Source of the DNA: Nitrospirota bacterium
GTDB lineage: Bacteria; Nitrospirota; Thermodesulfovibrionia; Thermodesulfovibrionales; UBA1546
Assembly: GCA_009773185.1 (NCBI GenBank)
Contig: WPIF01000017.1
Coordinates: 1-60,745 of the forward strand
Direction: 5' to 3'
Length of the DNA: 60,745 bases
In this document: positions 1 through 60,745 of the stretch, piece after piece
Numbering within the stretch: position 1 is the first letter of the stretch
How the letters are laid out: each line of letters begins with the position of its first letter
Made by a program: the position numbers and the translations under genes
Notes under the pieces: generated by a model
What the model saw: the letters and a program-made list of their open reading frames with translations, nothing else
What the model was told of the DNA's origin: nothing
Database searches by the model: none

Positions 1-279
1 TAATCAAATACGTGAAATGGCAGGAAAGCCAGGATTCAGGTCAAGCGAAGCTTGTTCTGTGAAAAAGTGCCACGGGCTTGCCCGTGGGTATCTACATTTG
101 CCTGTAAAATCCCCTGTAAAATCCCTGTGACAATACCGTCATGACAAATTTAAACTTGAGGTGCGTTTTGAGAGTTATTAAAAGTCAATAATCCCTTTTG
201 GGTGATTGACCGACTCAAAAACTTTCTGCTATAGTTCCGTAACTAGTTAATAACTGGTTATGTTTGAAAGGAGATTCTT

Positions 280-693
280 ATGCAAAAATCTTTTGGTATG
301 TTTCTTCTATTATTCATCACTGGTTGTGCGCCTGTAATGCTCACCCCGCAAGGTGTACAGACTGCCGCAATGCGTGCTGATACAGCCCAGGCCCTTCCTG
401 GGCACCCTTTTGATAGTTGTAAAACAATCTCACACCTTGCGACAGAATATACGTATGGCTGCCGCTCAGTAGAAGATTTGGGCGTTGATCTTCGTAACAA
501 AGCAGGTGTATCAGGGGCGAATCTGGTAGTTATTACTAATTTAGTCGATCCTGGACATGCCTGCTATCATCAAGCTGTGGGCATAGCCATTTTTTGCAAT
601 CAGGAAACACTCAAAGCCGCCGGAATCACGCCAGACAATCTAACCCCTGGCATTACGGCAGTTGGACCTATTCAAGGTTTATTCGGGCATTAA
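280..693 (+). CDS. putative lipoprotein, function unknown
   Basis: 137-aa ORF. The N-terminus MQKSFGMFLLLFITGCA looks like a signal peptide with a lipobox Cys. A GGAG RBS lies upstream. No recognisable catalytic motif. Confidence 0.45.
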   Translation: MQKSFGMFLLLFITGCAPVMLTPQGVQTAAMRADTAQALPGHPFDSCKTISHLATEYTYGCRSVEDLGVDLRNKAGVSGANLVVITNLVDPGHACYHQAVGIAIFCNQETLKAAGITPDNLTPGITAVGPIQGLFGH

Positions 694-726
694 GATTCTT
701 TGCTTTTTTCATAAGGAGATACCTCC

Positions 727-948
727 ATGTCAAATATTGTGAAGTTTCCGCATTGGATTAAAAGCATCACAGATACTTTTGATAATGGCATAAAGACTAT
801 CGGAACCGATAGGACATTTCTAAATTGGCTTGACACTAAAAAGGGGGAAGACTTGAATTTCTTAATACTAAGGATGTATCCTGTTGAAGCTAGTAAAAAA
901 GTAAGACAAAGGATAATAAGTATTGGGAAAGAGAGAAAAATTAATTGA
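727..948 (+). CDS. small hypothetical protein
   Basis: 73-aa ORF with a GGAGAT RBS at 714-719. Its 3' end overlaps the hicA-like start. No recognisable domain. Confidence 0.3.
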   Translation: MSNIVKFPHWIKSITDTFDNGIKTIGTDRTFLNWLDTKKGEDLNFLILRMYPVEASKKVRQRIISIGKERKIN

Positions 949-1156
949 TAAGATTAAAACAAATCCCAAACATGTAAGGTTTGAAGATTTGATAAAGGTA
1001 TTAAAAGACGGGGGGTATGATATAATAAATATTAAAGGGAGCCATTATTCTTTTTCTAATGGTGAAACGACTTTAACCATTGTGAGACCACATGGCAGTA
1101 ATAAGTTTTGTCATGTGCATGACGTAAAGGCGGTGATAAGGCTATGCTTACAATAG
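923..1156 (+). CDS. hicA: HicA-family toxin (YcfA-like mRNA interferase)
   Basis: 77 aa. The core '...IKGSHYSFSNGETTLTIVRPHG...' matches the HicA KGSHxxF...G...T.VP.H signature. It overlaps the downstream partner. Confidence 0.7.
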   Translation: MGKREKLIDKIKTNPKHVRFEDLIKVLKDGGYDIINIKGSHYSFSNGETTLTIVRPHGSNKFCHVHDVKAVIRLCLQ

Positions 1157-1368
1157 AAGACTATGAGATAGTAATATTTCCTTCATCAGACAAAGATGAA
1201 CACTGGCTTTATGTGAGATTTCCCGACATCCCTGAAATCCTTACAGGGGGAAGCACTATAGATGAAGCAATCAAGAACGCTAAAGAAGCTTTCGCTTGTC
1301 ACATGGAAGCGCTACAAAAGCAGGGTAAAAAACTGCCCTTGCCTTCAGTCAAAAAGGTCTATGCCTAA
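1144..1368 (+). CDS. hicB: HicB-family antitoxin (UPF0150)
   Basis: 74 aa. 'YEIVIFPSSDKDEHWLYVRFPDIPEILTGGSTIDEAIKNAKEAF' is typical of the HicB/UPF0150 N-terminal domain. It overlaps hicA by 13 nt. Confidence 0.65.
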   Translation: MLTIEDYEIVIFPSSDKDEHWLYVRFPDIPEILTGGSTIDEAIKNAKEAFACHMEALQKQGKKLPLPSVKKVYA

Positions 1369-1576
1369 GACCGGGGTATGGTAAAGGCACACCTTTAAAA
1401 TTCATTTGACAAAAAAGCCACTCAGTAGTCTATATCCATAACATCTCTTGCACTTACTGCGGAAAAGAAAATTTTGTCACCACCTCTTTCTGCACAACCT
1501 GCTGGCAGAGGTTGAAGTGAGCGGGTTCGATTTCTTGGATTTAAGTCGCAATATTTCACACCTTTTTCCCTTCTGC

Positions 1577-1606
1577 TTGACAACCCGCAAACTAAAATTA
1601 TACAAT
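1577..1606 (+). promoter_or_regulatory. sigma70-type promoter (TTGACA-18 nt-TACAAT) for the Ehr-type operon
   Basis: TTGACA at 1577-1582, an 18-nt spacer, then TACAAT at 1601-1606, about 40 nt upstream of the 1647 ATG. Confidence 0.5.
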
Positions 1607-1646
1607 CAAGACCAATTTTGGACAAAACTGGACAAAAAAGGACAAG

Positions 1647-2339
1647 ATGAACCTTCGTGTTAAGGATGTTGCCGGTCTGCTGAGCATATCACAGAAGACC
1701 ATATACAGGATGATAAAGAATGAGACTATCCCGTGTTTCAGGGTTGGCGGCCAGTGGCGTTTCGACAGGGGCGAGATTGTTTCATGGATAGAAGATACAA
1801 GGGATATCCCATTCCATGCATCAACAAGGAAATCTTCTTTTGTTGATGAAGAGTCAATATCCGTATCGGAATTCCTCAGGCGTGGGGGCATTTACTATAA
1901 TGTCGCTGCTAATACTAAAGAAGATGCCATATCATTTTGCCTTGCTCTCATCAAGGAAGAAGTTCCTCAAATGGATATAAGAAGGCTGTTTAGCGCCATC
2001 ATGGAAAGGGAGAAGTTATGTTCCACTGCTGTCGGGCACGGAACCGCATTCCCTCACCCGATGCCCTTCAAAGAGTTTGCATCAAGGTTTTCTTCCATTG
2101 CGCTTTGTTATCTTGACAAACCCATACCTTTTGGCGCCCTGGACAATGAGGATGTTAATACGCTTTTTTTTATATTTCCAAGAAATGAGAGGCGTTATTT
2201 GAGGATACTCGCCAAGCTCTCAAGGCTATTGAAGGATGAAGAGGTCATAGCTGCCGTGAAAAACTTCTCTCCTGCGGATAATCTCTATGAGGTCTTTGCG
2301 CGCAGGGAGACCGAGATATTCAGGGTGGCAGAAAAGTGA
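1647..2339 (+). CDS. HTH (MerR/excisionase-type) DNA-binding domain fused to a PTS EIIA-2-like domain, putative regulator
   Basis: N-terminal 'LRVKDVAGLLSISQKTIYRMIKNETIPCFRVGGQWRFDRGEIVSWIE' is an excisionase-family HTH. C-terminal 'AVGHGTAFPHP' is a PTS_EIIA_2 phospho-His region. Its stop overlaps the next start (GTGA). Confidence 0.6.
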   Translation: MNLRVKDVAGLLSISQKTIYRMIKNETIPCFRVGGQWRFDRGEIVSWIEDTRDIPFHASTRKSSFVDEESISVSEFLRRGGIYYNVAANTKEDAISFCLALIKEEVPQMDIRRLFSAIMEREKLCSTAVGHGTAFPHPMPFKEFASRFSSIALCYLDKPIPFGALDNEDVNTLFFIFPRNERRYLRILAKLSRLLKDEEVIAAVKNFSPADNLYEVFARRETEIFRVAEK

Positions 2340-4381
2340 TTTTATCGCCTATAGATATTGCATTGTCTTCAATTCTTCTGCTTTTCCTTATCGCGGTATT
2401 GGCTTTTTTATTTAACCGCTACCAGAAATTTTTAATTACTATCAGTTTTTCCATGACAACAATAGCTTCACTCCTTATGGTTGCGGCCGGAGGCTGGACT
2501 GTTGGGAAAGGCATTACCAATCAGATTATCCTGCCCATAGGCCTTCCTGACCTTCTGTTTCATCTCAGGCTGGACCCGTTGTCAGGTTTTTTTCTTACGG
2601 TAATCGGCCTGCTGGCTTTTTTTGTATCCATTTATTCTCTCGGATATGTAAAAGGATTTTTGGGACAGAGGTCAGTAACAAGCCTTATTATATTTTATTG
2701 CCTGTTTATTGCCGGGATGTTTATGGTGGTTCTTGCGGACGACGCCTTGTTTTTCCTTATCTCGTGGGAAGTGATGGCTGCAGCTTCATATTTTCTGGTT
2801 ATGTTTGAGGATGAAAAAATTGAAAACAGAAGGGCGGCCTTTCTTTATATGATAGTCGCCCATGTCGGAGCTATTGCAATACTTCTGTCGTTCGGTGTTA
2901 TGGCGGGTCTTACAACCGGCTTTCAAGGTTTTAGCGGATATACATTTGATGCAATGCGTGCGACAAGATTTCCCCTGGGATGGGCAACTGCTGCTTTTCT
3001 GCTTTCATTTTTCGGTTTTGCTGCAAAGGCCGGGGTAATCCCTTTGCATGTCTGGCTGCCCGAGGCGCATCCTGTTGCCCCGTCAAATGTATCTGCCTTG
3101 ATGAGCGGTGTAATGCTGAAGACCGCAATATACGGGATAGTCAGGATAACTTTTGACCTTATTAAGGTCTTTCCATGGTGGTGGGGAGCTATAGTTTTGG
3201 TATTCGGGCTGGTGTCTGCTGTCCTGGGCGTTCTTTATGCCTTAATGCAGCATGACTTAAAAAGGCTTCTTGCGTATCACTCTGTAGAGAATATAGGCAT
3301 AATACTTATAGGCATCGGGCTTGCAATGATATTCACATCTTTTCAGATGCCATTGTTGGCTGCCCTGGCCCTTACAGCAGGACTTTTTCATACCATGAAC
3401 CACGCCATGTTCAAAGGGCTTCTCTTTATGGGTGCAGGCGCTGTGCTTCATGCAACGCATGAACGTAATATGGAAGAGATGGGCGGCCTTATCCACAAGA
3501 TGCCATGGACTGCTGCTTTTTTTCTTGTCGGCTGTATTTCCATTTCGGCCTTGCCTCCATTTAACGGGTTTATATCAGAGTGGCTAACTTTCCAGGCTTT
3601 TTTACTTTCGCCGTCTTTACCAAACCCGTTGCTGAACCTGCTGATCCCTATGGGAGCAGCGCTTCTCGCGCTGACAGGCGCTCTGGCTGCTGCCTGTTTT
3701 GTAAAGGCATTCGGTGTAACATTTTTAGGCCACTGGCGCGGCCATCATAACCCTAATATCCATGAGGCAGACTGGCCCATGCGTACAGGGATGATGTTTG
3801 CTGCCTTAACATGCCTTGGCCTTGGAGTTTTGCCAACCCTGTTTATTGAGTGGATGGACGTGATATCCGAACAGCTGGTAGGCGCCAAGATTGCAACCTC
3901 AGCAACAGGACTCGGTTGGATGTGGCTTACCCCGATTGCGCACGAAAGGGCCTCTTACTCAGGCCCGATAGTTTTCCTGTTCATAATGGCAGTTGTGGTT
4001 CTGGCTTATATCTTTCTGCATGTGCGTCCTGCTGCCATACAAAGGGTGCCGATATGGGACTGCGGGTTTGAAAAGATAAATCAGAGGATGCAATATAATG
4101 CCACATCTTTTTCAATGCCGATACGCAGGATATTCGGTTTTTTCTTCAGCATAAAAGAACAAGTGAGGATGGGTTCCCATTATGGACATAAGGCCTTTCC
4201 AAAAAAGTTGCATTATCACCTCAGAATAAGAGACCTTTTCTGGGGCTGGCTGTATAAGCCTGTAATCGAAGTGAGTTTCTGGGTATCGCGGAAGGTCGGC
4301 AAGCTCCAGCAGGGACGAATACAGGTTTACCTTATATATTCTTTTGTGACTATCATTGTACTTCTGGTATTTCAGGGATGA
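2336..4381 (+). CDS. HyfB-like proton-conducting membrane subunit (NuoL/MnhA family antiporter module)
   Basis: 681 aa (E. coli HyfB is 672 aa), polytopic. Has the 'WLPEAHPVAPSNVSALMSG' motif typical of NuoL/M/N. Confidence 0.8.
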   Translation: MILSPIDIALSSILLLFLIAVLAFLFNRYQKFLITISFSMTTIASLLMVAAGGWTVGKGITNQIILPIGLPDLLFHLRLDPLSGFFLTVIGLLAFFVSIYSLGYVKGFLGQRSVTSLIIFYCLFIAGMFMVVLADDALFFLISWEVMAAASYFLVMFEDEKIENRRAAFLYMIVAHVGAIAILLSFGVMAGLTTGFQGFSGYTFDAMRATRFPLGWATAAFLLSFFGFAAKAGVIPLHVWLPEAHPVAPSNVSALMSGVMLKTAIYGIVRITFDLIKVFPWWWGAIVLVFGLVSAVLGVLYALMQHDLKRLLAYHSVENIGIILIGIGLAMIFTSFQMPLLAALALTAGLFHTMNHAMFKGLLFMGAGAVLHATHERNMEEMGGLIHKMPWTAAFFLVGCISISALPPFNGFISEWLTFQAFLLSPSLPNPLLNLLIPMGAALLALTGALAAACFVKAFGVTFLGHWRGHHNPNIHEADWPMRTGMMFAALTCLGLGVLPTLFIEWMDVISEQLVGAKIATSATGLGWMWLTPIAHERASYSGPIVFLFIMAVVVLAYIFLHVRPAAIQRVPIWDCGFEKINQRMQYNATSFSMPIRRIFGFFFSIKEQVRMGSHYGHKAFPKKLHYHLRIRDLFWGWLYKPVIEVSFWVSRKVGKLQQGRIQVYLIYSFVTIIVLLVFQG

Positions 4382-5322
4382 TATTGTATCCATTCATAAT
4401 AGAGATTTTGCAGCTGCTGATTATCCTTGCGCTAGCGCCTGTATTTGCGGGGTGGATAAAGATGCTGAAGTGCTGGTCGCAGGGGCGTACATCTCCGGGG
4501 CTTTTTCAGCCTTACAGGGACATCATAAAGCTTTTTTCAAAAGATGTGGTGATTGCCGGGAACGCATCATGGATATTCCGTTTTACCCCGTATCTTGTCT
4601 TTGGAGTTGCTGTTCTTGCAGGAGGAATCGTGCCTATGCTGTCTGTGGACCTGCCTCTGGCTGCTACAGCAGACGTAATTGCATTAGTGGCGCTCTTTGC
4701 AATAGCAAGATTTTTTACTGCTTTGGCCGGAATGGATATCGGTACGGCATTTGGAGGCATGGGGTCAAGCCGTGAGATGACAATCGCATCCCTGGCTGAA
4801 CCTGCAATGCTTATGGCTATATTCACCGTATCTCTGGCAAGCAAGTCTACATCGCTTTCAGAGATGGTTCAGGTAATTTACAGCGGGCTGTCTGTTTTCA
4901 GGCCGTCCCTTGCATTCGCCTTGCTTGCGTTTATCCTTATTACCCTTGCCGAGACCGGAAGGATACCTGTGGATAATCCGGCAACGCATCTTGAGCTTAC
5001 AATGATACATGAGGCGATGATACTGGAATATTCAGGAAGGCATCTGGCCCTCCTTGAATGGGCGGGTATGATGAAACTATTCCTTTTTGTGATGCTGGGG
5101 GTAGCTGTTTTTGCGCCGTGGGGCATTGAAGCATCCGGTGATTTTGCAGCAATACCGGCAGCGTTTCTTTTTATGATATTGAAGCTTGCGGCAGCAGGAG
5201 CCGGACTTGTATTGATAGAAACAGGCCTGGCAAAGATGCGGCTGTTCCGTTTAACTGAATTCCTCGGGTCTGCCTTTTTACTGGCAACCCTTGGAATGTT
5301 ATCTTATTTTATTCTGGAGTGA
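4378..5322 (+). CDS. HyfC/HycD-like membrane subunit (NuoH family)
   Basis: 314 aa (HyfC is 315 aa), multi-TM. Follows hyfB with a 4-nt overlap. Confidence 0.75.
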   Translation: MILYPFIIEILQLLIILALAPVFAGWIKMLKCWSQGRTSPGLFQPYRDIIKLFSKDVVIAGNASWIFRFTPYLVFGVAVLAGGIVPMLSVDLPLAATADVIALVALFAIARFFTALAGMDIGTAFGGMGSSREMTIASLAEPAMLMAIFTVSLASKSTSLSEMVQVIYSGLSVFRPSLAFALLAFILITLAETGRIPVDNPATHLELTMIHEAMILEYSGRHLALLEWAGMMKLFLFVMLGVAVFAPWGIEASGDFAAIPAAFLFMILKLAAAGAGLVLIETGLAKMRLFRLTEFLGSAFLLATLGMLSYFILE

Positions 5323-5323
5323 A

Positions 5324-5989
5324 ATGCATACGAACCTGGCAGCGCAGATAAACAGTTTTCTTGCAGCAATGGTACTCCTGACAGCATTTGGCATGCTGGT
5401 GCAGAGAAGGATGTACGGGCTTATACACCTGTTTGCATGGCAGGGGCTTTTTCTTTCCATAAGCACCGCCATAGTCGGTTTTGTTGCCGGAGCGCATCAT
5501 CTTTATATATCTTCCATACTGACACTGTCTTTGAAAGTTATTCTTCTTCCGTATATCCTGCATGTCCTTATCCAGCGGCTGAAAATACACAAAGAGGTGG
5601 AAACTATTGTAAATGTACCCATGACAATGCTGATAGGCATAGCCCTTGTTATTTTCTCGTACCACCTGACCGCGCCTGTCAGGGAGCTGTCAACACTTAT
5701 GACCCGCTCAACCCTTGCCGTTGCCCTTGCCACTGTTATGCTCGGGCTTTTAATGATGATTACAAGGAAACATGCTGTTACTCAGATAATAGGGTTTCTT
5801 GCTATGGAGAACGGACTTTTTTTTGCAGCTACAAGCGCAACTTACGGTATGCCGCTTGTAGTAGAGCTTGGCGTTGCGCTTGACATACTCATTGCCGCAT
5901 TCATATTCGGCATATTCTTTTTCCATATTCACAAAACATTTGACAGCCTTGACGTGGACCAGATGGCAAGATTGAAGGAAGGGGATTAG
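5324..5989 (+). CDS. HyfE-like small membrane subunit
   Basis: About 221 aa from ATG 5324 (the longer ORF from 5291 overlaps the upstream gene). Polytopic, same size class as HyfE (216 aa), in the hyf-like gene order. Confidence 0.5.
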   Translation: MHTNLAAQINSFLAAMVLLTAFGMLVQRRMYGLIHLFAWQGLFLSISTAIVGFVAGAHHLYISSILTLSLKVILLPYILHVLIQRLKIHKEVETIVNVPMTMLIGIALVIFSYHLTAPVRELSTLMTRSTLAVALATVMLGLLMMITRKHAVTQIIGFLAMENGLFFAATSATYGMPLVVELGVALDILIAAFIFGIFFFHIHKTFDSLDVDQMARLKEGD

Positions 5990-5991
5990 AG

Positions 5992-7440
5992 ATGCCGCTT
6001 TTGATTCTATTGAGCGTGCCATTGTTTGCAGCAATTGTCCTTGCCTTTATCGGTGACAGGAAATATGCGCCTGAAATAAATATCCTGGGTTCTGCTGCCA
6101 CGTTTGCAGCAGGGATAAGCCTTGCATTAGAGGTCTATGCGGAAGGGCCGATGCTTGCAGGAGGAAAGTTTTTCTTTGTTGATGCCTTCAATGTTTATCT
6201 GGCTGTTTTAACCTCATTTGTATCTATGACCACTGCTATTTTCAGCAGGAGATATATGCGAAAGGAAAGGCAGGACGGCCATGTGGGGCCTATCCGCATG
6301 CGCTTTTACCATGCTATGTTCCAGCTTTTTATATTTGCGATGCTTCTCTGTCTTCTTACGAACAATGTCGGTGTCCTGTGGATAGCAATGGAACTGGCTA
6401 CACTGTCTACGGTGTTGCTGGTTTCCCTATACCGCACGCCATCGGCAATCGAAGCTGCCTGGAAGTATTTTATACTCTGCGGCGTTGGAATTGCACTGGC
6501 GCTTTTTGGAACAGTGCTCCTTTACTTTGCAGCAGAAAAAGTGCTGGGTGCAGGAGGCGAGGCCTTGCTCTGGACCAATCTCAGTCAGGTAAGCGGTAAA
6601 CTTGAGCCGACAGTTCTGTCTCTGGCATTCGTATTTCTGATGGTGGGTTACGGTACAAAAGTAGGGCTTGTCCCTGTACACAACTGGCTTCCTGACGCGC
6701 ACAGCGAAGGGCCGACGCCTATCTCGGCTGTACTTTCAGGATTGCTGTTAAATGTTGCACTCTATGCTCTGGTAAGATGCAAGGTGCTTGTGGACGGTTC
6801 TACCGGAACGCATCACGCAGGCGACATAATGATGGGGTTCGGCCTGCTTTCGATTATAGTGGCTGCTTTTTCACTACTGAGGCAGAAGGATATAAAGCGC
6901 ATGTTTGCGTATTCATCAATAGAACACATGGGCATAGCAACCTTTGCCTTTGGCCTTGGCGGCCCCATAGCCACCTTCGGCGCTCTGCTTCATATGCTCG
7001 TACACAGCCTTACCAAGTCGTCCATATTCTTCACAGTAGGCCATGCCTCACAGATGCACTGGACGCAGGAGATGGACAGGATAAAGGGGCTTATTAAGGG
7101 AAACCCTCTGGTAGGGTGGGGGCTTATGTTCGGGGTAATGGCTATTGTCGGTATGCCGCCCTTCGGCGTTTTTACAAGCGAATTTTTGATACTGACCGCA
7201 ACAATGAAGGATGCGCCTTTCTTAACGCCTTTTTTGCTGTTGGGTTTTGCAGTAGCATTTGCAGCATTGTTCAGAAGGGTACAGCCTATGGTTACCGGCC
7301 CTGTGCCTTCGTACCAGCGGCCTCTTAAGGCTGCACATATACCGGTAATGCTGCATATGGCGCTGGTCCTTGTTATCGGAATTTATATGCCTGATTTTCT
7401 TAATCGGTGGTTTCATACAGCGGTGGAGTTGCTGAAATGA
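5992..7440 (+). CDS. HyfF/HyfD-like antiporter-type membrane subunit (NuoM/N family)
   Basis: 482 aa. Has the 'WLPDAHSEGPTPISAVLSG' NuoM/N signature and many TM helices. Confidence 0.75.
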   Translation: MPLLILLSVPLFAAIVLAFIGDRKYAPEINILGSAATFAAGISLALEVYAEGPMLAGGKFFFVDAFNVYLAVLTSFVSMTTAIFSRRYMRKERQDGHVGPIRMRFYHAMFQLFIFAMLLCLLTNNVGVLWIAMELATLSTVLLVSLYRTPSAIEAAWKYFILCGVGIALALFGTVLLYFAAEKVLGAGGEALLWTNLSQVSGKLEPTVLSLAFVFLMVGYGTKVGLVPVHNWLPDAHSEGPTPISAVLSGLLLNVALYALVRCKVLVDGSTGTHHAGDIMMGFGLLSIIVAAFSLLRQKDIKRMFAYSSIEHMGIATFAFGLGGPIATFGALLHMLVHSLTKSSIFFTVGHASQMHWTQEMDRIKGLIKGNPLVGWGLMFGVMAIVGMPPFGVFTSEFLILTATMKDAPFLTPFLLLGFAVAFAALFRRVQPMVTGPVPSYQRPLKAAHIPVMLHMALVLVIGIYMPDFLNRWFHTAVELLK

Positions 7441-9020
7441 GTGTATTGACTGATGCAATAACATCGGCGCTTGGGACTGATATTCAGTTTGACAAAAGGC
7501 AATACCCGTCTTCGGTAATCTGCTGTACTGTGCCGGTAGAAAAGTTTGCAGAAGCTGCCTGGGTATTGAAAAAGAAGGCATTTGCACTTCTTGCTGCTGA
7601 ATGGGCCAGTGATGAGACACCTTTCGGAAGGGGATTCTGTGTCTTTGCCTGCTACCGTTGGGGCAAGGAATACCTGATCGTAAGGTCAGAGTTGCCATCA
7701 GATAATCCTCAGTTCCCAAGCCTTACAAGGAGATATATTCCTGCCTACAGGTTTGAGAGGCAGATACAAAGCCTCATGGGCATTACGCCTGCCGGTCATC
7801 CTGACGCAAGGCCGTGGATAAAATTTGAAGACTGGCCTGCAGGTGCCTGGCCGCTCAGAAAATCCTTTGATGCATCAAAACCCCTGCCGAGGGTTGCGGG
7901 TGAATATGAATGGATTAAGGCAGAGGGCGAAGGAGTCTATGAGATACCGGTGGGGCCTGTTCATGCAGGCATTATCGAGCCGGGCCATTTCCGTTTTCAG
8001 GCAGTTGGCGAGGATATAATTAATCTTGAAGAAAGGCTTGGGTATGTTCATAAAGGTATAGAGAAAAAATTTGAAGCTCTGTCGTGGCAGGACGGAGCAA
8101 GGCTTGCAGGCAGGGTGTCCGGCGATACAACAGTTGCCCACGCTATTGCATATTGCATGGCGCTGGAGACGATGACAGACTGCAATGTGCCTGAGAGGGC
8201 CAATTGGCTCCGTGCAATTTTTCTTGAAAGGGAGCGCATAGCAAACCATCTGGGGGACATAGGAGCTATCTGTAATGATGCTGCATTTGCATTTATGCTT
8301 TACCAGATGTCAAGGCTCAGGGAAATTGTACTTCGCACCAACCATAAACTTTTTGGCCACAGATTTATGATGGATAAGGTTATTCCCGGAGGAGCGGCTG
8401 TTGACATTGATTCAGAAGGTAAAAAAGAAATATTATCAGAACTTGACAGCATATCAAAAGATTTTGAGAAGCTTGTTATTATATACGATGAAAGTCCGTC
8501 TCTTGAAGACAGGGTCAGGGATACAGGTATTCTCCGTCCTGAGTTAGCACGGGAACTCTGTGTTGTCGGAATAGCTGCAAGGGCAAGCGGCCTGAACCTC
8601 GACTGCCGCATATTCAATCCTTTTCCGCCTTATGACCAGTATGACCTCATTGAGCTGGGTGTGCCTGTTCTTATTACCGGCGATGTGCATGCAAGGACAT
8701 GGGTCAGGATCCAGGAGGTAAGGGAATCCATCCGGATTATCCGGTATATGCTTGAAAATCTTCCAGATGGAGAGATAACTTCTTCTTTTACTCCACCGTC
8801 TCCGGACATGTCTGGTTTTGCAGCAGTTGAAGGCTGGCGGGGAGAGATTATTTACTGGCTCCAGGCAGGGCCGAAAGGCGAGATAAACAGGTGCATGGTC
8901 AGGGACCCGTCCAGCGTTAACTGGCTTGGGCTTGAGCAGGCAATACCCGGGAATATAGTTCCTGATTTTCCTTTATGCAATAAAAGTTTTAATCAGTCTT
9001 ATTCAGGGCATGACCTATGA
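7437..9020 (+). CDS. HycE/HyfG-like 'large subunit' (NuoC-like N-domain + NuoD/[NiFe]-LSU-like domain) lacking all four Ni-Fe cysteine ligands
   Basis: Has 'GPVHAGIIEPGHFRF' and 'GYVHKGIEK' signatures. At the N-terminal motif position it reads RVSGDTTVAH instead of R-x-C-G-x-C-x3-H. The C-terminus reads NQSYSGHD instead of DPC-x2-C-x2-H/R. The ATG at 7437 overlaps the upstream stop (ATGA). Confidence 0.8.
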   Translation: MSVLTDAITSALGTDIQFDKRQYPSSVICCTVPVEKFAEAAWVLKKKAFALLAAEWASDETPFGRGFCVFACYRWGKEYLIVRSELPSDNPQFPSLTRRYIPAYRFERQIQSLMGITPAGHPDARPWIKFEDWPAGAWPLRKSFDASKPLPRVAGEYEWIKAEGEGVYEIPVGPVHAGIIEPGHFRFQAVGEDIINLEERLGYVHKGIEKKFEALSWQDGARLAGRVSGDTTVAHAIAYCMALETMTDCNVPERANWLRAIFLERERIANHLGDIGAICNDAAFAFMLYQMSRLREIVLRTNHKLFGHRFMMDKVIPGGAAVDIDSEGKKEILSELDSISKDFEKLVIIYDESPSLEDRVRDTGILRPELARELCVVGIAARASGLNLDCRIFNPFPPYDQYDLIELGVPVLITGDVHARTWVRIQEVRESIRIIRYMLENLPDGEITSSFTPPSPDMSGFAAVEGWRGEIIYWLQAGPKGEINRCMVRDPSSVNWLGLEQAIPGNIVPDFPLCNKSFNQSYSGHDL

Positions 9021-9523
9021 TAAGGATATTAAAGCAGATATTCCGGACAGGCATTGTAACAGAGCCTCTGCCAACTGAAATTATTTCTGAGGTGGAAGAG
9101 GTTGGCGCCAAATTAGAAGAGGCTGTCAGAAAGCGTTTTCGCGGGAGCCTGACCATAAGGCAGGTTGATGCAGGCTCGTGCAACGGCTGTGAGCTTGAAA
9201 TACATGCGATAAACAACCCGATTTATAACTGCGAAAGATTCGGTGTCCATTTTACTGCATCTCCAAGATTTGCCGATATGCTGCTGGTTACAGGGCCTGT
9301 GACACATAATATGGAGATTGCGCTTCGCAGGACTTATAATGCCACGCCTCCCCCGAAGATTGTGGTTGCAGTTGGTGACTGCGGATGCAATGGCGGGATA
9401 TTTGGAGAGAGCTATGCATCTTTGGGAGGTATAGATAAGGTCATACCGGTTAACGCTGTTATTCACGGATGCCCGCCGACTCCTGTGGCCTTGCTTCAGG
9501 GGATATTAAAAGCCATTGAATAA
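9017..9523 (+). CDS. HycG/HyfI/NuoB-like small subunit with 4-Cys [4Fe-4S] site retained
   Basis: 168 aa. Contains 'GSCNGCELE', 'GDCGCNGG' and 'HGCPPTP', the four Cys of an N2-type cluster. ATGA overlap with the large subunit. Confidence 0.8.
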   Translation: MIRILKQIFRTGIVTEPLPTEIISEVEEVGAKLEEAVRKRFRGSLTIRQVDAGSCNGCELEIHAINNPIYNCERFGVHFTASPRFADMLLVTGPVTHNMEIALRRTYNATPPPKIVVAVGDCGCNGGIFGESYASLGGIDKVIPVNAVIHGCPPTPVALLQGILKAIE

Positions 9524-10706
9524 TAAAAGCAGCATTGAAATGCAGAAGGTTCATCTAAAGAGGACAAAGAGGATTCTTGACGGGCATTTGTGGGTGTTCT
9601 CGAATGAGCTGTATGAAAACCCAAAGAAATATGACCCCGGTTCTATAATCGAGATTTATGATATGAAAGATGTGTTTCTTGGCATCGGTTACATCAACCC
9701 CCACAGCCTTATCTCAATAAGAATCCTGTCCAGAGAAAAAGAGAGTATTGACAGGGAATTTTTCAGAAAAAGAATAAATGCAGCATTGAGCCTGAGAGAA
9801 CGGTTTATCGGAACAAGGGATGCCATGCGCCTGATTTTCAGCGAAGGAGATTATCTTCCAGGCCTTATTGTGGATAAATACAAAGACTGTCTTGTCTTGC
9901 AGATTCTTACTTTGGGGATGGAGGCTTTGAAGGGCACAGTAATCAGCCTGCTTGATGAGATGCTCAGTCCGGAAATAATAATATTAAAAAACGACAGCCG
10001 TATGCGCTCCCTCGAAGGAATCCCGCTCTACAAAGAAATTATAAAAGGCAGCCTTCAGTCTCCTCCTGTTATAAATGAGGATGGGGCGCGCTTTGAGATA
10101 GACCCTTATGAAGGGCAGAAGACAGGGTTCTTTCTTGACCAGAGAGGAAACAGGACAGCGCTGAGGGATTTCATAAAGGGCGGTAAAGGGCTTGACCTTT
10201 TCTGCTATACAGGTGCATGGTCCTTAAGGCTTGCTTCATTAGTTGATGAGGTTACAGGGGTTGATGAATCGGAAAGGGCCATAACACAGGCTCAGAAAAA
10301 TGCAGAGTTAAACAGCTTTCATAATAGAGTTAGATTTATAAAATCTGATGTTTTTTCTTTTCTCAAAGATGAAATTGGAAAAGGCGAGAAGAGGTATGAT
10401 TTTATTGTGCTTGACCCGCCTGCTTTTGTAAAAAGCTCAAGCAAAATTAAAGAGGCAGTAAAGGCATACCGGCAGCTTAATGAAATGAGCATGAGGCTGA
10501 TAAAATCAGGCGGCATACTTGCAACCTCGTCATGTTCCTATCACATGGGCAGGGAGATGTTTCTTGATATGCTTCATTCCGCAGGGCGAGGGGCAGGGCG
10601 TAATCTGAGGCTTCTCAGTCTGCGTTCACAGAACCATGACCACCCGGTGCTTCTTTCAATGCCGGAGACTGAATATCTGAAGTGTGCGTTTTTGGTTGTG
10701 GATTGA
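9516..10706 (+). CDS. class I SAM-dependent rRNA methyltransferase (RlmI/RlmK-like, PUA + MTase)
   Basis: 396 aa. 'GLDLFCYTGAWSL' is a SAM-binding motif and 'DFIVLDPPAF' is motif IV. N-terminal PUA-like region. Confidence 0.7.
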   Translation: MNNKSSIEMQKVHLKRTKRILDGHLWVFSNELYENPKKYDPGSIIEIYDMKDVFLGIGYINPHSLISIRILSREKESIDREFFRKRINAALSLRERFIGTRDAMRLIFSEGDYLPGLIVDKYKDCLVLQILTLGMEALKGTVISLLDEMLSPEIIILKNDSRMRSLEGIPLYKEIIKGSLQSPPVINEDGARFEIDPYEGQKTGFFLDQRGNRTALRDFIKGGKGLDLFCYTGAWSLRLASLVDEVTGVDESERAITQAQKNAELNSFHNRVRFIKSDVFSFLKDEIGKGEKRYDFIVLDPPAFVKSSSKIKEAVKAYRQLNEMSMRLIKSGGILATSSCSYHMGREMFLDMLHSAGRGAGRNLRLLSLRSQNHDHPVLLSMPETEYLKCAFLVVD

Positions 10707-10718
10707 GAAAGTGCTATA

Positions 10719-10754
10719 TTGACTTTATCACTTAAATGATATAATAATGATATA
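10719..10754 (+). promoter_or_regulatory. candidate promoter with extended -10 plus AATGATATA direct repeats (possible Phd/ParE autoregulatory operator)
   Basis: TTGACT at 10719-24, a 15-nt spacer, then TGaTATAAT at 10737-45. AATGATATA occurs twice (10735-43, 10746-54), upstream of the phd-like gene. Confidence 0.35.
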
Positions 10755-10771
10755 GCAAAGAGGGGGGTACA

Positions 10772-11044
10772 ATGCCGGTTATAAAGCCAATATCTGATTT
10801 AAGAAACAAGGCAAACGAAATCTCAGAACTCGCACACAAATCTAGCGAGCCTATTTTTATCACCAAAAACGGCGAAGGTGATATGGTTGTCATGTCAATA
10901 GCTCAATACAGCAAGCTTCAGTTAAGAATTGACCTCTTCAGCAAGCTTGCAGTTGCTCAGGCCCAAAAGGCATCCGGTGATAAGGGGCGGACTCTAAGTC
11001 AGGTGATGAAAGACCTGAGGAAGAGACTTCGTGAAACAACATAG
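10772..11044 (+). CDS. Phd/YefM-family antitoxin
   Basis: 90 aa. 'ISDLRNKANEISELAHKSSEPIFITKNGEGDMVVMS' matches the Phd/YefM fold signature. Confidence 0.7.
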   Translation: MPVIKPISDLRNKANEISELAHKSSEPIFITKNGEGDMVVMSIAQYSKLQLRIDLFSKLAVAQAQKASGDKGRTLSQVMKDLRKRLRETT

Positions 11045-11339
11045 ATACGCTGTTCGGCTGTTAGAAATTGCAGAAGACGACCTTAACGAAATTGTGACCT
11101 ATATCGCCGCAGAAAATTTTACTGCCGCAGAAGCTCTTGCCGCAAAGATTGAAAAGAACCTGTCACATCTTTCTGTTCATCCCTTTATCGGGCGTGTCCC
11201 TGAGGAAGAGGAACTTACCAGATTAGGGTACCGCTACCTGATTGTCCAGGATTATCTTATCTTTTATACGATTGAAGGACAGACAATTCTTATTCACAGA
11301 ATTATCCATGGAGCAAGAGACTATTTGAGATTGCTTTAA
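11031..11339 (+). CDS. ParE/RelE-family toxin
   Basis: 102 aa. 'LIFYTIEGQTILIHRIIHGARDY' is a typical ParE/RelE C-terminus. It overlaps the antitoxin gene by 14 nt. Confidence 0.7.
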   Translation: MKQHRYAVRLLEIAEDDLNEIVTYIAAENFTAAEALAAKIEKNLSHLSVHPFIGRVPEEEELTRLGYRYLIVQDYLIFYTIEGQTILIHRIIHGARDYLRLL

Positions 11340-11379
11340 AACATCAAAGTGGAAGACCTGACTTGGAATACTCTTTCAA

Positions 11380-12021
11380 TTATCGTTGAATATGAGGCCT
11401 TAATTTTTTCTCGAATTCAGCAATTGCTGCATTAATTCGTGGCGTAAACTTATCATGTTCTGAATCGTTGCCCAAGTAATTAAGAACTGATGTTTCTTTT
11501 TGCCTTTCTTCTTCAGTTATTCGCGAAAACTCTTCCGGATGTTTTTTCCTCTCAAGCTTCATCTGTAGTGTTACCATCAGTTCTGCACGACACTCCCTTA
11601 GAGGTCGAATTACATTTTCAAATTCTGGCCCCCACTCAACTTGAGCTTCCAGCGTCTTTTCTTCAAGATCGTTGAATGCTTCACTCAAGATTTTCCATCT
11701 CTGCTCATAAACATGCGCCGTCCCCTCGTATTCAGTTCCCCTTTTTAAGTGACCCCAGTGATCACGCATTTCTTCAGGATATTCATAAGACCAAATTGCT
11801 GGATTCCTAACATGTTTGAACCCTTCTCTAACTTTATATACAGCCTTTAAGACGTCTTTTGCTTTTTCATATTCAGATTTACCTTTTAGCTCTTTACGCC
11901 ATGTGCTTAACCCCAAATAGGCAAATATCGCTGCCGATAGAGCTGCGAGTGCAACAATGATTTCTTTTATAATGCCCACGTAATCCTTCACAGCAGGCCA
12001 ATTTATCACATTGTTATCCAT
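11380..12021 (-). CDS. hypothetical membrane-anchored protein
   Basis: 213 aa with a single N-terminal TM (IIVALAALSAAIFAYLGL) and a charged, helical remainder. No recognisable domain. Shares an upstream motif with the flotillin gene. Confidence 0.4.
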   Translation of the reverse strand: MDNNVINWPAVKDYVGIIKEIIVALAALSAAIFAYLGLSTWRKELKGKSEYEKAKDVLKAVYKVREGFKHVRNPAIWSYEYPEEMRDHWGHLKRGTEYEGTAHVYEQRWKILSEAFNDLEEKTLEAQVEWGPEFENVIRPLRECRAELMVTLQMKLERKKHPEEFSRITEEERQKETSVLNYLGNDSEHDKFTPRINAAIAEFEKKLRPHIQR

Positions 12022-12148
12022 CGCATTATAAATCTTCCTTTATTCTGTCTATATGTAAGTTTACTGGATTCATGCGACAATATAGTACAAAAAGGCGTAT
12101 CTCCTTGCCAGATAAGTTCAGCCACTCACGCGGCATTGTTTATCTATA

Positions 12149-14173
12149 CTATGCCTTTTTTTCTTCCTTGATGCCCAATATTCCCCCTTTGTTCGAAAGA
12201 AACTTCATCAGTGTCGCCGCAAGGCCGTCCATGGAACCATTTCCGCCTGCAACAAGGATCTCTGGCATGATCTTTTTGTCGCCCTTCATGACCGCATCTA
12301 TTGCGTTCACGAGTGTTGTCCCTTGCTCGCCGACGGCTTTCCTGAGCTCTTCAGCAGCCTTGGCGCGGGCTAAACCAACCGCCTCTATCTCTGCGCCTTT
12401 TGCTTTGCCGGTTTCAGTCACATAGGATGAGTCGCCACGGCCCTCCGCCTCTCTCTTGTACTGGTAGGCCTCGGCTTGGATCTTGACCTGCTGGGCCTCA
12501 TTCCTTTTGATGTCTACGTTGACAGATGATTTTGCAAGCTCGGCCTGCATGTCTGCAGTGCCTTTTGCCTTTTCAGTAGAAATTCTCTGCTGCTGGGCCT
12601 CTTCCTTTTTCTTGTAGGTCTGTATCTCCTGATTTGCAATTTCTCTTTGGGTAAGAACCTGCACAAGCTCTTCAGGGAGGACGACATCCTGAATGTATAC
12701 GCCCCTTGTCTCAACATTATAATCCTTAAGTTTAGCTTCGATATATTCGGTAGCTGCGGACTGTATCTCGTCTCTCTTTTCAATGAAGGAAATTGCAGGC
12801 ATCGACTGAAGCTTATTCCGGAAGTGGTTACCGACAGCCGCCTGCAGAACCTCGTTGACAAGGTTTCTTACTGAACCTACCATTGAGATGACCTTGGATG
12901 CCTGAGTATCAGGAATATGTATTTGTACCTGCAGATCGATTTTGAAAACAAAACCTTCCCGCGATTTTGCGACAATCTGCTTAAGATTTTGATCAAGGTT
13001 ATGCGCTTGTGACGATGCTTCTGCCCAGTTCAGATTCAGGATTGCAGTGGGAACGATTTCAGCCTTGTAGCAATGAGAATTAAGTGGATACTTCCCTGTT
13101 CTGAGGGCCTCTCTCCATATACCCCTGTGTCCGGGTCTTACGATCGAGCCAAATTTGAATTCTTCTCCTGAGGTATCCTGCGATGGCAAGCCGACATATG
13201 ATTTAATGACCGCAACCTGTCCCTGCTCGATGACGAGCATTGGCGCGATCTCGACATTTACAAGAAACGGATTCAGATTGTACATACCGTAGAGCAAAGG
13301 ATCATGCTGAAGCCCGATTCTTCCGCCATTGTCGATAAAGGCCTGAAAGTCCTGATAGTTATTATGGACAGTGTTCTTGTTCGCAAGAATCGTTTCCATA
13401 AGTAATAGGTCGGAAGTCGCTTGAGCGCTTTCAAGTCTCGAAATGTCTTCAAAGCCGCCCAGTCTGCTTGCAATGTCACCTGCGGATAGCGGGTCGCCGT
13501 CGTTCACAGTTACAATGCCAACTACATCGATTGATTTGTTATCCTCATCAAGTCTCGGCTCTATGAGGACAACCTTGAGCTGTTCAGCTTTGAGCCCAAA
13601 GGCGTCCGGCGTGAGTTCATTACCCCTCTTGCCCCCCAGTTCCCTTATCTCGGGAGCTACAGGTATGCCGTAGACCTGTGCTTTAGTGATAACGAGAAAC
13701 CCGACGGGATGAATCGGCAGCAGTGAACCCGGAGGGAGAACAGGCCTCTGTACACCCTTCTGCCCGCCTTTTTCGATGAACTCCTTTACGCGCGAGAAAT
13801 TCGCAAACTCTTTTTTGTATACGGCCGATTTGGCGCCTATAGGCAGGGGATGGCCCACCTGAGCAATTACAATGCCGATTTCACCTGCGGGGACCTGCAC
13901 CCACGGATGTTTTTCAATGAGGTAAAGAGGCCATAGCTTGAACCTCAGCCCCGGCATCAGAAGTTCCTCCTGGTAGCCGGCTTCGCCATTAAAAGCGATC
14001 GGGTTATCATCAGACAGCTTCGAGATAGAAAAGCGCTTATTCACCAGACCGATTTCCGTAGGTCCGATGCTCTTAAAAGACTTATAGACCATTAAAGTTA
14101 CCGTTCCTATGAATCCCAGAACGACCAGAGTGAGTACCGGATGGTGAATTAAAAGAAAATTAAGTATGTCCAT
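12149..14173 (-). CDS. flotillin-like SPFH/band-7 protein (YqiK/FloT family)
   Basis: 674 aa. N-terminal TM, an SPFH core, and a C-terminal EA/Q-rich coiled coil ('EAQQQRISTEKAKG...AEAYQYKREAEGRG'). Confidence 0.75.
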   Translation of the reverse strand: MDILNFLLIHHPVLTLVVLGFIGTVTLMVYKSFKSIGPTEIGLVNKRFSISKLSDDNPIAFNGEAGYQEELLMPGLRFKLWPLYLIEKHPWVQVPAGEIGIVIAQVGHPLPIGAKSAVYKKEFANFSRVKEFIEKGGQKGVQRPVLPPGSLLPIHPVGFLVITKAQVYGIPVAPEIRELGGKRGNELTPDAFGLKAEQLKVVLIEPRLDEDNKSIDVVGIVTVNDGDPLSAGDIASRLGGFEDISRLESAQATSDLLLMETILANKNTVHNNYQDFQAFIDNGGRIGLQHDPLLYGMYNLNPFLVNVEIAPMLVIEQGQVAVIKSYVGLPSQDTSGEEFKFGSIVRPGHRGIWREALRTGKYPLNSHCYKAEIVPTAILNLNWAEASSQAHNLDQNLKQIVAKSREGFVFKIDLQVQIHIPDTQASKVISMVGSVRNLVNEVLQAAVGNHFRNKLQSMPAISFIEKRDEIQSAATEYIEAKLKDYNVETRGVYIQDVVLPEELVQVLTQREIANQEIQTYKKKEEAQQQRISTEKAKGTADMQAELAKSSVNVDIKRNEAQQVKIQAEAYQYKREAEGRGDSSYVTETGKAKGAEIEAVGLARAKAAEELRKAVGEQGTTLVNAIDAVMKGDKKIMPEILVAGGNGSMDGLAATLMKFLSNKGGILGIKEEKKA

Positions 14174-14298
14174 ACAACCCCCTTTTTATTTTTTAAGGCC
14201 TAACAATGATTATACAAAGTTTCCTTTTCCTAGATACATGCGACAATATAGCACAAAAAAGAAGCATTAAGGAAGCCGGGGAATGACAGAATGTAAAG

Positions 14299-14970
14299 CT
14301 ATCCTTTTATAACAACTTTCTTTACAGATTTTATTGCGGAAATTTCATCGAGGATTGTCTTCATCGGCACATCGTGTTTCAGGGAAATCGTGATAGTGTA
14401 TGTAATCTCAGCCTTTTGGATGTCTTTTTCATAGTCTGTACTCACTATACGCGCATCGCGAGATTTAAACACTGATTCAATCTTCTCTTCTTCTATTCCT
14501 CCGTCTGCAGTGATAGTCAAAAATTTAAATACTATCCTCGACATCTGTCTTTCAACAACTCTTAGTACGAGAAGAGAAAAAAGAGTTATGGCGCATGCTG
14601 CAGTTGCTGCAATATAGAACCCTCCGCCTACTGCAAGCCCGATTGCGGCGACCATCCATAGACAGGCTGCTGTTGTGAGGCCCTGTATCGTAATACCCAT
14701 CCTTAAGATAACGCCTGCCCCTAAAAATCCCACGCCTGTGATAGCTCCGGCAGCAATACGTCCGGGGTCAACGCGGATGTAGGCAGGATTCATATAGCTC
14801 AGGTGGTGGTAATATTCAGAGACTATCATAATGAGCACAGAGGCAACGCTTACCAGTAGCTGTGTTCTGAAGCCGGCAGGCCGTCCATGGACCTGTCTTT
14901 CAAAGCCGATAATGCCGCCTAATATCGCTCCAAGGACAAGGCGAAAGATTATCTCTGTCTCTGAAATCAT
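14299..14970 (-). CDS. MgtC/SapB-family membrane protein
   Basis: 223 aa. 'RLVLGAILGGIIGFERQVHGRPAGFRTQLLV' is the MgtC N-terminal signature. Confidence 0.8.
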   Translation of the reverse strand: MISETEIIFRLVLGAILGGIIGFERQVHGRPAGFRTQLLVSVASVLIMIVSEYYHHLSYMNPAYIRVDPGRIAAGAITGVGFLGAGVILRMGITIQGLTTAACLWMVAAIGLAVGGGFYIAATAACAITLFSLLVLRVVERQMSRIVFKFLTITADGGIEEEKIESVFKSRDARIVSTDYEKDIQKAEITYTITISLKHDVPMKTILDEISAIKSVKKVVIKG

Positions 14971-15017
14971 GACTAATTATATCAGTTTTAAAGTGGTTTA
15001 TGTTTTAATAAATAAAT

Positions 15018-15575
15018 ATGGATATATTTACAATCTTATTTATAGCAGTCGGTTTATCAATGGACGCCTTTGCCGTATCTGTCACGAGCGGGTTTACCAT
15101 CAAACGCCTCCACATCAATAATGCCCTTAAGATTGCAGTATCTTTCGGGATGTTTCAGGCAATAATGCCTGTACTGGGATGGGCAGCAGGGCTCGGTTTC
15201 AGGGGCTTTATTTCAGGAGTTGACCACTGGATAGCATTCGGGCTTTTGAGCATCATAGGCGTTAAGATGATATTTGAGTCAAGGGCAATGGATTCAGCTA
15301 AAGAACCAACAGATCCTTTGAATATCTATACCCTGCTGATTCTGTCTGTTGCAACGAGCATTGATGCGTTGGCAGTCGGGCTCAGCCTTTCACTGTTAAG
15401 CGTCTCTATTATAAGCCCTTCAGTAATAATCGGTATTACAACTTTTCTTTTTTCCTTTGCGGGTGTTTACATCGGCAAAAGGGCAGGGCATTTTTTTGAA
15501 AAGAAGATTGAAATAGCAGGCGGTTTAATTTTGATTGGTATAGGAGTAAAAATACTTATTGAGCACCTGCGGTAA
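15018..15575 (+). CDS. mntP: manganese efflux pump MntP family
   Basis: 185 aa. 'LSMDAFAVSVTSG' is the DUF204/MntP repeat signature, duplicated internally ('SIDALAVGLSL'). Confidence 0.75.
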   Translation: MDIFTILFIAVGLSMDAFAVSVTSGFTIKRLHINNALKIAVSFGMFQAIMPVLGWAAGLGFRGFISGVDHWIAFGLLSIIGVKMIFESRAMDSAKEPTDPLNIYTLLILSVATSIDALAVGLSLSLLSVSIISPSVIIGITTFLFSFAGVYIGKRAGHFFEKKIEIAGGLILIGIGVKILIEHLR

Positions 15576-15655
15576 TTAACCTCTTTTCCAATACATCAAA
15601 TTAAATAATAATTTGGATGAGTTTTTTGAGTAAAACTTTTATTTTCCCTTGCCCA

Positions 15656-15683
15656 TTGACCTTATCCTGGCATGTGATATAAT
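15656..15683 (+). promoter_or_regulatory. sigma70 promoter with extended -10 (TTGACC-16 nt-TGaTATAAT)
   Basis: TTGACC at 15656-61 and TATAAT at 15678-83 with TG at -15/-14. The AAGGAGG RBS and ATG at 15701 follow. Confidence 0.5.
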
Positions 15684-15700
15684 GGACTTAAGGAGGAATA

Positions 15701-16093
15701 ATGAACGAGATATGGTTTGCACTTATGGCAATTGCCTTTCTGGTTGTAGTTGGTTTTTTTATCTATGTATTGCTCGAATTAAGAAAATCTGCAAAGGCGC
15801 TTACTGAGTTCCTGAAGACCACTGAAGAATCGCTGAAGCCGACTATGGAAGAACTTCAACTTACTCTCAGAAGCCTTAGAAAAGTAACAGATGACGTAAA
15901 TGAGATAACAGGAGATATAAGAACAATCTCCGGCAGCACAAGGGATATTGGCCAGAATCTCAAAAAAGTAAGCGAACTCATAAACGAGGTGAGTTCAGAA
16001 ACCATAATAAAAGTTTCGGGCTTGAGGGTTGGCATAAGGACAGCCCTTGAGGTTTTGTTAAAGAATGTTTTTTTAAAAGGAGGCAATCAATGA
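15701..16093 (+). CDS. DUF948-family membrane protein
   Basis: 130 aa with an N-terminal TM, then a coiled-coil. The architecture and size match DUF948. Confidence 0.55.
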   Translation: MNEIWFALMAIAFLVVVGFFIYVLLELRKSAKALTEFLKTTEESLKPTMEELQLTLRSLRKVTDDVNEITGDIRTISGSTRDIGQNLKKVSELINEVSSETIIKVSGLRVGIRTALEVLLKNVFLKGGNQ

Positions 16094-16368
16094 GAGACGA
16101 CAATGGATATGGCGCAGGTTCTGTACTTCTTTCTTTTCTCCTTGGAGGAGCTGTGGGCGCAGGGCTTGCTTTGCTTTTGGCCCCGCAGTCGGGACCTGAG
16201 ACAAGGCGGAAGATAAAAGATTTTGCAGAGGATATGAAAGACAGGGTTGGCTCAACTGTCGAGAAGGGCAAGGACCTTTTTGAACAGAAAAAATCGGTAA
16301 TAGCCAGTGCTATTGATGCCGGCAAGGAGGCATACGAAAAGGAAAGAGAGAGGCTGTCCAAGAGCTGA
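16090..16368 (+). CDS. YtxH-domain protein
   Basis: 92 aa. 'LLGGAVGAGLALLLAPQSGPETRRKI' is the YtxH signature. 4-nt overlap with the DUF948 gene. Confidence 0.6.
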   Translation: MRDDNGYGAGSVLLSFLLGGAVGAGLALLLAPQSGPETRRKIKDFAEDMKDRVGSTVEKGKDLFEQKKSVIASAIDAGKEAYEKERERLSKS

Positions 16369-16377
16369 ACATGAATA

Positions 16378-16722
16378 ATGCATGAGGCTTCAATTGCTCA
16401 AAGCGTGCTTGACATTGCCGGTGAGAACTGCAAAAAAGCAGGCTATAGCAGAATAGATTCGATACGGCTGAGAATAGGGAGGGCATCGGGTGTTATGACC
16501 GATGCCCTCCTTTTTGCCTTTGATGCACTTAAGGCAGATACTATTGCAGCAGGTGCAACCGTTATAATAGATGAGATTCCGGTAGGCGGTTTATGCAACA
16601 GCTGCGGCAAGGATTTTCTTACAGACGAGGCATATATCTTATGCTGTCCGGAATGCGGCGGGTTATCGTTTAAGGTGAATACAGGGCGTGAACTTGAAAT
16701 TCTGGATATGGAGGTGTCTTGA
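16378..16722 (+). CDS. hypA: hydrogenase nickel-insertion protein HypA
   Basis: 114 aa. N-terminal MHE, and a Zn site C-x2-C...C-x2-C ('CNSCGKDF...CCPECGG'). Confidence 0.85.
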   Translation: MHEASIAQSVLDIAGENCKKAGYSRIDSIRLRIGRASGVMTDALLFAFDALKADTIAAGATVIIDEIPVGGLCNSCGKDFLTDEAYILCCPECGGLSFKVNTGRELEILDMEVS

Positions 16723-16736
16723 TGAACAATTATGAT

Positions 16737-16858
16737 GCAGGATATAGCATCCTCGCTCATTCTCGGTCTTCGACCTCCGAGGTTTTGCCCGCTTTTATTA
16801 TTAGAAATTTTACTGTATGAATTGCAGGCAAAAAAACCGCTCAAATGCCATATCCTGC
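16737..16858. repeat. MITE-like repeat element copy (GCAGGATAT...ATATCCTGC termini)
   Basis: Shares 'CGCTCATTCTCGG..TCCGAGGTTTTGCC...GGCAAAAAAACCGCTCAAA' with copies at 27021, 31996, 33340 and 48511. Has terminal inverted repeats. Confidence 0.5.
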
Positions 16859-16896
16859 ATTTCATTTATAACTATAGTGATAGGGAGGGTTAATTT

Positions 16897-17541
16897 ATGA
16901 AAGTCAAGGTTGTAACCCGTATACTTGAAGCCAATGAAAGGATTGCAGCGGATAATCGCAGGATATTTGATGATTCAGGGGTATATGTTATAAATCTCAT
17001 GAGCGCACCCGGCGCAGGGAAGACATCTCTGCTTGAAAGAACCATAAAAGAGCTGAATAAAAAGTTAAAAGTGGCAGTTATTGAAGGAGATATTGCAGGC
17101 ACTCAGGATGCAGAAAGAATTGGAAACCTCGGGGTCCCGGTTATTCAAATAAATACAGGGGGCGCTTGCCATCTTGATGCAAATATGATTAATGAAGTCC
17201 TGGGAGAGCTTCCCCTGAAGGAGATTGAGCTTCTTTTTATTGAGAACGTAGGGAACCTTGTCTGCCCTGCTGAGTTTAATGTTGGCGAGGATATGAAGGT
17301 TATGCTTTTGAGCATAACAGAGGGAGATGACAAACCACTGAAATATCCGTTGATGTTTCAGGAATCATCAGCCTTAATCCTGAACAAGATTGACCTTTTG
17401 CAGCATACGAATGTAAGTATAGACAAGATAAAAAAGGATGCAATGTCTTTAAGCCCTTCAATAAAAATATTTGAGGTTTCATGCAGGACAGGCGAGGGGA
17501 TATCGGAGTGGACTGATTGGCTGGTAAAGAAGGTGAAATGA
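16897..17541 (+). CDS. hypB: hydrogenase maturation GTPase HypB
   Basis: 214 aa. P-loop 'GAPGAGKTSLL'. CobW/HypB family. Confidence 0.85.
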   Translation: MKVKVVTRILEANERIAADNRRIFDDSGVYVINLMSAPGAGKTSLLERTIKELNKKLKVAVIEGDIAGTQDAERIGNLGVPVIQINTGGACHLDANMINEVLGELPLKEIELLFIENVGNLVCPAEFNVGEDMKVMLLSITEGDDKPLKYPLMFQESSALILNKIDLLQHTNVSIDKIKKDAMSLSPSIKIFEVSCRTGEGISEWTDWLVKKVK

Positions 17542-19922
17542 ACCGTGTTCTCATCAACATCAAGGGCCTTGTGCAGGGCGTTGGTTTCAGGCCGTTTGTT
17601 TATAACCTTGCGAAATCCCTTAACCTGAAAGGCAGTGTAGCCAATACTGCTGATGGAGTAACTATTGATGTGGAGGGCGATGATGTAACTTTTTTTATAG
17701 AGATGCTTTCAAAAGAAGCGCCGCCATTATCAAAAATAATTAATGTTGATATCACGCCAATGCCTTTTTGCGGATACGAAGGCTTTGAAATACTTAAAAG
17801 CAAAGACAATGGAAGTTCTACGCTTATTTCTCCGGATATCTCTGTATGTGATGACTGCCTCAAAGAGATGTTTGATAAAACCGACAGGCGCTATCTCTAT
17901 CCGTTTATAAACTGCACAAACTGCGGGCCGAGGTACACGATTACAAATGCAGTCCCGTATGACAGGCAAAACACCACGATGTCTGTTTTCAGGATGTGCC
18001 CTGAATGCGAGGCTGAATACAATAATCCCGGGAACAGGAGATTTCATGCTCAGCCTAATGCGTGTCCGGTCTGCGGGCCGGAAGTTAAATTAGTTGTCAG
18101 CCATCAGCTGTCAGCTGTCAGCCAGGACCAAAATCCAATAGAAACTGCGATACGGCTATTAAAAGATGGGAAAATTATAGCAGTAAAAGGGCTTGGCGGT
18201 TTTCATATTGCATGCGATGCGAAAAATAAAGATGCGGTAGAAAGACTGAGGCTTGCAAAAAGAAAAAGCAACAAGCCTTTTGCGCTTATGGCGCCTGATA
18301 TCGGGACAATAGAAAGATACTGTGAGGTATCAGAGGAGGAAAAGAAGATTTTAAATTCCAATAAAAGGCCTGTTGTTCTTTTGAGGAAGAGGGCGGATGC
18401 TGATTCTTTGCCTGAGGCAGTAAGTCCTGATAACCAGTATCTTGGTTTTATGCTTCCCTACACTCCGCTGCATTATCTGTTGTTTTATTATTCCTTATCA
18501 GGGCTGACTTACCCCCCCATCCCCCCCTTGGTAAGGGGGGGCGAGAGGGGGGTGGCTAATTTCGATGCCCTTATCATGACGAGCGGAAATCTTTCTGAGG
18601 AACCGATTGTTATTGATAATGATGAGACAATCTCAAAATTATCCGATATAGCAGATGCATTTTTAATCCATAACAGGGATATTTTCATGCGCACTGATGA
18701 TTCGGTTGTCAGAAGTCACTTTTTAAGGCATAAGGCAAAACCGCTGTTTATCCGCCGTTCGCGCGGATATGCGCCTGACCCTATATTTTTAAATGACGAT
18801 GGCTCTGAGGTGCTTGGGTGCGGGGCTGACATAAAAAACACATTTACGCTTACAAAGGGCAGTTATGCAATCCCGAGCCAGCATATAGGAGACATGGAAA
18901 ATTATGAGACAGTAAAGTTTTTTGAAGAGAGCCTCAGGAATCTGAAAGCTGTTTACAGGGTCGAGCCTGTTGCCGTAGCTTATGACCTGCATCCTAATTA
19001 TTTTTCAACGCAATGGGCATTAGCGCAGGGCGCAGAGGGCAAAGGGCAAAGAGTTGAAACTTATGGCATTCAGCATCATTATGCGCATATAGCGTCTGTG
19101 ATGGCAGAAAACGGCATTAAGAAAAAGGTCATGGGCGTTGCATTTGACGGTACGGGTTACGGCACTGATGGTAATCTCTGGGGCAGCGAGTTCTTAATTG
19201 CTGACCCGGAGGATTTTAAGAGAGCGGGGCATTTTAAATACATCCCATTGCCGGGTGGCGAGATGGCAGTCAGAGATCCCTGGAGGGTGGCAGTGAGTTA
19301 TATAAAAGATATTGCAGGGGATGAGGCTATGCATTATCTGGGAGCCATAGGGTTTATTGAAAAATATGGCAAAGATAACCTGAATAATATTCTGAAAATA
19401 ATTGATAACCGGGAATTTTCACCTCTGTCATCAAGTGCTGGGAGGCTTTTCGATGCAGTTTCGGCAATGCTTGGAATATGTGATAGGAATACATTTGAGG
19501 GTGAGGCTGCAATGGCGCTTGAATCTTATACAACGGATGAAATAGATGATGATTACCCTGTGGATGTTATATTCAAGGAGAAGATAATAGTTGATTTTTC
19601 TTTGACGATGCTGCGGCTGATAGAGGATATAGCATGCGGGACTGCCAGGGGTATTATCGCTGCAAAGTTTCATAATACTATCGTGACGGTTATCGAAAGA
19701 GTCATCCTGAAGCTAAACACAATTTATAAATTATATGATGCTGTTTTAAGCGGAGGAGTTTTTCAGAATATGTATCTTCTTAAAAATACAATGAATAGGC
19801 TCAGGTCCGCAGGGATTAATGTCTATATCAACGAGAAGGTGCCGTCGAATGATGCAGGCATATCACTTGGACAGGCGTATATAATAAGGGAGAGGCTAAA
19901 GTCAGAAAAGTGGAAGGCGTAA
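17538..19922 (+). CDS. hypF: carbamoyltransferase HypF
   Basis: Acylphosphatase-like N-terminus (VQGVGFRPF), two Zn-finger pairs (CDDC...CTNCGPRY; CPEC...CPVCGP), YrdC-like 'KGLGGFH' and a Kae1-like C-terminus. ATGA overlap with hypB. Confidence 0.9.
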   Translation: MNRVLINIKGLVQGVGFRPFVYNLAKSLNLKGSVANTADGVTIDVEGDDVTFFIEMLSKEAPPLSKIINVDITPMPFCGYEGFEILKSKDNGSSTLISPDISVCDDCLKEMFDKTDRRYLYPFINCTNCGPRYTITNAVPYDRQNTTMSVFRMCPECEAEYNNPGNRRFHAQPNACPVCGPEVKLVVSHQLSAVSQDQNPIETAIRLLKDGKIIAVKGLGGFHIACDAKNKDAVERLRLAKRKSNKPFALMAPDIGTIERYCEVSEEEKKILNSNKRPVVLLRKRADADSLPEAVSPDNQYLGFMLPYTPLHYLLFYYSLSGLTYPPIPPLVRGGERGVANFDALIMTSGNLSEEPIVIDNDETISKLSDIADAFLIHNRDIFMRTDDSVVRSHFLRHKAKPLFIRRSRGYAPDPIFLNDDGSEVLGCGADIKNTFTLTKGSYAIPSQHIGDMENYETVKFFEESLRNLKAVYRVEPVAVAYDLHPNYFSTQWALAQGAEGKGQRVETYGIQHHYAHIASVMAENGIKKKVMGVAFDGTGYGTDGNLWGSEFLIADPEDFKRAGHFKYIPLPGGEMAVRDPWRVAVSYIKDIAGDEAMHYLGAIGFIEKYGKDNLNNILKIIDNREFSPLSSSAGRLFDAVSAMLGICDRNTFEGEAAMALESYTTDEIDDDYPVDVIFKEKIIVDFSLTMLRLIEDIACGTARGIIAAKFHNTIVTVIERVILKLNTIYKLYDAVLSGGVFQNMYLLKNTMNRLRSAGINVYINEKVPSNDAGISLGQAYIIRERLKSEKWKA
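18512..18556. repeat. G/C-rich hairpin element inserted in frame in hypF
   Basis: CCCCCCCTTGGTAAGGGGGGG encodes ...PPIPPLVRGGERGV... This is about 20 extra residues relative to E. coli HypF between LPYTPLHxLL and LxMTSGNLS. The same hairpin occurs intergenically at 32061 and 33386. Confidence 0.45.
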
Positions 19923-20986
19923 TAATAATCGAAAATATAAAGAAATTGCTGGACTCCATAAAAAGACCTGTGAGGCTGATGGAGGTCTGCGGCACCCATA
20001 CAGTTGCGATATTCAGGCACGGCATCAGAAAGCTGCTTCCGGAAAAGATTCTTCTTATAAGCGGGCCGGGCTGCCCTGTGTGTGTTACTTCTGTTGAAGA
20101 TGTTGAGAAGGCAATGGCGATAGCAAGAAACGAGGATATTATTTTCACAACCTTTGGCGATATGATGCGTGTGCCCGGCATTGAGAAGAATCTTTCAGAA
20201 GTCAGGGCAGAGGGCGCTGATGTAAGAGTTGTATATTCTCCAATGGATGCACTCAGGATTGCATCAGATAATAAGGATAAAAAGGTTGTATTTTTTGCAA
20301 CAGGTTTTGAGACAACATCTCCGTCTGTGGCAGGGACTTTATTTGAGGCGGACAAACTGAAGATTGATAATTTCTACATATACTCTGCTCACAAACTTGT
20401 TCCTCCGGCGCTGGATGCCCTCCTGGGTTCAGGTGAGGTCAATGTTGACGGCTTTATACTTCCGGGGCATGTCAGTACTATCATAGGAAGCAGGCCGTAT
20501 GAGTTTATAGCTGAAAAATACAGGAAACCGTCTGTTATAACAGGCTTTGATGCAGAGGATATATTGCAGGGTATATACATGCTGCTCGAACAGATTGCAT
20601 CTAACAGGGCAGAGGTTGAGATACAATATAAAAAGGTTGTAAGGGAAGAAGGAAATCCAAAGGCTGTTGAGCTTATGAATGAATATTTTGAGCCGAGTGA
20701 TGCTTACTGGCGGGGGATTGGGACAATACCATTAAGCGGCCTGAAGCTTAGAGAGAAATTCAGGCACAGGGATATAAGTTCGGCAATAAAGATTAATATT
20801 TCATTTGCTTTCGGCCCGCAGGAACCGCAAGGCTGCTCCTGCGGAGAGATTTTAAGAGGATTGAAAACACCTGACCAATGCCCGCTTTTTGGATGCGCAT
20901 GCACGCCTGAGAGCCCTGTTGGCGCATGCATGGTCAGCACAGAGGGAAGCTGCGCAGCGTATTATAAGTATGGAGGGTTTATTTGA
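19910..20986 (+). CDS. hypD: hydrogenase maturation factor HypD
   Basis: 358 aa. 'CGTHT', 'GPGCPVC' and the C-terminal Cys cluster 'CSCGE...CPLFGCAC' are HypD signatures. Confidence 0.85.
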   Translation: MEGVIIIENIKKLLDSIKRPVRLMEVCGTHTVAIFRHGIRKLLPEKILLISGPGCPVCVTSVEDVEKAMAIARNEDIIFTTFGDMMRVPGIEKNLSEVRAEGADVRVVYSPMDALRIASDNKDKKVVFFATGFETTSPSVAGTLFEADKLKIDNFYIYSAHKLVPPALDALLGSGEVNVDGFILPGHVSTIIGSRPYEFIAEKYRKPSVITGFDAEDILQGIYMLLEQIASNRAEVEIQYKKVVREEGNPKAVELMNEYFEPSDAYWRGIGTIPLSGLKLREKFRHRDISSAIKINISFAFGPQEPQGCSCGEILRGLKTPDQCPLFGCACTPESPVGACMVSTEGSCAAYYKYGGFI

Positions 20987-21214
20987 TGTTATTCAAAAAT
21001 GTTTTTCGGTTGCTACGATATTTTACGGCAGTTCTAGTCTTGTTAAAAGCGTGGCAATAGATGTCAATTTTCATCGCAACTTCCATTGAGAGGTTCTAAA
21101 TGCTCTCGAAAATTTCTTTAAGATTCCTAGTTTCGAGGATTTTAGCCCTTGGATTTCCTTGATCATCGGGCCATCTAACAAGTTTGATTTCTCCATTCGA
21201 AATCTCAATTCCTG

Positions 21215-22183
21215 TTATATCGCGTCACTGTAAGAGCAGCATCCTGTGTTAAAGTAACAGGGTTTTTCCATTGAAATTCCGCTGCTTTCCCCTTTTGCTT
21301 TTATGAATTCGAGTTCGGCGCGTTTTTCCGCAACCTTCCTGACAAGGTCATCAACATCCGCACCGCCTTTAGTCCGTAGCTTTAAGAGATCATCTTGGAG
21401 AGTCTTCAGTTCAGATTCTATTTTCCCTACATAATTTCTCGAGGCAAATACAGGCAAATGCGTGTGACCTGCGATTAATATGAGCTTATCACCATTCTTA
21501 CATCTATCCAGCGCCCAACTGTACATTGCCATATCGTGCATACTTTTCAAACTGGCATCTTTCGCAGGCGTTGTCGACCTGATTTTCAGTAGTCGCTGTA
21601 TATTGCGCCAGCCGTAACGAACAAGAACCTTGCTTATTGGTCCAAGTTGGTCACTGTCAAATGTTCCCTGATGCCCATGCACAAGAAGTATCTTCACTCC
21701 GAGAGGATTTCCATTATGAAAAATGATCATGCCTCTATATATAGGGGTTGATTGTGTGGTTATCTCGGGCATAAGATACTTGTCGATTGCTCCTTTTTTC
21801 TCCCAATAATCATCGTGGTTGCCGTAAATACGGTAATAGCGGTTTTGCTTAAGAAACTCGGCTTCAAGAGAAAGGGTATCTTTGTATGCCTTTACGACCG
21901 GCCCCGGTCTGCATTCCCACAGATCTTCTGCGTCACCAAGAATTATCAGAGTATAACCTGTTTCCAGATAATAACCCAGAGAGGCATTATATGCCTTTTC
22001 ACAGCCCAAAAAGTCGTCAGCACCGTCACGGGCACCTCTGTGCTGATCCGAAAAGATGATTATATTGTCTTTTGCAAAATCGAAACTTTCCCTATTGTCT
22101 TTGATGCTTTCGTATGTATCATTCAAACCCTTATCAATAGATTCTTGGTAAGACTTGTCTGTCTCAACTGCTCCGTCAGCCAT
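21215..22183 (-). CDS. calcineurin-like metallophosphoesterase
   Basis: 322 aa. Motifs 'IIFSDQH', 'LGDAEDLW', 'GNHD', 'VHGHQG', 'GHTH'. Cys-rich C-terminus (PCYFNTGCCSYS). Confidence 0.7.
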   Translation of the reverse strand: MADGAVETDKSYQESIDKGLNDTYESIKDNRESFDFAKDNIIIFSDQHRGARDGADDFLGCEKAYNASLGYYLETGYTLIILGDAEDLWECRPGPVVKAYKDTLSLEAEFLKQNRYYRIYGNHDDYWEKKGAIDKYLMPEITTQSTPIYRGMIIFHNGNPLGVKILLVHGHQGTFDSDQLGPISKVLVRYGWRNIQRLLKIRSTTPAKDASLKSMHDMAMYSWALDRCKNGDKLILIAGHTHLPVFASRNYVGKIESELKTLQDDLLKLRTKGGADVDDLVRKVAEKRAELEFIKAKGESSGISMEKPCYFNTGCCSYSDAI

Positions 22184-22500
22184 AGATGCCCTCCTTAGGA
22201 TTAATTATTGGAAACTTTCATTCATGTATTATTGTTGTGTTTTGTATAATCTCCTTTTGCCCTAATTGGCGTATAATCGCTGTGGCGGAAAAAAGCCCAA
22301 AGATTTGAATGTTAATCTTTTGCGGTATATAAATGTACCCATTGTCCCTTTTCTGTTCTTTTCACAATATTGAGCAATACAACTCCTTGACATTTGAGAA
22401 TTACTAAGTTAATCTGAATTTGCTCGGAGATACACGGTGACGTTGTGTCAGCGAAAGCTGGGGTAACGACCCACCCTTGGAAAAGGGGTGTCTCCGGGCA

Positions 22501-23619
22501 TTATTTTTTTTCAGATGTAAGTGATTTGTTCATTTCTATCAACTTACGCATTATCTCTTTGTCAAAATGTGCCTTTTGCCAGGTTTTATCCCTTGTCTTC
22601 AACAGACTTCTCAGGGTTGCCTCATCAATCTCTTTTAAATCATTGAAGAAAGCGTCATTAATATTGGCCTGTTCAAATTTGGTACCGATAAGAGTTGCTC
22701 CCTCAAGATGAGCAGACTGCATTGAAGCTTGATTGAACTCTGCATAACTCAGGTCTGCCTCCTTCAAGACTGCCGCGACAAGATTGCTTTTGTGAAACTT
22801 TGCATATTTAAAATTTGCCTTTTTGAACTTCGCTTCATTTAGATTGGCCTCTGAAAGCCATGCTTTTTCTAAAATTGCTCCAATTCCTCGGGCCCTGTAG
22901 AGACTTGTCTTTGAGCCACTCAGATTTGCATACTTTAACATGGTAAACCCTAAATCAGAATTGCTCAAATCGAGTCCGGACAGGTTGATGCGTTTCAGAT
23001 GGGGTGCACGAGAAAGATTTAACTCAAAGTTTTTATCGCTTTGTTTTAATAATGGGAGCTGAACTTGAAGCGCTTTTTCAAACCCCTCTATTAATAAGTC
23101 ATAAATGGCTTCGCTATTGCGTATCTTGAGATTTGCCAACAATATCATGAAAACTTGATAATGGAATATTTGATGCTCCGGTCTCAGAAATGTCAGAATT
23201 GAAACGGCTGCGCTTGCCCGATTTGACTCGCTTTCTGAGCCAAGATTTGTAATGATCGAATTGAATCTTTCATCAACTCTCCTTAGATTATCATTTTCCC
23301 TCTGCTCTCGATTAAGACGGCTCTCATTTATTAATTTCAAGATGGTAATAATCATACCGATAATGGCTAAAAGAGCGGTTATCATCGTCGAATAGTCGGG
23401 AAGTCGTCCCCAGAAGCTTTTGAGATTGTCGCTTTCGATTCGCAACTTTTCGTTTTCTAGCTTCAGTTTCTCGTTGGACAATTTCTGGTGGTCTGCGGAT
23501 ACTACCTGATCGTTAGCAAAAGATAGGCTTTGCCCAGACCACGCCCAGCCGGTGACTATAGATATAATGGAAAAAGTAATAATAAGGTGCATCGCTGTCA
23601 ATATCTTAACAATACCCAC
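22501..23619 (-). CDS. membrane-anchored pentapeptide-repeat protein
   Basis: 372 aa. N-terminal TM segments, a coiled coil, and C-terminal pentapeptide repeats ('ANLSGSKTS...ANFKYAKFHKSNLVAAVLKEADLSYAEFNQASMQSAHLEGATLIGTKFEQANIND'). Confidence 0.65.
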   Translation of the reverse strand: MGIVKILTAMHLIITFSIISIVTGWAWSGQSLSFANDQVVSADHQKLSNEKLKLENEKLRIESDNLKSFWGRLPDYSTMITALLAIIGMIITILKLINESRLNREQRENDNLRRVDERFNSIITNLGSESESNRASAAVSILTFLRPEHQIFHYQVFMILLANLKIRNSEAIYDLLIEGFEKALQVQLPLLKQSDKNFELNLSRAPHLKRINLSGLDLSNSDLGFTMLKYANLSGSKTSLYRARGIGAILEKAWLSEANLNEAKFKKANFKYAKFHKSNLVAAVLKEADLSYAEFNQASMQSAHLEGATLIGTKFEQANINDAFFNDLKEIDEATLRSLLKTRDKTWQKAHFDKEIMRKLIEMNKSLTSEKK

Positions 23620-23801
23620 GATCAGCTCCTTGTAATAAAGCGAGGGACAATGTGTAAATATTATATATTAGTGTGCCAGTTAAATTTTCATTCATTCTAT
23701 TTTTTTAAACACCAGCAATGAGTAGATAACGTTATGCGTTCGTTTGCACATTGTCGGAACTGATACAGCGTCTTAAATATATTCTTATTTGTTACACCTT
23801 G

Positions 23802-24680
23802 CTAAGCTCTATTGTATCTATGTTTGAGTTTTTCAAAACCTTGGATGCCTTCACGCATTATGATATCCCTATCTTCTGTTTGCCACTCGGTGTCGTTGAA
23901 GAATGAGTAAAGCTTGCTTGTGTTCCAAATCGCTGGCGATAGTTGTTCAAAGAATTTATCTTGTAGTTCAGGATTGTCAACATACTCGGCTTTAATTGTG
24001 TCTACTAACCGAGCAAGACTAAGAAGAGCCTTCTCACTCTTCTCATGGCCCCAAGTATCCATATTGTGAGGTGATGATGAATCTCTTGCTACAACTCGCT
24101 TCTGAATCTTACCGTCAAGGCTAGCGAGTATCTTGGGGCCGATCTCGATAACCCAATTAGCCACACGAGGATCAAACCTTTCACCGTGAGCTGCCTCATT
24201 CAGAGCAGTAATCATATCTTCAAGAGTTGATCGCTCTCGGGAAGTCAAAAGCTGACCCTTTGAAAGCTCATTCATCAAGGCACGAAGACCTTTCCGCGAA
24301 GGATTGATGTTGTTCTCTGCAGCAAGTTTTCTGAGGCTCTTTTCAATTTCTATCCGAAGACCCGTCAAGGCTAAATTTGGATTGAATTCGGCGACAGAAA
24401 GAAATGAATATTCATCTTGTTCGGATTGAGTTGTGCCTTCTTTGATTAAACCTGCCGCTCTAGCTTCCTGCCCGACTTTTTCCAGTTCTTGAAACTCGAA
24501 CTTTAGTCCGCCCGGTAGTTCTAATGACTTGAACAACGGTGATAGCCAAGGGACTAAGGCAATTATGATTAGTATTGCAACAACTCCATCTATGCTAAGA
24601 CTAGGCCATATCAGATGAGCTGTCGCAATCAGAAGTGCGCCTACGGTTATTGAATACTGGATAAACTTCCGTTTCTTCAA
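23802..24680 (-). CDS. hypothetical membrane protein
   Basis: 292 aa with two N-terminal TM helices. No recognisable domain. Confidence 0.4.
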   Translation of the reverse strand: MKKRKFIQYSITVGALLIATAHLIWPSLSIDGVVAILIIIALVPWLSPLFKSLELPGGLKFEFQELEKVGQEARAAGLIKEGTTQSEQDEYSFLSVAEFNPNLALTGLRIEIEKSLRKLAAENNINPSRKGLRALMNELSKGQLLTSRERSTLEDMITALNEAAHGERFDPRVANWVIEIGPKILASLDGKIQKRVVARDSSSPHNMDTWGHEKSEKALLSLARLVDTIKAEYVDNPELQDKFFEQLSPAIWNTSKLYSFFNDTEWQTEDRDIIMREGIQGFEKLKHRYNRA

Positions 24681-24922
24681 TTTGATATTACCCTTTCTCT
24701 AATGTTTAGCTTGCAAATGGCACATAACTCGTTAATATCCATATTTCGTATATCCCAACTCTGGCTGTCCTCCAGTATTTCTTGTGACAAAAATGCACTT
24801 TTGATTTTGTAAATGTTTTTGGTGATTATATGCCGAGACTTTTGTGAAGGTGTATTAATATCTGCATGCAATGGCAGATGAGGAATTTTGCTGTTTACAG
24901 AGATGTTTTTAACGGTATTCAC
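24677..24922 (-). CDS. small hypothetical ORF (uncertain)
   Basis: 81-aa ORF whose stop overlaps the start of the 292-aa gene (ATGA). Possibly co-translated, no homology signal. Confidence 0.2.
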   Translation of the reverse strand: MNTVKNISVNSKIPHLPLHADINTPSQKSRHIITKNIYKIKSAFLSQEILEDSQSWDIRNMDINELCAICKLNIRERVISN

Positions 24923-25017
24923 CCCGGTTCCATGAAAGGAATCGTATCAAAGCCTTTCTTTTAATGTCAAGCAGATTTTAGTTAAAGATATTTCCTTATG
25001 CTAAAATAGCATCAATT

Positions 25018-26040
25018 ATGGATAGAATCCTTCTTGAACACGGCAGCGGCGGCAAGAAAATGCATAAACTGATAAGGGAATTTTTTGCGCCTGAATTCGA
25101 GATGAAAAGCTTTGGAGATTCTGCTGTTATTGATATTATTAACGCTGAACGCCGAACGCTGAACGCTGAACGATTCAGGCTTGCTTTTACAACTGACTCT
25201 TATGTTGTCTCTCCGCTTTTTTTCCCGGGAGGGAATATAGGAGAGCTTGCAGTATACGGCACTGTGAATGACCTTGCAATGGTTGGCGCCCGACCTTTGT
25301 ATCTCAGTGCAGGGTTCATATTCGAAGAAGGATTTTTGATAAATGATATGAAGAAAATTCTTGTATCAATGGCAGAGGCTGCTAAAAAATCAGGGGTAAA
25401 GATTATTGCAGGCGATACAAAGGTTGTTAACAAAGGCAAGGCTGACGGCATGTTCATAAACACATCAGGAATAGGCGTTGTTGAAGGCGGACTTGATATA
25501 TCTCCTAAAAATATAAAAGTCGGGGATAAGATTATCATAAGCGGGACAATAGGCAATCATGGGGTTGCTGTTATGGCGGAAAGAAATGGTTTGAGTTTCA
25601 ACCCTCCTGTGCTGAGTGATACAGCTCCATTAAATCATATCATACAGGAAATGCTTGGATATGGAGAAGTGCATGCGATGAGAGACCCTACAAGAGGAGG
25701 GCTTGCCACTACGCTTAAGGAGATGGCCCTGGAGTCACGCCTCTGCTTTGAAATCAGTGAGGAGGCGATACCGGTTGCCAAAGGAGTTATAGGTGTGTCT
25801 GAGCTGCTGGGCCTGGACCCATTATATATTGCAAATGAAGGTATTTTTGTTGCTTTTGTAAAGAATGATGCTGCTGAAAAGATGCTTGATGCCCTGAAAA
25901 AAAATCCATTGGGCAGGGGTTCAAATATTATTGGAGAAGTGGTAGAATCACCTTCAGGAAAGGTCTTATTAAAGACAAGAATCGGCGGGACACGCCTTAT
26001 TGATATGCTTTCAGGGGAGCAATTGCCGAGGATATGCTGA
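25018..26040 (+). CDS. hypE: hydrogenase maturation protein HypE
   Basis: 340 aa. 'LLEHGSGG', 'TTDSYVVSPLFFPGGNIG' and a C-terminal '...PRIC' are HypE/AIR-synthase-related signatures. Confidence 0.85.
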   Translation: MDRILLEHGSGGKKMHKLIREFFAPEFEMKSFGDSAVIDIINAERRTLNAERFRLAFTTDSYVVSPLFFPGGNIGELAVYGTVNDLAMVGARPLYLSAGFIFEEGFLINDMKKILVSMAEAAKKSGVKIIAGDTKVVNKGKADGMFINTSGIGVVEGGLDISPKNIKVGDKIIISGTIGNHGVAVMAERNGLSFNPPVLSDTAPLNHIIQEMLGYGEVHAMRDPTRGGLATTLKEMALESRLCFEISEEAIPVAKGVIGVSELLGLDPLYIANEGIFVAFVKNDAAEKMLDALKKNPLGRGSNIIGEVVESPSGKVLLKTRIGGTRLIDMLSGEQLPRIC

Positions 26041-26060
26041 GATATATTAAATTTGGCAGG

Positions 26061-26100
26061 GCACAGCATTTTCGCTCAAACGCAATGCCCTGCCTGCTAC
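26061..26100. repeat. miniature (40-bp) derivative of the GGCAGG...CCTGCC repeat family
   Basis: GGCAGGGCACAGCATTTTCGCTCAAACGCAATGCCCTGCC has perfect 9-bp termini and the TTTTCGCTCA core. Confidence 0.35.
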
Positions 26101-26128
26101 TTACTGTTTTAAGAAGGAGAAATAGGCC

Positions 26129-27010
26129 ATGAAGAATTTATCGGGATTTTTTTTATCTTTATTTTTTATTTTTTCAATTTTCTCCTGTGTTCCGAAACCG
26201 GAAGTTCAACCTCCCACGAAACCCGCAAAGATTGCCGTAGTCCTTGGAGCCGGCGCATCAAAGGGATTTGCTCACATAGGGGTGCTGAAGGTGCTCGAAT
26301 CAAACAAAATACCTGTGCACATGATTGTCGGTACAAGCGCAGGGAGTTTTGTGGGTTCGCTGTATGCTTATGGATATAATGCATTTGACCTTCAGAAGCT
26401 TTCATTTTCTATTGAGAAAGGCGATGTTGTTGATCTGGCAATCCCTGACAATGGTTTCATAAAAGGGGAAAAACTTGAGGAATATGTAAACCGGACAGTG
26501 AGAAATACACCATTGGAAAAATTGAAAATCCCCTTTTATGCTGTCGCAACTGATATCCAGGCAGGGAGGGAGGTTGTGTTCGGGACAGGCAATGCAGGCG
26601 CTGCTGTAAGGGCCAGCTGCTCTATACCCGGCATATTCAGGCCTGCAAATATTTCAGGAAGAATGTATGTTGACGGCGGAGTTGTCAGTCCTGTTGCAGT
26701 TGATGCTGCAAGAAAATACGGCGCAGATATAGTTATTGCCGTTGACATAGCAGGAGACGTTGACTCATCCCAGCCCCAGGGAACGATGGAAACCATTCTT
26801 CAATCAATAAATATCATGTATTCTAAACTTGCGGCTATTCAGCTTTCAAGGGCTGATATTGTGATAAAGCCCAAAGTAGGTTATATCGGGAGCGCTGATT
26901 TTTCAAAGAGGCATGAGGCTGTTTTAGAGGGTGAAAAAGCTGCAATTGAAATGCTGCCGAAGATACAGGAGATAGTGAATAAATTAAGGCAGGAAGGACG
27001 ATTAAATTAG
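26129..27010 (+). CDS. patatin-like phospholipase, lipoprotein
   Basis: 293 aa. Signal peptide plus lipobox (FSIFSC), glycine-rich 'GAGASKG', 'GTSAG' (GxSxG) and 'DGGVVS' (the catalytic Asp of the DGA/G motif). Confidence 0.75.
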   Translation: MKNLSGFFLSLFFIFSIFSCVPKPEVQPPTKPAKIAVVLGAGASKGFAHIGVLKVLESNKIPVHMIVGTSAGSFVGSLYAYGYNAFDLQKLSFSIEKGDVVDLAIPDNGFIKGEKLEEYVNRTVRNTPLEKLKIPFYAVATDIQAGREVVFGTGNAGAAVRASCSIPGIFRPANISGRMYVDGGVVSPVAVDAARKYGADIVIAVDIAGDVDSSQPQGTMETILQSINIMYSKLAAIQLSRADIVIKPKVGYIGSADFSKRHEAVLEGEKAAIEMLPKIQEIVNKLRQEGRLN

Positions 27011-27020
27011 GGGAATAAAG

Positions 27021-27132
27021 GCAGGACAGTATTTTCGCTCATTCTCGCTCCGCTCCGAGGATTTTGCCTCTTGATTTTTATTAATTTGCTGTCTGATTAT
27101 CGGCAAAATAAACCACTCAAACACTATCCTGC
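27021..27132. repeat. MITE-like repeat element copy
   Basis: GGCAGGACAG TATTTTCGCTCATTCTCGCTCCGCTCCGAGGATTTTGCC...CGGCAAAATAAACCACTCAAACACTATCCTGCC, with GGCAGG/CCTGCC termini. Confidence 0.5.
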
Positions 27133-27148
27133 CTTTTTAGCTGGAGTA

Positions 27149-27171
27149 TGGTCGGGGCGAAAGGATTTGAA
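27149..27171. repeat. 23-bp direct repeat identical to the 3' end of tRNA-Pro (attL-like site)
   Basis: TGGTCGGGGCGAAAGGATTTGAA is identical to 28906-28928 inside the tRNA-Pro gene. Confidence 0.55.
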
Positions 27172-27192
27172 ATCAAAAGCAAGTCTGTGTAT

Positions 27193-27573
27193 CTACACCG
27201 CTATTTCAAGCAGAATCTTATCGTACTTCACCATTGGCGTTGTCTTTTCCCTGCCATTGGTTTTAGCTTTTTCAAGCTCAAGCAGTCCCAATTCTGCAAG
27301 ATAATGTACATCGTCTGAAACATTCTTGAGGTTTCTGCTAATCAGTTTTGCAAGTTCATAGATGGATTGTGGATGTTTTCCCCTGATAACCTGAAGGATT
27401 TTAACCCTCTCCGGCGTTATTGCCTTTCTCATTGTTTCCAGGCTGTCAAAATATATTCCAGGTTTCTTTTTCTTGACCTTATCTCCGCTCTTAAGCTTTT
27501 TCATAACGCTTTTTGCATCGCCAAGCACTTCCTCAATGCTCTTAATCCCTATGGTTACATTTTTAACTTTCAT
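27193..27573 (-). CDS. HTH-domain protein, putative partner of the DUF6516-like protein
   Basis: 126 aa. 'ERVKILQVIRGKHPQSIYELAKLISRNLKNVSDDVHYLAELGLL' is a winged-HTH. It overlaps the upstream gene by 11 nt. Confidence 0.45.
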   Translation of the reverse strand: MKVKNVTIGIKSIEEVLGDAKSVMKKLKSGDKVKKKKPGIYFDSLETMRKAITPERVKILQVIRGKHPQSIYELAKLISRNLKNVSDDVHYLAELGLLELEKAKTNGREKTTPMVKYDKILLEIAV

Positions 27574-27847
27574 TGTTCATCACCTCTTTTAGGTCTTTGT
27601 AAAAATCTTCAAAAAGTTTATCTATTCCCTGAAACTTATAGGGCATTGCCTTATCGCCATAATGCCGATGGTCTCCTTTGCCTTCGGCATTGTCATATCC
27701 TAAAACACGCCTGCCATGTCTGATATACACCAGCGAGTATTTATACCCATGCGGTTTAGCTGGTGATTTAGGGACTGACCATACTTTAGTCTCAATAATG
27801 CCTCCGTGTTTGTCTTCCACCTTGTCATGTATAAGAAGTTCAGTCAT
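27563..27847 (-). CDS. DUF6516-like small protein (HGYKYSLVY / GYDNAEGKGDHRH motifs), possible TA-like toxin
   Basis: 94 aa. The conserved-looking block 'VWSVPKSPAKPHGYKYSLVYIRHGRRVLGYDNAEGKGDHRHYGDK' is recalled from memory as DUF6516 / TumE-like, not verified. Confidence 0.4.
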   Translation of the reverse strand: MTELLIHDKVEDKHGGIIETKVWSVPKSPAKPHGYKYSLVYIRHGRRVLGYDNAEGKGDHRHYGDKAMPYKFQGIDKLFEDFYKDLKEVMNNES

Positions 27848-28054
27848 ATGATAGTTTTATAATACCACATATTGCAGGATTATTCAAGAGATGGGAGATG
27901 TTATCGGGAACTATGATTTAACTTCTGCGTCCTGTCATTAATTTTAATTTTTATCTGCACGACCTGAGAGCTTTGAAAATGTATTTTGTAGGTTTGACCC
28001 CAAATGTTTGTTTCTTCTTTCTTACGCCTAACGCCGTTTTATCCGGCGTCTTAT

Positions 28055-28855
28055 TCACCCTGTTTGTGTAGCAGAAAATAATAGTTCTTCTAAAAACTTA
28101 CGATAAGGTTCATTAAACCTCTTAAATTGGAGGGTTCTTGTACCGCCAGACTCGGTTTCGGTTATGATAAAACGACACACCTCAAGTTCCCTCAGATGAG
28201 CAACTTTCCATTCTCTTGTTTCATCGACCCACTTATCAAGATCACTGCCTGTGTCTGAACGAAAAGAAAATTTTCCTTCAAGAACAAACCGTTTTAGTAA
28301 ATTCTTGGCTTTAGGACTTATTGACTTGAGTTTTTCGACAATCAATGCTTTTTGTTCAGTTTCAAAGCCAGTCAACAATAAGAGCTTGTCAAGGAGCAAT
28401 GGAATCTTATTGTCTAGACCTCCGAGAAGAGATTTTGCATCTGTATGCTCGATATAAATCTGGTCATCAATATCGAATGGTAGTTTTTCTTTTTGGCCTG
28501 GGTTTAATAAAAAAATTAAAGGTTTTTTTAGTCCCTGCATTAATCCAGTTTCTTGAAAAACATTGTAATTGAGAGGAGTTAGAGAAACAATTCCAAAATC
28601 AGATGCCAAAGCATATCTACAAATATTGCAAAATTTTGTACCTGTACCCCCTTCCTTGTCAGCATTAAACAAACGCCATGTTCTTTCACTGAAATATCTT
28701 TCTATTGTCGGTTGCAACCATTTATCTTGATCACGATATTGAAATATAAAAAAAGCTTTATACTTTTCAGGAGTCAATAAATAATCTTTGTCAGGTGAAG
28801 AAAGATTACACTTCATTGGATAATGATCTGGACAAATAAAATTGAATTTTCCCAT
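28055..28855 (-). CDS. hypothetical protein on the tRNA-Pro islet
   Basis: 266 aa. N-terminal 'FFIFQYRDQD...FNADKEGGTGTKFCNICRYALASDFGIVSLTP' has a Rossmann-like alternation that could be a TIR/SLOG-like fold. Unassigned. Confidence 0.35.
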   Translation of the reverse strand: MGKFNFICPDHYPMKCNLSSPDKDYLLTPEKYKAFFIFQYRDQDKWLQPTIERYFSERTWRLFNADKEGGTGTKFCNICRYALASDFGIVSLTPLNYNVFQETGLMQGLKKPLIFLLNPGQKEKLPFDIDDQIYIEHTDAKSLLGGLDNKIPLLLDKLLLLTGFETEQKALIVEKLKSISPKAKNLLKRFVLEGKFSFRSDTGSDLDKWVDETREWKVAHLRELEVCRFIITETESGGTRTLQFKRFNEPYRKFLEELLFSATQTG

Positions 28856-28905
28856 ATCAATCTCTCGTTTTACAGAAAACTATTTGATTTGAAATAAATT
28901 TTTCT

Positions 28906-28982
28906 TGGTCGGGGCGAAAGGATTTGAACCTTCGACCCCACGGTCCCGAACCGTGTGCGCTACCAAACTGCGCTACGCCCCG
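28906..28982 (-). tRNA. tRNA-Pro (anticodon CGG)
   Basis: The reverse complement reads CGGGGCGTAGCGCAGTTTGGTAGCGCACACGGTTCGGGACCGTGGGGTCGAAGGTTCAAATCCTTTCGCCCCGACCA. It has a 7-bp acceptor stem, a D-arm, the anticodon loop TTCGGGA, a T-arm GGTTCAAATCC and an encoded CCA. Confidence 0.85.
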
Positions 28983-29142
28983 ATTATGAATAATAAAAAT
29001 CATCTCTACATAAAGTCAAGGTGATTAAATCTAATCAAAACTTATTCTATTGCGTGTAAGCAGAAAGGCAGGCTGTCATTGACGTTAAACTCTATATTCA
29101 GTTATATTAATCAGTTAAGTAGTTTGTCCGGAGGTTTAAGAG

Positions 29143-29451
29143 ATGCCGATATATGAGTACGAATGTCAAAGCTGCAAAGAGGTACACGAAAAGGTTCAGA
29201 AATTTGCTGACGAGCCATTGACTATATGCCCTAAATGCGGGGGAAAACTGAAAAAGCTTATTTCAAATACCTCATTTGTCCTTAAAGGCACAGGATGGTA
29301 TAAGACGGATTATGCATCAAGCGCCAGCAGGACTGCAATAGAATCAGGGAAAAAAGAAGATAAAAAAGCAGAGACTAAACCGGAAACTAAAACAGAGACT
29401 AAGGCAGAGACCAAGACAGAGACTAAAACAGAGGCAGCGGCCAAGGCATAG
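29143..29451 (+). CDS. FmdB-family zinc-ribbon protein with C-terminal ETK repeats
   Basis: 102 aa. '[16 protein letters not shown]...ICPKCGG' is the FmdB CxxC...CxxC signature. The tail has (K/A)ETKTETK repeats. Confidence 0.6.
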
Positions 29452-30221
29452 TGTCAGATTTCCACATACATATTCCCTACGACAGGATAAACGAATATCT
29501 TGCATTCATCAGAAAACAAAGATTTAATCTGGAGATTTATTTCAGTTCAGCGGTTCTTGATTCCATAAACAGGCAAGACACCCTTCATTTAAAAGAAAAA
29601 CTCGATTACAGTCCTCTGCTTACGATTCATGCCCCTTTTATGGACTTGTCTCCCGGTGCTATTGATTCAAAGGTCAGGGATGTAACAATCGAAAGGTTTT
29701 CCCATGCCCTGGATATAGCAAATGACCTGAAGGTTAAGGCTGTTGTGTTCCATTCCGGATATGAAAAATGGAAGTACTCCCTGAAGCCTGAATTGTGGCT
29801 TAATGCGAGCCTTGAGACATGGCGGCCATTGCTTAAAAGGGCCGAAGACGCAGGTGTTAAAATTGCAATCGAAAACATATTCGAGGATGAACCGGCAAAC
29901 CTTAAATTATTAATGCAGGAAATGTCATCTAAAAGCTTTGGAATTTGTTTTGATACCGGACACTTAAACCTTTTTTCTAAAGTAAAGCTTGAAGATTGGA
30001 TGGAGGCGCTGAATCCCTATATAATCGAACTCCACCTGCACGATAACAACAAGACTTCTGACCAGCACCTTCCAATTGGCGAAGGGACGTTTGATTTTGA
30101 TAAGTTTTTCAGTTTGCTTGAAAATAAAGACTGTATTTATACGCTTGAGGCGCATAATGCAGATGACGTAAAAAAGAGCATAGAGAGGCTTGCGAAATAT
30201 ATACCTCAAATTAAAATTTGA
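29451..30221 (+). CDS. sugar phosphate isomerase/epimerase (xylose isomerase-like TIM barrel)
   Basis: 256 aa. 'AVVFHSGY', 'IAIENIFED' and 'ELHLHDN' are AP-endonuclease-2 / TIM-barrel metal-site motifs. Confidence 0.65.
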   Translation: MSDFHIHIPYDRINEYLAFIRKQRFNLEIYFSSAVLDSINRQDTLHLKEKLDYSPLLTIHAPFMDLSPGAIDSKVRDVTIERFSHALDIANDLKVKAVVFHSGYEKWKYSLKPELWLNASLETWRPLLKRAEDAGVKIAIENIFEDEPANLKLLMQEMSSKSFGICFDTGHLNLFSKVKLEDWMEALNPYIIELHLHDNNKTSDQHLPIGEGTFDFDKFFSLLENKDCIYTLEAHNADDVKKSIERLAKYIPQIKI

Positions 30222-30292
30222 CATTGGAATTTTAAGTGTTATACTTTTTGGTAAGAGCCTTAATTTAAATTTTCATAAAAGGAGGTGAAGCA

Positions 30293-30715
30293 ATGAAAAA
30301 AGTATTTATAGTGTTAGTGGCAGCAGTTTTTGTTCTCGGAGCTATGAGCATTTCTTTTGCAAAACAGGCAGGCAAGGCTAAAAGCCCTGTTTATTATGTC
30401 TGCGATTGCGGACCGGACTGTAATTGCAACTCTATGTCCAAAAAACCAGGAAACTGTACATGCAATAAAAAAATGAGGCAGATGCATCTTCTTGAGATTG
30501 ATGGCGACACAGCGCTTTTCTGCACCTGCGGAGGAGGTTGCGAGTGCAAAATAGACCCGACTGACAAGGCCAAATGCGGATGCGGAAAGCCTGTCAAAAA
30601 GGTCAGCCTCAAGGGCAAGTATGTATGCGCATGCGGGCCGGATTGTAAATGCGGGTCAATATCCGATAAGCCCGGCAAATGCAAATGCGGCAGTGAGATG
30701 AAATTGGTTGAGTAG
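30293..30715 (+). CDS. secreted cysteine-rich protein with two C-x-CGPDC-x-C modules (putative metal-binding)
   Basis: 140 aa. Signal peptide, then 'YYVCDCGPDCNCNSMSKKPGNCTCNKKM' and 'YVCACGPDCKCGSISDKPGKCKCGSEM', plus 'CTCGGGCECK' and 'CGCGKP'. About 24 Cys in total. Confidence 0.55.
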   Translation: MKKVFIVLVAAVFVLGAMSISFAKQAGKAKSPVYYVCDCGPDCNCNSMSKKPGNCTCNKKMRQMHLLEIDGDTALFCTCGGGCECKIDPTDKAKCGCGKPVKKVSLKGKYVCACGPDCKCGSISDKPGKCKCGSEMKLVE

Positions 30716-30740
30716 ATTTACTATAGGTAAAGAATTTAAA

Positions 30741-30775
30741 ACAAACGCCCCCTGTTCAGGGGGCATTTGTTTTAT
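30741..30775. terminator. bidirectional rho-independent terminator
   Basis: The stem GCCCCCTG-ttca-GGGGGC (30747-30764) is flanked by an A-run 5' and a T-run 3'. It sits between convergent genes. Confidence 0.5.
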
Positions 30776-30782
30776 GTTTATC

Positions 30783-31937
30783 TTATAAATTTTTCATCTG
30801 GTTTTTTATTGAAAAACCTCTCAGCCTTGGTTCCCCATTGCCCTTATACTGTATCATCACTTTATGGGTTTCTCCCATAGTCCCGGGCAGAATCAATCTT
30901 TTTATCCTTGCGACCTCAAATAAATAATCAGGGGAGTTTTTATGGATTTCAGCAATTGCCTCATCAATGCCCAATGACATGAGAAATGTTCCCTGCTGGC
31001 AGAAGCCGATTGTTTTTATGCCAAGTTCTTCGCCCCATTTTTTGACTGACGAAAAATTAACATGAGCTGTAATATCCTGTTCCCCGACATGTTGATAAGG
31101 GTATTCTACTACTTGATGTTTGTGATAGCAGAGCAGTGTCCCCCTGTCTTTGTCCTCGCTGTAATAGTCCCACGCAGGGTAGCCGTAGTCTATTGTCAGG
31201 ATAAAACCTTCTGCTAAGGCATTGTTGGCCTCATTAAGCCATTTCTTTATATCAAGATTTATCTCTGTCCTGTAGCGTTTTGGAAGCTCAATGGAAAACT
31301 CTTTAAGGTAATCTGAAATCCCGCTTGTGCCTGGTTTTTCTTTTATCTCTTTTAATGCTTCCCCGTCTGCACCAACAAATACCTCTTTAACCTCATCTTC
31401 CATCTCTATGAGATGTACAGGGAATGCATCAAGGAGTTCATTTGAAAGGATACAGCCTTTGATGCCGTTAAGCTCGCTCAGAGACGATACCCATCTCACT
31501 CTATCCGAAAAATCAGCAAGAAGATTTTTCTGGCTTTCTCTCACGACAGGATTAAGTTCAACAATTATGTATTGAATATGATTGAAAATGTTTTTTTCTC
31601 CCTCGACCCCTTGACCCCTCGACCCCTTGCCCCCTTTATAGTAGGCCAGCATATCCTTGCATACATAGCCCGCGCCAGCGCCCATCTCAACAATCTTAAA
31701 ATCAGAGGGTTTTCCCATTATATCCCACATCTCCTCTATCTGCTTTCCAATCATCATGCCGAAGACAGGATGCAGGTGCGAACTTGTATAAAAATCGCCG
31801 GCCCTGCCGATTTTTGTGTTTTGAGAGGTGTAATAGCCGAGTTCAGGTTCATACAAAGCCATTTCCATGAATGACTTAAATGTAATAGGGCCGTCTTTTT
31901 TTATTCTTTGAATGATTTTTTGATGAAGCGTACTCAT
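30783..31937 (-). CDS. SAM-dependent methyltransferase, MidA/NDUFAF7 (DUF185) family
   Basis: 384 aa. 'EMGAGAGYVCKDML' and 'ILSNELLDAFPVHLIE' match DUF185. Contains an in-frame G-rich repeat insert (GGKGSRGQGVEGEKN). Confidence 0.6.
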   Translation of the reverse strand: MSTLHQKIIQRIKKDGPITFKSFMEMALYEPELGYYTSQNTKIGRAGDFYTSSHLHPVFGMMIGKQIEEMWDIMGKPSDFKIVEMGAGAGYVCKDMLAYYKGGKGSRGQGVEGEKNIFNHIQYIIVELNPVVRESQKNLLADFSDRVRWVSSLSELNGIKGCILSNELLDAFPVHLIEMEDEVKEVFVGADGEALKEIKEKPGTSGISDYLKEFSIELPKRYRTEINLDIKKWLNEANNALAEGFILTIDYGYPAWDYYSEDKDRGTLLCYHKHQVVEYPYQHVGEQDITAHVNFSSVKKWGEELGIKTIGFCQQGTFLMSLGIDEAIAEIHKNSPDYLFEVARIKRLILPGTMGETHKVMIQYKGNGEPRLRGFSIKNQMKNL

Positions 31938-31995
31938 GTGAGAACATTATAAACTTTGTTTTACAGTATTTGGTAGTATTTTACTTCTCTGTTTG

Positions 31996-32150
31996 GCAGG
32001 GAAAAATGTTTTCGCTCATTCTCGCTTCGCTCCGAGGTATTTTGCCTCACCCCCCTTTAGTTCCCCCCTTGGTAAGGGGGGAATTTAAGAGGGGTGGGTT
32101 TAGGAGTATCGGCAAAATAAAACCGCTCAAACACAATTCCCTGCCTTTTT
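31996..32150. repeat. MITE-like repeat element copy (longest, contains the CCCCCCTTGGTAAGGGGGG hairpin)
   Basis: GGCAGGGAAAAATGTTTTCGCTCATTCTCGCTTCGCTCCGAGGTATTTTGCC...TATCGGCAAAATAAAACCGCTCAAACACAATTCCCTGCC. Confidence 0.5.
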
Positions 32151-32201
32151 TCAGTCAAGCCTTTATTTGACAAATTACCCCTTTAAAAAGTAACTTAAAA
32201 T

Positions 32202-32816
32202 ATGATTGCGATTGTTGATTATGGAATGGGAAACCTCAGGAGTGTTGAAAAAGGCTTTCTTAAGGTTGGTGTTGATGCACGGATTGTAAATGACGCAGCA
32301 TCTATTGATAATGCCGAGGGAGTCGTGCTGCCAGGTGTCGGCGCCTTCATGGACTGCATAAAAAATCTCACTGATATGAAGCTTACAGAGGCGATTATTA
32401 AGGCGATAGGGAAGGGCAAGCCATTTCTCGGCATATGCCTTGGGCTTCAGGTCTTGTTTTCGGAATCTGAGGAGTTTGGAGTATGCAGGGGATTGAATAT
32501 ATTTAAAGGAAAGGTTGTGAGGTTTCCAAAAATGGAACTGAAGGTCCCTCACATGGGCTGGAATACCCTGGATATAAAGAAAAGGCCTCCTATTTTTGAC
32601 GGTATAGAAGATAAGTCATACTTCTATTTCGTGCACTCATTTTATGTAGTGCCTGAAGACAAGGATATAATTGCCGGAACAACAGAGTATGGGGTTAATT
32701 TTACTGCAATGGCCTGGAAGGATAATGTTTTTGCAATGCAGTTTCACCCTGAAAAAAGCCAGGAACTGGGGCTTAAGATTTTGAAGGGATACGGGGATTT
32801 TGTAAGCAAGGCGTAG
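32202..32816 (+). CDS. hisH: imidazole glycerol phosphate synthase, glutamine amidotransferase subunit HisH
   Basis: 204 aa. 'IAIVDYGMGNLRSV', 'GICLGLQ' (catalytic Cys) and 'FHPEKS'. Confidence 0.85.
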   Translation: MIAIVDYGMGNLRSVEKGFLKVGVDARIVNDAASIDNAEGVVLPGVGAFMDCIKNLTDMKLTEAIIKAIGKGKPFLGICLGLQVLFSESEEFGVCRGLNIFKGKVVRFPKMELKVPHMGWNTLDIKKRPPIFDGIEDKSYFYFVHSFYVVPEDKDIIAGTTEYGVNFTAMAWKDNVFAMQFHPEKSQELGLKILKGYGDFVSKA

Positions 32817-32848
32817 TTAAATTATTGATGGTAAAAGACTCCCTTTAG

Positions 32849-33313
32849 TTATGATTGCTGCTTCAAGCCCTTAAGCATCTCTTTTATTGTTTTTCCAGTA
32901 ACAGGATGTTTTTTATCAGGTGCAATCTCTGCTAATGGCTTTAATACAAATTCCCTATCGTGCATGAAAGGATGGGGGATTTCGAGGTGAGGCGTTTCAA
33001 GAATCAGGTCATCGAATAAGAGTATATCAAGGTCAATAATGCGCTGTCCCCACTTAACGGACTCAGTCCTGCCCATTTGTCTTTCTATATTTTTTAAAAT
33101 GCCAAGAAGGTCTTCAGGATTTTTGTTGGTCTCTATCTCAATTGCCATGTTGATAAACTTAGGCTGGTCTTTTACTCCCCACGGCTCTGTATCGTGCATG
33201 GAGGATTGTCTTTTTACGCTAATTCCGTTCTCTTCGAGAAGACGTATTGCCTTTCTGCAATTCTCTTCCCGGTTTCCGATATTTGAGCCTATGCCTATGT
33301 ATGCGATATTCAT
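32849..33313 (-). CDS. folK: 2-amino-4-hydroxy-6-hydroxymethyldihydropteridine pyrophosphokinase (HPPK)
   Basis: 154 aa. 'IAYIGIGSNIGN', 'RIIDLDILLFDD' and 'PHPFMHDREFVLKPL'. Confidence 0.8.
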   Translation of the reverse strand: MNIAYIGIGSNIGNREENCRKAIRLLEENGISVKRQSSMHDTEPWGVKDQPKFINMAIEIETNKNPEDLLGILKNIERQMGRTESVKWGQRIIDLDILLFDDLILETPHLEIPHPFMHDREFVLKPLAEIAPDKKHPVTGKTIKEMLKGLKQQS

Positions 33314-33339
33314 TTTAATTAAGACAAAAGCGGGTGGAA

Positions 33340-33480
33340 TAGTCTTTGAGCGGTTTTATTTTGCCGATATTCCACCCCTCTATGTCCCCCCTTGCCAAGG
33401 GGGGAATTTAAAGGGGGTAGAGGCAAAATTCCTCGGAGGGCAACGCCCGAGAATGAGCGAAAAGATTATTTTACCCGCTT
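33340..33480. repeat. MITE-like repeat element copy (inverted orientation)
   Basis: Reverse-complement homolog of 31996-32150, including the CCCCCCTTGCCAAGGGGGG hairpin and GAGAATGAGCGAAAA. Confidence 0.5.
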
Positions 33481-33486
33481 AGCAAA

Positions 33487-34653
33487 TCAAATAACCTTTT
33501 TTATCCTCTCCACCGCTTCTTTAATTCTTTCTACCGGCACAGTGAGCGCGAACCTGACATACCCTTCTCCGGGCGCTCCGAAGCCGACTCCGGGTGTGGT
33601 CAGCACCCCTGTTTTTTCAAGGAGATGTGCAACAAACTTCTGAGAATCAAATCCCGATGGGACCTTTGCCCATAAATAGAATGTTGCCTTTGGCTTTATC
33701 AAATGGAAACCAATGTTTTTTAATCCATTATAAAGTGCATCTCTTCTTGCCTGATACGTATCTCTGATTTCAGCCAGTATTTTATCATCTGTATTGATTG
33801 CAGCGATGGATGCTTCCTGTATGGCCTGAAAAACACCTGAATCAAGATTTGTCTTTATCTTTCCTAAGCCTGCAAGCACATCCTTGTTTCCGACAGCAAA
33901 GCCAATCCTCCAGCCGGTCATATTATAAGTCTTTGAAAGGGAATGCATTTCTACTCCTACTTCCTTTGCCCCTTCAAGCTCAAGAAAACTCATTGGCTTT
34001 TCATTATCGTAATAAACCTCTGAGTACGCTGCATCATGGCATACTATGATGTTATATTTTTTTGCCAGGGCGATTACTTCCTTATAGAAACCTGCCGGCG
34101 CTGTTGCCGAAGTGGGGTTATTAGGATAATTGACATACATAAGTTTTGCTCTTTTCAGAACAGACTCCGGTATTATCTTTAAATCAGGAAGAAAATTATT
34201 TTCTTCTTTCAGAGGCATAATATAACTCTCGCCTCCTGCAAACAAGGTCCCGACAGGATATACCGGGTAGCCCGGAGAGGGCACAAGCACGACATCTCCG
34301 GGATTCACAAATGCCAGCGGTATGTGGCCGATGCCTTCCTTTGAACCTATCAATGACAGCACTTCATTGGCAGGATTCAGGGAAACATTAAACCTTGTCT
34401 TATACCATCCGGCAACTGCCTGTCTGAATGAAAGCATGCCTTCGTATGAGGGATAGCGGTGATGTACAGGTTTTTCTACTGCTTTTTTCATTGCGTCAAC
34501 TATATGTTCCGGAGTTGGAATATCAGGGTCGCCTATGCTTAAGTCTATCAGGTCAACCCCTTTCCCAAGGGCATCCTGTTTCATCTTGTCTATTGCTGCA
34601 AAAAGGTATGGTGGAAGATTTTTCACCCTGTCGGATAGCTGAACAGATATCAT
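33487..34653 (-). CDS. PLP-dependent aminotransferase, LL-diaminopimelate aminotransferase-like
   Basis: 388 aa. The N-terminus 'RVKNLPPYLFAAIDKMK' matches the DapL start. 'SLSKTYNMTGWRIGF' is the class-I aminotransferase Lys motif. Confidence 0.65.
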   Translation of the reverse strand: MISVQLSDRVKNLPPYLFAAIDKMKQDALGKGVDLIDLSIGDPDIPTPEHIVDAMKKAVEKPVHHRYPSYEGMLSFRQAVAGWYKTRFNVSLNPANEVLSLIGSKEGIGHIPLAFVNPGDVVLVPSPGYPVYPVGTLFAGGESYIMPLKEENNFLPDLKIIPESVLKRAKLMYVNYPNNPTSATAPAGFYKEVIALAKKYNIIVCHDAAYSEVYYDNEKPMSFLELEGAKEVGVEMHSLSKTYNMTGWRIGFAVGNKDVLAGLGKIKTNLDSGVFQAIQEASIAAINTDDKILAEIRDTYQARRDALYNGLKNIGFHLIKPKATFYLWAKVPSGFDSQKFVAHLLEKTGVLTTPGVGFGAPGEGYVRFALTVPVERIKEAVERIKKVI

Positions 34654-34796
34654 TGATTTAGAAACTCCTTCTCGTAGAGTCGAGTCTACGGCCTGAATTT
34701 TTTTATCTATTATATACGATTATGTATGACAAATGCTTTCAGCGTATATGAATTTGACATAAAATTCGCTATTATTTAGAATTACTACGATAAAAC

Positions 34797-36182
34797 ATGG
34801 CTAAGAAATATTGGGAAACATATTTTGATGCACTGAGGAAACAGGACTGGGAAAAGGCGATGCAGTCCCTTAACTCTGTCCTGAAAGATGAACCAAAAAA
34901 TTCTCAGGTGCATCTCAAGATCGGGGACATTTTTCAGAAGGCAGGAGATGTGAGCAATGCAATTGGTGCCTATCACCAATCTGCATGGCTTCTTGTGAAT
35001 GAGGGTTTTTTACAGAAAGCTCTTGCTATCTATAAGATAATCCTGAGGCTTGATCCCGAGAACGCTGAGGCCATCAATAAATCTAAAGATTTGCTTATGG
35101 AACTTGAGAGTTCAAGGATGAAACCGGCGCCCGCGCCCCCTTCTTTCGAACCTATAGTTGAGGAAAAACCCGAACAACTGGTTGTATCCGGATTTGAGCC
35201 TTCTTTTGAAACAGGTTTTGAACCTGGAGCTGAACAGGTCGCAGACTCGACTCTACAGGATGTTGGAGTAGAGCCGCCTGCAGGGATAGCGGATTTTCCG
35301 GAAGTGCCATCGATTGAAGGTACAGTCGAGCCTGTTGCCGGGGAGGAATTAAGCTTTCCTGCTGTACCTGGTTTTGAGATGGAAATCGGGCAAAATGTTG
35401 AAAAAGAGCCAACAGCGGATCTGGAGGGTTTTCCCGAAGTGCCGTCGTTTGAGAGCACAACTGAAGCCGGTGCCGGCAGGGAATTAGATTTTCCTGTGGA
35501 ACCGGGTTTTGAAGCGGAAACCCAAAGAGATATTGAAACCGAGGCTTCTGAAAAAATAGATGATTTATTTAAAGCGCCATCTTATGAGGGCGAAGCAGAG
35601 CCTTCACCGGAAAAAATGGACGATTTTTTTGCCGGTACAGCTTTTGATGAAGAGCCGTTAGTAGACGGCGTGCCTTCGCTTGAAACACAGGAGCCTGCGG
35701 AATTTGAAGGGCAAACTGAACCAGCAGCATCGGATGTTTTTTTAAACGGAGGAGAGCCTGTTTCCCGTATTCCTGAATTTTTGTCATCTCTGCCTGAAGC
35801 TGAGGCGAGAGAGTTGGTCATCAGAATAAAATCACAGTTATTCTCGCCCGGGCAGAGGATAATTGAAGAGGGAGATTCAGGAGATTCAATCTTTCTTATT
35901 AAGTCAGGGAATGCAAGCGTTGTTACGCATATTCTTGGTAAAGAGATAGAACTTGCAACGCTCTCCGTTGGCGATGTATTTGGTGAAGTGGCGTTTCTTA
36001 CCGGGAGGCCGAGAACTGCTTCGGTAATAGCAATTGATAAACTTGAGCTTATAGAATTTGACAGGGTTATTCTTGAAGAAATGTTTGAAAAATATCCTGA
36101 TATATTGAAAAAAATTCAGGATTTTTATCAGTCCCATGTTCAGGATACCATCCAGAAGGTTAAGGGCAGAATAAAAAAATAG
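34797..36182 (+). CDS. TPR-like N-domain + acidic FPEVPS/FE repeats + C-terminal cyclic-nucleotide-binding domain protein
   Basis: 461 aa. cNMP-binding signature 'GDSGDSIFLIKSGNASV...FGEVAFLTGRPRTASVIA'. The central region has repeated (G)FPEVPS(F/I)E(G/S)T...EL(S/D)FP...PGFE units. Confidence 0.6.
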   Translation: MAKKYWETYFDALRKQDWEKAMQSLNSVLKDEPKNSQVHLKIGDIFQKAGDVSNAIGAYHQSAWLLVNEGFLQKALAIYKIILRLDPENAEAINKSKDLLMELESSRMKPAPAPPSFEPIVEEKPEQLVVSGFEPSFETGFEPGAEQVADSTLQDVGVEPPAGIADFPEVPSIEGTVEPVAGEELSFPAVPGFEMEIGQNVEKEPTADLEGFPEVPSFESTTEAGAGRELDFPVEPGFEAETQRDIETEASEKIDDLFKAPSYEGEAEPSPEKMDDFFAGTAFDEEPLVDGVPSLETQEPAEFEGQTEPAASDVFLNGGEPVSRIPEFLSSLPEAEARELVIRIKSQLFSPGQRIIEEGDSGDSIFLIKSGNASVVTHILGKEIELATLSVGDVFGEVAFLTGRPRTASVIAIDKLELIEFDRVILEEMFEKYPDILKKIQDFYQSHVQDTIQKVKGRIKK

Positions 36183-36212
36183 GGCACTAAAGATTTAGCG
36201 CCCTATTTTTTA
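36182..36212. terminator. bidirectional rho-independent terminator
   Basis: The hairpin GGGCaCTAAAgaTTTAGcGCCC is followed by TATTTTTTA. It sits between convergent genes. Confidence 0.45.
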
Positions 36213-36221
36213 GAAATAACA

Positions 36222-36608
36222 TTATTTCTTCTCTGCTGGTTTTGCAGGTTTTGTCTCAGCCTTTTTTTCTGCTGGAGCCTTCTTTACAGATTTTGCAGTA
36301 TTTTTGCCGTCTGCTGTAGCGTATTTTACTGTTACCTTGTCTCCGGCCTTAACATCTGCAAGTGCCTTGTCATCAACAGTTATGACAACATCGCCCTTTT
36401 TACCTTTTACGGTAATGGTCTTTGTTGCTGCATCAACTGCTGCGATCTCACCTGTAACCTGCACTATCTTTGCTGCAACCTTCTTTTCAGCCTTTGCCGG
36501 CTCAGCCTTTTTTTCTGCTGCCGGAGCAGCCTTATCTGCTGCAAAAGATACTGAACCAACTGCAAAGACAAAGAGTACTGCAACTATAAGTGCTATTATC
36601 TTCTTCAT
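36222..36608 (-). CDS. small secreted Lys/Ala-rich protein, possible target of the adjacent sigma54 two-component system
   Basis: 128 aa. Signal peptide (…SVSFA), a central beta-rich module 'IVQVTGEIAAVDAATKTITVKGKKGDVVITVDDKALADVKAGDKVTVKY', and KK-rich termini. Confidence 0.5.
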   Translation of the reverse strand: MKKIIALIVAVLFVFAVGSVSFAADKAAPAAEKKAEPAKAEKKVAAKIVQVTGEIAAVDAATKTITVKGKKGDVVITVDDKALADVKAGDKVTVKYATADGKNTAKSVKKAPAEKKAETKPAKPAEKK

Positions 36609-36655
36609 AAAATCACCTCCTTCAACTATATTTTGTGTTGTAGTTGTCAGTGACT

Positions 36656-36671
36656 ATACAAATATCATGCC
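36656..36671 (-). promoter_or_regulatory. candidate sigma54 (-24/-12) promoter TGGCATGATATTTGTA
   Basis: The minus strand reads TGGCAT-N5-TTGTA (consensus TGGCAC-N5-TTGCA), about 50 nt upstream of the 36608 start. It lies downstream of an NtrC-type activator gene. Confidence 0.4.
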
Positions 36672-36721
36672 ATCAGTAAACATGCGTGAGAGATAGATAT
36701 TGCAGGGAATCAATGTCCTTT

Positions 36722-38101
36722 TCAGGAAGGGTCTTCCTTTTTTGAGGAAGTGTCGGCGCCTATTTTTTCCCATCTGTACCAGAAGGTTTTATAACTCATG
36801 CCGAGCAATCTTGCAGCTTTTGCAGCAACATTGTTGGCCTTGGACATTGCTTTTTTCAAAAGTTCTTTTTCGAATTCATCGAAATTTATTCCCTCGTCAG
36901 GTATATCAATGCCAATGATATTAGACGTCCCGGACAATCTGAGTTCGCCTTTTATATCTTTTAGTGTTATTGAATTTGAATCGCACATGAGAACAGCTTT
37001 TTCTATAGCTGATTCAAGCTGCCTTATGTTACCGGGCCAGTGATATTCGATGAGTGCCTTCATGGCGCCGTTATCTATCTCTTTTATTCTTTTTCCGAAT
37101 TCCTGGTTATATTTACTGATAAAATATTCAACCAGTTCTGGTATATCCTCTTTACGGCCTCTGAGCGGCGGAAGTTCTATCCTTATAACATTGAGCCTGT
37201 AATAGAGGTCTTCCCTGAATGTTCCCTTTTTAATTTCTTTTTCAATATCTTTATTTGTGGCGGCAATAATTCTTACATCCACTTTTATGGCGTCTCTTCC
37301 GCCAAGCCTTCTTAACTCTTTTTCCTGAAGCACCCGCAATATTTTCGACTGGGTCATCTGGGGCAGGTCACCGATCTCATCGAGGAATAATGTGCCGCCT
37401 GTTGTTGCTTCAAACAGCCCTATCTTCCTGGACGCGGCGCCTGTAAATGCCCCTACTTCATATCCGAACAGTTCGCTCTCAAGCAGATTCTCAGGAATTG
37501 CAGCACAGTTAAGGGCAGTGAAAGGTTTTGTGCGCCTTGGACTGTTATAGTGTATGGCCCTTGCAGCAAGTTCTTTGCCTGTCCCGCTTTCTCCAAGTAT
37601 GAGTATGGTGGCGGGGCTGGCAGATACTTTTTTCATGATAACTACTGCCTCTGTCATTTTTTTGGAATGGCCGATAATGCCTTCTATTTTGAACTTGTCA
37701 AACAAGGCCTTCTGAAGCTGCAGGTTTTCTTTCAGCAGTTCAGTTCTTTCCAATGCTTTTTTGACAGTTATCAGGAGTACGTCTTTATCAAGAGGCTTGG
37801 TGAGATAATCAAGGGCGCCTTTTTTCATGGCCTCAACTGCTGACGATACAGTTCCGTAAGCAGTCATGATAATAACAGCAGGGGCAAGATGTTCCCTCTG
37901 CACTTCGCCGAGAAGCTCTACCCCATCCATCTCTCCCAACTTCAGGTCGGTGAGGATTACATCGGGATTGAATGTCTTTGCAAGCCTTACTGCCTCTTCA
38001 CCTGAAGACGCTGTATAAGTCTCATAGCCGCTGTCTTCAAGAATAGTTTTTAATATGCCTCTCTGCAGAGGTTCATCATCAACAACGAGTATTCCCGGCA
38101 C
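36722..38101 (-). CDS. sigma54-dependent response regulator (NtrC family)
   Basis: 459 aa. REC domain with D-box ('VILTDLKL'), AAA+ 'GESGTGKE', 'GAFTGA' and a C-terminal Fis-type HTH. Confidence 0.85.
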
Positions 38102-39559
38102 TTATCCTCCTTTAACTGCTGCAACTGCTGTCTGTTGAATGGGGAGGGCAATCTTTACCTCGCTTCCCTTTCTGACAACGCTGTGAAGACTTACTTTCCC
38201 CCCGTGTTCTTCAACTACCCGCCTGGTCAGTGCAAGCCCGATTCCAAGGCCGTTCTTCTTTGTGGTGAAAAACGGGTCAAAGACCTTTGAGAGGTCATCA
38301 TTTGCAACTCCTATGCCTGTATCGCTGATGTATATCGAAACAATTCCGTCTTTTGCCCCTGTCTTTATAGTCAATGTGCCGCCATCAGGCATTGCCTGAA
38401 ATGCATTCAATATAACATTAAATATGCATGTCTTTATGAGTTCCGGGTCTATATTCAGCACAGGAAGTGTCCCATATTCTTTTACTATATTTATTTTTTC
38501 TGCCTCGGCCTTTGCCCATATTATTCCAATTATATCCTCAAGGAGCTTGTCAATATCCACTTCCTGCAGATTAAGCCTCATGGGTTTTCCATAATCAAGA
38601 AAATCCTCTACCAGCCTGTTCAACCTCTGGATCTCCTGTTTTATGCTTGATATAAGGGCCCCGAATTTTTCTGCGCTTTCTTTATTCCCGTCAGGGACGT
38701 ATTTTTCTTTTATATGGTCTACGCTAAGGCTTATAAAGTTCAGCGGATTTCTTATCTCATGCGCCATGCTTCTTGAAAGCTGGCCTATGCCGGAGAGATG
38801 TTCAGCCTCGCGTAATTTTTCCTCAAGTTTACGTTGTTCGCGCAATTTTTGAACCATAAAATTAAAACTCTGCGTAAGCTCTCCTATCTCGTCTTTCTGC
38901 TTAGTGGTAAGGTTCTGGCTCAGATCGCCTGCGGCGACCCTTTTTGCGGCAGAAACAACGTCATGTATGGGCCGTGTATATCTCCAGGAAAGGAACATGG
39001 CTATGCCAATGCCGAGTGCAAAAACCACGAGGCTGCCTATTATCCTTTTTATCATATTTATACGCATGACCTTTGTGAAATCATCTGTATTAATCCTGAG
39101 GTGGATATACCCGTGATGTTCCTGACCGGCTATAACCGGCACTATGACATTGTATACCTTGCCTTCTTCTTTCGAAACAGACTCGCCAAGCTCTGCCTTT
39201 ATGATAAGTTCTTTTTTCTTCGGGCCTACAGGATTGCCGACCTTTGTGAGGTTTGTGCTTGCAATTATTTCATCTGCATTATTGATTATCGAGATCTCCT
39301 TTACCCCTTTAGTATTCAGGCCCTTAAGGTACTGATAAAGCCGCATCTCATCCGTAGAACCCTGGCTCGTTATTTCTTCAACGCCGACCTGTATGGCTTT
39401 TGAGAGTTCAACAATCTGTGATTCAAACTCCTTGAACATTGCTTTTTCGGATTGAGAATATAAGGCCATAAGGATTGACGTCAGGACAAAGCTGAGGAAC
39501 AGCATCATCAGTATAAGTTTTTTATTCAGCGAGAGGCTCCGGAAAAAGTCTTTCAACAT
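38102..39559 (-). CDS. sensor histidine kinase
   Basis: 485 aa. N-terminal TM, a periplasmic segment and a second TM. H-box 'MAHEIRNPLNFISL', and an HATPase_c region with N, G1 and G2 boxes (N-box 'FNVILNAFQAM', G1-like 'ISDTGIGV', G2 'GLGIGLALTRR'). Confidence 0.8.
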   Translation of the reverse strand: MLKDFFRSLSLNKKLILMMLFLSFVLTSILMALYSQSEKAMFKEFESQIVELSKAIQVGVEEITSQGSTDEMRLYQYLKGLNTKGVKEISIINNADEIIASTNLTKVGNPVGPKKKELIIKAELGESVSKEEGKVYNVIVPVIAGQEHHGYIHLRINTDDFTKVMRINMIKRIIGSLVVFALGIGIAMFLSWRYTRPIHDVVSAAKRVAAGDLSQNLTTKQKDEIGELTQSFNFMVQKLREQRKLEEKLREAEHLSGIGQLSRSMAHEIRNPLNFISLSVDHIKEKYVPDGNKESAEKFGALISSIKQEIQRLNRLVEDFLDYGKPMRLNLQEVDIDKLLEDIIGIIWAKAEAEKINIVKEYGTLPVLNIDPELIKTCIFNVILNAFQAMPDGGTLTIKTGAKDGIVSIYISDTGIGVANDDLSKVFDPFFTTKKNGLGIGLALTRRVVEEHGGKVSLHSVVRKGSEVKIALPIQQTAVAAVKGG

Positions 39560-39659
39560 GTTTTTAGCTTATCAGGTATAGAAATTGGAAATCAAGCAAC
39601 GCTTGCTTGATGCCCGGTATTATTATGTGATATAGTGCCAGATAAATCATAAAGGAGAA

Positions 39660-40316
39660 GTGGACATGGGAAAAGAAGAGACGCTTAAGGCAAAGCTGGT
39701 TCAATCAGTTATAAATTATGTCAGGGCAAGTCATGAGGCTGCCATTGATAAGGCGTATGAATATTTCTGGGATGAAAAAGACCCGGAAGAGTTTCTTAAA
39801 GGCACTGCGCTTGCTCTCGGGTTCATAAATTTTGAGGACTGGCTTGTATTTGACTATAAGGCAAATGAAGCCAAAGAGATTTTTTTAGATATATATGCCG
39901 CTTGCAATAAAGAATTGAAAGATGAGGAGCTTGCGCTTCTGAATAAAATCAGGTGTTCTTTAATAAGCCTTTATGAGGTTGCGTCTGTCTCCAGGGATAA
40001 AAAGATCATCCTCAAAGACCTGCTCCTCGGCGGAGAATTTGTTTTAAGAGAGAAGGCTATGACAAGAGGCTTAAAAAAGGGCGACATATTTGCAACAAGG
40101 CTGTTAACGCTGGATGGCAAGTCTGTTATGAGCGGGTGTGTTTATCCGTATAAGGCAGGAGATAAGCAGCTGGTTCTTGGATATATAGAGAGGATGTTCA
40201 AGAGGTATAAAAAGAATGAAAACCCCGAAGGCAGTATGGAAAACTTCCTGAAAGATTACGGGGATACTTTTAATGTGGTCTGGATGAATATAATTCTTAA
40301 TCAGACGGAGACGTAA
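39660..40316 (+). CDS. hypothetical protein
   Basis: 218 aa, soluble, no recognised motif. Immediately upstream of the caspase array. Confidence 0.4.
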   Translation: MDMGKEETLKAKLVQSVINYVRASHEAAIDKAYEYFWDEKDPEEFLKGTALALGFINFEDWLVFDYKANEAKEIFLDIYAACNKELKDEELALLNKIRCSLISLYEVASVSRDKKIILKDLLLGGEFVLREKAMTRGLKKGDIFATRLLTLDGKSVMSGCVYPYKAGDKQLVLGYIERMFKRYKKNENPEGSMENFLKDYGDTFNVVWMNIILNQTET

Positions 40317-40421
40317 AAGGCAACAGAAGCCCGCTGAACTCAGGTTTGGCTGTATATGGGAAACCTCTTGCGTAAGTGTTATAGTAAAGATATTATTAAC
40401 ATTCAGGCAAAAGGAGCAATC

Positions 40422-41885
40422 ATGAATATCAAAAAGTATTTGCTCGGTTTGACTTTATGCTTGTTTTTTATGGTTAGCGGCTGCGCTATTGCTCTTGGCC
40501 CTCAAGCAGTTGACCTGAAGGAATCCCAGAGGCCGCCTGTCCTCAGGCTTGAGCAGGTCAGCGAGCAGAAGAGCGGGAGTGGGAGTGAGGAATGGCCGGG
40601 ATTCCGCGACCTTCTGATAAGAGCGCTGAACCAGCCTCCAGCCTCCAGTATCTTCACGAAGGACAGCTCCGGCTTGGCCCTGAAGATTGAGCTCAAATCC
40701 TCCCATGAGAGCGACACGTCCCGGCTCATCGGGCTGGGGCTCCTCAGCATGGGAACACTGGGGATCCTTCCTCTTCATTACCACTCGGACTGGCCGGTCA
40801 AGGGCGATGTCACGATATATTCGGGGGATGGGAAGGTGCAGGGCCAGTACCATGTCCAATCGACGGGAACCTATGACATCCAGGCGTACCCGCTCACGAT
40901 GTTTACCCTGTTCGGGGCAAGCTTTCAGGGGGACGCTGACGCCAAAGAGATACTCCAACGGACGGCCAATGACATCGTATCTCAGATTATGAGGGCGGTT
41001 GATTCCGACTATGAAAAGCTTGCTGTAGTTTATCGTTCCCAGATGCTGGCAAAGGCGGAACAATCGGTGGTGGAAGCGTCATCCAGGGATGAACTGCGCA
41101 TTATAAAATCTGATGTGGACGATATACCTGCGGCAAAAGCAAAGATAAATAGTAATAAATCATATGCCATTGTTATCGGAATCGAACGGTACCGTCAGAA
41201 GCTTCCGAGGGCCGACTTCGCAACGCATGATGCCCAGACAGTGACTGACTATTTAACCAAGGTGCTTGGATATCCCGAAGAAAATGTAATTACATTATTA
41301 AATGATAGGGCTCTAAAAAGTGATTTTGAAAAATATTTTGAGAAGTGGCTTATGAATAATGTAGAGAAGGAAGGCACCGTGTTTGTGTATTACTCAGGCC
41401 ACGGCGCTCCGGACCCCAGGACAGGCAGCGCCTATCTTGTGCCCTATGACGGCGACCCTTCATTTATTGACCAGACAGGGTATTCTTTGAAGAGGATGTA
41501 CGAAGCCCTCGGAAGGCTTCAGGCAAAAGAGATTATCGTTGCGCTTGATTCCTGTTTCTCAGGCGCAGGCGGGAAGTCTGTGCTTGCAAAAGGCGCAAGG
41601 CCTCTGGTTATGAACCTTGAACAGGACATAAAGCTTTCAAAGAACATGACTGTCATGTCTGCCTCGTCAGGCGACCAGATCAGTTCAACCTATGACGAGA
41701 AGGGACATGGCTTATTCACTTACTTCATGCTCAAGGGGATTAAGAACGAAGACGTTGTCAAGCAGGATGGTTCTCTGGATATCAGTGAACTGCATTCCTA
41801 CCTTAAATCCCAGGTGGAGCGCATTGCCAGAAAGCAGTACAATAACGAACAGACTCCGCAGCTGATTGTGCCGAAGAAGAATTAG
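40422..41885 (+). CDS. lipoprotein with C-terminal caspase-like (peptidase C14) domain
   Basis: Lipobox MVSGC. Caspase His 'VYYSGHG' and Cys 'DSCFSGAGG'. C-terminal 'QYNNEQTPQL'. A conserved in-frame leader starts at 40356. Confidence 0.7.
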   Translation: MNIKKYLLGLTLCLFFMVSGCAIALGPQAVDLKESQRPPVLRLEQVSEQKSGSGSEEWPGFRDLLIRALNQPPASSIFTKDSSGLALKIELKSSHESDTSRLIGLGLLSMGTLGILPLHYHSDWPVKGDVTIYSGDGKVQGQYHVQSTGTYDIQAYPLTMFTLFGASFQGDADAKEILQRTANDIVSQIMRAVDSDYEKLAVVYRSQMLAKAEQSVVEASSRDELRIIKSDVDDIPAAKAKINSNKSYAIVIGIERYRQKLPRADFATHDAQTVTDYLTKVLGYPEENVITLLNDRALKSDFEKYFEKWLMNNVEKEGTVFVYYSGHGAPDPRTGSAYLVPYDGDPSFIDQTGYSLKRMYEALGRLQAKEIIVALDSCFSGAGGKSVLAKGARPLVMNLEQDIKLSKNMTVMSASSGDQISSTYDEKGHGLFTYFMLKGIKNEDVVKQDGSLDISELHSYLKSQVERIARKQYNNEQTPQLIVPKKN

Positions 41886-41937
41886 AAATGCGAAGATTAG
41901 AGGAAGAAGGGCGATAGGTTTTTATGAGAGGTGGGTT

Positions 41938-43422
41938 GTGAAAAGGCATAATTTTATTTCTTTAATCAGCATAATCTTTATCCTGCTTGCGGGTATGGCT
42001 ATGGTAGGCTGTGCGACACCGTTAATAAATGCTGTAGAGCGCGGGGATATCGATGAGGTTAAAAAACTGCTCGAAACTGGCGCTGATCCTAATGCATCCG
42101 CGGACATGAGTCCCTTAAATATTGCGGCAAGTCGCGGAGACATTAACATGGTTAGGATTCTGCTCGATAAAGGGGCTAATCTCCATGCCGGGGTTTTCCC
42201 TCCCATTAGGTTTGCAGTAAAGGGAAGCAACTATGAGGTTGTGAAATTACTGTTAGACAAGGGTGCTGACCCAAATAGTTCAGGGACTTTTGGTTGCGGC
42301 TATGAACAGCTTTTAGTAGAAGCTGCGGGAATGATAGGAAAAGGCAGCATTAAAATCGTAGATTTGCTAATTGAGAGAGGTGCCAATTTTGATGTCGCTT
42401 TGTCATACTGTGAACGGCACTCAAGTGATTTCATGTGTGGTTCCAATTATGCTAAATGTTATGCGACATTGAAGCAGATTAAGACGAAACGGGATGAAAT
42501 AGCAAGACAAGAAGAAAAAGAACAGAAACTTACAAAAGCCAAAGAAATAGAAGCGAATAAGGCAAAAGAGATGAAAGAGATAATTAAAGAAGTCGTTGCT
42601 GAAACAGCTAAGACCCAAAAGCAAGCAGCCCGGCCTTCTTCTGTCCAGTCCGACATAGAAAAACCATCGTTTACTCCTGCAGAAAAAATTATCAGCGATA
42701 ACGACCTCGCTGTCATCATTGGCATAGAAGGCTATCAAAGTCTGCCAAAGTCCGATTATTCTTATGACGATGCAAAGCTTGTTAAAGACTATATCAAGGC
42801 TCTTGGTTTTAAAGAAAGGAATATCGAACTTATTACTGATGAAAAGGCAACGCTTTCCAGTATAACCAAAACCCTGGAGGCATGGCTGAAAAACAAGGCA
42901 AAGAATGATAGTAAAGTATTTGTATACTATTCAGGGCATGGCTCGCCTGACCCGGCAACAGGAGAGGCATATCTTGTGCCGTATGACGGAGACCCGAATT
43001 ATCTTGCTGTGACTGGTTATCCTTTAAAGAGGCTCTATGACAACCTCGGCAAGCTGCAAGTCGCTGAGGTTACGGTAGTGCTTGATGCTTGTTTTTCAGG
43101 CGCTGGAGGAAGGAGCGTTCTTGCGCAGGGAGCAAGGCCGTTAGTAATGGTGGCAGATATTAAAACAATTCCATCCAATATGGCTATCCTCTCAGCAACG
43201 CAGGGTTCTCAGATAAGCACATCATCTTCTGAAAAAGGACATGGGGTTTTCACTTATTATTTTTTGAAAGCTTTGAAAGGCGGAAAGAAGACAATCGCAG
43301 AGATTTACGAATATATAAAACCGCTTGTGGAAGATGATGCAAAACAGTTGAATGTCCAGCAGAGCCCGAGCATAAGCCCGGATGTTGAGAAATTGAAGGG
43401 AAGGTTTGAGTTGAGGAAATAA
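41938..43422 (+). CDS. ankyrin-repeat lipoprotein with C-terminal caspase-like domain
   Basis: Probable GTG start (VKRHNFISLIS...MVGC lipobox). Ankyrin repeats ('GADPNAS...LNIAASRGDINMVRILLDKGANLHA'). Caspase dyad 'YYSGHG' / 'DACFSGAGG'. C-terminal 'QQSPSISPDVEKLKGRFELRK'. Confidence 0.7.
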   Translation: MKRHNFISLISIIFILLAGMAMVGCATPLINAVERGDIDEVKKLLETGADPNASADMSPLNIAASRGDINMVRILLDKGANLHAGVFPPIRFAVKGSNYEVVKLLLDKGADPNSSGTFGCGYEQLLVEAAGMIGKGSIKIVDLLIERGANFDVALSYCERHSSDFMCGSNYAKCYATLKQIKTKRDEIARQEEKEQKLTKAKEIEANKAKEMKEIIKEVVAETAKTQKQAARPSSVQSDIEKPSFTPAEKIISDNDLAVIIGIEGYQSLPKSDYSYDDAKLVKDYIKALGFKERNIELITDEKATLSSITKTLEAWLKNKAKNDSKVFVYYSGHGSPDPATGEAYLVPYDGDPNYLAVTGYPLKRLYDNLGKLQVAEVTVVLDACFSGAGGRSVLAQGARPLVMVADIKTIPSNMAILSATQGSQISTSSSEKGHGVFTYYFLKALKGGKKTIAEIYEYIKPLVEDDAKQLNVQQSPSISPDVEKLKGRFELRK

Positions 43423-43427
43423 AACAA

Positions 43428-43922
43428 ATGCTTGATTATCTTGCTATATTCAAAAAATTGAACGAAAAAAAGATTCGGTATCTAGTAGTTGGAGGGATTG
43501 CTGTTAATCTGCATGGTATCCCGAGGATGACGTACGACGTAGACCTGATTCTTGATCTTGAAGATGAAAACATAAAGGAGTTTTTGCAATTATTAAAGGG
43601 ATGGGGATTTAAACCCAAGATTCCTGTGGATATTATGGATTTTGCAAAAAAAGAAATCAGGGAAAGCTGGATAAAAAATAAGAATATGAAGGCATTTAAT
43701 CTTGTAAACACTGAATGGGCAATCTCAGAAATAGATATTGTAATAGATTCACCTGTTGACTATAAGAAGGGGCATAAGAGGATGAAACATATTATGCTTC
43801 ATGATGTTTCTATCCCCGTAATATCCATTGATGACCTTATAAAAATGAAACATATTACAGAGAGGCAGCAGGATGAGGCAGATATAAGATACTTAAGGAA
43901 ACTGAAAAATGCGAAAAAGTAA
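43428..43922 (+). CDS. nucleotidyltransferase-fold protein (MNT-like)
   Basis: 164 aa. 'YLVVGGIAVNLHGIPRMTYDVDLIL' is the minimal-NTase G-x...D-x-D signature. No HepT partner seen. Confidence 0.55.
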   Translation: MLDYLAIFKKLNEKKIRYLVVGGIAVNLHGIPRMTYDVDLILDLEDENIKEFLQLLKGWGFKPKIPVDIMDFAKKEIRESWIKNKNMKAFNLVNTEWAISEIDIVIDSPVDYKKGHKRMKHIMLHDVSIPVISIDDLIKMKHITERQQDEADIRYLRKLKNAKK

Positions 43923-44109
43923 AACACAGGGCTTTGACTACTATTTAAGCAAAGAGGCAATAGAGCGGTATAGGGAGAAGCCCCCTGAACTCAGGCTTAA
44001 ATGGCTGTATATGGGGAACCTCTTGCGTAAGGGGTACAGCAAGGATGTTATTAAGATTCAGGATAAATTCAGGGAAGGGAAGTAAGTAATGATTTCAGGC
44101 GGTGGGGTT

Positions 44110-45543
44110 ATGAAAACGAAGGGTAATTTTATTTCTTTAATCAGCGTAATCTTTCTCCTGCTTGTGGGTATGGCGATGGGAGGGTGCGGGACCGCATTGA
44201 CACAGGCGGCAAAAGAAGGAGACATCTCTGCCCTCCAGAAACTGATTGAGGAAGGTGCAGATATTAATGAAGGCGCTATAGTAGGAGGTAGTATGAATGG
44301 CTCGCTTTTAAGCCAAGCTGCATACTACTGCCGTATTGAGGCGGTAAAGTATTTAATACATAAAGGGGCTGATATAAATAATGCAACAGGTTGGACAGAT
44401 TATGGTGCTAGTGGTGGAGGGTTGAGACCTTTGCATATGGCTGCAAGATCTGGTTGCACAGAGGCAATAAAACTTTTGCTCGATGCAGGCGCTGACATTG
44501 ATGTAAGAGCAAATAAGATGTTCGGGTCTGCTCTGGCAATAGCCGCATATCATGGTAATATTAAGAGCGTAAAATATTTAATTGAAAGAGGGGCTGACGT
44601 TGATGATGCAAGCCAGGTTCTTAAAGGATTGGCAGATGACAAAATGAAAGGGAGAGGTGGTAAAGAAGGCCTGGCATTGCTCCAGAAGTTTGAAAAGCAG
44701 AAAATTGCGATCCGGCTTTCTGAAAATATACCTCCTTCCATTGTTGCCAAATCCGATGTTGACGAACTTCCTGCAATAAAAGCAAAACTAAATAGAAACT
44801 CCTACGCTATCGTTATCGGCATCGAGAGCTACCGCCAGAAGCTTCCAAAGGCTGATTATGCGGTAGCTGATGCAAAGGCAATGACAGAATATCTCACAAA
44901 GGTCATGGGCTATCCGGAGGAAAATGTAATAACACTTATCAATGAGCAGGCGACAAAAAGTGATTTTGAGAAATATATCGAAGAATGGCTGCCGAAGAAC
45001 ATTGAACCAAACAGCTCAGTGTTCATCTACTACTCAGGGCATGGTGCGCCTAATACCAAGACAGGTGATGCGTTCCTGGTTCCTTACGACGGCGACCCTA
45101 ACTTCATAGAAAAAACAGGATATCCGCTTAAAAAACTTTACGACAACCTTTCCAAACTTCAGGCAAAGGGAGTAATCGTTGCACTTGATTCCTGCTTCTC
45201 GGGCGCAGGAGGGCACAGTGTTCTCGCACAGGGAAGCCGTCCTCTGGTCATGAACCTTCAGACAACTCTATCTCCCGCAAAAAATATGATAATCATGGCA
45301 GCATCATCCGGCAGCGAAACAAGCTCGACTTATAACGACAAGGGACATGGCTTGTTTACGTACTTTATGCTTAAAGGCATAAAAGGCGAGGCTGATATGA
45401 ATGAGGACGGCAAAATAGAAATAGAGGAGTTGTACCAGTACATGAAACCCAATGTTCAGAAGATTGCCAGAAGGCTTTATAATAATGAGCAGACGCCTCA
45501 GTTGATAGCGCCCGAGAAACAGAAGATATTCTTAAAGGATTGA
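44110..45543 (+). CDS. ankyrin-repeat lipoprotein with C-terminal caspase-like domain
   Basis: 'MKTKGNFISLISV...MGGC', ankyrin repeats, 'YYSGHG' / 'DSCFSGAGG', C-terminal 'LYNNEQTPQL'. Preceded by a conserved leader / 24-codon uORF (44011-44085). Confidence 0.7.
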   Translation: MKTKGNFISLISVIFLLLVGMAMGGCGTALTQAAKEGDISALQKLIEEGADINEGAIVGGSMNGSLLSQAAYYCRIEAVKYLIHKGADINNATGWTDYGASGGGLRPLHMAARSGCTEAIKLLLDAGADIDVRANKMFGSALAIAAYHGNIKSVKYLIERGADVDDASQVLKGLADDKMKGRGGKEGLALLQKFEKQKIAIRLSENIPPSIVAKSDVDELPAIKAKLNRNSYAIVIGIESYRQKLPKADYAVADAKAMTEYLTKVMGYPEENVITLINEQATKSDFEKYIEEWLPKNIEPNSSVFIYYSGHGAPNTKTGDAFLVPYDGDPNFIEKTGYPLKKLYDNLSKLQAKGVIVALDSCFSGAGGHSVLAQGSRPLVMNLQTTLSPAKNMIIMAASSGSETSSTYNDKGHGLFTYFMLKGIKGEADMNEDGKIEIEELYQYMKPNVQKIARRLYNNEQTPQLIAPEKQKIFLKD

Positions 45544-45630
45544 GATAGCAATAGCTGTACTAATTTAATTAAGATTCTTTTGCTTTGTGATAAAATAGCT
45601 AAAGAATATAAAAAGTTTGGGGGTGAGACG

Positions 45631-45834
45631 ATGAAGACGGTTAAGATTGTTTTGCCGGAGAAACTTGGCATGGAGCTTAAGAATTATGTAAAAAGCGGAT
45701 GGTTTATTGATGAGTCAGAGGTTCTGCGAACTGCTTTGCAGGAATTCATTCGTCATAATCGGCTTAAGTTGATGGAAAAATTTATGAAGGAAGATATTGA
45801 GTGGGCATTAAAAATAAAAGCCGGCGCTAAATGA
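45631..45834 (+). CDS. UPF0175-family small protein (antitoxin-like partner of DUF3368)
   Basis: 67 aa from ATG 45631 (RBS GGGGTGAG). '...SEVLRTALQEFIRH' is UPF0175-like. 4-nt overlap with the downstream PIN gene. Confidence 0.5.
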   Translation: MKTVKIVLPEKLGMELKNYVKSGWFIDESEVLRTALQEFIRHNRLKLMEKFMKEDIEWALKIKAGAK

Positions 45835-46334
45835 GCATTGTTGTTTGTGATACCGGCCCAATTATCCACTTGAAAGAAGCAGGGCTTTTAAAACTTCTCA
45901 AAGAGACCGGCAAAATCTATATACCTCAAATGGTAGAAACCGAACTCAGCGAAATAGACCACCTCTGGAAAAAACAGAGACCGGACTGGATATTAATAGA
46001 AACTCTCTCGTCAAGTGAAATCAAAAAGGCAGAGTCTTTAGTTTTTTCAGGGTTACTGGATTTTGGTGAGGCAGAGGCTATTATTCTGGTCAAAAAACTC
46101 AACCCCAAATGGTTTCTAACTGATGACACAGAGGCAAGAGTTCTGGCTAATTCTTTGGGTATGGAAGTGCATGGTTCTTTAGGAGTAGTATTGTGGTCTG
46201 CTGCAGTCGGTCATTTAAGCTATGCGGAATCGAAGAAAGCGCTCGATAGACTTTCTAAAACATCCCTCTGGATTTCAAAAGATATTTTATTGCAAGCTGA
46301 GGAAGCATTAAAGGCAATGTTTGAGAAGATCTAA
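45831..46334 (+). CDS. DUF3368 PIN-like nuclease domain protein
   Basis: 167 aa. 'IVVCDTGPIIHL' is the DUF3368 N-terminus (PIN Asp). Acidic residues at 'LTDDTEA'. Confidence 0.6.
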   Translation: MSIVVCDTGPIIHLKEAGLLKLLKETGKIYIPQMVETELSEIDHLWKKQRPDWILIETLSSSEIKKAESLVFSGLLDFGEAEAIILVKKLNPKWFLTDDTEARVLANSLGMEVHGSLGVVLWSAAVGHLSYAESKKALDRLSKTSLWISKDILLQAEEALKAMFEKI

Positions 46335-46355
46335 AGTGCGGAAGAGATTATTTGG

Positions 46356-47667
46356 AGGTGGGGTTATGAAAATCAAGGGTAATTTAATTTCTTTAATTAG
46401 CGTGCTCTTTATTCTGTCAACGATTATGGCGATGACAGGTTGTGCGACAACGCCATTAAGGGACGCAGTAGGAAAGGGTGATATTAACACTGTAAAAGAT
46501 ATTCTTGATAAGGGTGGTGATATAAATGAAAAATACTATGGCATACCGCTTTTGCATGTTACGGTTGTTGATCCTATCTGGGGATTAAATACAATTGGAT
46601 GTCGCACTGAGATGGCAAAAGTTCTGCTTGAACGGGGTGCTGATGTAAATGCTAAGGACACTTCGTGGAATGTAGGTCCCTTGGCATTGGCGGCATATGG
46701 GGGATGTAATAGGATAGTAAGCTTCCTGGTTGAAAGAGGGGCTAATGTAGATGAAGCTATATCCCAACTAGAATCTTGGTTTCTTAAAGGGAGTGAGTCC
46801 AAATCTGGCATTAAAATACTTGAGAACACAAAAGTAAAACAAGACAGGGTTAAGCAACCCACTGTAGCCTCTATGCTTTCTCCTACTCTCACATCCGACG
46901 TTGACGAACTTCCTGCAATAAAGGCAAAACCAAATAAAAACTCCTATGCCATTGTAATCGGAATAGAAAACTACCGGCAGAAGCTTCCAAAGGCAGATTA
47001 TGCTGTAGCTGATGCAAAGACTGTAACTGAATATCTCACAAAGGTAATGGGCTATCCGGAAGAAAATGTTGTAACTCTCATGAACGACCGGGCGTCCTTG
47101 ACGGATTTTATAAAATACTTTGAAAAATGGCTTCCGAATAATGTTGAAAAGGACAGCATGGTGTTTGTGTACTACTCAGGACACGGCGCGCCGAATACAA
47201 AGACAGGCGATGCCTATCTTGTGCCTTATGACGGAGACCCGTCATTTATTGAACAGACCGGCTATCCCCTGAAGAAACTCTATGAATTACTTAACAAACT
47301 TCAGGCAAAGGAGATTATCGTTGCGCTTGATTCATGTTTTTCAGGTGCAGGCGGAAAGTCTGTAATAGCAAAAGGCGCGAGGCCGTTGGTTATGAATCTT
47401 GAACAGGATATGAAGGCTTTCGATAAGCTGACAATTTTGTCCGCTGCATCAGGAGACCAGACAAGCTCTACCTATGACGAGAAGGGGCACGGCTTATTCA
47501 CTTACTTCATGCTCAAGGGCATCAAGAACGAGGATGTTACAAGGCAGGATGGCTCGATTAAGATGGATGACCTCTTTAGCTACATTAAACCACAGGTAGA
47601 GCGCATTGCCAGAAAGCAGTACAATAACGAACAAACGCCGCAGTTGTTCGGGGGAAAACATAGGTGA
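46356..47667 (+). CDS. ankyrin-repeat lipoprotein with C-terminal caspase-like domain
   Basis: 'MKIKGNLISLISV...MTGC', ankyrin repeats, 'YYSGHG' / 'DSCFSGAGG', C-terminal 'QYNNEQTPQL'. Confidence 0.7.
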
Positions 47668-48488
47668 GATTTATGAAAAAAATACCTTTAATATTTCTCC
47701 TTCTTGCTCTTCCCTTCGTCTCTCTTGCTGCGGATAAACCCGCCTGGATTGATGCAGACGGAGAGGCAGTTATGGGTGATATCGAGACGCAGAAAGAGGT
47801 CAAGGAGAGGGCAAAGATTGATGCACAGAATAAGGCAGTTGAAAAGGCAGTCGGCGTATTCATAAGGTCTCACACTCTGGTTTCTAACAGCCAGCTTGCA
47901 GAGGACCTTATTTATGCGTCTGTAAGAGGGAAGATAGAGAAGGTTAATATTGTCAAAGAGGGATGGGATGAGAAGGACAGAAATCTTTACAGGGTTAAGA
48001 TTAAAGCCCTTGTTATGCCTGTTTATCCTGAGAAAGGCGAAGGCATATCACTAAAAATACTGCTTTCTAAAACTGTTTTAAAAGAGGGCGATGAGGTAAA
48101 AATATTTTATCAGGCAAGCAATGACTGCTATGTTTATATTTTTTCGGTTGCCGCTGATGGCTCAGTGACATTGCTCCTGCCCAATTCCATGAATCAGGAC
48201 AACCATACAAAAGCCGGCAAGTCATATGAATTCCCTTCGTCTGAAAGCAAAATAAAACTTCAGGCAAGATTTCTTCCGGGTTTTGGCAAAAATGCCGCTG
48301 AGGAAAGGATTAAGATTATAGCAACAAAGCTCAGGGAGGATATAATACCGCTCGGATTTCAGGAAGGAATGTTTAAGGTTTATGATTCCAAATCAACCGG
48401 AATGATAAGCGACCTTGTAAGAAGGCTTAATCAGCTTGAACCTGCTGATTGGGCTGAGGCAACGGTAGTTTATAAATTAAGCAGATAA
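47664..48488 (+). CDS. secreted protein with LPP20-like N-region and DUF4384 domain
   Basis: 274 aa. Signal peptide. 'DEVKIFYQASNDCYVYIFSVAADGSVTLLLPN' matches DUF4384, a domain known to co-occur with caspase domains. ATGA overlap with the upstream caspase gene. Confidence 0.6.
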   Translation: MRFMKKIPLIFLLLALPFVSLAADKPAWIDADGEAVMGDIETQKEVKERAKIDAQNKAVEKAVGVFIRSHTLVSNSQLAEDLIYASVRGKIEKVNIVKEGWDEKDRNLYRVKIKALVMPVYPEKGEGISLKILLSKTVLKEGDEVKIFYQASNDCYVYIFSVAADGSVTLLLPNSMNQDNHTKAGKSYEFPSSESKIKLQARFLPGFGKNAAEERIKIIATKLREDIIPLGFQEGMFKVYDSKSTGMISDLVRRLNQLEPADWAEATVVYKLSR

Positions 48489-48510
48489 ATTAAGGCAATG
48501 CAATACCCAG

Positions 48511-48662
48511 GAGGTAACATTTTTTCGCTCATTCCCGGGCTGAAGCAGCGACTCCTCCGCCCCAGGCGGATTCGCCGAGGCGAAGAGGAATTTTGCCTCT
48601 TCATCCCTTATTATTTTAAGGAATATCGGCAAAATAAAACCGTTCAAAAACATTACCGCCTG
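48511..48662. repeat. MITE-like repeat element copy (divergent)
   Basis: TTTTTCGCTCATTCCCGGG...GGAATTTTGCCTCTTC...ATATCGGCAAAATAAAACCGTTCAAAAACATTACCGCC. Confidence 0.45.
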
Positions 48663-48684
48663 TATTAAAAAAAGGGTGATTAAA

Positions 48685-50325
48685 ATGAAAGTTGTTACTG
48701 CAGAAGAGATGAGAGAGATTGACAGAAAGACCATGAGAAATTACGGGATATCCGGCTCTGTTCTTATGGAAAGGGCAGGGCTTGCCGTTGCCGGGAAGAT
48801 CAAAGAACTTTTTGAAAAACAAAAGGTCATTGTGCTTTCGGGCGGCGGGAACAATGGCGGCGACGGGATTGTTGTTGCAAGGAATCTTAGCGAGTGGGGA
48901 TGGAATGTGAAGGTAATCCTGCTTTCTAAAGAAAATAAACTTAGCCGGGACTGCCTTGAACAATACAGAATAGCAAAAAAGACAGGTGTGCCGATAGAGT
49001 TCAGGACAGAGATTACGGGAAAAGATACTCACAGTGCGATTATTGTTGATGCAATCTTCGGGACAGGCCTGAGTAAGGATATAACAGGAAAAATAGCTGA
49101 TGTTATCTCATTTTTGAACAACTCAGAATCGCCTATCGTTTCGGTTGATATTCCTTCAGGTATTTCTTCTGATACGGGTCAGGTTATGGGCGAAGCGGTA
49201 AGCGCAGATTATACGGTTACATTCGGCCTTCCAAAGAGAGGGCATTTTCTTTATCCCGGTGCGGAATATACAGGTAAGCTTTTCATTGAGGATATAGGAT
49301 TTCCTGAAGAACTTATTCACTCAGAAAAACTTAATGTAGAGTTTCTTGAAAAAATGGATGTGTCCCTTTTAATTCCGGAGAGGCGGCGATATTCACATAA
49401 GGGAGACTATGGCCATGTGCTTGTTATTGCCGGTTCCAGAGGAAAGACAGGCGCTGCATTCATGTGTGCAAAGGCATGCCTGAGGGCAGGGGCAGGGCTT
49501 GTAACAATAGGGGTTCCTGAAACATTGATGGATGTCTTTCAATCAAGGGTTACAGAGGAGATGACGTTGCCTCTGCCAGACAGAGGGGATGGAACTTTGT
49601 CATCAAAGGCTTCTGATAAAATACTGGCTTTTATCGCAGATAAGGCTGATGTGCTTGCAATAGGGCCTGGAATCTCGGTAACCGATGACACCCAAAAACT
49701 TATAACCGCGCTTGTATTGAATTCTGCAGCGCCTATGGTGATGGATGCAGATGCGATAAATGCGCTTGAAGGCAATAAGTATGTCCTCAGAAGAGCAAAG
49801 GCTCCGGTAATAGTTACGCCGCACATAGGAGAGATGGCAAGACTGCTGCAAGGGTCAAAGGGTTCATCCTTCGCAGTTCATCCTTCGCAGCGCTGCGGAG
49901 AATGGATGCTACGGAGAATGGATCAAAGGGTCTCGCCTCAGGCGAGTCGCCGAGGAGACAAAGGGTCAAGAGAAATAGAGATAGACAGAATTAGTACAGC
50001 GATAAACTTTGCGAAGGAAACAGGAACATATCTTGTGCTTAAGGGAGCGCCGACGGTTATTGCTGAGCCTGAAGGAAGCGCATTTATTAACTCAACTGGA
50101 AATCCCGGCATGGCGAGTGCGGGGGTGGGAGATGTCCTTACAGGAATGATTGCAGGATTGCTTGGCCAGGGATTAAATCCGTTAGAGGCGTCAATACTTG
50201 GGGTTTTCATGCATGGGCTGGCAGGAGATATAGCTGCAAACAAACAGGGTGAGCACTCATTGATTGCATCAGATATGATAAATGCGTTGCCGGATGCTTT
50301 TCTTTCATTGAAAAAAATCAGATAG
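48685..50325 (+). CDS. nnr: bifunctional NAD(P)H-hydrate repair enzyme Nnr (epimerase + ADP-dependent dehydratase)
   Basis: YjeF-N 'GGGNNGGDG', YjeF-C 'GHVLVIAGSRGKTGAA' and 'LKGAPTVIA'. About 35 extra residues (…SSFAVHPSQRCGEWMLRRMDQRVSPQASRRGDKGS…) come from a repeat insertion. Confidence 0.8.
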   Translation: MKVVTAEEMREIDRKTMRNYGISGSVLMERAGLAVAGKIKELFEKQKVIVLSGGGNNGGDGIVVARNLSEWGWNVKVILLSKENKLSRDCLEQYRIAKKTGVPIEFRTEITGKDTHSAIIVDAIFGTGLSKDITGKIADVISFLNNSESPIVSVDIPSGISSDTGQVMGEAVSADYTVTFGLPKRGHFLYPGAEYTGKLFIEDIGFPEELIHSEKLNVEFLEKMDVSLLIPERRRYSHKGDYGHVLVIAGSRGKTGAAFMCAKACLRAGAGLVTIGVPETLMDVFQSRVTEEMTLPLPDRGDGTLSSKASDKILAFIADKADVLAIGPGISVTDDTQKLITALVLNSAAPMVMDADAINALEGNKYVLRRAKAPVIVTPHIGEMARLLQGSKGSSFAVHPSQRCGEWMLRRMDQRVSPQASRRGDKGSREIEIDRISTAINFAKETGTYLVLKGAPTVIAEPEGSAFINSTGNPGMASAGVGDVLTGMIAGLLGQGLNPLEASILGVFMHGLAGDIAANKQGEHSLIASDMINALPDAFLSLKKIR

Positions 50326-50396
50326 ATAATGAAGAAAGTCAAAATAAAACCGCTCAGATACTATATTCCTTTCTCTGGTTAATTTTTTAAGTAAAC

Positions 50397-51074
50397 ATGG
50401 AAATACTCATATTCCCTAAAATATTCGGCTCTCATGTAACTGCTTTTTTCACCGGCAAATCTCCGGGCGCTGACCTTGACAGGATTTCAAATATCGCCCC
50501 GGTCAGCAAAGAAAAGATTTATCTGCCAATACAAAAACATACGGATAAGGTGCTTTTGCTGAATTCTGATTTTAGCCCAAAGATAGCAGATGCAGTTATA
50601 ACGAAAAATAAAGGCATATTGATAAGCGTTCAGGTTGCAGATTGTGTGCCTGTGCTTCTATGCGATATGAAAAAATCCGTAATCGGCGCAGTCCATGCAG
50701 GCTGGAGGGGCACAGCAGCAGAGATATTGAAGAAAACTATAAATTCGATGTGTGATAAATTCAGTTCTGTACCCGAAGATATTAAGATAGCGATTGGGCT
50801 AAGCATAAGATTGTGCTGTTATCATGTGGGGTATGATGTGCTTGAAGCTGTTATAAAAGCAACCGGCAGCGGTGACTATCATAATCAAAAAACTGATGCA
50901 TACTGTCTTGACCTTGCAGCTGCAAACAAATATCAGGCAATGTCAGCCGGAATACCCGAAAAGAATATATGGATGTCTCAGGAATGCACTTATTGCAACC
51001 CGGACAGGTTCTATTCTTACAGGTATGCAAAAGGTTCTACTGGAAGGCAGTGCGGGTTTATTGGTATCCTTTAA
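50397..51074 (+). CDS. pgeF: peptidoglycan editing factor PgeF (YfiH/DUF152 laccase-domain protein)
   Basis: 225 aa. 'ADCVPVLLCD', 'AVHAGWRG' and 'CTYC' are DUF152 signatures. Confidence 0.75.
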   Translation: MEILIFPKIFGSHVTAFFTGKSPGADLDRISNIAPVSKEKIYLPIQKHTDKVLLLNSDFSPKIADAVITKNKGILISVQVADCVPVLLCDMKKSVIGAVHAGWRGTAAEILKKTINSMCDKFSSVPEDIKIAIGLSIRLCCYHVGYDVLEAVIKATGSGDYHNQKTDAYCLDLAAANKYQAMSAGIPEKNIWMSQECTYCNPDRFYSYRYAKGSTGRQCGFIGIL

Positions 51075-51076
51075 GC

Positions 51077-51516
51077 TAATGAAATTCTTAAGCAGAAGCG
51101 CTGAAGAAACACAGATAATAGGTTTCAGTCTTGGTAAATTGCTTAAAGCACAGGGCGTTGTATGCCTTTACGGCGAACTGGGCGCAGGCAAGACAACATT
51201 TGTTAAGGGAATTGCGCAGGCGTTGGGAATTCCTGAGAGTAATGTCACGAGCGCAAGTTTTACAATAATTGTTGAATATGACAACAAAATCCCTCTCTAT
51301 CACATAGACCTTTACAGGATTGAAAAGGAATCTGATATTGATGGGGCAGGTATCTGGGATTATATTTACAGCGAAGGCATTACTGTTATTGAATGGGCTG
51401 AGCGGCTCGGGAAGGTGCCTGACGATTTTATAAAGGTAAAATTTGCTATTATAGATGAAGTAACAAGGGATATAACAATTGAGGGTATAGATGAAAAAGA
51501 TTGGAATTATATGTAA
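51077..51516 (+). CDS. tsaE: tRNA threonylcarbamoyladenosine biosynthesis protein TsaE
   Basis: 146 aa from ATG 51077. 'LYGELGAGKTTFVKGI' P-loop. The longer ORF from 50872 overlaps pgeF and was rejected. Confidence 0.75.
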
Positions 51517-52342
51517 GTCAGGAAGGCCTGAGCCGCTGGAGATATTGAAAGACCTTCTTCCATGGTTAGGCAAAAAAGGGCTTGAAACATTTTTGGACAT
51601 TGAAACAGCCCCGATGCTCAATGCGAAAGGCTATTCGCGTTCAGAGATTCCAAAGATTGCTGAAGTGATAATTGTTTTGGGTGGTGACGGCACAATGCTC
51701 AATGTTGCCAGGCTTGTCTGTGAAAAAGGCATCCCTATCCTTGGAGTCAATCTGGGAGGTCTCGGGTTTATAACAGAGGTGCAAATAGAAGAACTCCATG
51801 ATGCGATGGAAAAAGTCCTTTCGGGAGAGTGTTCATCTGAAGAACGAATAATGCTCACAGCTTATATCCATAGGCATGGAGAAAGGATAGCGGAATATAC
51901 TGTGCTTAATGATGTTGTAATTAATAAAGGTGCGCTTGCAAGGATTATAGACCTTGAAACTTACATTAATAAGACATATGTAACGACCTTTAAGTCAGAC
52001 GGGCTTATAGTGTCAACACCAACCGGCTCGACAGCATACTCATTGTCAGCAGGAGGGCCTGTTCTGTATCCAACGCTTGACAGTATTGTTGTAACGCCTA
52101 TATGCCCTCATACCCTTACTAACAGGCCTATTGTTCTTCCTGATGATGTCTTGATTGAGATAGTGCTTAAATCCCAGAGCGAGGATGTTTTTCTAACGCT
52201 TGACGGCCAGGTGGGATTTTCTTTGAGGAAGAATGATGTTGTGGAAATTAAAAGGTCACCTTTCAGGACAAAACTCCTCATCCCGTTTGAAAGGGATTTT
52301 TTTCAGGTGCTAAGGACAAAGCTTAAATGGGGAGAGAGGTAG
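51491..52342 (+). CDS. nadK: NAD(+) kinase
   Basis: 283 aa. 'VLGGDGTML', 'NDVVINKG' and 'STPTGSTAYSLSAGGP'. Confidence 0.85.
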   Translation: MKKIGIICKSGRPEPLEILKDLLPWLGKKGLETFLDIETAPMLNAKGYSRSEIPKIAEVIIVLGGDGTMLNVARLVCEKGIPILGVNLGGLGFITEVQIEELHDAMEKVLSGECSSEERIMLTAYIHRHGERIAEYTVLNDVVINKGALARIIDLETYINKTYVTTFKSDGLIVSTPTGSTAYSLSAGGPVLYPTLDSIVVTPICPHTLTNRPIVLPDDVLIEIVLKSQSEDVFLTLDGQVGFSLRKNDVVEIKRSPFRTKLLIPFERDFFQVLRTKLKWGER

Positions 52343-52370
52343 AGAAGTTGTCATCTTACAGATATTAACT

Positions 52371-53177
52371 ATGAGCCAAAAGCAGATGAGCAATATTGCA
52401 GAAGATATAAAAGACATCCTCAGGTTTTATCAGGCGATGGGAATTGAGAGTGTGCCAATAAAGATTGTGCAGAAATACAAAAGTGCGGTCTCCTCGGCGA
52501 CTCGCCTGAGGCGAGAAGCGCGGAAGCCGGATCCCGGAGGGCCGGCAGTGGTTAGTGAAGATATTAAAGCTGACACCTATCACCCAACATCTAAGGCTTC
52601 ACCTGTTGCACGCCTGTCCACGGCTGAAAAGGCTGTTGCACTGAAGGCATTGAGAGAAGAGATTGGCGACTGCACAAGGTGCAAGCTTTCAAAGGGAAGG
52701 ACAAATCTTGTCTTTGGTGAAGGGAATATTGATGCAGAAATAATGTTTATAGGCGAGGGGCCCGGCAAGGAAGAGGACTTGCAGGGAAGGCCATTTGTCG
52801 GAGATGCAGGCCAGTTATTGACAAAGCTCATAGAAAAAATGGGTTTTAAGAGAGAGGCTGTCTATATAGGCAATATAGTGAAATGCAGGCCTCCCTTGAA
52901 CAGGGCTCCTGAAGATGATGAAATTAATTCGTGCGTTTCTTTCATTAAAAGGCAGGCAGAGATAATCTCTCCGAAGGTTATAATTGCGCTGGGCCGCATC
53001 TCTGCGCAGACACTGCTTGCTTCAAAGATTACTATAAGCAGGCTGAGGGGAAGGTTCTACGAATATTGCGGTATACCGCTTATGCCGACATTTCATCCTG
53101 CATATCTTCTGAGGAACCCAAAGGATAAAAGGCTTGTATGGGAAGATGTTCAAAAGGTTTTGGAAAGATTGAAATGA
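52371..53177 (+). CDS. family 4 uracil-DNA glycosylase with N-terminal extension
   Basis: 'CTRCKLSKGRTNLVFGEGN', 'FIGEGPGKEEDLQGRPFVGDAGQLL' and 'FHPAYLLRNP'. About 100 aa of N-extension carries a palindromic 29-nt insert. Confidence 0.75.
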   Translation: MSQKQMSNIAEDIKDILRFYQAMGIESVPIKIVQKYKSAVSSATRLRREARKPDPGGPAVVSEDIKADTYHPTSKASPVARLSTAEKAVALKALREEIGDCTRCKLSKGRTNLVFGEGNIDAEIMFIGEGPGKEEDLQGRPFVGDAGQLLTKLIEKMGFKREAVYIGNIVKCRPPLNRAPEDDEINSCVSFIKRQAEIISPKVIIALGRISAQTLLASKITISRLRGRFYEYCGIPLMPTFHPAYLLRNPKDKRLVWEDVQKVLERLK

Positions 53178-53797
53178 AAAGATTTGTTTTTGCAATCAGC
53201 GGTGCAAGCGGGCCGATTATAGGGATACGAATTCTAAGGGAATTGCTCAAGACCTCTCAGGTTCATCTGATTATATCATCGCAATCATTCTCTATTATAA
53301 AGGAAGAGACAGGGATAGACTGGACAATTAAAAAAGGGTCAAGGGGTCAAAGGGGCAAAGGGTCAAAGTTGACAGAAGATAAGATTAGAAAACATTTTAA
53401 AACAGACAGGCTTTTCTTTCATGAGGATACAGATATGTATGCACCTATTGCCAGTGGTTCATTCAAGACCGATGGAATGCTTGTTGTGCCATGTTCGATG
53501 AAAACGCTTTCCGGCATTGCCAATGGTTATGCGAACAATCTTGTTGAAAGGGCTGCTGATGTAACGATAAAAGAGGGAAGGGCGTTGCTTCTTTCTCCGA
53601 GAGAGATGCCTTTCAGCGCAATTCATCTTGAAAACATGCTCAAGCTTGCCATGATAGGAGTTAAGATTGCGCCTCCAGTGCCTGCGTTTTATCACAAACC
53701 TAGAAATATAGATGACATAGTTGATTTTATGGCGGGAAAGATTCTTGATGCTATGGGCATTGAGCATGAGATTTTTAAGAGATGGGGAGGCAAATGA
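53174..53797 (+). CDS. ubiX: flavin prenyltransferase UbiX
   Basis: 'MKRFVFAISGASGPIIGIRIL' and 'GSFKTDGMLVVPCSMKTLSGIANG'. About 18-aa G-rich insert (KKGSRGQRGKGSK). Confidence 0.8.
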   Translation: MKRFVFAISGASGPIIGIRILRELLKTSQVHLIISSQSFSIIKEETGIDWTIKKGSRGQRGKGSKLTEDKIRKHFKTDRLFFHEDTDMYAPIASGSFKTDGMLVVPCSMKTLSGIANGYANNLVERAADVTIKEGRALLLSPREMPFSAIHLENMLKLAMIGVKIAPPVPAFYHKPRNIDDIVDFMAGKILDAMGIEHEIFKRWGGK

Positions 53798-55266
53798 TTT
53801 TCAGGAGCTGGGGGATGAAAAGATTGGGAATGCTTGTTATATTTTTATTATCATCTTTAACTGTGGGATGTGCAGGACATTATAACGTCCCTATGGTAGA
53901 TGTTACTGCAACCCCGCCTGACCTTGTCCAAAAAATACCATTGAATGTAGCAATTCTTATAACCGACCAGATGGAAAATTATACGTTCACTGGACAAGCA
54001 AACGAATCATCTATTTATGGGACATATACTTTCCCCTTTGGACAGATGATCAGGAAGAATATTTTTGATATTTTATCTCCTGCTTTTAATAAGGCAGTTA
54101 TAGTGAAAGGCAAGCCGTATCCGCAAGACATTGATGTTATTATCGTCGCAAAAGTTGAAAAATTCCAACACTGGTATGTCGGTGCAGGCGCTTTCACAGC
54201 AACGGTTGTTGCAAAAATATCCATTAAACTTGCTGTTTATGATATGAAAGCAGCGCTCGTATGGGAAGGAATAATAAGTTCACCTAAAGTGGAAAAAATA
54301 TACTCCGCACCTGTCACGGGTGATTTTTTGGGAGCGACTGGAAGCGTAGCCGCAGAATCAGTAGTTGCTGCCTTGCAAGAGGCCGCCAAAGTTATAACTT
54401 CTTCACGTGAGATTCATGCTTTTGTTTCTGCAAAAGGAATATCCGAAACTATAGCTTCAAAGCCATCCGGAAAGGAATTGCCCATTGTCAAATCCGATGT
54501 TGATAAGCCTTTTTTTGGTGTAACCGATAAAATAATGGGAGATAATGACATGGCAGTTGTCATAGGTGTTGAGAAATATCAGGATTTGCCTGCTTCAGAT
54601 TATTCTTCCAGCGATGCAAAGCTTATGAAGGAGTATCTTGTATCGTTGGGCGTCAAGGAAAGGAATATAGAACTTCTCCTGAATGAAAGGGCAACGCAGT
54701 CAAGCATAAAGAAAACTGTAGAAACATGGCTTCCAAACAGGGTCAAGAGCGACAGTAAAGTAGTAATCTATTATTCCGGCCATGGAGCGCCTGATGCAAA
54801 AACAGGAAACGCCTACATTGTTCCCTTTGATGGTGACCCCAATTATCTTGAGGATACAGGCTATCCATTGAAAAGGCTTTACGATAAACTCGGCAAGCTT
54901 CAGGTTGCGGAAGTGATTGTTCTCCTTGATTCCTGTTTTTCAGGCGCAGGCGGAAGGAGTGTGCTTGCAAAGGGCGCGAGGCCGCTGGTGATGATGGTGG
55001 ATACCGGGGTTTTATCATCAAACATGGCGGTACTCTCGGCAACGCAGGGGACGCAGATTTCTACTTCTTCTCCTGAAAAAGGGCATGGGGTTTTCACATA
55101 TTATTTTCTTAAGGCGTTAAAAGACGGCAAGAAAGATATTGCAGAGATATACAGTTACATTAAACCATTGGTTGAAGACGAGGCAAAACAAATCAATGTT
55201 CAGCAAAGCCCGAGCGTAAGCCCTGATGTTGAGAAATTGAAAGGAAGATTTGGGTTAAGAAAATGA
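53794..55266 (+). CDS. lipoprotein with C-terminal caspase-like domain
   Basis: Lipobox LTVGC. 'IYYSGHG' / 'DSCFSGAGG'. C-terminal 'QQSPSVSPDVEKLKGRFGLRK'. GGGGAGG RBS. Confidence 0.7.
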   Translation: MIFRSWGMKRLGMLVIFLLSSLTVGCAGHYNVPMVDVTATPPDLVQKIPLNVAILITDQMENYTFTGQANESSIYGTYTFPFGQMIRKNIFDILSPAFNKAVIVKGKPYPQDIDVIIVAKVEKFQHWYVGAGAFTATVVAKISIKLAVYDMKAALVWEGIISSPKVEKIYSAPVTGDFLGATGSVAAESVVAALQEAAKVITSSREIHAFVSAKGISETIASKPSGKELPIVKSDVDKPFFGVTDKIMGDNDMAVVIGVEKYQDLPASDYSSSDAKLMKEYLVSLGVKERNIELLLNERATQSSIKKTVETWLPNRVKSDSKVVIYYSGHGAPDAKTGNAYIVPFDGDPNYLEDTGYPLKRLYDKLGKLQVAEVIVLLDSCFSGAGGRSVLAKGARPLVMMVDTGVLSSNMAVLSATQGTQISTSSPEKGHGVFTYYFLKALKDGKKDIAEIYSYIKPLVEDEAKQINVQQSPSVSPDVEKLKGRFGLRK

Positions 55267-55405
55267 GACTACACAAAAGTGTAAAGCACTACACTAGTGA
55301 GTTTTTAGACAGGCCCTGTGTTCCTCCCTATAGACTGGGGAGAAAAGCTAAAATTATTTCGTTTATGATAGAATTGCTATAATATGTGAGAAAAAGGAGA
55401 GTAGC

Positions 55406-55594
55406 ATGGAAAAAGTCATGGTAAGCACAGATGAATATAATGGCCGTTATGTTGCAATGAAGAGCTTTGATGACCATACCATTGTCGGCGTTGGCAATGA
55501 CCCTGAATCAGCTTTAAAAGATGCAAAATCAAAGGGATACAAAGAGCCTGTTCTTTTGTATATCCCTGAAAAAGAATTAGTTCATATCTACTGA
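55406..55594 (+). CDS. small DUF5678-like protein
   Basis: 62 aa. 'YNGRYVAMKSFDDHTIVGVGNDPESALKDAKSKGYKEPVLLYIP' matches the DUF5678 pattern recalled from memory. Abuts the aspartyl-protease gene. Confidence 0.4.
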   Translation: MEKVMVSTDEYNGRYVAMKSFDDHTIVGVGNDPESALKDAKSKGYKEPVLLYIPEKELVHIY

Positions 55595-56001
55595 TGCCAA
55601 TACGCAATTTCCCTTTTTCAACAATACGAAAAGGCGACCTGCCGAGACCGTATCTCCCTGTTACGATACTAAACCCTGATACAAATAAAAAACTGAAAGT
55701 CTTTGCCCTGATAGACACAGGCGCGGACGAGTGCGCATTCCCTGCTTCTTTTGCGCCAATTCTTGGACACAATCTGCAGGCAGGTCAGCAGAAGAGTATA
55801 AGCACCGGCAATGGGATAACCATTGCCTATAGCCATAAAACCCGCATTGAAATAGCGGGATTTGCAACTCAGGATGTGCTGATAGATTTTATGCCTAACC
55901 TCAATATTCCTTTGCTTGGGGTCAGAAGCTTTTTGAACAATTTTGTTTTGACTGTTGATTATCCGAAGAAGGTATTTTCTTTAAAGCTTTCGAACAAGTA
56001 A
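55594..56001 (+). CDS. retropepsin-like (clan AA) aspartyl protease
   Basis: 135 aa. 'VFALIDTGADECAF' carries the D-T-G-A catalytic motif. Confidence 0.6.
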   Translation: MPIRNFPFSTIRKGDLPRPYLPVTILNPDTNKKLKVFALIDTGADECAFPASFAPILGHNLQAGQQKSISTGNGITIAYSHKTRIEIAGFATQDVLIDFMPNLNIPLLGVRSFLNNFVLTVDYPKKVFSLKLSNK

Positions 56002-56106
56002 CTTTTTAAATAAGTTTTGCAGGAGGTGGGGGATGAAAAGGATATTAAATAAATATGGGATGTGTCCCTCTATATTCTCATTGAGGAATTTCCTGCAGGA
56101 GAAAGC

Positions 56107-58407
56107 ATGAAACGGGGATTATTAATCATAACGCTCTTTTTCTCCCTATGGTCGTTGGCAGGGTGCGCGACAGCGGTCATGCCCAACGTCGTTAGGTATT
56201 GCGAAAAAAATACGTGCGATACAATCAAAGAGGAAAGTCCAAAACAGGAAATCCTTGTAAAAATGTACAAGCTCATCAAGAAAAATCTTGGTAAGAGCTT
56301 TCCGATATATGAGACCTCGCCCGGCAAGATATTGAATGTCTCCGAAAAAGATTCCTACTTAGACAAGGGTTTTTCGTTTTACACCCAGGGCGGGCCTATG
56401 CCCGGAGTCTCAACGATTAAATCCATAAAATTTAACGATATCCTTTACATTGACCGCGAAAATATGGAAATCAAGCTTAATGTTTCCATGCGCTTTAATT
56501 GGAATCTCACGCCTGTCTTAGTTGTTCCGGCGGAGGGGATATTGTCGATAAAGTCAGCCAGGGAGGTCAGACTTGAGAGTACGCATTTGGCCTCATGGAT
56601 GGTGGTTGGGACAGGTATTTGGCATAGTGAATGGCTTATAGACTATATTGATTTTGATCGGATGATTATAGCCGGATCTTATGCAATGAGTGGGGCGGGT
56701 CCCTTATCTATCGGCGGCGGCAGCGGTTACATCCAGGTTACCATGGGCCGGATAGTGCCTGACGATGTTGAAGCTACTGAGGTTGACGAGGGTACTGTTC
56801 CAGAGGAAAAAGATAAGAAGCCGGCTGCCGTCCTTCCGCCATTTCTGGCGTTCAATGCAGTTTTCCACGACAGCTCGGGCGACGGCATCCTTGAGGGTGG
56901 CAAGGAGGTTTCTCTGCGGGTGGAGGTGGAAAACCGCGGGGAAGGACCGGCAAATGATGTTCAGGTTCTCCTTTCCGGGCATGATGACATTATCAGCTAT
57001 CTGGGAGAAAAACGTACTCTCGGAGATATCAAGGCGGGAGAAAAGAGAACAGCCGAATTTAAAGCAACGCTGCCCTTGCAGATCGCGGCGGATGCCGGGA
57101 ACCTCCGAATAAATGTTCAGGAAAAGCGGGGATTCTCTCCTGCCGAGGCAAAGGTTTTAAAAATTGCAGTCAAGCCGGGTACCGTCAGGGAAAAAGTGGA
57201 GGTAATATCTGCAGTTCCTAAAATGATTTTTTTTGCCTCGCTGAAGGATCAGAATAACAATCGTGTATTGGACGGCGGCGAGGAAATATCGCTTCAAGTA
57301 GAAATTGAAAACAAAGGCGAAGGACTCGCCAGGGATGTGCATGTTGTTTTGTCGGGACATCCTACCCTCATCCATACCCTCGGCGCTTCCAAGTCAATCG
57401 GCGACCTGCAAACTGGAGAAAAAAAGGTGGCTGTTTTTAAAGGTATCCTGCCTGAACATATCGCATCGGAATCTGCCACACTTCGTATTGAAATCAGGGA
57501 AGGCAGGGGTTTTTCACCCACGGAGCGCAGAGTCCTTCAGGTGGCAATGAGAACTGCCGAGGTAAAGGAAGTCATTGAAGTGGTTTCCGAAGTGGATGTG
57601 GATGATATTCCCTCAAGAATAAGAGGTTTTGAAAAGAAAGAGGATTTTGCTCTGCTGTTTGGTATCAGCACCTATCGGGAAAAAAGCATTCCCGAAGTGA
57701 AATACGCGTCCAGGGATGCGGAAGTCATGGCGAAATATCTTGAGCATTTATCCGGAATTCCCCGATCCAATATTATGGTGTTGACGAATGACAAGGTTAC
57801 AAAGAGTGATCTGGAGGCGTACATAGAGGATTGGCTGCCTCGGAGGGTCACGAAGAATTCCAGGGTTTTTGTTTATTATGCTGGCCATGGTGCGCCTGAT
57901 CCGCAAGGCAAGGATGCCTATATTGTTCCCTTTGACGGGAATCCGGATTTTCCATCCAAGCTGTATCCATTGAACCGCATGTACGATACACTGAACAAGC
58001 TTCCCAACAGGGAAATTGTTGTCATGCTTGACAGCTGTTTTTCAGGGGCTAAAGGTAGAAGTGTAGCCAGTGAAGGGGCAAGACCGCTCGTGATGTCGGT
58101 TGAGAGTCAATCTCTGGCAGTGGGAAAAGTGACTGTTGTTGCGGCTTCAACAGGCAGCCAGATCAGTTCCGATTATGACAAAGTTCGTCACGGTTTATTT
58201 ACGTATTATCTTCTGCGGGGGCTCAGAGGGGATGCGGACATTGAAAAACAAGGTGTTGTCGATCTGGGATCGCTATACCAGTATGTCAGTACCAAGGTAT
58301 CGGAGAAAGCCTCTCTGGAGTTTAACCGTGATCAGACTCCCGTTCTCCTTCAGTCGGCAGCGCTGGCCGCAGAGAGAACGAAAATGCCAGTAGCAAGGAC
58401 ACGTTGA
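56107..58407 (+). CDS. lipoprotein with CARDB-like repeats and C-terminal caspase-like domain
   Basis: Lipobox SLAGC. Two repeats of '...LEGG(K/E)E(V/I)SL(R/Q)VE(V/I)EN(R/K)GEG(P/L)A(N/R)DV(Q/H)V(L/V)LSGH...'. 'VYYAGHG' / 'DSCFSGAKG'. Confidence 0.7.
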   Translation: MKRGLLIITLFFSLWSLAGCATAVMPNVVRYCEKNTCDTIKEESPKQEILVKMYKLIKKNLGKSFPIYETSPGKILNVSEKDSYLDKGFSFYTQGGPMPGVSTIKSIKFNDILYIDRENMEIKLNVSMRFNWNLTPVLVVPAEGILSIKSAREVRLESTHLASWMVVGTGIWHSEWLIDYIDFDRMIIAGSYAMSGAGPLSIGGGSGYIQVTMGRIVPDDVEATEVDEGTVPEEKDKKPAAVLPPFLAFNAVFHDSSGDGILEGGKEVSLRVEVENRGEGPANDVQVLLSGHDDIISYLGEKRTLGDIKAGEKRTAEFKATLPLQIAADAGNLRINVQEKRGFSPAEAKVLKIAVKPGTVREKVEVISAVPKMIFFASLKDQNNNRVLDGGEEISLQVEIENKGEGLARDVHVVLSGHPTLIHTLGASKSIGDLQTGEKKVAVFKGILPEHIASESATLRIEIREGRGFSPTERRVLQVAMRTAEVKEVIEVVSEVDVDDIPSRIRGFEKKEDFALLFGISTYREKSIPEVKYASRDAEVMAKYLEHLSGIPRSNIMVLTNDKVTKSDLEAYIEDWLPRRVTKNSRVFVYYAGHGAPDPQGKDAYIVPFDGNPDFPSKLYPLNRMYDTLNKLPNREIVVMLDSCFSGAKGRSVASEGARPLVMSVESQSLAVGKVTVVAASTGSQISSDYDKVRHGLFTYYLLRGLRGDADIEKQGVVDLGSLYQYVSTKVSEKASLEFNRDQTPVLLQSAALAAERTKMPVARTR

Positions 58408-58424
58408 TGAAGAGATAGCATAGT

Positions 58425-58469
58425 CCTGACGTTGAGAAGCTGAAAGGAAGGTTTAGTTTAAGGAAATGA
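58425..58469 (+). pseudogene. 45-nt relic of a caspase-paralog C-terminus ([14 protein letters not shown])
   Basis: In frame it reads [14 protein letters not shown]-stop. This is near-identical at nucleotide level to the 3' ends of the 41938 and 53794 genes. The glgB ATG overlaps its stop. Confidence 0.5.
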
Positions 58470-60667
58470 CACTTAAAGAGCACATAAAACTTATTACCAG
58501 GGCAGAACATTGGGACCCCTTTTTGGTTTTGGGGATGCATGAAATTGAATCCGGCAAAAAGAAGACAATTGCTGTGCGTGCTTTTTTGCCGGATTCAGAT
58601 GAAGCATGGGTCGTTGATGTCAGCGACAATAAGGCTTATAAGATGGAAAAGACCAACAAGGCAGGTTTTTTTGAAAAGAACTTTGATGACAGAAAAGAAT
58701 TATTCAGATATAAGCTGAGGCTAAAGGCATCCAATGAGCACATATTTGAATTTCACGACCCTTATTCATTCTGGCCTGTGCTTTCCGACTTTGACCTTTA
58801 TCTTATCGGCGAGGGGAGCCATTACAAGAAATATGAAAAGCTCGGCAGCCATGTCACGGAGATTAACGGGATAAAGGGTGTTCATTTTGCTGTCTGGGCT
58901 CCTAATGCAAAAAGGGTAAGCATTGTAGGCGATTTCAATAACTGGGACGGCAGGAGGCATCAAATGCGTGTGCTGGGCTCGTCAGGCATATGGGAGTTAT
59001 TTATCCCCGGGCTTGATGAAGGGAAGATTTATAAATTTGAGATAAAGGCCCAGTCCGGCGATATTCTTCTGAAGGCAGACCCCTATGCTTTTTATTTTGA
59101 GGTCAGGCCCAAGAGCGCCTCTATTGTCTATAACATAAATAAATATCAATGGAAAGACGATGAATGGCTTGATATGCGTTCCAAAAAGAACTGGAACGAG
59201 TCACCGGTTTCGGTTTATGAGGTGCATCTGAGTTCATGGATGCGCATGCCTGAAGAGGAGAACCGTTTTCTTACATATAAGGAGCTGGCTGAAAAATTGA
59301 TCCCTTATGTAAAGGAAATGGGCTATACGCACATAGAACTTCTTCCTGTAACAGAACATCCCCTTGATGCATCATGGGGATATCAGACAATCGGATACTT
59401 TGCTCCGACAAACAGATACGGGACCCCTGCTGATTTCATGTATTTTGTGGATAAGTGCCATCAGGACAATATCGGTATTATTCTTGACTGGGTGCCTGCG
59501 CATTTTCCGAGGGATGCTCATGGGCTTGGGTATTTTGACGGCACAGCATTATATGAACATGCAGACCCGAGGAAGGGTGAACATAAGGACTGGGGCACGC
59601 TTATTTTTAATTATGGAAGAAATGAGGTAAGAAATTTCTTAATCTCAAATGCGCTTTTCTGGCTGGAAAAATATCATCTTGACGGCTTAAGGGTTGACGC
59701 TGTGGCCTCAATGATATATCTTGATTATTCAAGAGAAGAGGGTGAATGGATTCCGAATGTTTTCGGAGGCAGGGAAAACCTTGAGGCAATTGATTTTCTT
59801 AAAAAATTCAATGAGATTGTCCATCAACAGCACGCCGGCGTTCTTACTATTGCAGAAGAATCAACAGCATGGCCGGGCGTATCAAAGCCGGTATATCTCG
59901 GAGGCCTTGGTTTCAGCCTCAAATGGAATATGGGATGGATGCATGACGTGCTCGAATATTTTTCGAAAGAGCCTGTCCATAGAAAATATCATCATAACAA
60001 TCTGACATTCAGCCTCCTTTATGCCTTTACGGAAAATTTTATGCTCGTGCTTTCACATGATGAAGTTGTGCACGGCAAGAGTTCCATGCTTGGCAAGATG
60101 CCGGGCGACATGTGGCAGAAATTCGCTAACATGAGGCTTTTATACGGTTTTATGTATGGGCATCCCGGCAAGAAACTTCTTTTTATGGGAGATGAGATAG
60201 GACAGTGGGATGAATGGAAACATGAACACAGTATTGACTGGCACCTGCTCCAGTACGAGCCGCATCAGAAGCTCAGGAGATTTGTTACAGACCTGAACAG
60301 AATTTATAAATCAGAGCCGTCATTGTTTGAGGTTGACTTTAATTATTTGGGTTTTGAGTGGATAGATTTTCGCGATACAGAGCAGAGCATAATAGCATTC
60401 CTGAGAAAAGCAAAAAAGACTGACGATTTTCTTGTGTTTGTGTGCAATTTTACACCTATCCCGAGATATGACTACAGGATAGGTGTGCCGGGGCCGGGCT
60501 TTTACAAGGAAGTTTTAAACAGCGATTCTTCAGAATACTGGGGCAGCAATATCGGAAACTCAGGCGGTGTCGTAGCAGAGGCGGTGCAATGGCACGGAAG
60601 GCCGTATTCGATAAACATAACATTGCCGCCATTGGCAGTTGTGGTGTTTAAGCCAGTTGCCTCATAA
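58466..60667 (+). CDS. glgB: 1,4-alpha-glucan branching enzyme GlgB
   Basis: 733 aa. CBM48-like N-region, GH13 core 'DWVPAHFP', '[12 protein letters not shown]', '[11 protein letters not shown]' and 'SHDEVVHGK'. Confidence 0.9.
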
Positions 60668-60745
60668 TAAAATGTTACCGAAGGCTCGTTGACTCAACGT
60701 GTTTTTTATAATACAGAGAGAAGATTTTTTTCAGCTTCTCTTCCA

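Follow-up and report, generated by a model that had tools for sequence, protein, structure and literature searches.

The segment between positions 2336 and 9523 of the window (the whole 60.7-kb stretch of DNA analysed here) encodes, in the tightly packed order B-C-E-F-L-S, the six subunits of a membrane complex that is almost certainly a complete and functional Ehr/Hyq complex without a NiFe site. The complex is a descendant of hydrogenase-4 and a minimal six-subunit relative of formate hydrogenlyase (FHL)/hydrogenase-4 and complex I, and its operon is a true member of the Ehr/Hyq family, which is widespread and has been known since 2005-2013. The Ehr family goes back to Geobacter (2005) and to Marreiros et al. 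(2013), whose class definition is quoted in later work (PMC6349859, PMC10284858, PMC4758237). [quoted passage not shown] Added here are a conserved motif that replaces the lost NiFe site, R-x-S-G-D-[ST]…N-x-S-Y-[SA]-G-x-D-L, the family-wide conservation of predicted FeS ligands and ion-channel charges, and an HTH–EIIA regulator that is a recurrent dedicated partner in Nitrospirota.

Every ORF is intact, and along the run from the regulator gene (1647..2339, on the forward strand like every feature given with coordinates below) to ehrS the start codons overlap the preceding stops, by 4 nt in the case of the regulator stop and the ehrB start. The operon encodes a HyfB-like antiporter-type subunit of 681 aa (EhrB, 2336..4381), a HyfC/HycD/NuoH-like membrane anchor of 314 aa (EhrC, 4378..5322), a HyfE-like membrane subunit of 221 aa (EhrE, 5324..5989), a HyfF-like antiporter-type subunit of 482 aa (EhrF, 5992..7440), a fused NuoC::NuoD, HycE-like large subunit of 527 aa with Pfam domains PF00329 (Complex1_30kDa) and PF00346 (49kDa) (EhrL, 7437..9020), and a NuoB/HycG/MbhJ-like small subunit of 168 aa (EhrS, 9017..9523; Pfam Oxidored_q6, 4e-29). 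A GTG at 7407 is also a possible start for EhrL, but the ATG at 7437, which overlaps the stop of the HyfF-like gene, is preferred because it agrees with the lengths of homologues. The initial annotation had called this a Hyf-type operon, and the sizes on which it relied are right (E. coli K-12 hyfB, 672 aa versus 681; hyfC, 315 aa versus 314). The 80 related genome loci examined, among them one from a Saccharibacteria-labelled MAG (L043), share this six-gene order; the candidates from which they were taken number at least 595 and belong to Nitrospirota, Proteobacteria, Acidobacteria and Chloroflexi. The family comprises thousands of homologues with motifs strongly conserved across phyla, and its members are present in aerobes too.

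EhrL has lost all four cysteine ligands of the [NiFe] centre, as the initial annotation had concluded from a manual alignment. A phmmer search against PDB pairs RVSGDTTVAH (8112..8141) with HycE RVCGICGFAH and NQSYSG with DPCYSC, and the same ligand columns emerge when EhrL is aligned by MAFFT with E. coli HyfG and two relatives that have the Cys; none of these columns holds a Cys in EhrL. The two L1 cysteines correspond to Ser228 and Thr231, which flank a family-conserved Asp230, and those of L2 to Ser521 and Gly524. EhrL ends with NQSYSGHDL-stop (8991..9020) and carries no C-terminal maturation peptide, whereas the aligned DPCYSCTDR of HyfG is followed by a 32-aa extension. An assembly artefact is ruled out as the cause of the Cys loss because the C-terminus SY[SA]GxD[LV] is found in all of the 120 nearest database relatives and the RxSGD motif in 116 of them; among the top 50%-identity cluster representatives, about 82 of 118 have SGD...SYxG. 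In 71 family members, G229, Y522, G524 and D526 are each invariant, and D230 (70/71), S521 (69/71) and S228 (68/71) nearly so. The new motif, with D230, S228, S521 and G524 near-invariant, thus appears to be under purifying selection. The best-kept Cys of EhrL occurs in at most 47 of the 71 members, so no alternative family-wide thiolate metal site is present in this subunit.

EhrL seems to have branched off from Hyf-type hydrogenases as a derived form, because it is far closer to HycE (E=4e-66, phmmer against PDB) than to Nqo4 (E=2e-39), its alignment shows none of the complex-I quinone residues (Gly229 at the position of Nqo4 Tyr87, and no His at that of His38), and a rough NJ tree makes it the sister of group-4 hydrogenases that have Cys ('NKSFELCYxC'). 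Its AF2 model (pLDDT 94) likewise finds its best fold match in HycE of FHL (7z0s_E; TM 0.94, rmsd 2.1 Å), the closest solved relative; the match to the large subunit of the Pyrococcus sulfane reductase MBS (6u8y_L) is weak (7e-21). The proposal that such complexes are evolutionary intermediates between hydrogenases and complex I is therefore not borne out, and the assignment to the Ehr type stands with the Cys-less large subunit, the N2-type cluster and the lack of a NuoI/HycF subunit and of an input module.

EhrS is predicted to retain a single N2-like [4Fe-4S] site. Its four ligands, C55, C58, C122 and C152 (codons at 9179, 9188, 9380 and 9470), which had been noted before, are in register with those of HycG (9e-38) and MbhJ (5e-35), each is present in at least 41 of 42 family members, and the CxxC is of the hydrogenase type, not the tandem CC of complex I. 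The earlier statement that neither a HycF/HyfH/NuoI-type ferredoxin subunit nor an electron-input module is encoded holds for the entire 60.7-kb window, in whose six frames the CxxCxxCxxxC ferredoxin motif does not occur, and no conserved extra redox gene accompanies B-C-E-F-L-S operons across phyla within their 10-kb flanks.

In the membrane part, both antiporter-like subunits have kept their Glu/Lys/His chain and the NuoH-like subunit its charged residues. EhrB passes the NCBIfam model 'hydrogenase 4 subunit B' (829 bits, cut-off 667), has HycC (7z0s_C, 3e-70) as its best solved relative and contains the family-wide residues E145, K231, K262, H352, H356, K360 and E415. EhrF passes the HyfF model (776 bits, cut-off 543) and best matches MbsH (PDB 6U8Y, 8e-39); its E134, K223 and E397 align with NuoM E144, K234 and E407, and the lysine corresponding to NuoM K265 in TM8 is replaced by Asn254, conserved in 53 of 56 sequences. 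EhrC (Pfam NADHdh, 3.9e-37) is much closer to HycD (7z0s_D, 2e-43) than to complex-I ND1 (about 1e-7), and 65 of its residues, many of them charged, are at least 95% conserved. EhrE stays below the HyfE cut-off (104 bits versus 136; Pfam Oxidored_q2, 9e-6) and has no solved relative by sequence search; its C-terminal half is NuoK-like, and K71, E162 and E181 are conserved.

The Azorhizobium caulinodans HyqRBCEFGI 'endo-hydrogenase' (Ng 2009, PMC2650096; Sprecher 2012, PMC3357923) is orthologous, with the same six structural genes in the order B-C-E-F-G-I and a regulator gene in front. HyqG is, like EhrL, a NuoC::NuoD fusion (about 504 aa) without both CxxC motifs, and Cys-55, Cys-58 and Cys-152 of HyqI are numbered exactly as in EhrS. 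The alphaproteobacterial loci retrieved are Hyq orthologues, with large subunits 46-50% identical to EhrL, the same gene order and Cys 13 and 7 residues from the C-terminus, equivalent to Cys-491 and Cys-497; of the three Hyq-conserved Cys EhrL has two, C279 and C514, and position 520 is Gln. The regulators differ, HTH_17-EIIA here as against a small HTH protein and a NifA/sigma-54 promoter in Azorhizobium, and the window operon has no nif context. The host of the operon probably lives anaerobically; its nearest relatives carry the labels Thermodesulfovibrionales/Thermodesulfovibrionia. Geobacter sulfurreducens GSU0739-0745 (Coppi 2005) likewise has a group-4-hydrogenase-like large subunit without NiFe Cys, together with small, HyfE-like and NuoL-like membrane subunits, a likeness drawn from subunit names and composition, not from sequences; unlike in the window, its NuoL-like gene is annotated as split (EhrA-1) (PMC7894505).

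Four subunits have their closest solved relatives in FHL (HycBCDEFG, PDB 7Z0S), namely HycC, HycD, HycE and HycG, and E. coli hydrogenase-4 (HyfABCDEFGHIJ) shares the gene order B, C, E, F, G, I. Compared with these, the window lacks HyfA/HycB, HyfH/HycF, HyfD, HyfJ, FdhF and the NiFe Cys, and EhrS lacks the C-terminal extension of HycG (168 aa versus 255/252 aa). Like the NuoB/CD/H/L/M/K core of complex I, the complex has an L-shaped modular core with a [4Fe-4S] cluster at the N2 position and no NiFe site; NuoC and NuoD are fused, as they are in the E. coli enzyme (fold TM 0.90), and the antiporter-like subunits carry the canonical Glu/Lys chain. The complex lacks NuoI, NuoEFG, NuoA and NuoJ as well as the quinone ligands Tyr87/His38 and a tandem-Cys ligation of N2, and similarity to complex-I subunits is much lower than to hydrogenase subunits.

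We favour, at a probability of roughly 0.55, a redox-coupled ion translocator with presumed partners other than H2; a specific ferredoxin:quinone pairing is a more tentative suggestion. The EhrS cluster would be the only redox centre, and a soluble carrier of single electrons at low potential, ferredoxin or flavodoxin, may dock directly where NuoI/HycF usually sits. The point of electron exit, or entry, would be the remodelled pocket of polar residues S228-G229-D230/S521-Y522-G524-D526 at the EhrL/EhrS/EhrC interface, for which a membrane quinone, probably menaquinone in this organism, seems the most plausible partner. Redox-linked protonation changes at the pocket could drive H+ or Na+ through EhrC-EhrE-EhrF-EhrB, and in reverse an ion gradient could push electrons uphill to ferredoxin. 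Quinone coupling was inferred by Sprecher et al. for Hyq (PMC3357923). Against a quinone stand the missing Nqo4 Tyr87/His38 ligands, the hydrogenase-type CxxC of EhrS and the fact that EhrC is much nearer to the quinone-independent HycD than to NuoH. Since Ehr complexes have been reported in lineages without recognisable quinone biosynthesis, Riflemargulisbacteria (PMC6349859) and CPR (PMC7304191), and the loci examined include the Saccharibacteria-labelled L043, quinone cannot be a universal Ehr partner.

It is rather improbable that the complex is instead a cryptic 'endo-hydrogenase', that is, a reversible H2:quinone oxidoreductase using a non-canonical EhrL/HyqG site or the FeS cluster itself. 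The four ligands have given way to Ser/Asp/Gly with no family-wide Cys in EhrL, and we know of no H2-activating site without a thiolate-bound metal. Azorhizobium genetics nevertheless tie the orthologous operon to H2 uptake and evolution and thus speak against a non-H2 reading: deletion of hyq, a NifA-dependent operon, makes diazotrophic cultures grow more slowly (PMC2650096), and hyq is required for about 80% of the very high H2 evolution that a ΔhupSL strain shows under microaerobic conditions and that persists in a nifK mutant (PMC3357923). These phenotypes, which come from Azorhizobium alone, touch the initial annotation, which had taken operon-dependent H2 production or uptake as evidence against its reading; they are whole-cell data, 20% of the H2 is left in the double mutant, electrons might flow indirectly to another H2 source, and the Hyq authors themselves called a NiFe site 'uncertain, if not unlikely'. 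The hypABFDE genes lie 7 kb downstream of the operon in the window, but hyp genes are not near it in L002, L085, L086 and L087. Similarly improbable is an Mrp-like cation/proton antiporter for ion homeostasis, with the FeS cluster as redox sensor or structural element and PTS-Ntr regulation as in E. coli K+ transport. Such a device would fit the full charge chains of both antiporter-like subunits, the lack of any electron-input module, the dedicated regulator with its PtsN-like EIIA domain and invariant phospho-His, and a Kup K+ transporter directly downstream in L087. Yet Mrp antiporters need no NuoB/D/H modules, the NuoH-like E-channel residues, cluster Cys and pocket motif rank with the best-conserved positions of the whole complex across phyla, a pattern that a sensor by itself would hardly account for, Kup is a single case, and the regulator is confined to Nitrospirota.

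The complex might also be a membrane 'adaptor' onto which a dehydrogenase encoded elsewhere docks (e.g., formate dehydrogenase with NuoEF-like subunits), or might itself reduce a soluble sulfur compound like Pyrococcus MBS/Mbx (membrane-bound sulfane reductase), but this, too, is unlikely. MBS is hydrogenase-derived and has lost H2 chemistry, like the window complex, and in the reported view of Yu et al. from 2020 it shows that loss of NiFe ligands can go with a change of substrate. However, this archaeal enzyme has a NuoI-like subunit, a complete Mrp module made up of numerous small subunits, and two of the four Cys, features that set it apart from the window complex, and sulfane reduction is unlikely in the aerobes of the family. 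An FDH-Ehr complex has been proposed for Margulisbacteria and Saganbacteria (PMC6349859), and in Geobacter every Ehr subunit is expressed and raised or most abundant on formate (PMC7894505); still, genes for FDH, NuoEF, HycB/HycF or an MbsN-like protein do not recur in the 10-kb surroundings of the operon, either in the 80 genome loci or in the close relatives. That the operon is a decaying relic of a hydrogenase, as the missing catalytic ligands might suggest, is effectively refuted by the conservation of motifs in thousands of homologues across phyla, and the intact, overlapping ORFs, the proteins detected in Geobacter (PMC7894505) and the mutant phenotype in Azorhizobium (PMC2650096) also contradict it.

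Expression of the favoured ion translocator would probably be controlled by the co-transcribed HTH–EIIA protein through phosphorylation of His137 by a PTS-Ntr-type signal. The protein consists of an N-terminal HTH_17 domain of the MerR/excisionase type (PF12728, 2.4e-14) and a C-terminal PTS EIIA-2, PtsN-like domain (PF00359, 2e-24) with the phospho-acceptor motif G-x-A-x-P-H137, whose His is invariant in 13 homologues. Homologues precede B-C-E-F operons in all eight metagenome loci with enough downstream DNA, as well as in L009 and L085. Of the two partners initially proposed, this regulator is upheld within Nitrospirota; the RlmI-like 23S rRNA m5C methyltransferase gene (9540..10706, 9540 being its most likely start; PUA_3 and Methyltrans_SAM) follows ehrS after 16 nt with no predicted terminator in between, but is an incidental neighbour outside the system, because it is found in none of about 95 related loci. 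A sigma-70-like promoter candidate, TTGACA-18-TACAAT (1577..1606), lies 40 nt upstream of the regulator gene and, as a consensus match (11 of 12 positions), is the best between positions 1000 and 11500.

Seven genes on the + strand constitute the operon (1647-9523), and their starts and stops overlap or abut, with 4-nt overlaps at regulator/ehrB, ehrB/ehrC, ehrF/ehrL and ehrL/ehrS and gaps of 1 nt (ehrC/ehrE) and 2 nt (ehrE/ehrF). The leader gene encodes an HTH_17 + PTS_EIIA_2 protein (1647-2339) and is followed by genes for a HyfB-type antiporter-like subunit (EhrB; 2336-4381), a NuoH/HycD-type subunit (EhrC; 4378-5322), a HyfE-like subunit (EhrE; 5324-5989), a HyfF-type antiporter-like subunit (EhrF; 5992-7440), a fused Complex1_30kDa + Complex1_49kDa protein (EhrL; 7437-9020; Pfam PF00329+PF00346) and a NuoB-type protein (EhrS; 9017-9523). 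EhrB and EhrF exceed the NCBIfam cut-offs for 'hydrogenase 4 subunit B' and HyfF, respectively; the regulator, EhrC, EhrE and EhrS were assigned with Pfam/NCBIfam, and EhrE has no sequence match in the PDB. The sequence in the region that comes closest to a promoter is TTGACA-18-TACAAT at 1577-1606, a sigma-70-like candidate by consensus, and no terminator-like site was found between the operon genes. A sigma-54 promoter, sought by eye in 1400-1650, was rejected because the TGGCA…TTGA spacing is wrong. Rfam and tRNA scans detect neither a riboswitch nor a leader element near the operon; their one hit is a distant tRNA-Pro. EhrL thus clusters with NuoB-like small, NuoH-like and Mrp/NuoL-M-N-like membrane subunits, as expected of Ehr complexes, which are defined as group-4-like complexes without the NiFe CxxC motifs (PMC6349859, PMC10284858, PMC7304191) and whose subunits are listed for Geobacter (PMC7894505). 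The initial annotation was therefore right to label the complex Ehr-type, and the E. coli hyf subunit sizes it quoted match the annotation of the E. coli K-12 hyf operon.

The top EhrL match among all PDB chains is E. coli HycE (7z0s_E; phmmer, E=4e-66). An AlphaFold2 model built from 72 family sequences (pLDDT 94.2, pTM 0.94) also matches the HycE fold first (TM 0.94, rmsd 2.1 Å) and then E. coli NuoCD (TM 0.90); with PF00346 and PF00329, these matches uphold the proposed membership in the group-4 hydrogenase/complex-I lineage. In the phmmer alignment, RVSGDTTVAH pairs with RVCGICGFAH and NQSYSG with DPCYSC of HycE, and the same ligand columns are obtained when EhrL is aligned separately, by MAFFT, with HyfG of E. 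coli and two relatives that contain the Cys. The NiFe ligand columns are thus occupied by S228, T231, S521 and G524, so that all four NiFe cysteines are replaced, as had been claimed from the sequence alone; neither alignment places a conserved Cys at an L1 or L2 position, and EhrL lacks the Cys of the L1 RxCGxCxxxH and L2 DPCxxCxxH/R motifs by which group-4 [NiFe] hydrogenases are recognized. EhrL ends in HDL, where HyfG runs on for 32 residues, presumably the maturation peptide that is removed from HycE-type large subunits. Sequencing error is excluded as the cause of the Cys loss, because the ligand-less pattern holds in the 120 database sequences most closely related to EhrL (74-92% identity; the RxSGD motif itself in 116/120), which come from Nitrospirota/Thermodesulfovibrionia metagenomes and Dissulfurispira thermophila.

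The residues that replace the ligands, and those around them, are strongly conserved. Among 71 family sequences, G229, Y522, G524 and D526 are invariant, and D230, S521, S228 and N519 are kept in 70, 69, 68 and 67, respectively. No cysteine of EhrL is shared family-wide, the best-kept Cys being found in 47/71 sequences, and a hidden thiolate metal site common to the family is thus ruled out. This conservation pattern points clearly to a former active site that has been rebuilt, not abandoned, and to purifying selection on the complex as a machine; a 'relic operon' reading was rejected on the same conservation data. Modestly new here is the family-wide replacement motif, above all the Asp that stands, almost without exception, between the positions of the two lost N-terminal Cys.

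In EhrS, C55, C58, C122 and C152 sit in the cluster-ligand columns of HycG and MbhJ, and each is conserved in at least 41 of 42 family sequences, bearing out the claim that the small subunit keeps its four [4Fe-4S] cysteines. The membrane subunits retain the residues of an ion-translocating scaffold as well: E145, K231, K262, H352, H356, K360 and E415 of EhrB and E134, K223, H334, H338, K342 and E397 of EhrF are conserved in the family, E134, K223 and E397 of EhrF align with NuoM E144, K234 and E407, and EhrC carries a dense array of conserved acidic and basic residues. The TM8 lysine (NuoM K265) is replaced by Asn254 in EhrF (53/56 family members) but retained in EhrB (50/51). As the initial annotation had stated, an electron-input module is missing from the window: no operon ORF encodes a NuoI/HycF/HyfH-type 2x[4Fe-4S] subunit, none recurs in related loci, the CxxCxxCxxxC motif is absent in six frames across the whole 60.7-kb window, and neither a NiFe large subunit nor a formate dehydrogenase or NuoEF-like gene lies within it.

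The operon adds a new member to a family that has been described since 2005-2013 and whose homologues run to thousands. Among 1.84 billion cluster representatives searched, 1140 proteins match at E≤1e-30, and beyond EhrL's own 50% cluster the next relatives have at most 49% identity; the nearest representative outside Nitrospirota, P0121, lies on a contig of only 2 kb. About 82 of the 118 near-full-length top representatives are Cys-less (R-[IV]-S-G-D-[ST]…N-K-S-F-N-L-S-Y-[SA]-G-x-D-L-end) and 21 are true four-Cys hydrogenases (E-R-x-C-G-x-C…N-K-S-F-E-L-C-Y-x-C-x-D-R). In an approximate NJ tree, made by the distance method only, a single large clade of SGD sequences lies beside the four-Cys hydrogenases, and a second group, smaller and also Cys-less but lacking the Asp, branches apart. 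With one genome taken per GTDB species, at least 595 candidate loci are found, an upper bound for the Cys-less family because both search patterns also match the Cys-containing sister hydrogenases. The best 80 of these include Nitrospirota, Acidobacteriaceae, Chloroflexia, one Saccharibacteria-labelled MAG, and Beta-, Gamma- and Alphaproteobacteria (Thiobacillus, Gallionella, Mariprofundus, Methylococcales, Bradyrhizobium, Mesorhizobium, Rhizobium and Paraburkholderia). By tblastn, the gene order B-C-E-F-L-S is kept in essentially all of the best 80 loci that are of sufficient length, with the small-subunit gene shifted to the front in three. Tandem modules occur in some genomes, namely at locus L006 (Nitrospirota MAG MFD09567; 125-4494 and 4684-12221) and at L041 and L054. 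The upstream, divergent copy in L006 has a Cys-less large subunit of 40% identity with SGT in place of SGD, and the second copy in L054 ends C-terminally in NKSFDLSYCGNDL.

For a partner search, ORFs were called in the 80 genome loci with 10-kb flanks, compared by all-against-all BLASTP and clustered; several apparent clusters, which proved to be antisense ORFs in high-GC genomes, were removed. The six core genes alone recur, and a conserved electron-input partner was accordingly rejected; the sole other repeats in the flanks are a small HTH gene (12 loci), NtrC-type regulators (5) and SulP transporters (3). The six-gene module is thus shown to be self-contained and to travel alone, which is modestly new.

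One of the nearest known systems is the hyqRBCEFGI operon of Azorhizobium caulinodans (PMC4758237). Its HyqG is a 504-aa NuoC::D fusion, and both CxxC motifs are missing from the HyqG proteins of eight genera; the six structural genes stand in the order B-C-E-F-G-I in A. caulinodans as in the window, and Cys-55, 58, 112 and 152 of HyqI correspond to C55, C58, C122 and C152 of EhrS (PMC3357923). The same order is found in the alphaproteobacterial loci L036, L064, L066 and L077, and in alphaproteobacterial loci Cys residues 13 and 7 positions from the C-terminus correspond to Hyq Cys-491 and Cys-497. Judged by cysteine positions and synteny, the family includes Hyq, and the window complex is its Nitrospirota orthologue (large subunit 46-50% identity). 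The two differ in that EhrL has equivalents, C279 and C514, for only two of the three Hyq Cys, the third position being Gln520. Since, of 71 sequences, no more than 47, 44 and 22 have Cys at these positions, the three-Cys set of HyqG is a clade feature. Moreover, hyqR leads a NifA/sigma-54 operon that belongs to the nif regulon, whereas the window operon has an HTH_17-EIIA leader and a sigma-70-like promoter candidate; no nif gene was found in the window.

Complex I and the MBS/Mbx complexes stand further away. The quinone ligands Tyr87 and His38 of T. thermophilus Nqo4 align with Gly229 and an Ile of EhrL (phmmer, 2fug_4), an alignment that is uncertain in the β1-β2 loop because this loop is the sole low-confidence region of the EhrL model (pLDDT 56 and 79 in the 10-residue blocks over 171-190; <50 at 174-176). 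NuoB ligates its N2 cluster through a tandem-Cys CCxxE motif, whereas EhrS has the hydrogenase-type SCNGCE in the HycG/MbhJ alignment. MBS and Mbx possess a NuoI-like subunit, a multi-subunit Mrp module and two residual large-subunit Cys; the window set, in contrast, consists of six proteins only, with no Cys at the ligand positions of EhrL.

Established for the window complex are a complete, conserved FHL/complex-I-type ion-translocation scaffold, one conserved [4Fe-4S] site and a rebuilt polar pocket. We consider it somewhat better than an even chance (about 0.55) that the complex is a redox-coupled ion translocator not acting on H2. It would then work as a reversible pump, in which a soluble one-electron carrier might dock directly on the face normally lying under NuoI/HycF and a second substrate might bind at the EhrL/EhrS/EhrC interface. 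For this second substrate, quinone is the simplest assumption, because a quinone partner has been suggested for Hyq and most host groups among the 80 loci have quinones. However, the complex-I quinone ligands are absent, the cluster ligation of EhrS is of the hydrogenase type, the membrane anchor EhrC is nearer to HycD, and Ehr has been reported in quinone-less lineages (PMC6349859, PMC7304191); owing to these four points, a ferredoxin:quinone pairing specifically seems doubtful. Less probable rival readings make the complex a redox-gated antiporter, or else a sulfur reductase or an adaptor that docks a dehydrogenase encoded elsewhere.

A cryptic hydrogenase is the rival on which the Hyq genetics bear. 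Deletion of hyq, a NifA-dependent operon, slows diazotrophic growth (PMC2650096), and about 80% of the microaerobic H2 evolution in a ΔhupSL strain needs hyq, independently of nifK, the remaining 20% of the H2 flux being left without explanation (PMC3357923). Operon-dependent H2 turnover, which the initial annotation had named as evidence against its reading, is thus on record for the Hyq orthologue, but at the whole-cell level only; in vivo uptake or evolution is reported for A. caulinodans mutants only, and the Hyq authors themselves doubt a NiFe site in HyqG (PMC3357923). Because EhrL has no family-wide conserved Cys, H2 would more likely be affected indirectly than turned over by a Cys-less hydrogenase; the complex might, for instance, move electrons between the quinone pool and those low-potential carriers that supply another H2-producing enzyme. 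It is quite improbable that the conserved S-G-D/S-Y-x-G-x-D pocket is a new catalytic or coupling site, either for H2 turnover without a Cys-ligated NiFe, which the Azorhizobium hyq genetics would imply, or for coupling a single [4Fe-4S] cluster, in either direction, to ion movement with ferredoxin docking directly. In the latter case the complex would be a minimal, ion-gradient-powered 'ferredoxin charger' of diazotrophs and chemolithoautotrophs. Explicitly linking the Ehr of anaerobes to the Hyq genetics of rhizobia is modestly new, and it brings out a contradiction in the literature between a Cys-less HyqG and hyq-dependent H2 fluxes.

Few complex-I relatives without an assigned reaction are as widespread as the Ehr/Hyq complexes, whose hosts include sulfate-reducing Nitrospirota, Geobacter, nitrifiers, iron/sulfur oxidisers, methanotrophs and rhizobia. 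The role of a six-subunit, single-cluster complex-I-like machine would reveal the minimal needs of redox-driven ion pumping and might explain the source of low-potential electrons in some aerobes. The window adds no new class and is a clean example of Ehr/Hyq; its contig, from an uncultured organism, does not alone make the function more testable. Along with the comparative data, it shows which residues took the place of the NiFe site across the family, that the module is self-contained, and that in Nitrospirota the module is wired to a PTS-EIIA-type regulator.

Two genes had been proposed as co-transcribed partners of the complex: the HTH-EIIA regulator is recurrent, but the RlmI-like gene follows the operon in the window contig only and is an incidental neighbour. 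The regulator gene also precedes the operon in L009 and L085, and a regulator-first metagenome search finds a B-C-E-F… operon downstream in 8/8 loci that extend 2 kb or more past the regulator. Half of these (4/8) belong to a divergent lineage, in which B is only 43% identical and is separated from the regulator by a Nudix-like gene. In 13 homologues, the EIIA phospho-acceptor motif G-x-A-x-P-H137 does not vary. This recurrent HTH-EIIA regulator of Ehr in Nitrospirota is modestly new; in proteobacteria, a small HTH gene of ~90 aa holds the leader position instead (12 loci). Translations read by eye label the ~250-aa Nudix-like gene (L095/L102, 6754-7509; L096; L098) and a PEP-carboxykinase-like gene upstream, on the opposite strand, in the divergent Nitrospirota lineage.

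The operon contexts are otherwise unrelated even among close relatives: cysS and a SpoU methylase gene precede the operon in Dissulfurispira thermophila, and in other Nitrospirota it adjoins MotAB, Asp-tRNA ligase or a Kup transporter. SulP-family anion transporter genes, also labelled by eye, lie directly upstream of the HyfB-like gene in three loci of chemolithotrophs or methanotrophs, L014, L019 and L048 (Methylothermaceae, Betaproteobacteria and Methylococcales MAGs), with a tandem pair in L048, and an NtrC-type sigma-54 response regulator gene lies downstream of the operon in L015 and L017. In the window, Pfam identifies a HicB-like antitoxin gene upstream (1144-1368) and Phd/YefM antitoxin and ParE toxin genes downstream (10772-11044 and 11031-11339), and such flanking toxin-antitoxin-type genes fit a variable neighbourhood for the operon.

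hypA, hypB, hypF, hypD and hypE are located 7-16 kb downstream of the operon. The first four are contiguous (16378-20986), and ~4 kb of opposite-strand genes, for a metallophosphoesterase, a pentapeptide-repeat protein and one product without label, separate them from hypE (25018-26040). Neither a hypC of at least 60 aa beside hypD nor a NiFe hydrogenase structural gene is found in the window, and the hydrogenase served by these hyp genes must be encoded elsewhere in the genome. Their proximity to the operon is treated as coincidence, because hyp is not linked to it in four close relatives.

Further downstream, six paralogous caspase-domain (Peptidase_C14) proteins are encoded on the + strand (40356-47667 and 53782-58407), three of them with N-terminal ankyrin repeats. 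All six match the PADLOC 'caspase' model, the ankyrin parts match PDC-M72A, and the region also holds genes for a DUF6036 nucleotidyltransferase, a DUF4384 protein and a DUF3368 protein (PADLOC candidate PDC-S70, 1e-28); it may be a defence or abortive-infection island. Nearer to the operon, an SPFH/Band-7 protein (12149-14173, − strand) is unusually long, with 674 aa and a coiled-coil-like, Lys/Glu/Ala-rich C-terminal tail, and its gene is adjoined by MgtC-family and MntP genes.

Follow-up and report, generated by a model that had tools for sequence, protein, structure and literature searches.

Copies of a structured repeat in the window

The window, i.e. the whole 60,745-nt stretch of Nitrospirota contig WPIF01000017.1 that was analysed, contains five full copies (c1 to c5), one internally deleted miniature and one 5'-truncated remnant of a short repeat, and no others. 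Every copy sits in an intergenic spacer; coordinates and strands are given in orientation D, the orientation used in the original prediction. Copy c1 (16733-16862, + strand, covariance model score 112.7 bits) lies between hypA and hypB, the flanking proteins being HypA and CobW/HypB. Its P1a part ends at 16749, the 5' box spans 16750-16765 and P1b starts at 16846. Contigs of other assemblies with an identical HypA stop about 60 nt beyond its stop codon, which is inside c1. The miniature (26055-26094, + strand, covariance model E = 4e-6), between hypE and a patatin-like gene, exists as originally proposed, but the position then given, 26061-26100, was about 6 nt off. It is laid out as P1a, TTTTCGCTCA joined to AA, and P1b, and is an internal deletion fused exactly between two CGCTCA direct repeats. 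Downstream of the patatin-like gene lies c2 (27020-27133, + strand, 110.9 bits), with the 5' box at 27032-27047, GGCAAAAT at 27102-27109 and P1b at 27122-27136. About 15 nt beyond c2 is a 23-nt copy of the 3' end of tRNA-Pro (27149-27171), the neighbour that had been correctly reported for this copy.

Copy c3 (31995-32145, + strand, 103.7 bits), which belongs to the window repeat families D12, I1 and I4, is found between a methyltransferase gene (- strand) and hisH (+ strand), c4 (33330-33478, - strand, 110.2 bits) between folK and an aminotransferase gene (both - strand), and c5 (48507-48662, + strand, 87.4 bits) between a DUF4384 gene and nnr/yjeF. The 5'-truncated remnant, a 3' fragment made up of the 3' box and P1b (50331-50373, + strand, profile HMM E = 9e-5), lies between nnr/yjeF and a Cu-oxidase_4 gene. 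All seven copies or fragments of the original prediction were confirmed by box counts, a profile HMM and a covariance model. The 5' box, TTTTCGCTCATTCTCG, has five matches in the window against 0.85 expected, and the 3' box, GGCAAAATAAAACCGCTCAAA, has four against 0 expected. The profile HMM and the covariance model, the latter run without filters, recover exactly the known window copies and none extra, with covariance model scores of 87-113 bits for the full copies.

Two other mini-hairpin repeats, modules B and C, nest inside family copies. Module B occupies the P3 apex of c3 (about 32049-32098) and is nested in c4 (about 33373-33419), and the GC-rich module C lies inside P2 of c5 (about 48550-48588). 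Solo modules are also present. A module B (CCCCCC..GGGGGG, 18511-18554, + strand, repeat family D12) sits in frame inside hypF, where it lengthens an HypF domain and reads through as ...YPPIPPLVRGGERGV.... Two solo modules C, at 49931-49959 and 52488-52516 (unstranded), make up the perfect 29-nt inverted pair I5. The former is inside the nnr/yjeF ORF, in a region where the window is 63 nt longer than the related locus L050, and the latter is an in-frame 27-nt insertion in ORF 52371-53177 that is absent in L050.

Distribution of the family

Thermodesulfovibrionales (Nitrospirota) genomes carry a large family of small non-coding repeats, to which the window sequences belong. About 200 copies were sampled, both in the genomes of 13 Nitrospirota species and in metagenomes of sediment and groundwater. 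The 3' box is found at 61 loci across 13 Nitrospirota/Thermodesulfovibrionales species genomes and is absent from the viral contigs searched, and the 5' box is found at more than 120 metagenome loci among the matches listed. The family has apparently not been described previously: the window copies and ten compact metagenome loci gave no element match in Rfam at gathering or permissive thresholds, and nothing specific was found in the literature searched, where neither the box sequences nor Thermodesulfovibrionales together with miniature inverted-repeat elements matched a paper. Assemblies break at element copies.

A three-way junction with variable stems

Each unit is a quasi-palindrome of 110-165 nt, predicted to fold into a three-way junction, in the order P1, TTTTCGCTCATTCTCG, hairpin P2, CTCCGAGG, hairpin P3, AAANCCGCTCAAA, P1'. 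Across the roughly 200 copies the three joining strings are near-invariant and are the only fixed parts, whereas P1, P2 and P3 all covary. The basal stem P1 (14-24 bp) varies in sequence between copies with its complementarity kept, and the distinct closing stems number at least 26 for P3 and at least 21 for P2. Paired cells make up 96.0% of the total and two-sided changes are seen in 22 of 32 pairs, a result reached by 0 of 500 shuffles; these covariation counts, like the wobble-pair counts below, are inflated by shared ancestry. Direct CGCTCA repeats adjoin the hairpin feet, modules are mosaic between copies, and the most conserved part of the element is its interior, not its ends.

The internal TTTTGCC/GGCAAAA inverted pair recognised in the original prediction is real and equals stem P3. 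GGCAGG...CCTGCC, taken there for the family termini, is rather one version of the hypervariable, covarying P1. The perfect terminal inverted repeats also described hold for c1, c2, c3 and the miniature, but are not common to the family (c4 has GCGGG...CCCGC and c5 CAGGAGG...CCGCCTG).

Pairing is better on the bottom strand, the reverse complement of D, with 171 G.U against 25 A.C pairs, 109 against 13 in further counts, and 87 against 17 in a metagenome set gathered by the 5' box and not the 3' box. The consensus fold energy likewise favours the bottom strand (-42.8 versus -23.0 kcal/mol), c1 folds at -49.9 kcal/mol on the bottom strand versus -41.2 kcal/mol on the top strand, and with DNA energy parameters the bottom strand is again the better folder. 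Mutation bias was rejected as the source of the A.C excess by reasoning rather than computation, as ordinary C-to-T bias on an exposed strand predicts the opposite sign. The interior of the element behaves as if one strand were selected for its structure, a constraint that the MITE label alone does not predict.

Two simpler origins for the hairpins were rejected. P2 with a U-tract is not a conserved terminator, since the tract is not kept across subfamilies. Insertion into pre-existing hairpins or terminators is contradicted by empty orthologous spacers that carry no hairpin; it is also disfavoured by the miniature's type of loop, which occurs a single time in 494 kb, and by the A/T tract, which by eye ends only about a quarter of P1 stems.

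Genomic context and orientation

Copies fill short spacers between co-directional genes, with median gaps of about 14 nt to the preceding stop codon and about 25-36 nt to the start codon that follows. The flanking genes (hypA/hypB, hypE/patatin, hisH, folK, nnr, lgt, tsaD, metK and others) are unrelated housekeeping genes, and clustering of 447 neighbouring proteins gave orthologous housekeeping genes only, with no recurrent neighbour that could be a partner gene. A conserved riboswitch or sRNA with a defined cis role had been named in advance as the finding that would overturn a mobile-element reading. As the flanking genes fall into no single downstream functional class and no curated family matches, a riboswitch or other gene-specific cis-regulatory RNA is rejected. 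D-sense copies are in excess over antisense copies (31 versus 10 de-duplicated sites, 5 of 5 in the window), with no significant bias in a broader metagenome set (18 versus 12); antisense copies account for roughly a quarter to 40%.

Gain, loss and turnover at orthologous sites

Comparison of the window with loci of its relatives (L-numbered) shows that an orthologous spacer may gain or lose a copy, or have it truncated, internally deleted or replaced. The hypE-patatin spacer is empty in L232 (TGA-G-ATG), holds a 158-nt insert in L233 and carries the miniature in the window. The L233 insert is a full copy with a P1 similar to that of the miniature; it is flanked by an ATGA direct repeat and starts at P1a itself, the left outer repeat being absent. 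Copy c2 is found in L231, there with an extra hairpin module in P3, and is absent from L230, L232, L233 and L234, the patatin protein of L230 being 95% identical. In L016, the orthologue of c3 has the same P1, and that of c4 has a P1 with several two-sided changes, between flanks that are about 91% identical. Orthologues of c5 in L050 and L006 are without module C. At the site of the 3' fragment, full copies are present in the orthologous L050, L018 and L006, and the window fragment is thus a remnant. One copy is present in L006 only, and at a single site copies have opposite orientations in L039 and L045 (flanks 91% identical). The core strings are kept at orthologous sites where the flanks diverge. 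A 5'-truncation bias, which would hint at retro-transposition, stands at 3 versus 1 among very few unbiased partial copies. Mobility of the family is supported by these comparisons, and the insertion/absence polymorphism between relatives bears out the original description of an intergenic, multi-copy, non-coding and palindromic family.

Outer inverted repeats and the search for a transposase

In many relatives a conserved outer inverted repeat of about 21 nt, (C/T)TA(A/G)CCC(A/G)N-ATTATTCATAAA, lies 8-15 nt outside P1. With at most 2 mismatches it adjoins 30 of 69 metagenome copies. Among genome copies it adjoins 4 of 54 and is missing in the other 50; none was found at any window copy. Ten complete pairs, 136-174 nt apart, all enclose the junction module, and the motif [AG]TGA[AG]TAAT occurs within 90 nt downstream of 19 of 130 copies (0.5 expected). 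Two apparent pairs were discarded as autonomous elements: that of L080 encloses cupredoxin and RimI genes, and the 2-kb pair of viral contig L207, the only one in viral contigs, lies in phage ORFs and was put down to chance.

A MITE origin is plausible because these conserved terminal inverted repeats of related members are genuine. They are missing from the window copies and from most of that subfamily, whose MITE mobility is therefore read from the relatives. The predicted MITE nature is partly supported: copy number, polymorphism and the relatives' outer repeats speak for it, the window copies' own ends and the transposase search do not. Searches of the window, of 1.2 Mb of related loci and of viral contigs turned up neither a cognate transposase nor an autonomous IS with matching ends. 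Target-site duplications at the P1 borders do not exceed a shuffled-flank control, the ATGA repeat of the L233 filled site being a single case, and at the outer end, (C/T)TA(A/G), a duplication is indistinguishable from part of the repeat itself. The L233 filled site, starting at P1a, does not fit simple end-to-end transposition.

Comparison with known repeat classes

ERIC/IRU sequences occupy transcribed intergenic spacers as imperfect palindromes of about 127 nt, with a core conserved across species and differing insertion sites. Some variants carry internal indels at fixed positions, copies persist for long at orthologous sites, and the elements lack a transposase of their own. All of these properties are also true of the Nitrospirota family, which is ERIC-like in a descriptive sense: an imperfect palindrome of about 100-150 nt, conserved across species, that sits in transcribed spacers and comes in internal-indel variants. 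The likeness is functional and architectural only, with no sequence homology. The family differs from ERIC in clade, in sequence, in its three-way junction with all stems covarying, in its measured strand asymmetry and in the outer terminal inverted repeat added in relatives.

Like classical MITEs (IS630/IS5-type; Correia/NEMIS, RUP, Nezha), the family is small, non-coding, multi-copy and intergenic, shows presence/absence polymorphism and contains nested small repeats. The relatives' terminal inverted repeats ending in (C/T)TA(A/G) and the one filled/empty pair with a short direct repeat add to this likeness. However, the window copies have no conserved termini, their 'TIR' is a variable stem with no detected target-site duplication, the interior is more conserved than the ends, and no cognate transposase was found in the searched loci.

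Integron attC sites, imperfect palindromes of about 60-140 nt, are conserved in structure and not in sequence, and their bottom strand, the folded and active one, usually runs antisense to adjacent ORFs. The family shares the imperfect palindrome, the conserved structure and the bottom-strand fold usually antisense to neighbouring ORFs, but attC has its conserved boxes, the R''/R' core sites, at the stem base and a variable centre, whereas the family has a variable base and a fixed junction. An attC identity was rejected, as there is no cassette array or intI and the flanks are syntenic housekeeping genes. The hairpins P2 and P3 with adjacent CGCTCA repeats recall the layout of IS200/IS605-derived PATEs, whose hairpins are sub-terminal. 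However, PATEs have no TIR and a conserved 4-5-nt target at the left end, while here the long stem P1 encloses the element and no conserved flank sequence was seen.

REPINs and REP sequences, described in part in PMC3116915 and PMC3337134, are hairpin-forming extragenic repeats with about 100 or more copies, long vertical inheritance, compensatory stem changes and a strand-specific fold, and the family shares each of these features. Its architecture, P1/P2/P3 with direct CGCTCA repeats, is not that of REP or REPIN. It has no inverted pair of REP units, no conserved GTAG-type motif and an unconserved stem sequence, and no RAYT gene was found in what was a weak test.

Origin and possible function

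The window copies look like remnants of miniature transposons whose interior is a conserved three-stem fold. The best explanation, with a probability of about one half, is a MITE/ERIC-like family, present across the clade, of small non-coding intergenic repeats that derive from a transposon. The family would have spread as a MITE of about 175-190 nt, moved in trans by a DDE-type transposase encoded outside the window, and the window copies would be old residents that have since lost their outer ends. The inner junction may persist because one strand is under selection when single-stranded, or because copies convert one another. Any host effect would be incidental and REP/ERIC-like, through a stable structure in operon spacers, and selection against the stronger hairpin in transcripts could account for the excess of copies with the weaker-folding strand as the mRNA strand.

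The core, unlike the ends, has not decayed, which speaks for its being kept for some reason other than DDE transposition. In an unlikely further reading, the P1/P2/P3 junction would represent a new class of functional, structured and strand-specific nucleic acid, either RNA (perhaps with catalytic or protein-binding activity) or a folded ssDNA recombinase/HUH site, spread in a transposon shell and retained by selection after the shell decayed. The P1-bounded junction might instead itself be the mobile or maintained unit, a REPIN/IS200-type element whose folded bottom strand is recognised by a trans-encoded HUH (Y1/RAYT-like) enzyme cutting at the two direct TGAGCG (CGCTCA) repeats, with the miniature as a resealed product. 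The strand-specific fold, with G.T-type pairs tolerated on one strand only (DNA parameters included), would suit such an enzyme, as would the lack of a target-site duplication at P1, the exact fusion of the miniature at the repeats beside the hairpin feet, the L233 insert starting at P1a and sites as long-lived as those of REPINs. We nevertheless consider it unlikely: tblastn with approximate consensus queries, a weak test, found no Y1/RAYT-like ORF in about 0.5 Mb around copies (the window and the genome-scan loci), no gene recurs beside the copies, P1 is unconserved, unlike REP stems, a GTAG-like 5' tetranucleotide is missing and the outer conserved inverted repeats are left unexplained. Orientation relative to the replication strand, as inferred from the GC-skew residual with the coding-strand effect removed, is 39 versus 26 (10 versus 8 among strong calls).

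Two readings place the function in RNA. REP, ERIC and Correia elements have been reported to act as intercistronic stabilisers, processing sites or attenuators, and a domesticated cis-acting module of this kind on the top (D) strand of operon transcripts would match the occupation of short co-directional spacers, the D-sense excess, the core strings that outlast their flanks and the P2 plus U-rich tail flagged as terminator-like by a scan in c3 and c4. It is a distinctly doubtful reading, however, given the antisense share, the U-tract that is not conserved across subfamilies, and copies lost or cut to a stub with no gene loss; moreover, the mRNA strand carries the A.C mismatches and is therefore the worse folder. 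The bottom strand could alternatively encode a stand-alone structured ncRNA or ribozyme-like motif carried by a transposon shell. With three covarying helices that vary in length, junction nucleotides that do not change and G.U pairs tolerated on one strand only, the element has the anatomy of a structured RNA, and the core outlives the outer repeats. Even so, this is very unlikely. Rfam gave no family match, permissive thresholds included, copy numbers in the hundreds with frequent truncation are atypical of RNA genes, and no conserved promoter precedes the 5' end of the bottom strand, as the ribosome-binding site or start region of the neighbouring gene takes up that flank. Searches on both strands with cmscan (E <= 10 and E <= 1) gave no match to known self-cleaving ribozymes (hammerhead, twister, pistol, hatchet, HDV-like), and by eye there was no CUGANGA...GAAA hammerhead core or twister or pistol core string.

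Implications for Thermodesulfovibrionales genomes

The elements are assigned to a new repeat family of MITE/ERIC-like type, whose internal structure is unusually constrained and whose function is putative only. The family fills a sizeable share of operon spacers in the environmentally important, mostly uncultured Thermodesulfovibrionales of groundwater and sediment, and its copies fragment their assemblies. The covariance model or the box strings can be used for flagging assembly breakpoints and as clade markers. The family is a clean natural case of a miniature transposon that loses its ends to decay while its internal three-way junction keeps a strand-specific constraint. It thereby offers a way to test a long-standing question, namely whether repeats of the REP/ERIC type are selfish DNA, RNA structures that have been domesticated, or both.

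Structure of the repeat and its copies in the window

All seven copies or fragments that the original prediction placed in the window are present, with the shared motifs visible on direct reading of all seven stretches, and each lies between real genes, as had been claimed. The D strand is defined here as the motif orientation first described (TTTTCGCTCA ... GGCAAAATAAAACCGCTCAAA), and the R strand as its reverse complement. Five copies are full length: c1 (16733-16862, D on +, hypA|hypB spacer), c2 (27020-27133, D on +, between a patatin-like gene and a toxin-antitoxin pair), c3 (31995-32145, D on +, methyltransferase|hisH), c4 (33330-33478, D on -, folK|aminotransferase) and c5 (48507-48662, D on +, DUF4384|nnr). 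A miniature copy, the mini (26055-26094, D on +), lies between hypE and the patatin-like gene, and a 3' fragment (50331-50373, D on +) between nnr and Cu-oxidase_4. In the window, the 5' box TTTTCGCTCATTCTCG has 5 matches with up to 3 mismatches (0.85 expected) and the 3' box GGCAAAATAAAACCGCTCAAA has 4 (0 expected). A profile HMM made from relatives recovers all five full copies as well as the 3' fragment, and a covariance model run with filters off finds the full copies at 87-113 bits and the mini at E = 4e-6, with no other match over the 60.7 kb.

The layout was derived from alignments of ~200 copies. In order, the unit consists of P1a, TTTTCGCTCATTCTCG, the P2 hairpin, CTCCGAGG, the P3 hairpin, AA(N)CCGCTCAAA and P1b, where P1a and P1b are the arms of a basal stem (P1) of 14-24 bp that closes a three-way junction with P2 and P3. 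The sequence of P1 varies from copy to copy, also within single genomes, while its two arms remain complementary. The GGCAGG...CCTGCC originally taken for the termini of the family is just one frequent version of this stem. P2 has at least 21 distinct apical stems. P3 of the window subfamily reads TATTTTGCC...GGCAAAATA and has an AT-rich apex, and metagenome relatives carry very different stems in its place (AATTCT../..AGAATT, TCCCGAT/ATCGGGA, ACCAC../..GTGGT and TCTTCGCT/AGCGAAGA), giving at least 26 closing stems overall. In a model-based alignment of 74 copies, 96.0% of cells hold standard pairs and two-sided changes are seen at 22 of 32 pairs (310 cells), counts that overstate the number of independent events, as the copies share ancestry and the model itself guided the alignment. 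This level of covariation was approached by 0 of 500 shuffles and by no slid control. The first and last joining strings share CGCTCA in direct orientation, and a deletion between these two repeats gives exactly the mini, P1a-TTTTCGCTCA|AA-P1b.

Strand asymmetry and gene context

Where the stems depart from Watson-Crick pairing, the D strand overwhelmingly has A.C, which corresponds to G.U on the R strand. With ungapped anchoring of P1, 109 positions favour R and 13 favour D; restricted to positions 6 outward, the counts are 36 and 8 (p = 2.5e-5). The same direction is seen in the model-based alignment (171 versus 25), in P1 of the metagenome set from the 5'-box scan (87 versus 17) and in P3 (21 versus 2). 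The consensus folds at -42.8 kcal/mol as R and -23.0 kcal/mol as D, and for single window copies the R fold is ~8 kcal/mol better. R is the better folder in 64/68 copies with RNA parameters, and in 49/52 and 65/68 with DNA parameters. From this we infer selection for R-strand pairing, at the level of the element or of the host, since ordinary deamination bias of the exposed or coding strand predicts the opposite sign.

D is the sense strand for all five window copies between co-directional genes. Among de-duplicated sites of the window-type subfamily, D-sense copies outnumber D-antisense copies 31 to 10 (p = 0.0015), and in the broader metagenome set 18 to 12, which is not significant; the latter set has 14 convergent and 7 divergent contexts. 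With the coding-strand effect removed, a GC-skew residual test of orientation against replication strand gave no clear preference (39 versus 26; 10 versus 8 among strong calls). At the median, a copy starts ~14 nt past the upstream stop and ends 25-36 nt ahead of the next start. The flanking genes are unrelated housekeeping genes, with no recurrent gene family found beside copies except by orthology. At L136, one of the loci of relatives (L-numbers) from genome or metagenome collections, a sub-threshold match to the PyrR-binding attenuator (1075-1182; 45.7 bits, gathering score 54) is followed by a family copy (~1212-1330) and then pyrR; L106 and L150 likewise have elements ahead of their pyrR homologues.

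Distribution and copy number

Exact matches to a degenerate 21-mer of the 3' box occur at 62 loci in a species-representative genome collection, 61 of them in 13 Nitrospirota/Thermodesulfovibrionales MAGs; the remaining one, on an Endobugula contig, is probably a chance match. No 3' box was found in viral contigs. The 5'-box 16-mer matches at least 120 metagenome loci, mostly, among those listed, from freshwater, wetland or estuarine sediment and groundwater. P1 arms are complementary in 86 of the listed loci, which are thus real elements. Two Logan contigs with identical HypA end ~60 nt beyond its stop codon, inside a copy, several k141 contigs terminate 117-118 nt from the box, and close patatin-like homologues are mostly on contigs of just 1-4 kb; such contig ends inside copies are the usual effect of a high-copy repeat on assembly. 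The window has a copy every 8.7 kb and the surroundings of relatives about one unascertained copy every 21 kb, which by extrapolation implies ~100-350 copies per genome, as an order of magnitude.

Turnover at orthologous sites

Sites can be old, as the nearest relative (~92% identity) shares 4 of 4 covered window sites, and two are shared at ~75% identity. The window 3' fragment corresponds to full copies at the same site in three other species. One L006 copy is missing from the window, L050 and L018, and where L003 has the 5' half of an element, L058 has stop-AG-ATG. L039 and L045, with 91% identical flanks, carry copies in the same spacer in opposite orientation and with different P1. The c2 copy occurs in the window and in L231, there with an extra C-rich hairpin module in P3, and is absent from L230 (95% protein identity), L232, L233 and L234. 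Orthologous hypE|patatin loci were recovered through patatin homologues. Their spacer is a single nucleotide in L232 (TGA-G-ATG), holds a 158-nt insert in L233 that runs from P1a to a terminal 25-nt tail and has ATGA on both sides, contains the mini, with a P1 resembling that of L233, in the window, and carries the other MITE family described next in L230 and L231. The same P3 apex can be combined with distinct kinds of P1, as in L003/L042 and L013a/L013b, which points to recombination between copies via the invariant boxes.

In L027 and L057 another MITE family (GTCATTGCGAG.. or GTCATTCC..GGAATGAC) has taken the place of the element core. In relatives, this other family, with ends ..TTGTCATTCCCGC.. 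/ ..GCGGGAATGACA.. or GTCATTGCGAG..CTCGCAATGAC, lies in the same spacers (L230 1305-1500 and 2383-2560, L231 21-60, L027 ~3803-3957, L057 ~150-240), and the core is sometimes replaced by it. Several repeat families thus have hot spots in these spacers.

Other repeats and genes in the window

Module B, a small C-run/G-run hairpin repeat (..CCCCCCTTGGTAAGGGGGG..), is nested in the P3 apices of c3 (~32049-32098) and c4 (~33373-33419), and is found solo within hypF (18511-18554) with in-frame read-through (..YPPIPPLVRGGERGV..). The L231 orthologue of c2 has gained it, so module B moves on its own. Module C, a GC-rich hairpin (GTCTCCTCGGCGACTCGCCTGAGGCGA), is an in-frame insert in nnr/yjeF (49931-49959) and in the ORF at 52371-53177 (52488-52516), the two copies forming a perfect 29-nt inverted pair; the L050 orthologue is without the 27-nt insert. 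As palindromic inserts that keep the reading frame of genes, they are reminiscent of Rickettsia palindromic elements. A related unit lies inside P2 of c5 (~48550-48588).

The predicted neighbourhood of a tRNA-Pro attachment repeat is borne out, as 23 nt of the tRNA 3' end recur as a direct repeat at 27149-27171, ~15 nt past c2. With tRNA-Pro itself (28906-28982, -) this repeat bounds a ~1.8-kb islet (27149-28982) holding a TumE / HVO_A0114 toxin-antitoxin pair and one ORF that has no Pfam match. In L233 and L234 the islet is missing, and the patatin-like gene leads directly to tRNA-Pro. The stretch from ~40300 to ~58500 holds an array of six or more paralogous genes with common blocks encoding ..YYSGHG.. 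and ..LDSCFSGA.., which look caspase-like (peptidase C14), interspersed with short lipoprotein-like ORFs (repeat families D1-D10).

Outer inverted repeats and the nature of the family

Many metagenome copies are bracketed, 8-15 nt outside P1, by (C/T)TA(A/G)CCC(A/G)N-ATTATTCATAAA at the left and the complement of this motif at the right. The exact core of this outer repeat occurs up to 90 nt downstream in 19 of 130 copies (0.5 expected). With up to 2 mismatches, the motif adjoins 30/69 metagenome copies and 4/54 genome-set copies; beside the window copies none was found, nor is the motif enriched in the window overall. Ten complete pairs, spaced 136-174 nt, all contain the P1/P2/P3 junction module, and one 42-nt pair is without it. 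A 2-kb pair in a viral contig was judged coincidental. The linkers between P1 and the outer repeats are also conserved; by eye, traces of the right-hand one (..CTGCATTTGAGAAAATTT) can be seen past P1b in several window-type copies and, weakly, past c1. The outer repeats are the signature of a putative ~175-190-nt MITE with true terminal repeats, and the window copies resemble versions from which these have been lost. At the termini, (C/T)TA(A/G) could be a duplicated target, IS5/IS630-like, or alternatively part of the repeat. The right outer repeat (L162 ~1954-1975; L150, L176, L184) also reads as a five-codon mini-ORF, ATG AAT AAT nnn GGn plus a stop that varies (TAG, TAA or TGA) at a constant position, a pattern that may be coincidental or may serve re-initiation at the downstream gene.

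The best-supported reading is that of a transposon-derived, ERIC/MITE-like intergenic repeat family. It is repeated and restricted to one clade, its copies are gained, lost, replaced and nested, and it combines a covarying three-way junction and strand asymmetry with outer repeats in relatives. A DDE transposase would mobilise the family in trans, none having been found between outer-repeat pairs or adjoining copies, and the window lineage would have lost the element ends. Either selection acting on a single-stranded form or conversion among copies may preserve the core, and the orientation bias may arise because the stronger R hairpin is selected against in mRNA. Three features fit poorly: the core outlives the ends, the sole clean insertion (L233) begins at P1a without a left outer repeat, and the transcribed strand is mostly the one that folds less well. 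For these reasons, a REPIN/IS200-like mechanism acting on single-stranded DNA, a domesticated mRNA module and an RNA gene on the bottom strand are kept alive as alternatives to a transposon-derived repeat. By their defining criteria, the family does not qualify as a riboswitch, a known ribozyme, an attC site or a REP/RAYT system.

In their working, ERIC elements and REPINs come closest, as they too are structured, long-lived and without a transposase in cis. The defining features of a MITE are found in part, by way of relatives of the window copies. Rfam holds no matching family, and no description was found in literature searches covering Thermodesulfovibrionales with miniature inverted-repeat, broader Nitrospirae/REP/MITE terms and the box sequences. 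The family is rated here as an addition to an already known class, with an unusually well-defined internal structure that merits an experimental look.

What the first reader, a model, noticed from the sequence alone, without database searches (positions are those of the whole stretch)
20987..25017. AT-rich 4-kb insert splitting hypD from hypE: metallophosphoesterase + membrane pentapeptide-repeat protein + membrane hypotheticals
Between convergent hypD (ends 20986) and hypE (starts 25018) lie three to four minus-strand genes with visibly lower GC than the flanks. Local stretches are ~28-36% GC versus ~48% in hypD.

The genes are: a calcineurin-like metallophosphoesterase with a Cys-rich tail (21215-22183); a membrane-anchored coiled-coil + pentapeptide-repeat protein (22501-23619); a 292-aa two-TM protein (23802-24680); and a possible translationally coupled 81-aa ORF.

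The composition, orientation opposite to the hyp operon and position inside a normally contiguous operon point to a horizontally acquired cassette. A phosphoesterase paired with a membrane pentapeptide-repeat protein is not a combination I can assign to a described system. An accessory or defence-type function is plausible.
Basis: partly seen in the sequence, partly recalled or inferred. Interest (0 to 1): 0.6.

Follow-up and report, generated by a model that had tools for sequence, protein, structure and literature searches.

The report
Patchwork gene insertion splitting hypD–hypE
A 4-kb stretch really was inserted between two hydrogenase-maturation genes in this one Nitrospirota lineage, but it is a stitched-together patch of three unrelated accessory genes (one of them broken), with no evidence that they form a foreign cassette or a joint defence system.

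Summary
The genes and coordinates are real, and the insertion is real. In the sister species (HypD 95% identical) and eight further relatives, hypD is followed directly by hypE, 2–217 bp apart.

- **Composition:** GC is 40.4% against a window mean of 43.3%. The three genes are 39.7–43.2% GC with ordinary codon usage; only the intergenic spacers are AT-rich.
- **No conserved trio:** none of about 85 other phosphoesterase loci, two other pentapeptide-protein contexts and three other p292 contexts shows any pairing. PADLOC finds nothing.
- **Mosaic structure:** the phosphoesterase segment was cut out of a conserved phosphoesterase→amidohydrolase pair. The first 26 nt of the amidohydrolase gene survive at the left junction.
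- **Broken gene:** a 1-nt deletion removes three core strands and a helix of the phosphoesterase. The "Cys-rich tail" is that truncation.
- **The other two genes:** the pentapeptide protein is an intact member of a widespread membrane family. The 292-aa protein is a membrane-anchored HEPN-fold protein of a type described in 2013.
- **The 81-aa ORF** has no relatives and is probably not a gene.

No integrase, transposase, terminal repeats, attC-like hairpins or tRNA mark the site. Verdict: an ordinary lineage-specific insertion, low interest.

The parts
19910..20986 (+). hypD, intact, left flank of the insertion
   Evidence: Pfam HypD 5.6e-152, TIGR00075 1e-145. 95% aa identity to L007; dN/dS 0.10.
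20987..21040 (.). Remnant of the ancestral hypD-hypE spacer
   Evidence: Aligns with the hypD-hypE spacers of relatives L010 and L011, e.g. TTTCGGTTGCTACGATATTTT with 20 of 21 bases matching.
21049..21074 (-). 5' remnant (first ~9 codons, MKIDIYCHA) of an Amidohydro_2 gene; marks the left breakpoint
   Evidence: Homologous to the start of the amidohydrolase gene that follows the phosphoesterase gene in L097, L088 and L102. Homology stops at about 21049-21052 against all three loci.
21096..22183 (-). Metallophosphoesterase gene carrying a 1-nt deletion between 21223 and 21224. The annotated ORF is 21215-22183 (322 aa); restoring one G gives 362 aa.
   Evidence: Alignments to homologues and to L097/L088 DNA. 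An intact 90%-identical copy, P0361, exists. The AF2 model shows that the lost residues 322-361 form three strands and a helix at pLDDT >90. All metallophosphoesterase motif residues are invariant in the family.
22209..22355 (.). Unassigned spacer between the phosphoesterase segment and the pentapeptide-protein segment
   Evidence: No nucleotide or translated match in any fetched locus. DNA fold z-scores are -0.6 and -0.3.
22356..23732 (-). Pentapeptide-protein segment, defined by 86% nucleotide identity to L093/L094. The gene is 22501-23619 (372 aa, GTG start, AAGGAG Shine-Dalgarno site). Architecture: TM, coiled coil, TM, helical module, pentapeptide beta-helix.
   Evidence: dN/dS 0.30 against L093.
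23802..24680 (-). p292: two N-terminal TM helices (with WP and PW signatures), a HEPN-fold (DUF4145-like) domain at residues ~98-190, and a clade-specific C-terminal helical extension
24677..24922 (-). 81-aa ORF, probably not a gene
   Evidence: GC by codon position 0.35/0.32/0.37. No Shine-Dalgarno site, GTG start. No relatives in 1.84e9 representatives. No match in any locus.
24681..25017 (.). Right arm of the insert: non-coding, with promoter-like sites facing p292. The right breakpoint lies within ~24989-25012.
   Evidence: Promoter-like TTGACA-18-TACGAT on the minus strand at 24970-24941. Homology to relatives resumes only about 5-29 nt before the hypE ATG.
25018..26040 (+). hypE, intact, right flank. 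It has lost the translational coupling to hypD seen in relatives.
   Evidence: TIGR02124 1.9e-131. tblastn gives 89.7% aa identity to L007; the codon alignment gives 92% with dN/dS 0.12. L007 has GGAG...TAATG overlapping hypD; the window has no Shine-Dalgarno site upstream of hypE.

Best explanation
The hypD-hypE interval holds a lineage-specific, roughly 3.95-kb mosaic insertion (about 21041 to about 25000). It was assembled by illegitimate, non-site-specific recombination from at least three separately derived single-gene segments, and the composition and nearest relatives of these segments point to related Nitrospirota genomes.

The segments are:
1. A metallophosphoesterase gene torn out of a conserved phosphoesterase→amidohydrolase pair. 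It is now inactivated, or at least truncated, by a 1-nt deletion.
2. An intact membrane-anchored pentapeptide-repeat protein with a coiled coil.
3. An intact membrane-anchored HEPN-fold protein.

The three genes do not form a functional system; they are neighbours by accident of insertion. The main consequence for the host is that hypE is physically and translationally uncoupled from hypD. hypE nevertheless remains intact.

Shown: the insertion, the breakpoints, the frameshift, the lack of co-occurrence, the folds.
Inferred: the recombination mechanism, the related-lineage origin, the loss of phosphoesterase function, and independent functions for the pentapeptide protein and p292.
For: - **Empty site.** In L007 (HypD 95% identical) and in L008-L015, hypD and hypE are 2-217 bp apart and followed by the same patatin gene.
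- **Left breakpoint.** The window keeps about 54 bp of the ancestral spacer. It then joins abruptly to the first 26 nt of an amidohydrolase gene that follows the phosphoesterase gene in L097, L088 and L102.
- **Separate segments.** Phosphoesterase-segment homology ends at the same two points (about 21049-21052 and 22208) against three independent loci. Pentapeptide-segment homology (22356-23732) is with a different locus, L093.
- **Different contexts for the nearest homologues.** Phosphoesterase with amidohydrolase; pentapeptide protein after Lon or after SIMPL; p292 beside GAPDH and a Y1 transposase.
- **No co-occurrence.** 0 of 80 further phosphoesterase loci carry a pentapeptide-protein or p292 homologue; 63 of them had at least 1.2 kb of flank on one side. 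phmmer with the repeat region finds none in 85 loci.
- **Frameshift.** A 1-nt deletion relative to L097 and L088. It is present in three independent run-level assemblies that are 100% identical to the window over 6-10 kb. It removes residues that form core strands in the AF2 model.
- **Native-like composition and codon usage**. The named nearest phosphoesterase relatives are Nitrospirota. Synonymous divergence of the pentapeptide gene from L093 (dS 0.27) is about the same as hypD from L007 (0.23).
- **No mobility or system signatures.** No PADLOC hits. No integrase or transposase among the larger ORFs scanned (most of those within about 10 kb). No terminal repeats or target-site duplication. 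No attC-like hairpins, no Rfam hit, no tRNA at the site.
Against: - All three genes are on the same strand and have good Shine-Dalgarno sites, so co-transcription is possible.
- HEPN domains and metallophosphoesterases do occur in defence systems. Individual phosphoesterase relatives sit beside a gasdermin or near an AIPR gene and a repeat-rich membrane protein.
- Only two other pentapeptide-protein contexts and three other p292 contexts were examined, so a link between those two genes is tested less thoroughly than links involving the phosphoesterase.
- The out-of-frame tail of the phosphoesterase still shows dN/dS 0.22, so the frameshift is very recent. A functional truncated product, or recoding, cannot be excluded.
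- Whole genomes of the relatives were not searched. Relocation within the genome cannot be told apart from transfer between relatives.
Confidence: 0.75

Rival explanations
1. The trio is a new accessory or defence system: a phosphoesterase effector, a membrane pentapeptide-repeat sensor or scaffold, and a membrane HEPN protein, acquired as one cassette.
For: - Same strand, compact, each gene with a Shine-Dalgarno site.
- p292 has a HEPN fold.
- Phosphoesterase relatives lie next to a gasdermin and near AIPR.
- The segment is a lineage-specific insertion.
Against: - No co-occurrence in about 85 phosphoesterase loci, two other pentapeptide-protein contexts or three other p292 contexts.
- No PADLOC hits.
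- The phosphoesterase is frameshifted, and its conserved partner gene is truncated to 26 nt.
- The segments have distinct homology boundaries and distinct donor contexts.
- The HEPN domain lacks the canonical arginine of the Rx4-6H motif.
Confidence: 0.06
2. The pentapeptide protein and p292 form a two-gene membrane module. Both are two-TM proteins with cytoplasmic domains, for example a sensor plus an RNA-targeting HEPN effector. The phosphoesterase fragment is an unrelated passenger.
For: - The two genes are adjacent on the same strand, 182 bp apart, and both are intact and under purifying selection.
- Their topologies are similar.
- Membrane-associated HEPN proteins have been proposed to respond to surface signals (PMC3710099).
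Against: - The nearest pentapeptide-protein homologues (L093, L099) and p292 homologues (L095/096, L098, L100) have none of the other gene nearby.
- Pentapeptide-segment homology with L093 ends about 70 bp before the p292 gene.
Confidence: 0.08
3. The arrangement is ancestral and was deleted in the relatives, or the contig is a mis-assembly (chimera).
For: - hypD-hypE spacer length is variable among the relatives (2-217 bp), which shows local instability.
- All the data come from metagenome-assembled genomes.
Against: - Nine relatives spanning 72-95% HypD identity all lack the segment, which would need many independent precise deletions.
- The truncated amidohydrolase remnant and the spacer remnant are insertion scars.
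- Three independent run-level assemblies are 100% identical to the window; L001 and L002 span both junctions, L003 the left one.
Confidence: 0.04

Closest known systems
Calcineurin-like metallophosphoesterase superfamily (Pfam PF00149); JGI labels relatives 'LpxH' or 'predicted phosphodiesterase'
   Same: All the metal-binding motifs are invariant in the family: D46-x-H48, G83-D84, G121-N122-H123-D124, H169/H171 and G239-H240-T241-H242. The predicted fold matches purple acid phosphatase, Mre11/SbcD and Vps29.
   Different: - Matches to solved structures are only remote: TM ≤0.47, and no PDB hit by sequence profile.
- No NCBIfam model, LpxH included, is matched.
- The family has its own coiled-coil insert and a conserved C-terminal CYFNTGCCS-SDGDVTGIEI...LVRWP module.
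- The window's copy is frameshifted.
Pentapeptide-repeat proteins (Pfam PF00805; Qnr, MfpA, HetL, PipB2)
   Same: The C-terminal half is a clear pentapeptide-repeat region, expected to form a right-handed quadrilateral beta-helix (Pentapeptide 1.3e-22).
   Different: - Scores are far below every curated equivalog cut-off, e.g. Qnr 26 against 240 bits and HetL 64 against 260 bits.
- The protein has a conserved N-terminal TM, coiled coil, second TM and helical module, plus a W.KAHFD tail. These define a separate, uncharacterised membrane family of about 360-400 aa.
Membrane-associated DUF4145-like HEPN proteins with a WP-signature TM module (Anantharaman et al. 2013, PMC3710099)
   Same: - N-terminal TM region with a conserved WP (HLIWP, P26 invariant), followed by a cytoplasmic HEPN-fold domain.
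   Different: - Two hydrophobic helices are predicted here; the paper describes a single TM helix.
- The arginine of the Rx4-6H motif is replaced. The invariant motif is L160-N161-x-A-x-H165-G, with R109, E111 and E113 invariant elsewhere.
- There is an extra clade-specific C-terminal helical extension, which is swapped for DUF1311 in Flavobacteria.
- Identity with the paper's example sequence could not be checked.
Integron gene cassettes and small genomic islets
   Same: Several same-strand single-gene units with short flanks, inserted at one site.
   Different: - No attC-like hairpins (z about 0).
- No integrase or transposase among the larger ORFs scanned (most of those within about 10 kb).
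- No tRNA at the site and no terminal repeats.
- One unit ends inside a neighbouring gene.

Membership tests
Calcineurin-like metallophosphoesterase (PF00149) | Profile match above the Pfam gathering score | tested here: met
   29.8 bits against a cut-off of 21.5, E 9.9e-7.
Calcineurin-like metallophosphoesterase (PF00149) | Metal-binding motifs DxH, GD, GNH(D/E), H, GHxH | tested here: met
   D46, H48, G83, D84, G121, N122, H123, D124, H169, G239, H240 and H242 are invariant in 50 sequences; H171 is nearly invariant. All are present in the window's copy.
Calcineurin-like metallophosphoesterase (PF00149) | Complete beta-sandwich core (an intact gene) | tested here: not met
   A 1-nt deletion ends the ORF at residue 322. 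Residues 322-361 form three strands and a helix in the model.
LpxH (UDP-2,3-diacylglucosamine hydrolase), the name JGI gives to relatives | Match to a curated LpxH equivalog model | tested here: not met
   No NCBIfam family matched at E ≤0.01.
Pentapeptide-repeat protein (PF00805) | Tandem pentapeptide repeats above the gathering score | tested here: met
   79.4 bits against 20.2, four stretches; Pentapeptide_4 48.2 against 38.
Qnr/MfpA-type topoisomerase-protecting pentapeptide-repeat proteins | Score at or above the curated equivalog cut-off; a soluble protein of about 180-220 aa | tested here: not met
   Qnr 26.4 against 240 bits; MfpA 21.7 against 360 bits. The protein is 372 aa with two hydrophobic segments.
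HEPN superfamily (DUF4145-like branch) | Four-helix up-down HEPN fold | tested here: met
HEPN superfamily (DUF4145-like branch) | Profile match to DUF4145/HEPN above the gathering score | tested here: inconclusive
   The window protein scores DUF4145 at E 0.056 (14 bits against 23.1). 13 of 26 family members hit DUF4145, best E 2.4e-4.
HEPN superfamily (DUF4145-like branch) | Catalytic Rx4-6H motif | tested here: not met
   H165 and N161 are invariant, but the positions 4-6 residues upstream are L, T or I, never R.
WP-TM membrane-associated HEPN group (PMC3710099) | N-terminal TM module with a conserved WP signature | tested here: met
   HLIWP at residues 22-26. P26 is invariant; position 25 is W in most members and F or Y in some. 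P44 and W45 are invariant. Two hydrophobic helices are predicted here, against one described.
Known anti-phage defence systems (PADLOC-DB v2) | Any component matching a defence-system model | tested here: not met
   No hits at E ≤0.1 for the phosphoesterase, the pentapeptide protein, p292 or the 81-aa ORF.
Conserved multi-gene system (operon-level family) | Recurrent co-localisation of the components in other genomes | tested here: not met
   0 of about 85 phosphoesterase loci, 0 of 2 other pentapeptide-protein contexts and 0 of 3 other p292 contexts.
Integron cassette array | attC hairpins between cassettes and an IntI integrase nearby | tested here: not met
   Spacer DNA folds have z-scores from -1.3 to +1.4. 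No integrase among the larger neighbouring ORFs scanned. No dedicated attC covariance model was available.

The most novel reading that the evidence does not exclude
The two intact membrane proteins could form a previously undescribed envelope-signal-to-RNA module. These are the two-TM, coiled-coil pentapeptide-repeat protein and the WP-TM HEPN-like protein with a non-canonical N...H site. The module might originally have included the phosphoesterase, was captured into the hyp locus, and would be a rare new defence or stress system.
Probability: 0.05. Interest if true: 0.55.

Novelty: new member of a known kind. Interest (0 to 1): 0.2.

Why it matters
It matters little beyond this lineage.

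- **As a caution.** Gene order alone (phosphoesterase, pentapeptide protein, membrane protein, inside an operon) suggested a 'system'. Comparative data show a recombination patchwork with a dead gene.
- **Annotation.** The 322-aa 'hypothetical protein' FD156_1895 is a frameshifted 362-aa metallophosphoesterase. The 292-aa hypothetical is a membrane-anchored HEPN-fold protein.
- **Loose ends.** It flags two large uncharacterised families that remain open: the membrane pentapeptide-repeat family and the WP-TM HEPN-like family with an altered motif.
- **Physiology.** The insertion breaks the hypD-hypE translational coupling. That may affect hydrogenase maturation in this organism.

Tried and rejected
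- **PDB sequence searches.** The phosphoesterase family profile gave 0 hits at E ≤0.01. p292 gave only noise.
- **PADLOC.** No hits for any of the insert proteins.
- **PHROGs.** Only generic repeat hits to families of unknown function.
- **Terminal repeats and target-site duplication.** None was convincing.
- **Integron idea.** The spacers do not fold better than shuffled sequence, there is no Rfam hit, and no integrase was found among the neighbouring ORFs scanned.
- **tRNA-island idea.** The only tRNA is tRNA-Pro, 4 kb away, beyond hypE, the patatin gene and a toxin-antitoxin pair.
- **Motif AGGGACAATGKGTA, inverted on both sides of the pentapeptide gene.** It is not significant: 12 of 100 shuffles did as well. 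It is also absent from L093.
- **Six-frame search of the intergenic pieces for gene remnants.** Only the phosphoesterase tail, the amidohydrolase start and a weak match in IG2 (from ~22340) continuing the pentapeptide-segment homology to L093/L094 were found.
- **A crude regular-expression detector for pentapeptide repeats.** It failed on its positive control and was discarded.
- **Viral contigs.** The p292 family occurs on 1 contig out of 2.9 million, and the pentapeptide protein on none, so there is no phage link.
- **Clade membership of the donor-like contigs.** I tried to test it through shared flanking genes. The window has none in common, so only GC and the names of relatives could be used.

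Full report
**1. Observation**

The window comes from a Nitrospirota MAG. The proteins carry FD156_ locus tags.

hypB (16897-17541), hypF (17517-19922) and hypD (19910-20986) lie on the + strand, and hypE (25018-26040) follows 4,031 bp later. All have very strong family matches.

Between hypD and hypE, on the minus strand, lie three ORFs:
- a metallophosphoesterase (MPE) ORF at 21215-22183;
- a pentapeptide-repeat protein (PRP) at 22501-23619;
- a 292-aa protein with no Pfam family (p292) at 23802-24680.

An 81-aa ORF (24677-24922) overlaps the start of p292.

The composition claim is overstated:

| Region | GC |
|---|---|
| Insert as a whole | 40.4% |
| hypD | 45.2% |
| Window mean | 43.3% |
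| MPE, PRP, p292 genes | 43.2%, 39.7%, 43.1% |
| Intergenic spacers | 33-37% (100-bp minima 28-31%) |

- The insert sits at the 6.5th percentile of all 4-kb windows.
- GC3 of the three genes is 0.39-0.42, the same as the hyp genes.
- Codon-usage distance to the rest of the window ranks 23rd, 22nd and 31st of 40 ORFs. hypD itself ranks 27th.

**2. It is a real, lineage-specific insertion**

A scan of GTDB species representatives with HypD recovered nine close Nitrospirota or Thermodesulfovibrionales relatives.
- In the nearest (L007, HypD 95% identical), hypD and hypE overlap as TAATG and are followed by the same patatin and HVO_A0114 genes.
- In L008-L015 (72-83% identical) the gap is 2-217 bp.
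- None of them contains an MPE, PRP or p292 homologue at the site.

Three independent single-run assemblies (SRR8863431, SRR8863440, SRR8863436) are 100% identical to the window over 6-10 kb; the first two span both junctions, the third the left one. This excludes a chimeric contig.

**3. Anatomy of the junctions**

- **Spacer remnant.** The first ~54 bp after the hypD stop (20987-21040) are still alignable with the hypD-hypE spacers of L010 and L011.
- **Amidohydrolase remnant.** From 21049 to 21074 (minus strand) the sequence ATGAAAATTGACATCTATTGCCACGC matches the first codons (MKIDIYCHA) of an Amidohydro_2 gene. In L097, L088 and L102 that gene immediately follows the MPE gene. Homology to all three loci stops at about 21049-21052.
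- **Left end.** It is therefore a gene truncated to 26 nt and butted against the old spacer. This is a scar of illegitimate recombination, not a cassette boundary.
- **Segment boundaries.** On the other side, MPE-segment homology ends 25 bp upstream of the MPE start (22208). The PRP gene lies in a separate segment (22356-23732) that is 86% identical to a different contig, L093. p292 matches its relatives only within the gene, at 67% nucleotide identity.
- **Right end.** Homology to the relatives resumes only a few to about 29 nt before the hypE ATG.
- **No mobility signatures.** No terminal direct or inverted repeats and no target duplication. No attC-like hairpins, no Rfam element, no tRNA at the site. 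No integrase or transposase was found among the larger ORFs scanned (most of those within about 10 kb).

**4. The metallophosphoesterase is broken**

Homologues are about 350-370 aa; the window ORF is 322 aa.
- Protein and DNA alignments show a single missing G between 21223 and 21224 (GAT GGC GAT in relatives, GAC GCG AT here).
- After that point the conserved tail DITGIEISNGEIKLVRWPDDQGNP...IFESI* can be read in another frame, down to 21096. So the 'Cys-rich tail' is the truncated CYFNTGCCS motif.
- An AF2 model of the intact 83%-identical homologue has pLDDT 86. In it, residues 322-361 form three strands and a terminal helix at pLDDT >90, so the truncation removes part of the core.
- The out-of-frame tail still shows dN/dS 0.22 against L097, so the lesion is recent.
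- An intact copy, 90% identical, exists elsewhere (P0361, contig L102), again paired with the amidohydrolase.
- The family (1,723 hits) keeps all the metallophosphoesterase metal-binding motifs. It is only remotely similar to solved structures: purple acid phosphatase, Mre11/SbcD and Vps29, TM ≤0.47, with no PDB hit by sequence profile. It matches no NCBIfam model, LpxH included.

**5. The pentapeptide-repeat protein**

It is an intact, typical member of a widespread family of about 360-400 aa. In order, the family has:
- a signal-anchor TM helix;
- an EKLRQEI...LEN coiled coil;
- a second TM helix;
- a conserved helical module (NLGS...AAVSILTFL...QVF.ILLANLK);
- the pentapeptide beta-helix;
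- a W.KAHFD tail.

Scores against Qnr, MfpA, HetL and PipB models are far below their cut-offs. Its function is unknown.

**6. p292 is a membrane-anchored HEPN-fold protein**

- **Conserved core.** It is the N-terminal ~190 residues: two hydrophobic helices with HLIWP and PW signatures, a KSLELPGGLKxEF linker, and a helical domain with invariant R109, E111, E113, N161 and H165.
- **Variable C-terminus.** The last ~100 residues occur only in close relatives. They are absent from ~200-aa forms and replaced by DUF1311/LprI in Flavobacteria.
- **Profile evidence.** Half of the family members give sub-threshold DUF4145, HEPN or HepT hits.
- **Prior description.** Anantharaman et al. 2013 (PMC3710099) describe exactly this kind: a DUF4145-like HEPN joined to a TM module with a conserved WP. 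They propose signal-dependent RNA processing at the inner face of the membrane.
- **Difference.** The arginine of Rx4-6H is absent here (invariant L-N-x-A-x-H-G). The domain may be non-catalytic, or it may use a different site.

**7. Is the trio a system? No evidence**

The nearest homologues each sit in a different neighbourhood, with none of the other two genes nearby:

| Gene | Nearest homologues | Neighbourhood |
|---|---|---|
| MPE | 90%, 83% and 72% identical | followed by amidohydrolase |
| MPE | 66% identical | housekeeping genes |
| MPE | 55% identical | next to a bacterial gasdermin |
| PRP | 83% identical | after Lon protease |
| PRP | 75% identical | after a SIMPL-domain gene |
| p292 | 68-69% identical | beside GAPDH and a Y1 transposase, or among hypothetical ORFs |

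- Eighty further MPE loci from JGI metagenomes contain no PRP or p292 homologue. Of these, 63 had at least 1.2 kb of flank on one side.
- phmmer with the pentapeptide region finds nothing in 85 MPE loci.
- PADLOC has no hit.
- The p292 family is on one of 2.9 million viral contigs and the PRP on none.

**8. The 81-aa ORF**

It has flat GC across codon positions, no Shine-Dalgarno site and a GTG start. It has no relatives among 1.84 billion representative proteins, apart from itself and two weak repetitive hits. It is most likely not a gene.

**9. Interpretation**

The best-supported reading is an ordinary lineage-specific insertion, built by illegitimate recombination from several short segments.
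- **Likely source.** The segments probably derive from related Nitrospirota. The donor-like loci have 40-45% GC and the named MPE relatives are Nitrospirota. Synonymous divergence of the PRP gene from L093 (dS 0.27) is similar to that of hypD from the sister species (0.23).
- **Why this site.** The hypD-hypE spacer is itself variable in this clade, 2-217 bp, with a palindromic element in L012. That may make it permissive for insertions.
- **State of the genes.** One of the three genes is already decaying. The other two are intact and under purifying selection, but nothing ties them to each other.
- **Effect on hypE.** It has lost the translational coupling to hypD seen in relatives and has no obvious Shine-Dalgarno site. 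It remains intact, with dN/dS 0.12.

**10. Verdict**

- Novelty: new members of known kinds.
- Interest: low.
- The residual novel reading is a functional module of the pentapeptide protein with the HEPN-like protein. I put it at about 5%.

Noticed in passing
window 27193-27847 (-): A TumE toxin (PF20126, 3.3e-14) and an HVO_A0114-type antitoxin (PF25212, 4.2e-25) form a pair just downstream of the patatin gene. The pair is conserved in relatives: L007 has the antitoxin, L009 has both.
   Followed up: partly
window 28055-28982: A 266-aa ORF (28055-28855, minus strand) has the most deviant codon usage of 40 ORFs and the lowest GC in the region (33-36%). It has no Pfam family and only a weak hit to phrog_3634. 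It abuts tRNA-Pro(cgg) at 28906-28982. It is a better candidate for truly foreign DNA than the hypD/hypE insert.
   Followed up: partly
L090 7166-9695 (also L091, L092, L104, L105): A member of the same phosphoesterase family (P0008, 55% identical) lies 28 bp downstream of a bacterial gasdermin gene (PF26164). A Peptidase_C92-like ORF follows it. This may be a gasdermin-associated phosphoesterase.
   Followed up: no
L102 493-6793: The intact 90%-identical phosphoesterase is followed by Amidohydro_2, a 600-aa repeat-rich protein with C-terminal TM segments (faint Pentapeptide_3 hit), and an AIPR abortive-infection-type protein (PF10592). The 600-aa protein does not recur near other phosphoesterase genes.
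   Followed up: partly
L007-L015, hypD-hypE junctions; L012 ~11110-11190: The hypD-hypE spacer ranges from 2 to 217 bp among close relatives. L012's spacer carries a long palindrome (CCCCCTTAATCCCCC...GGGGGATTAAGGGGG). The junction appears to be a locally unstable site.
   Followed up: no
proteins P0161, P0167, P0182, P0202 (alignment A3): In Flavobacterium and relatives, the two-TM plus HEPN-like core of the p292 family is fused at its C-terminus to a DUF1311/LprI domain, in place of the helical extension seen here.
   Followed up: no
window 16897-26040: The hyp cluster runs hypB-hypF-hypD-(insert)-hypE, with hypF overlapping hypD. No hypC or hypA was recognised in the cluster. The conserved 140-aa ORF on the minus strand (16443-16865) upstream of hypB has no Pfam family.
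   Followed up: no
window 22336-22349 and 23643-23656: The 14-mer AGGGACAATG(G/T)GTA occurs in inverted orientation on both sides of the pentapeptide gene, with a partial third copy near 23745. It is not statistically significant and is absent from the homologous locus L093.
   Followed up: yes
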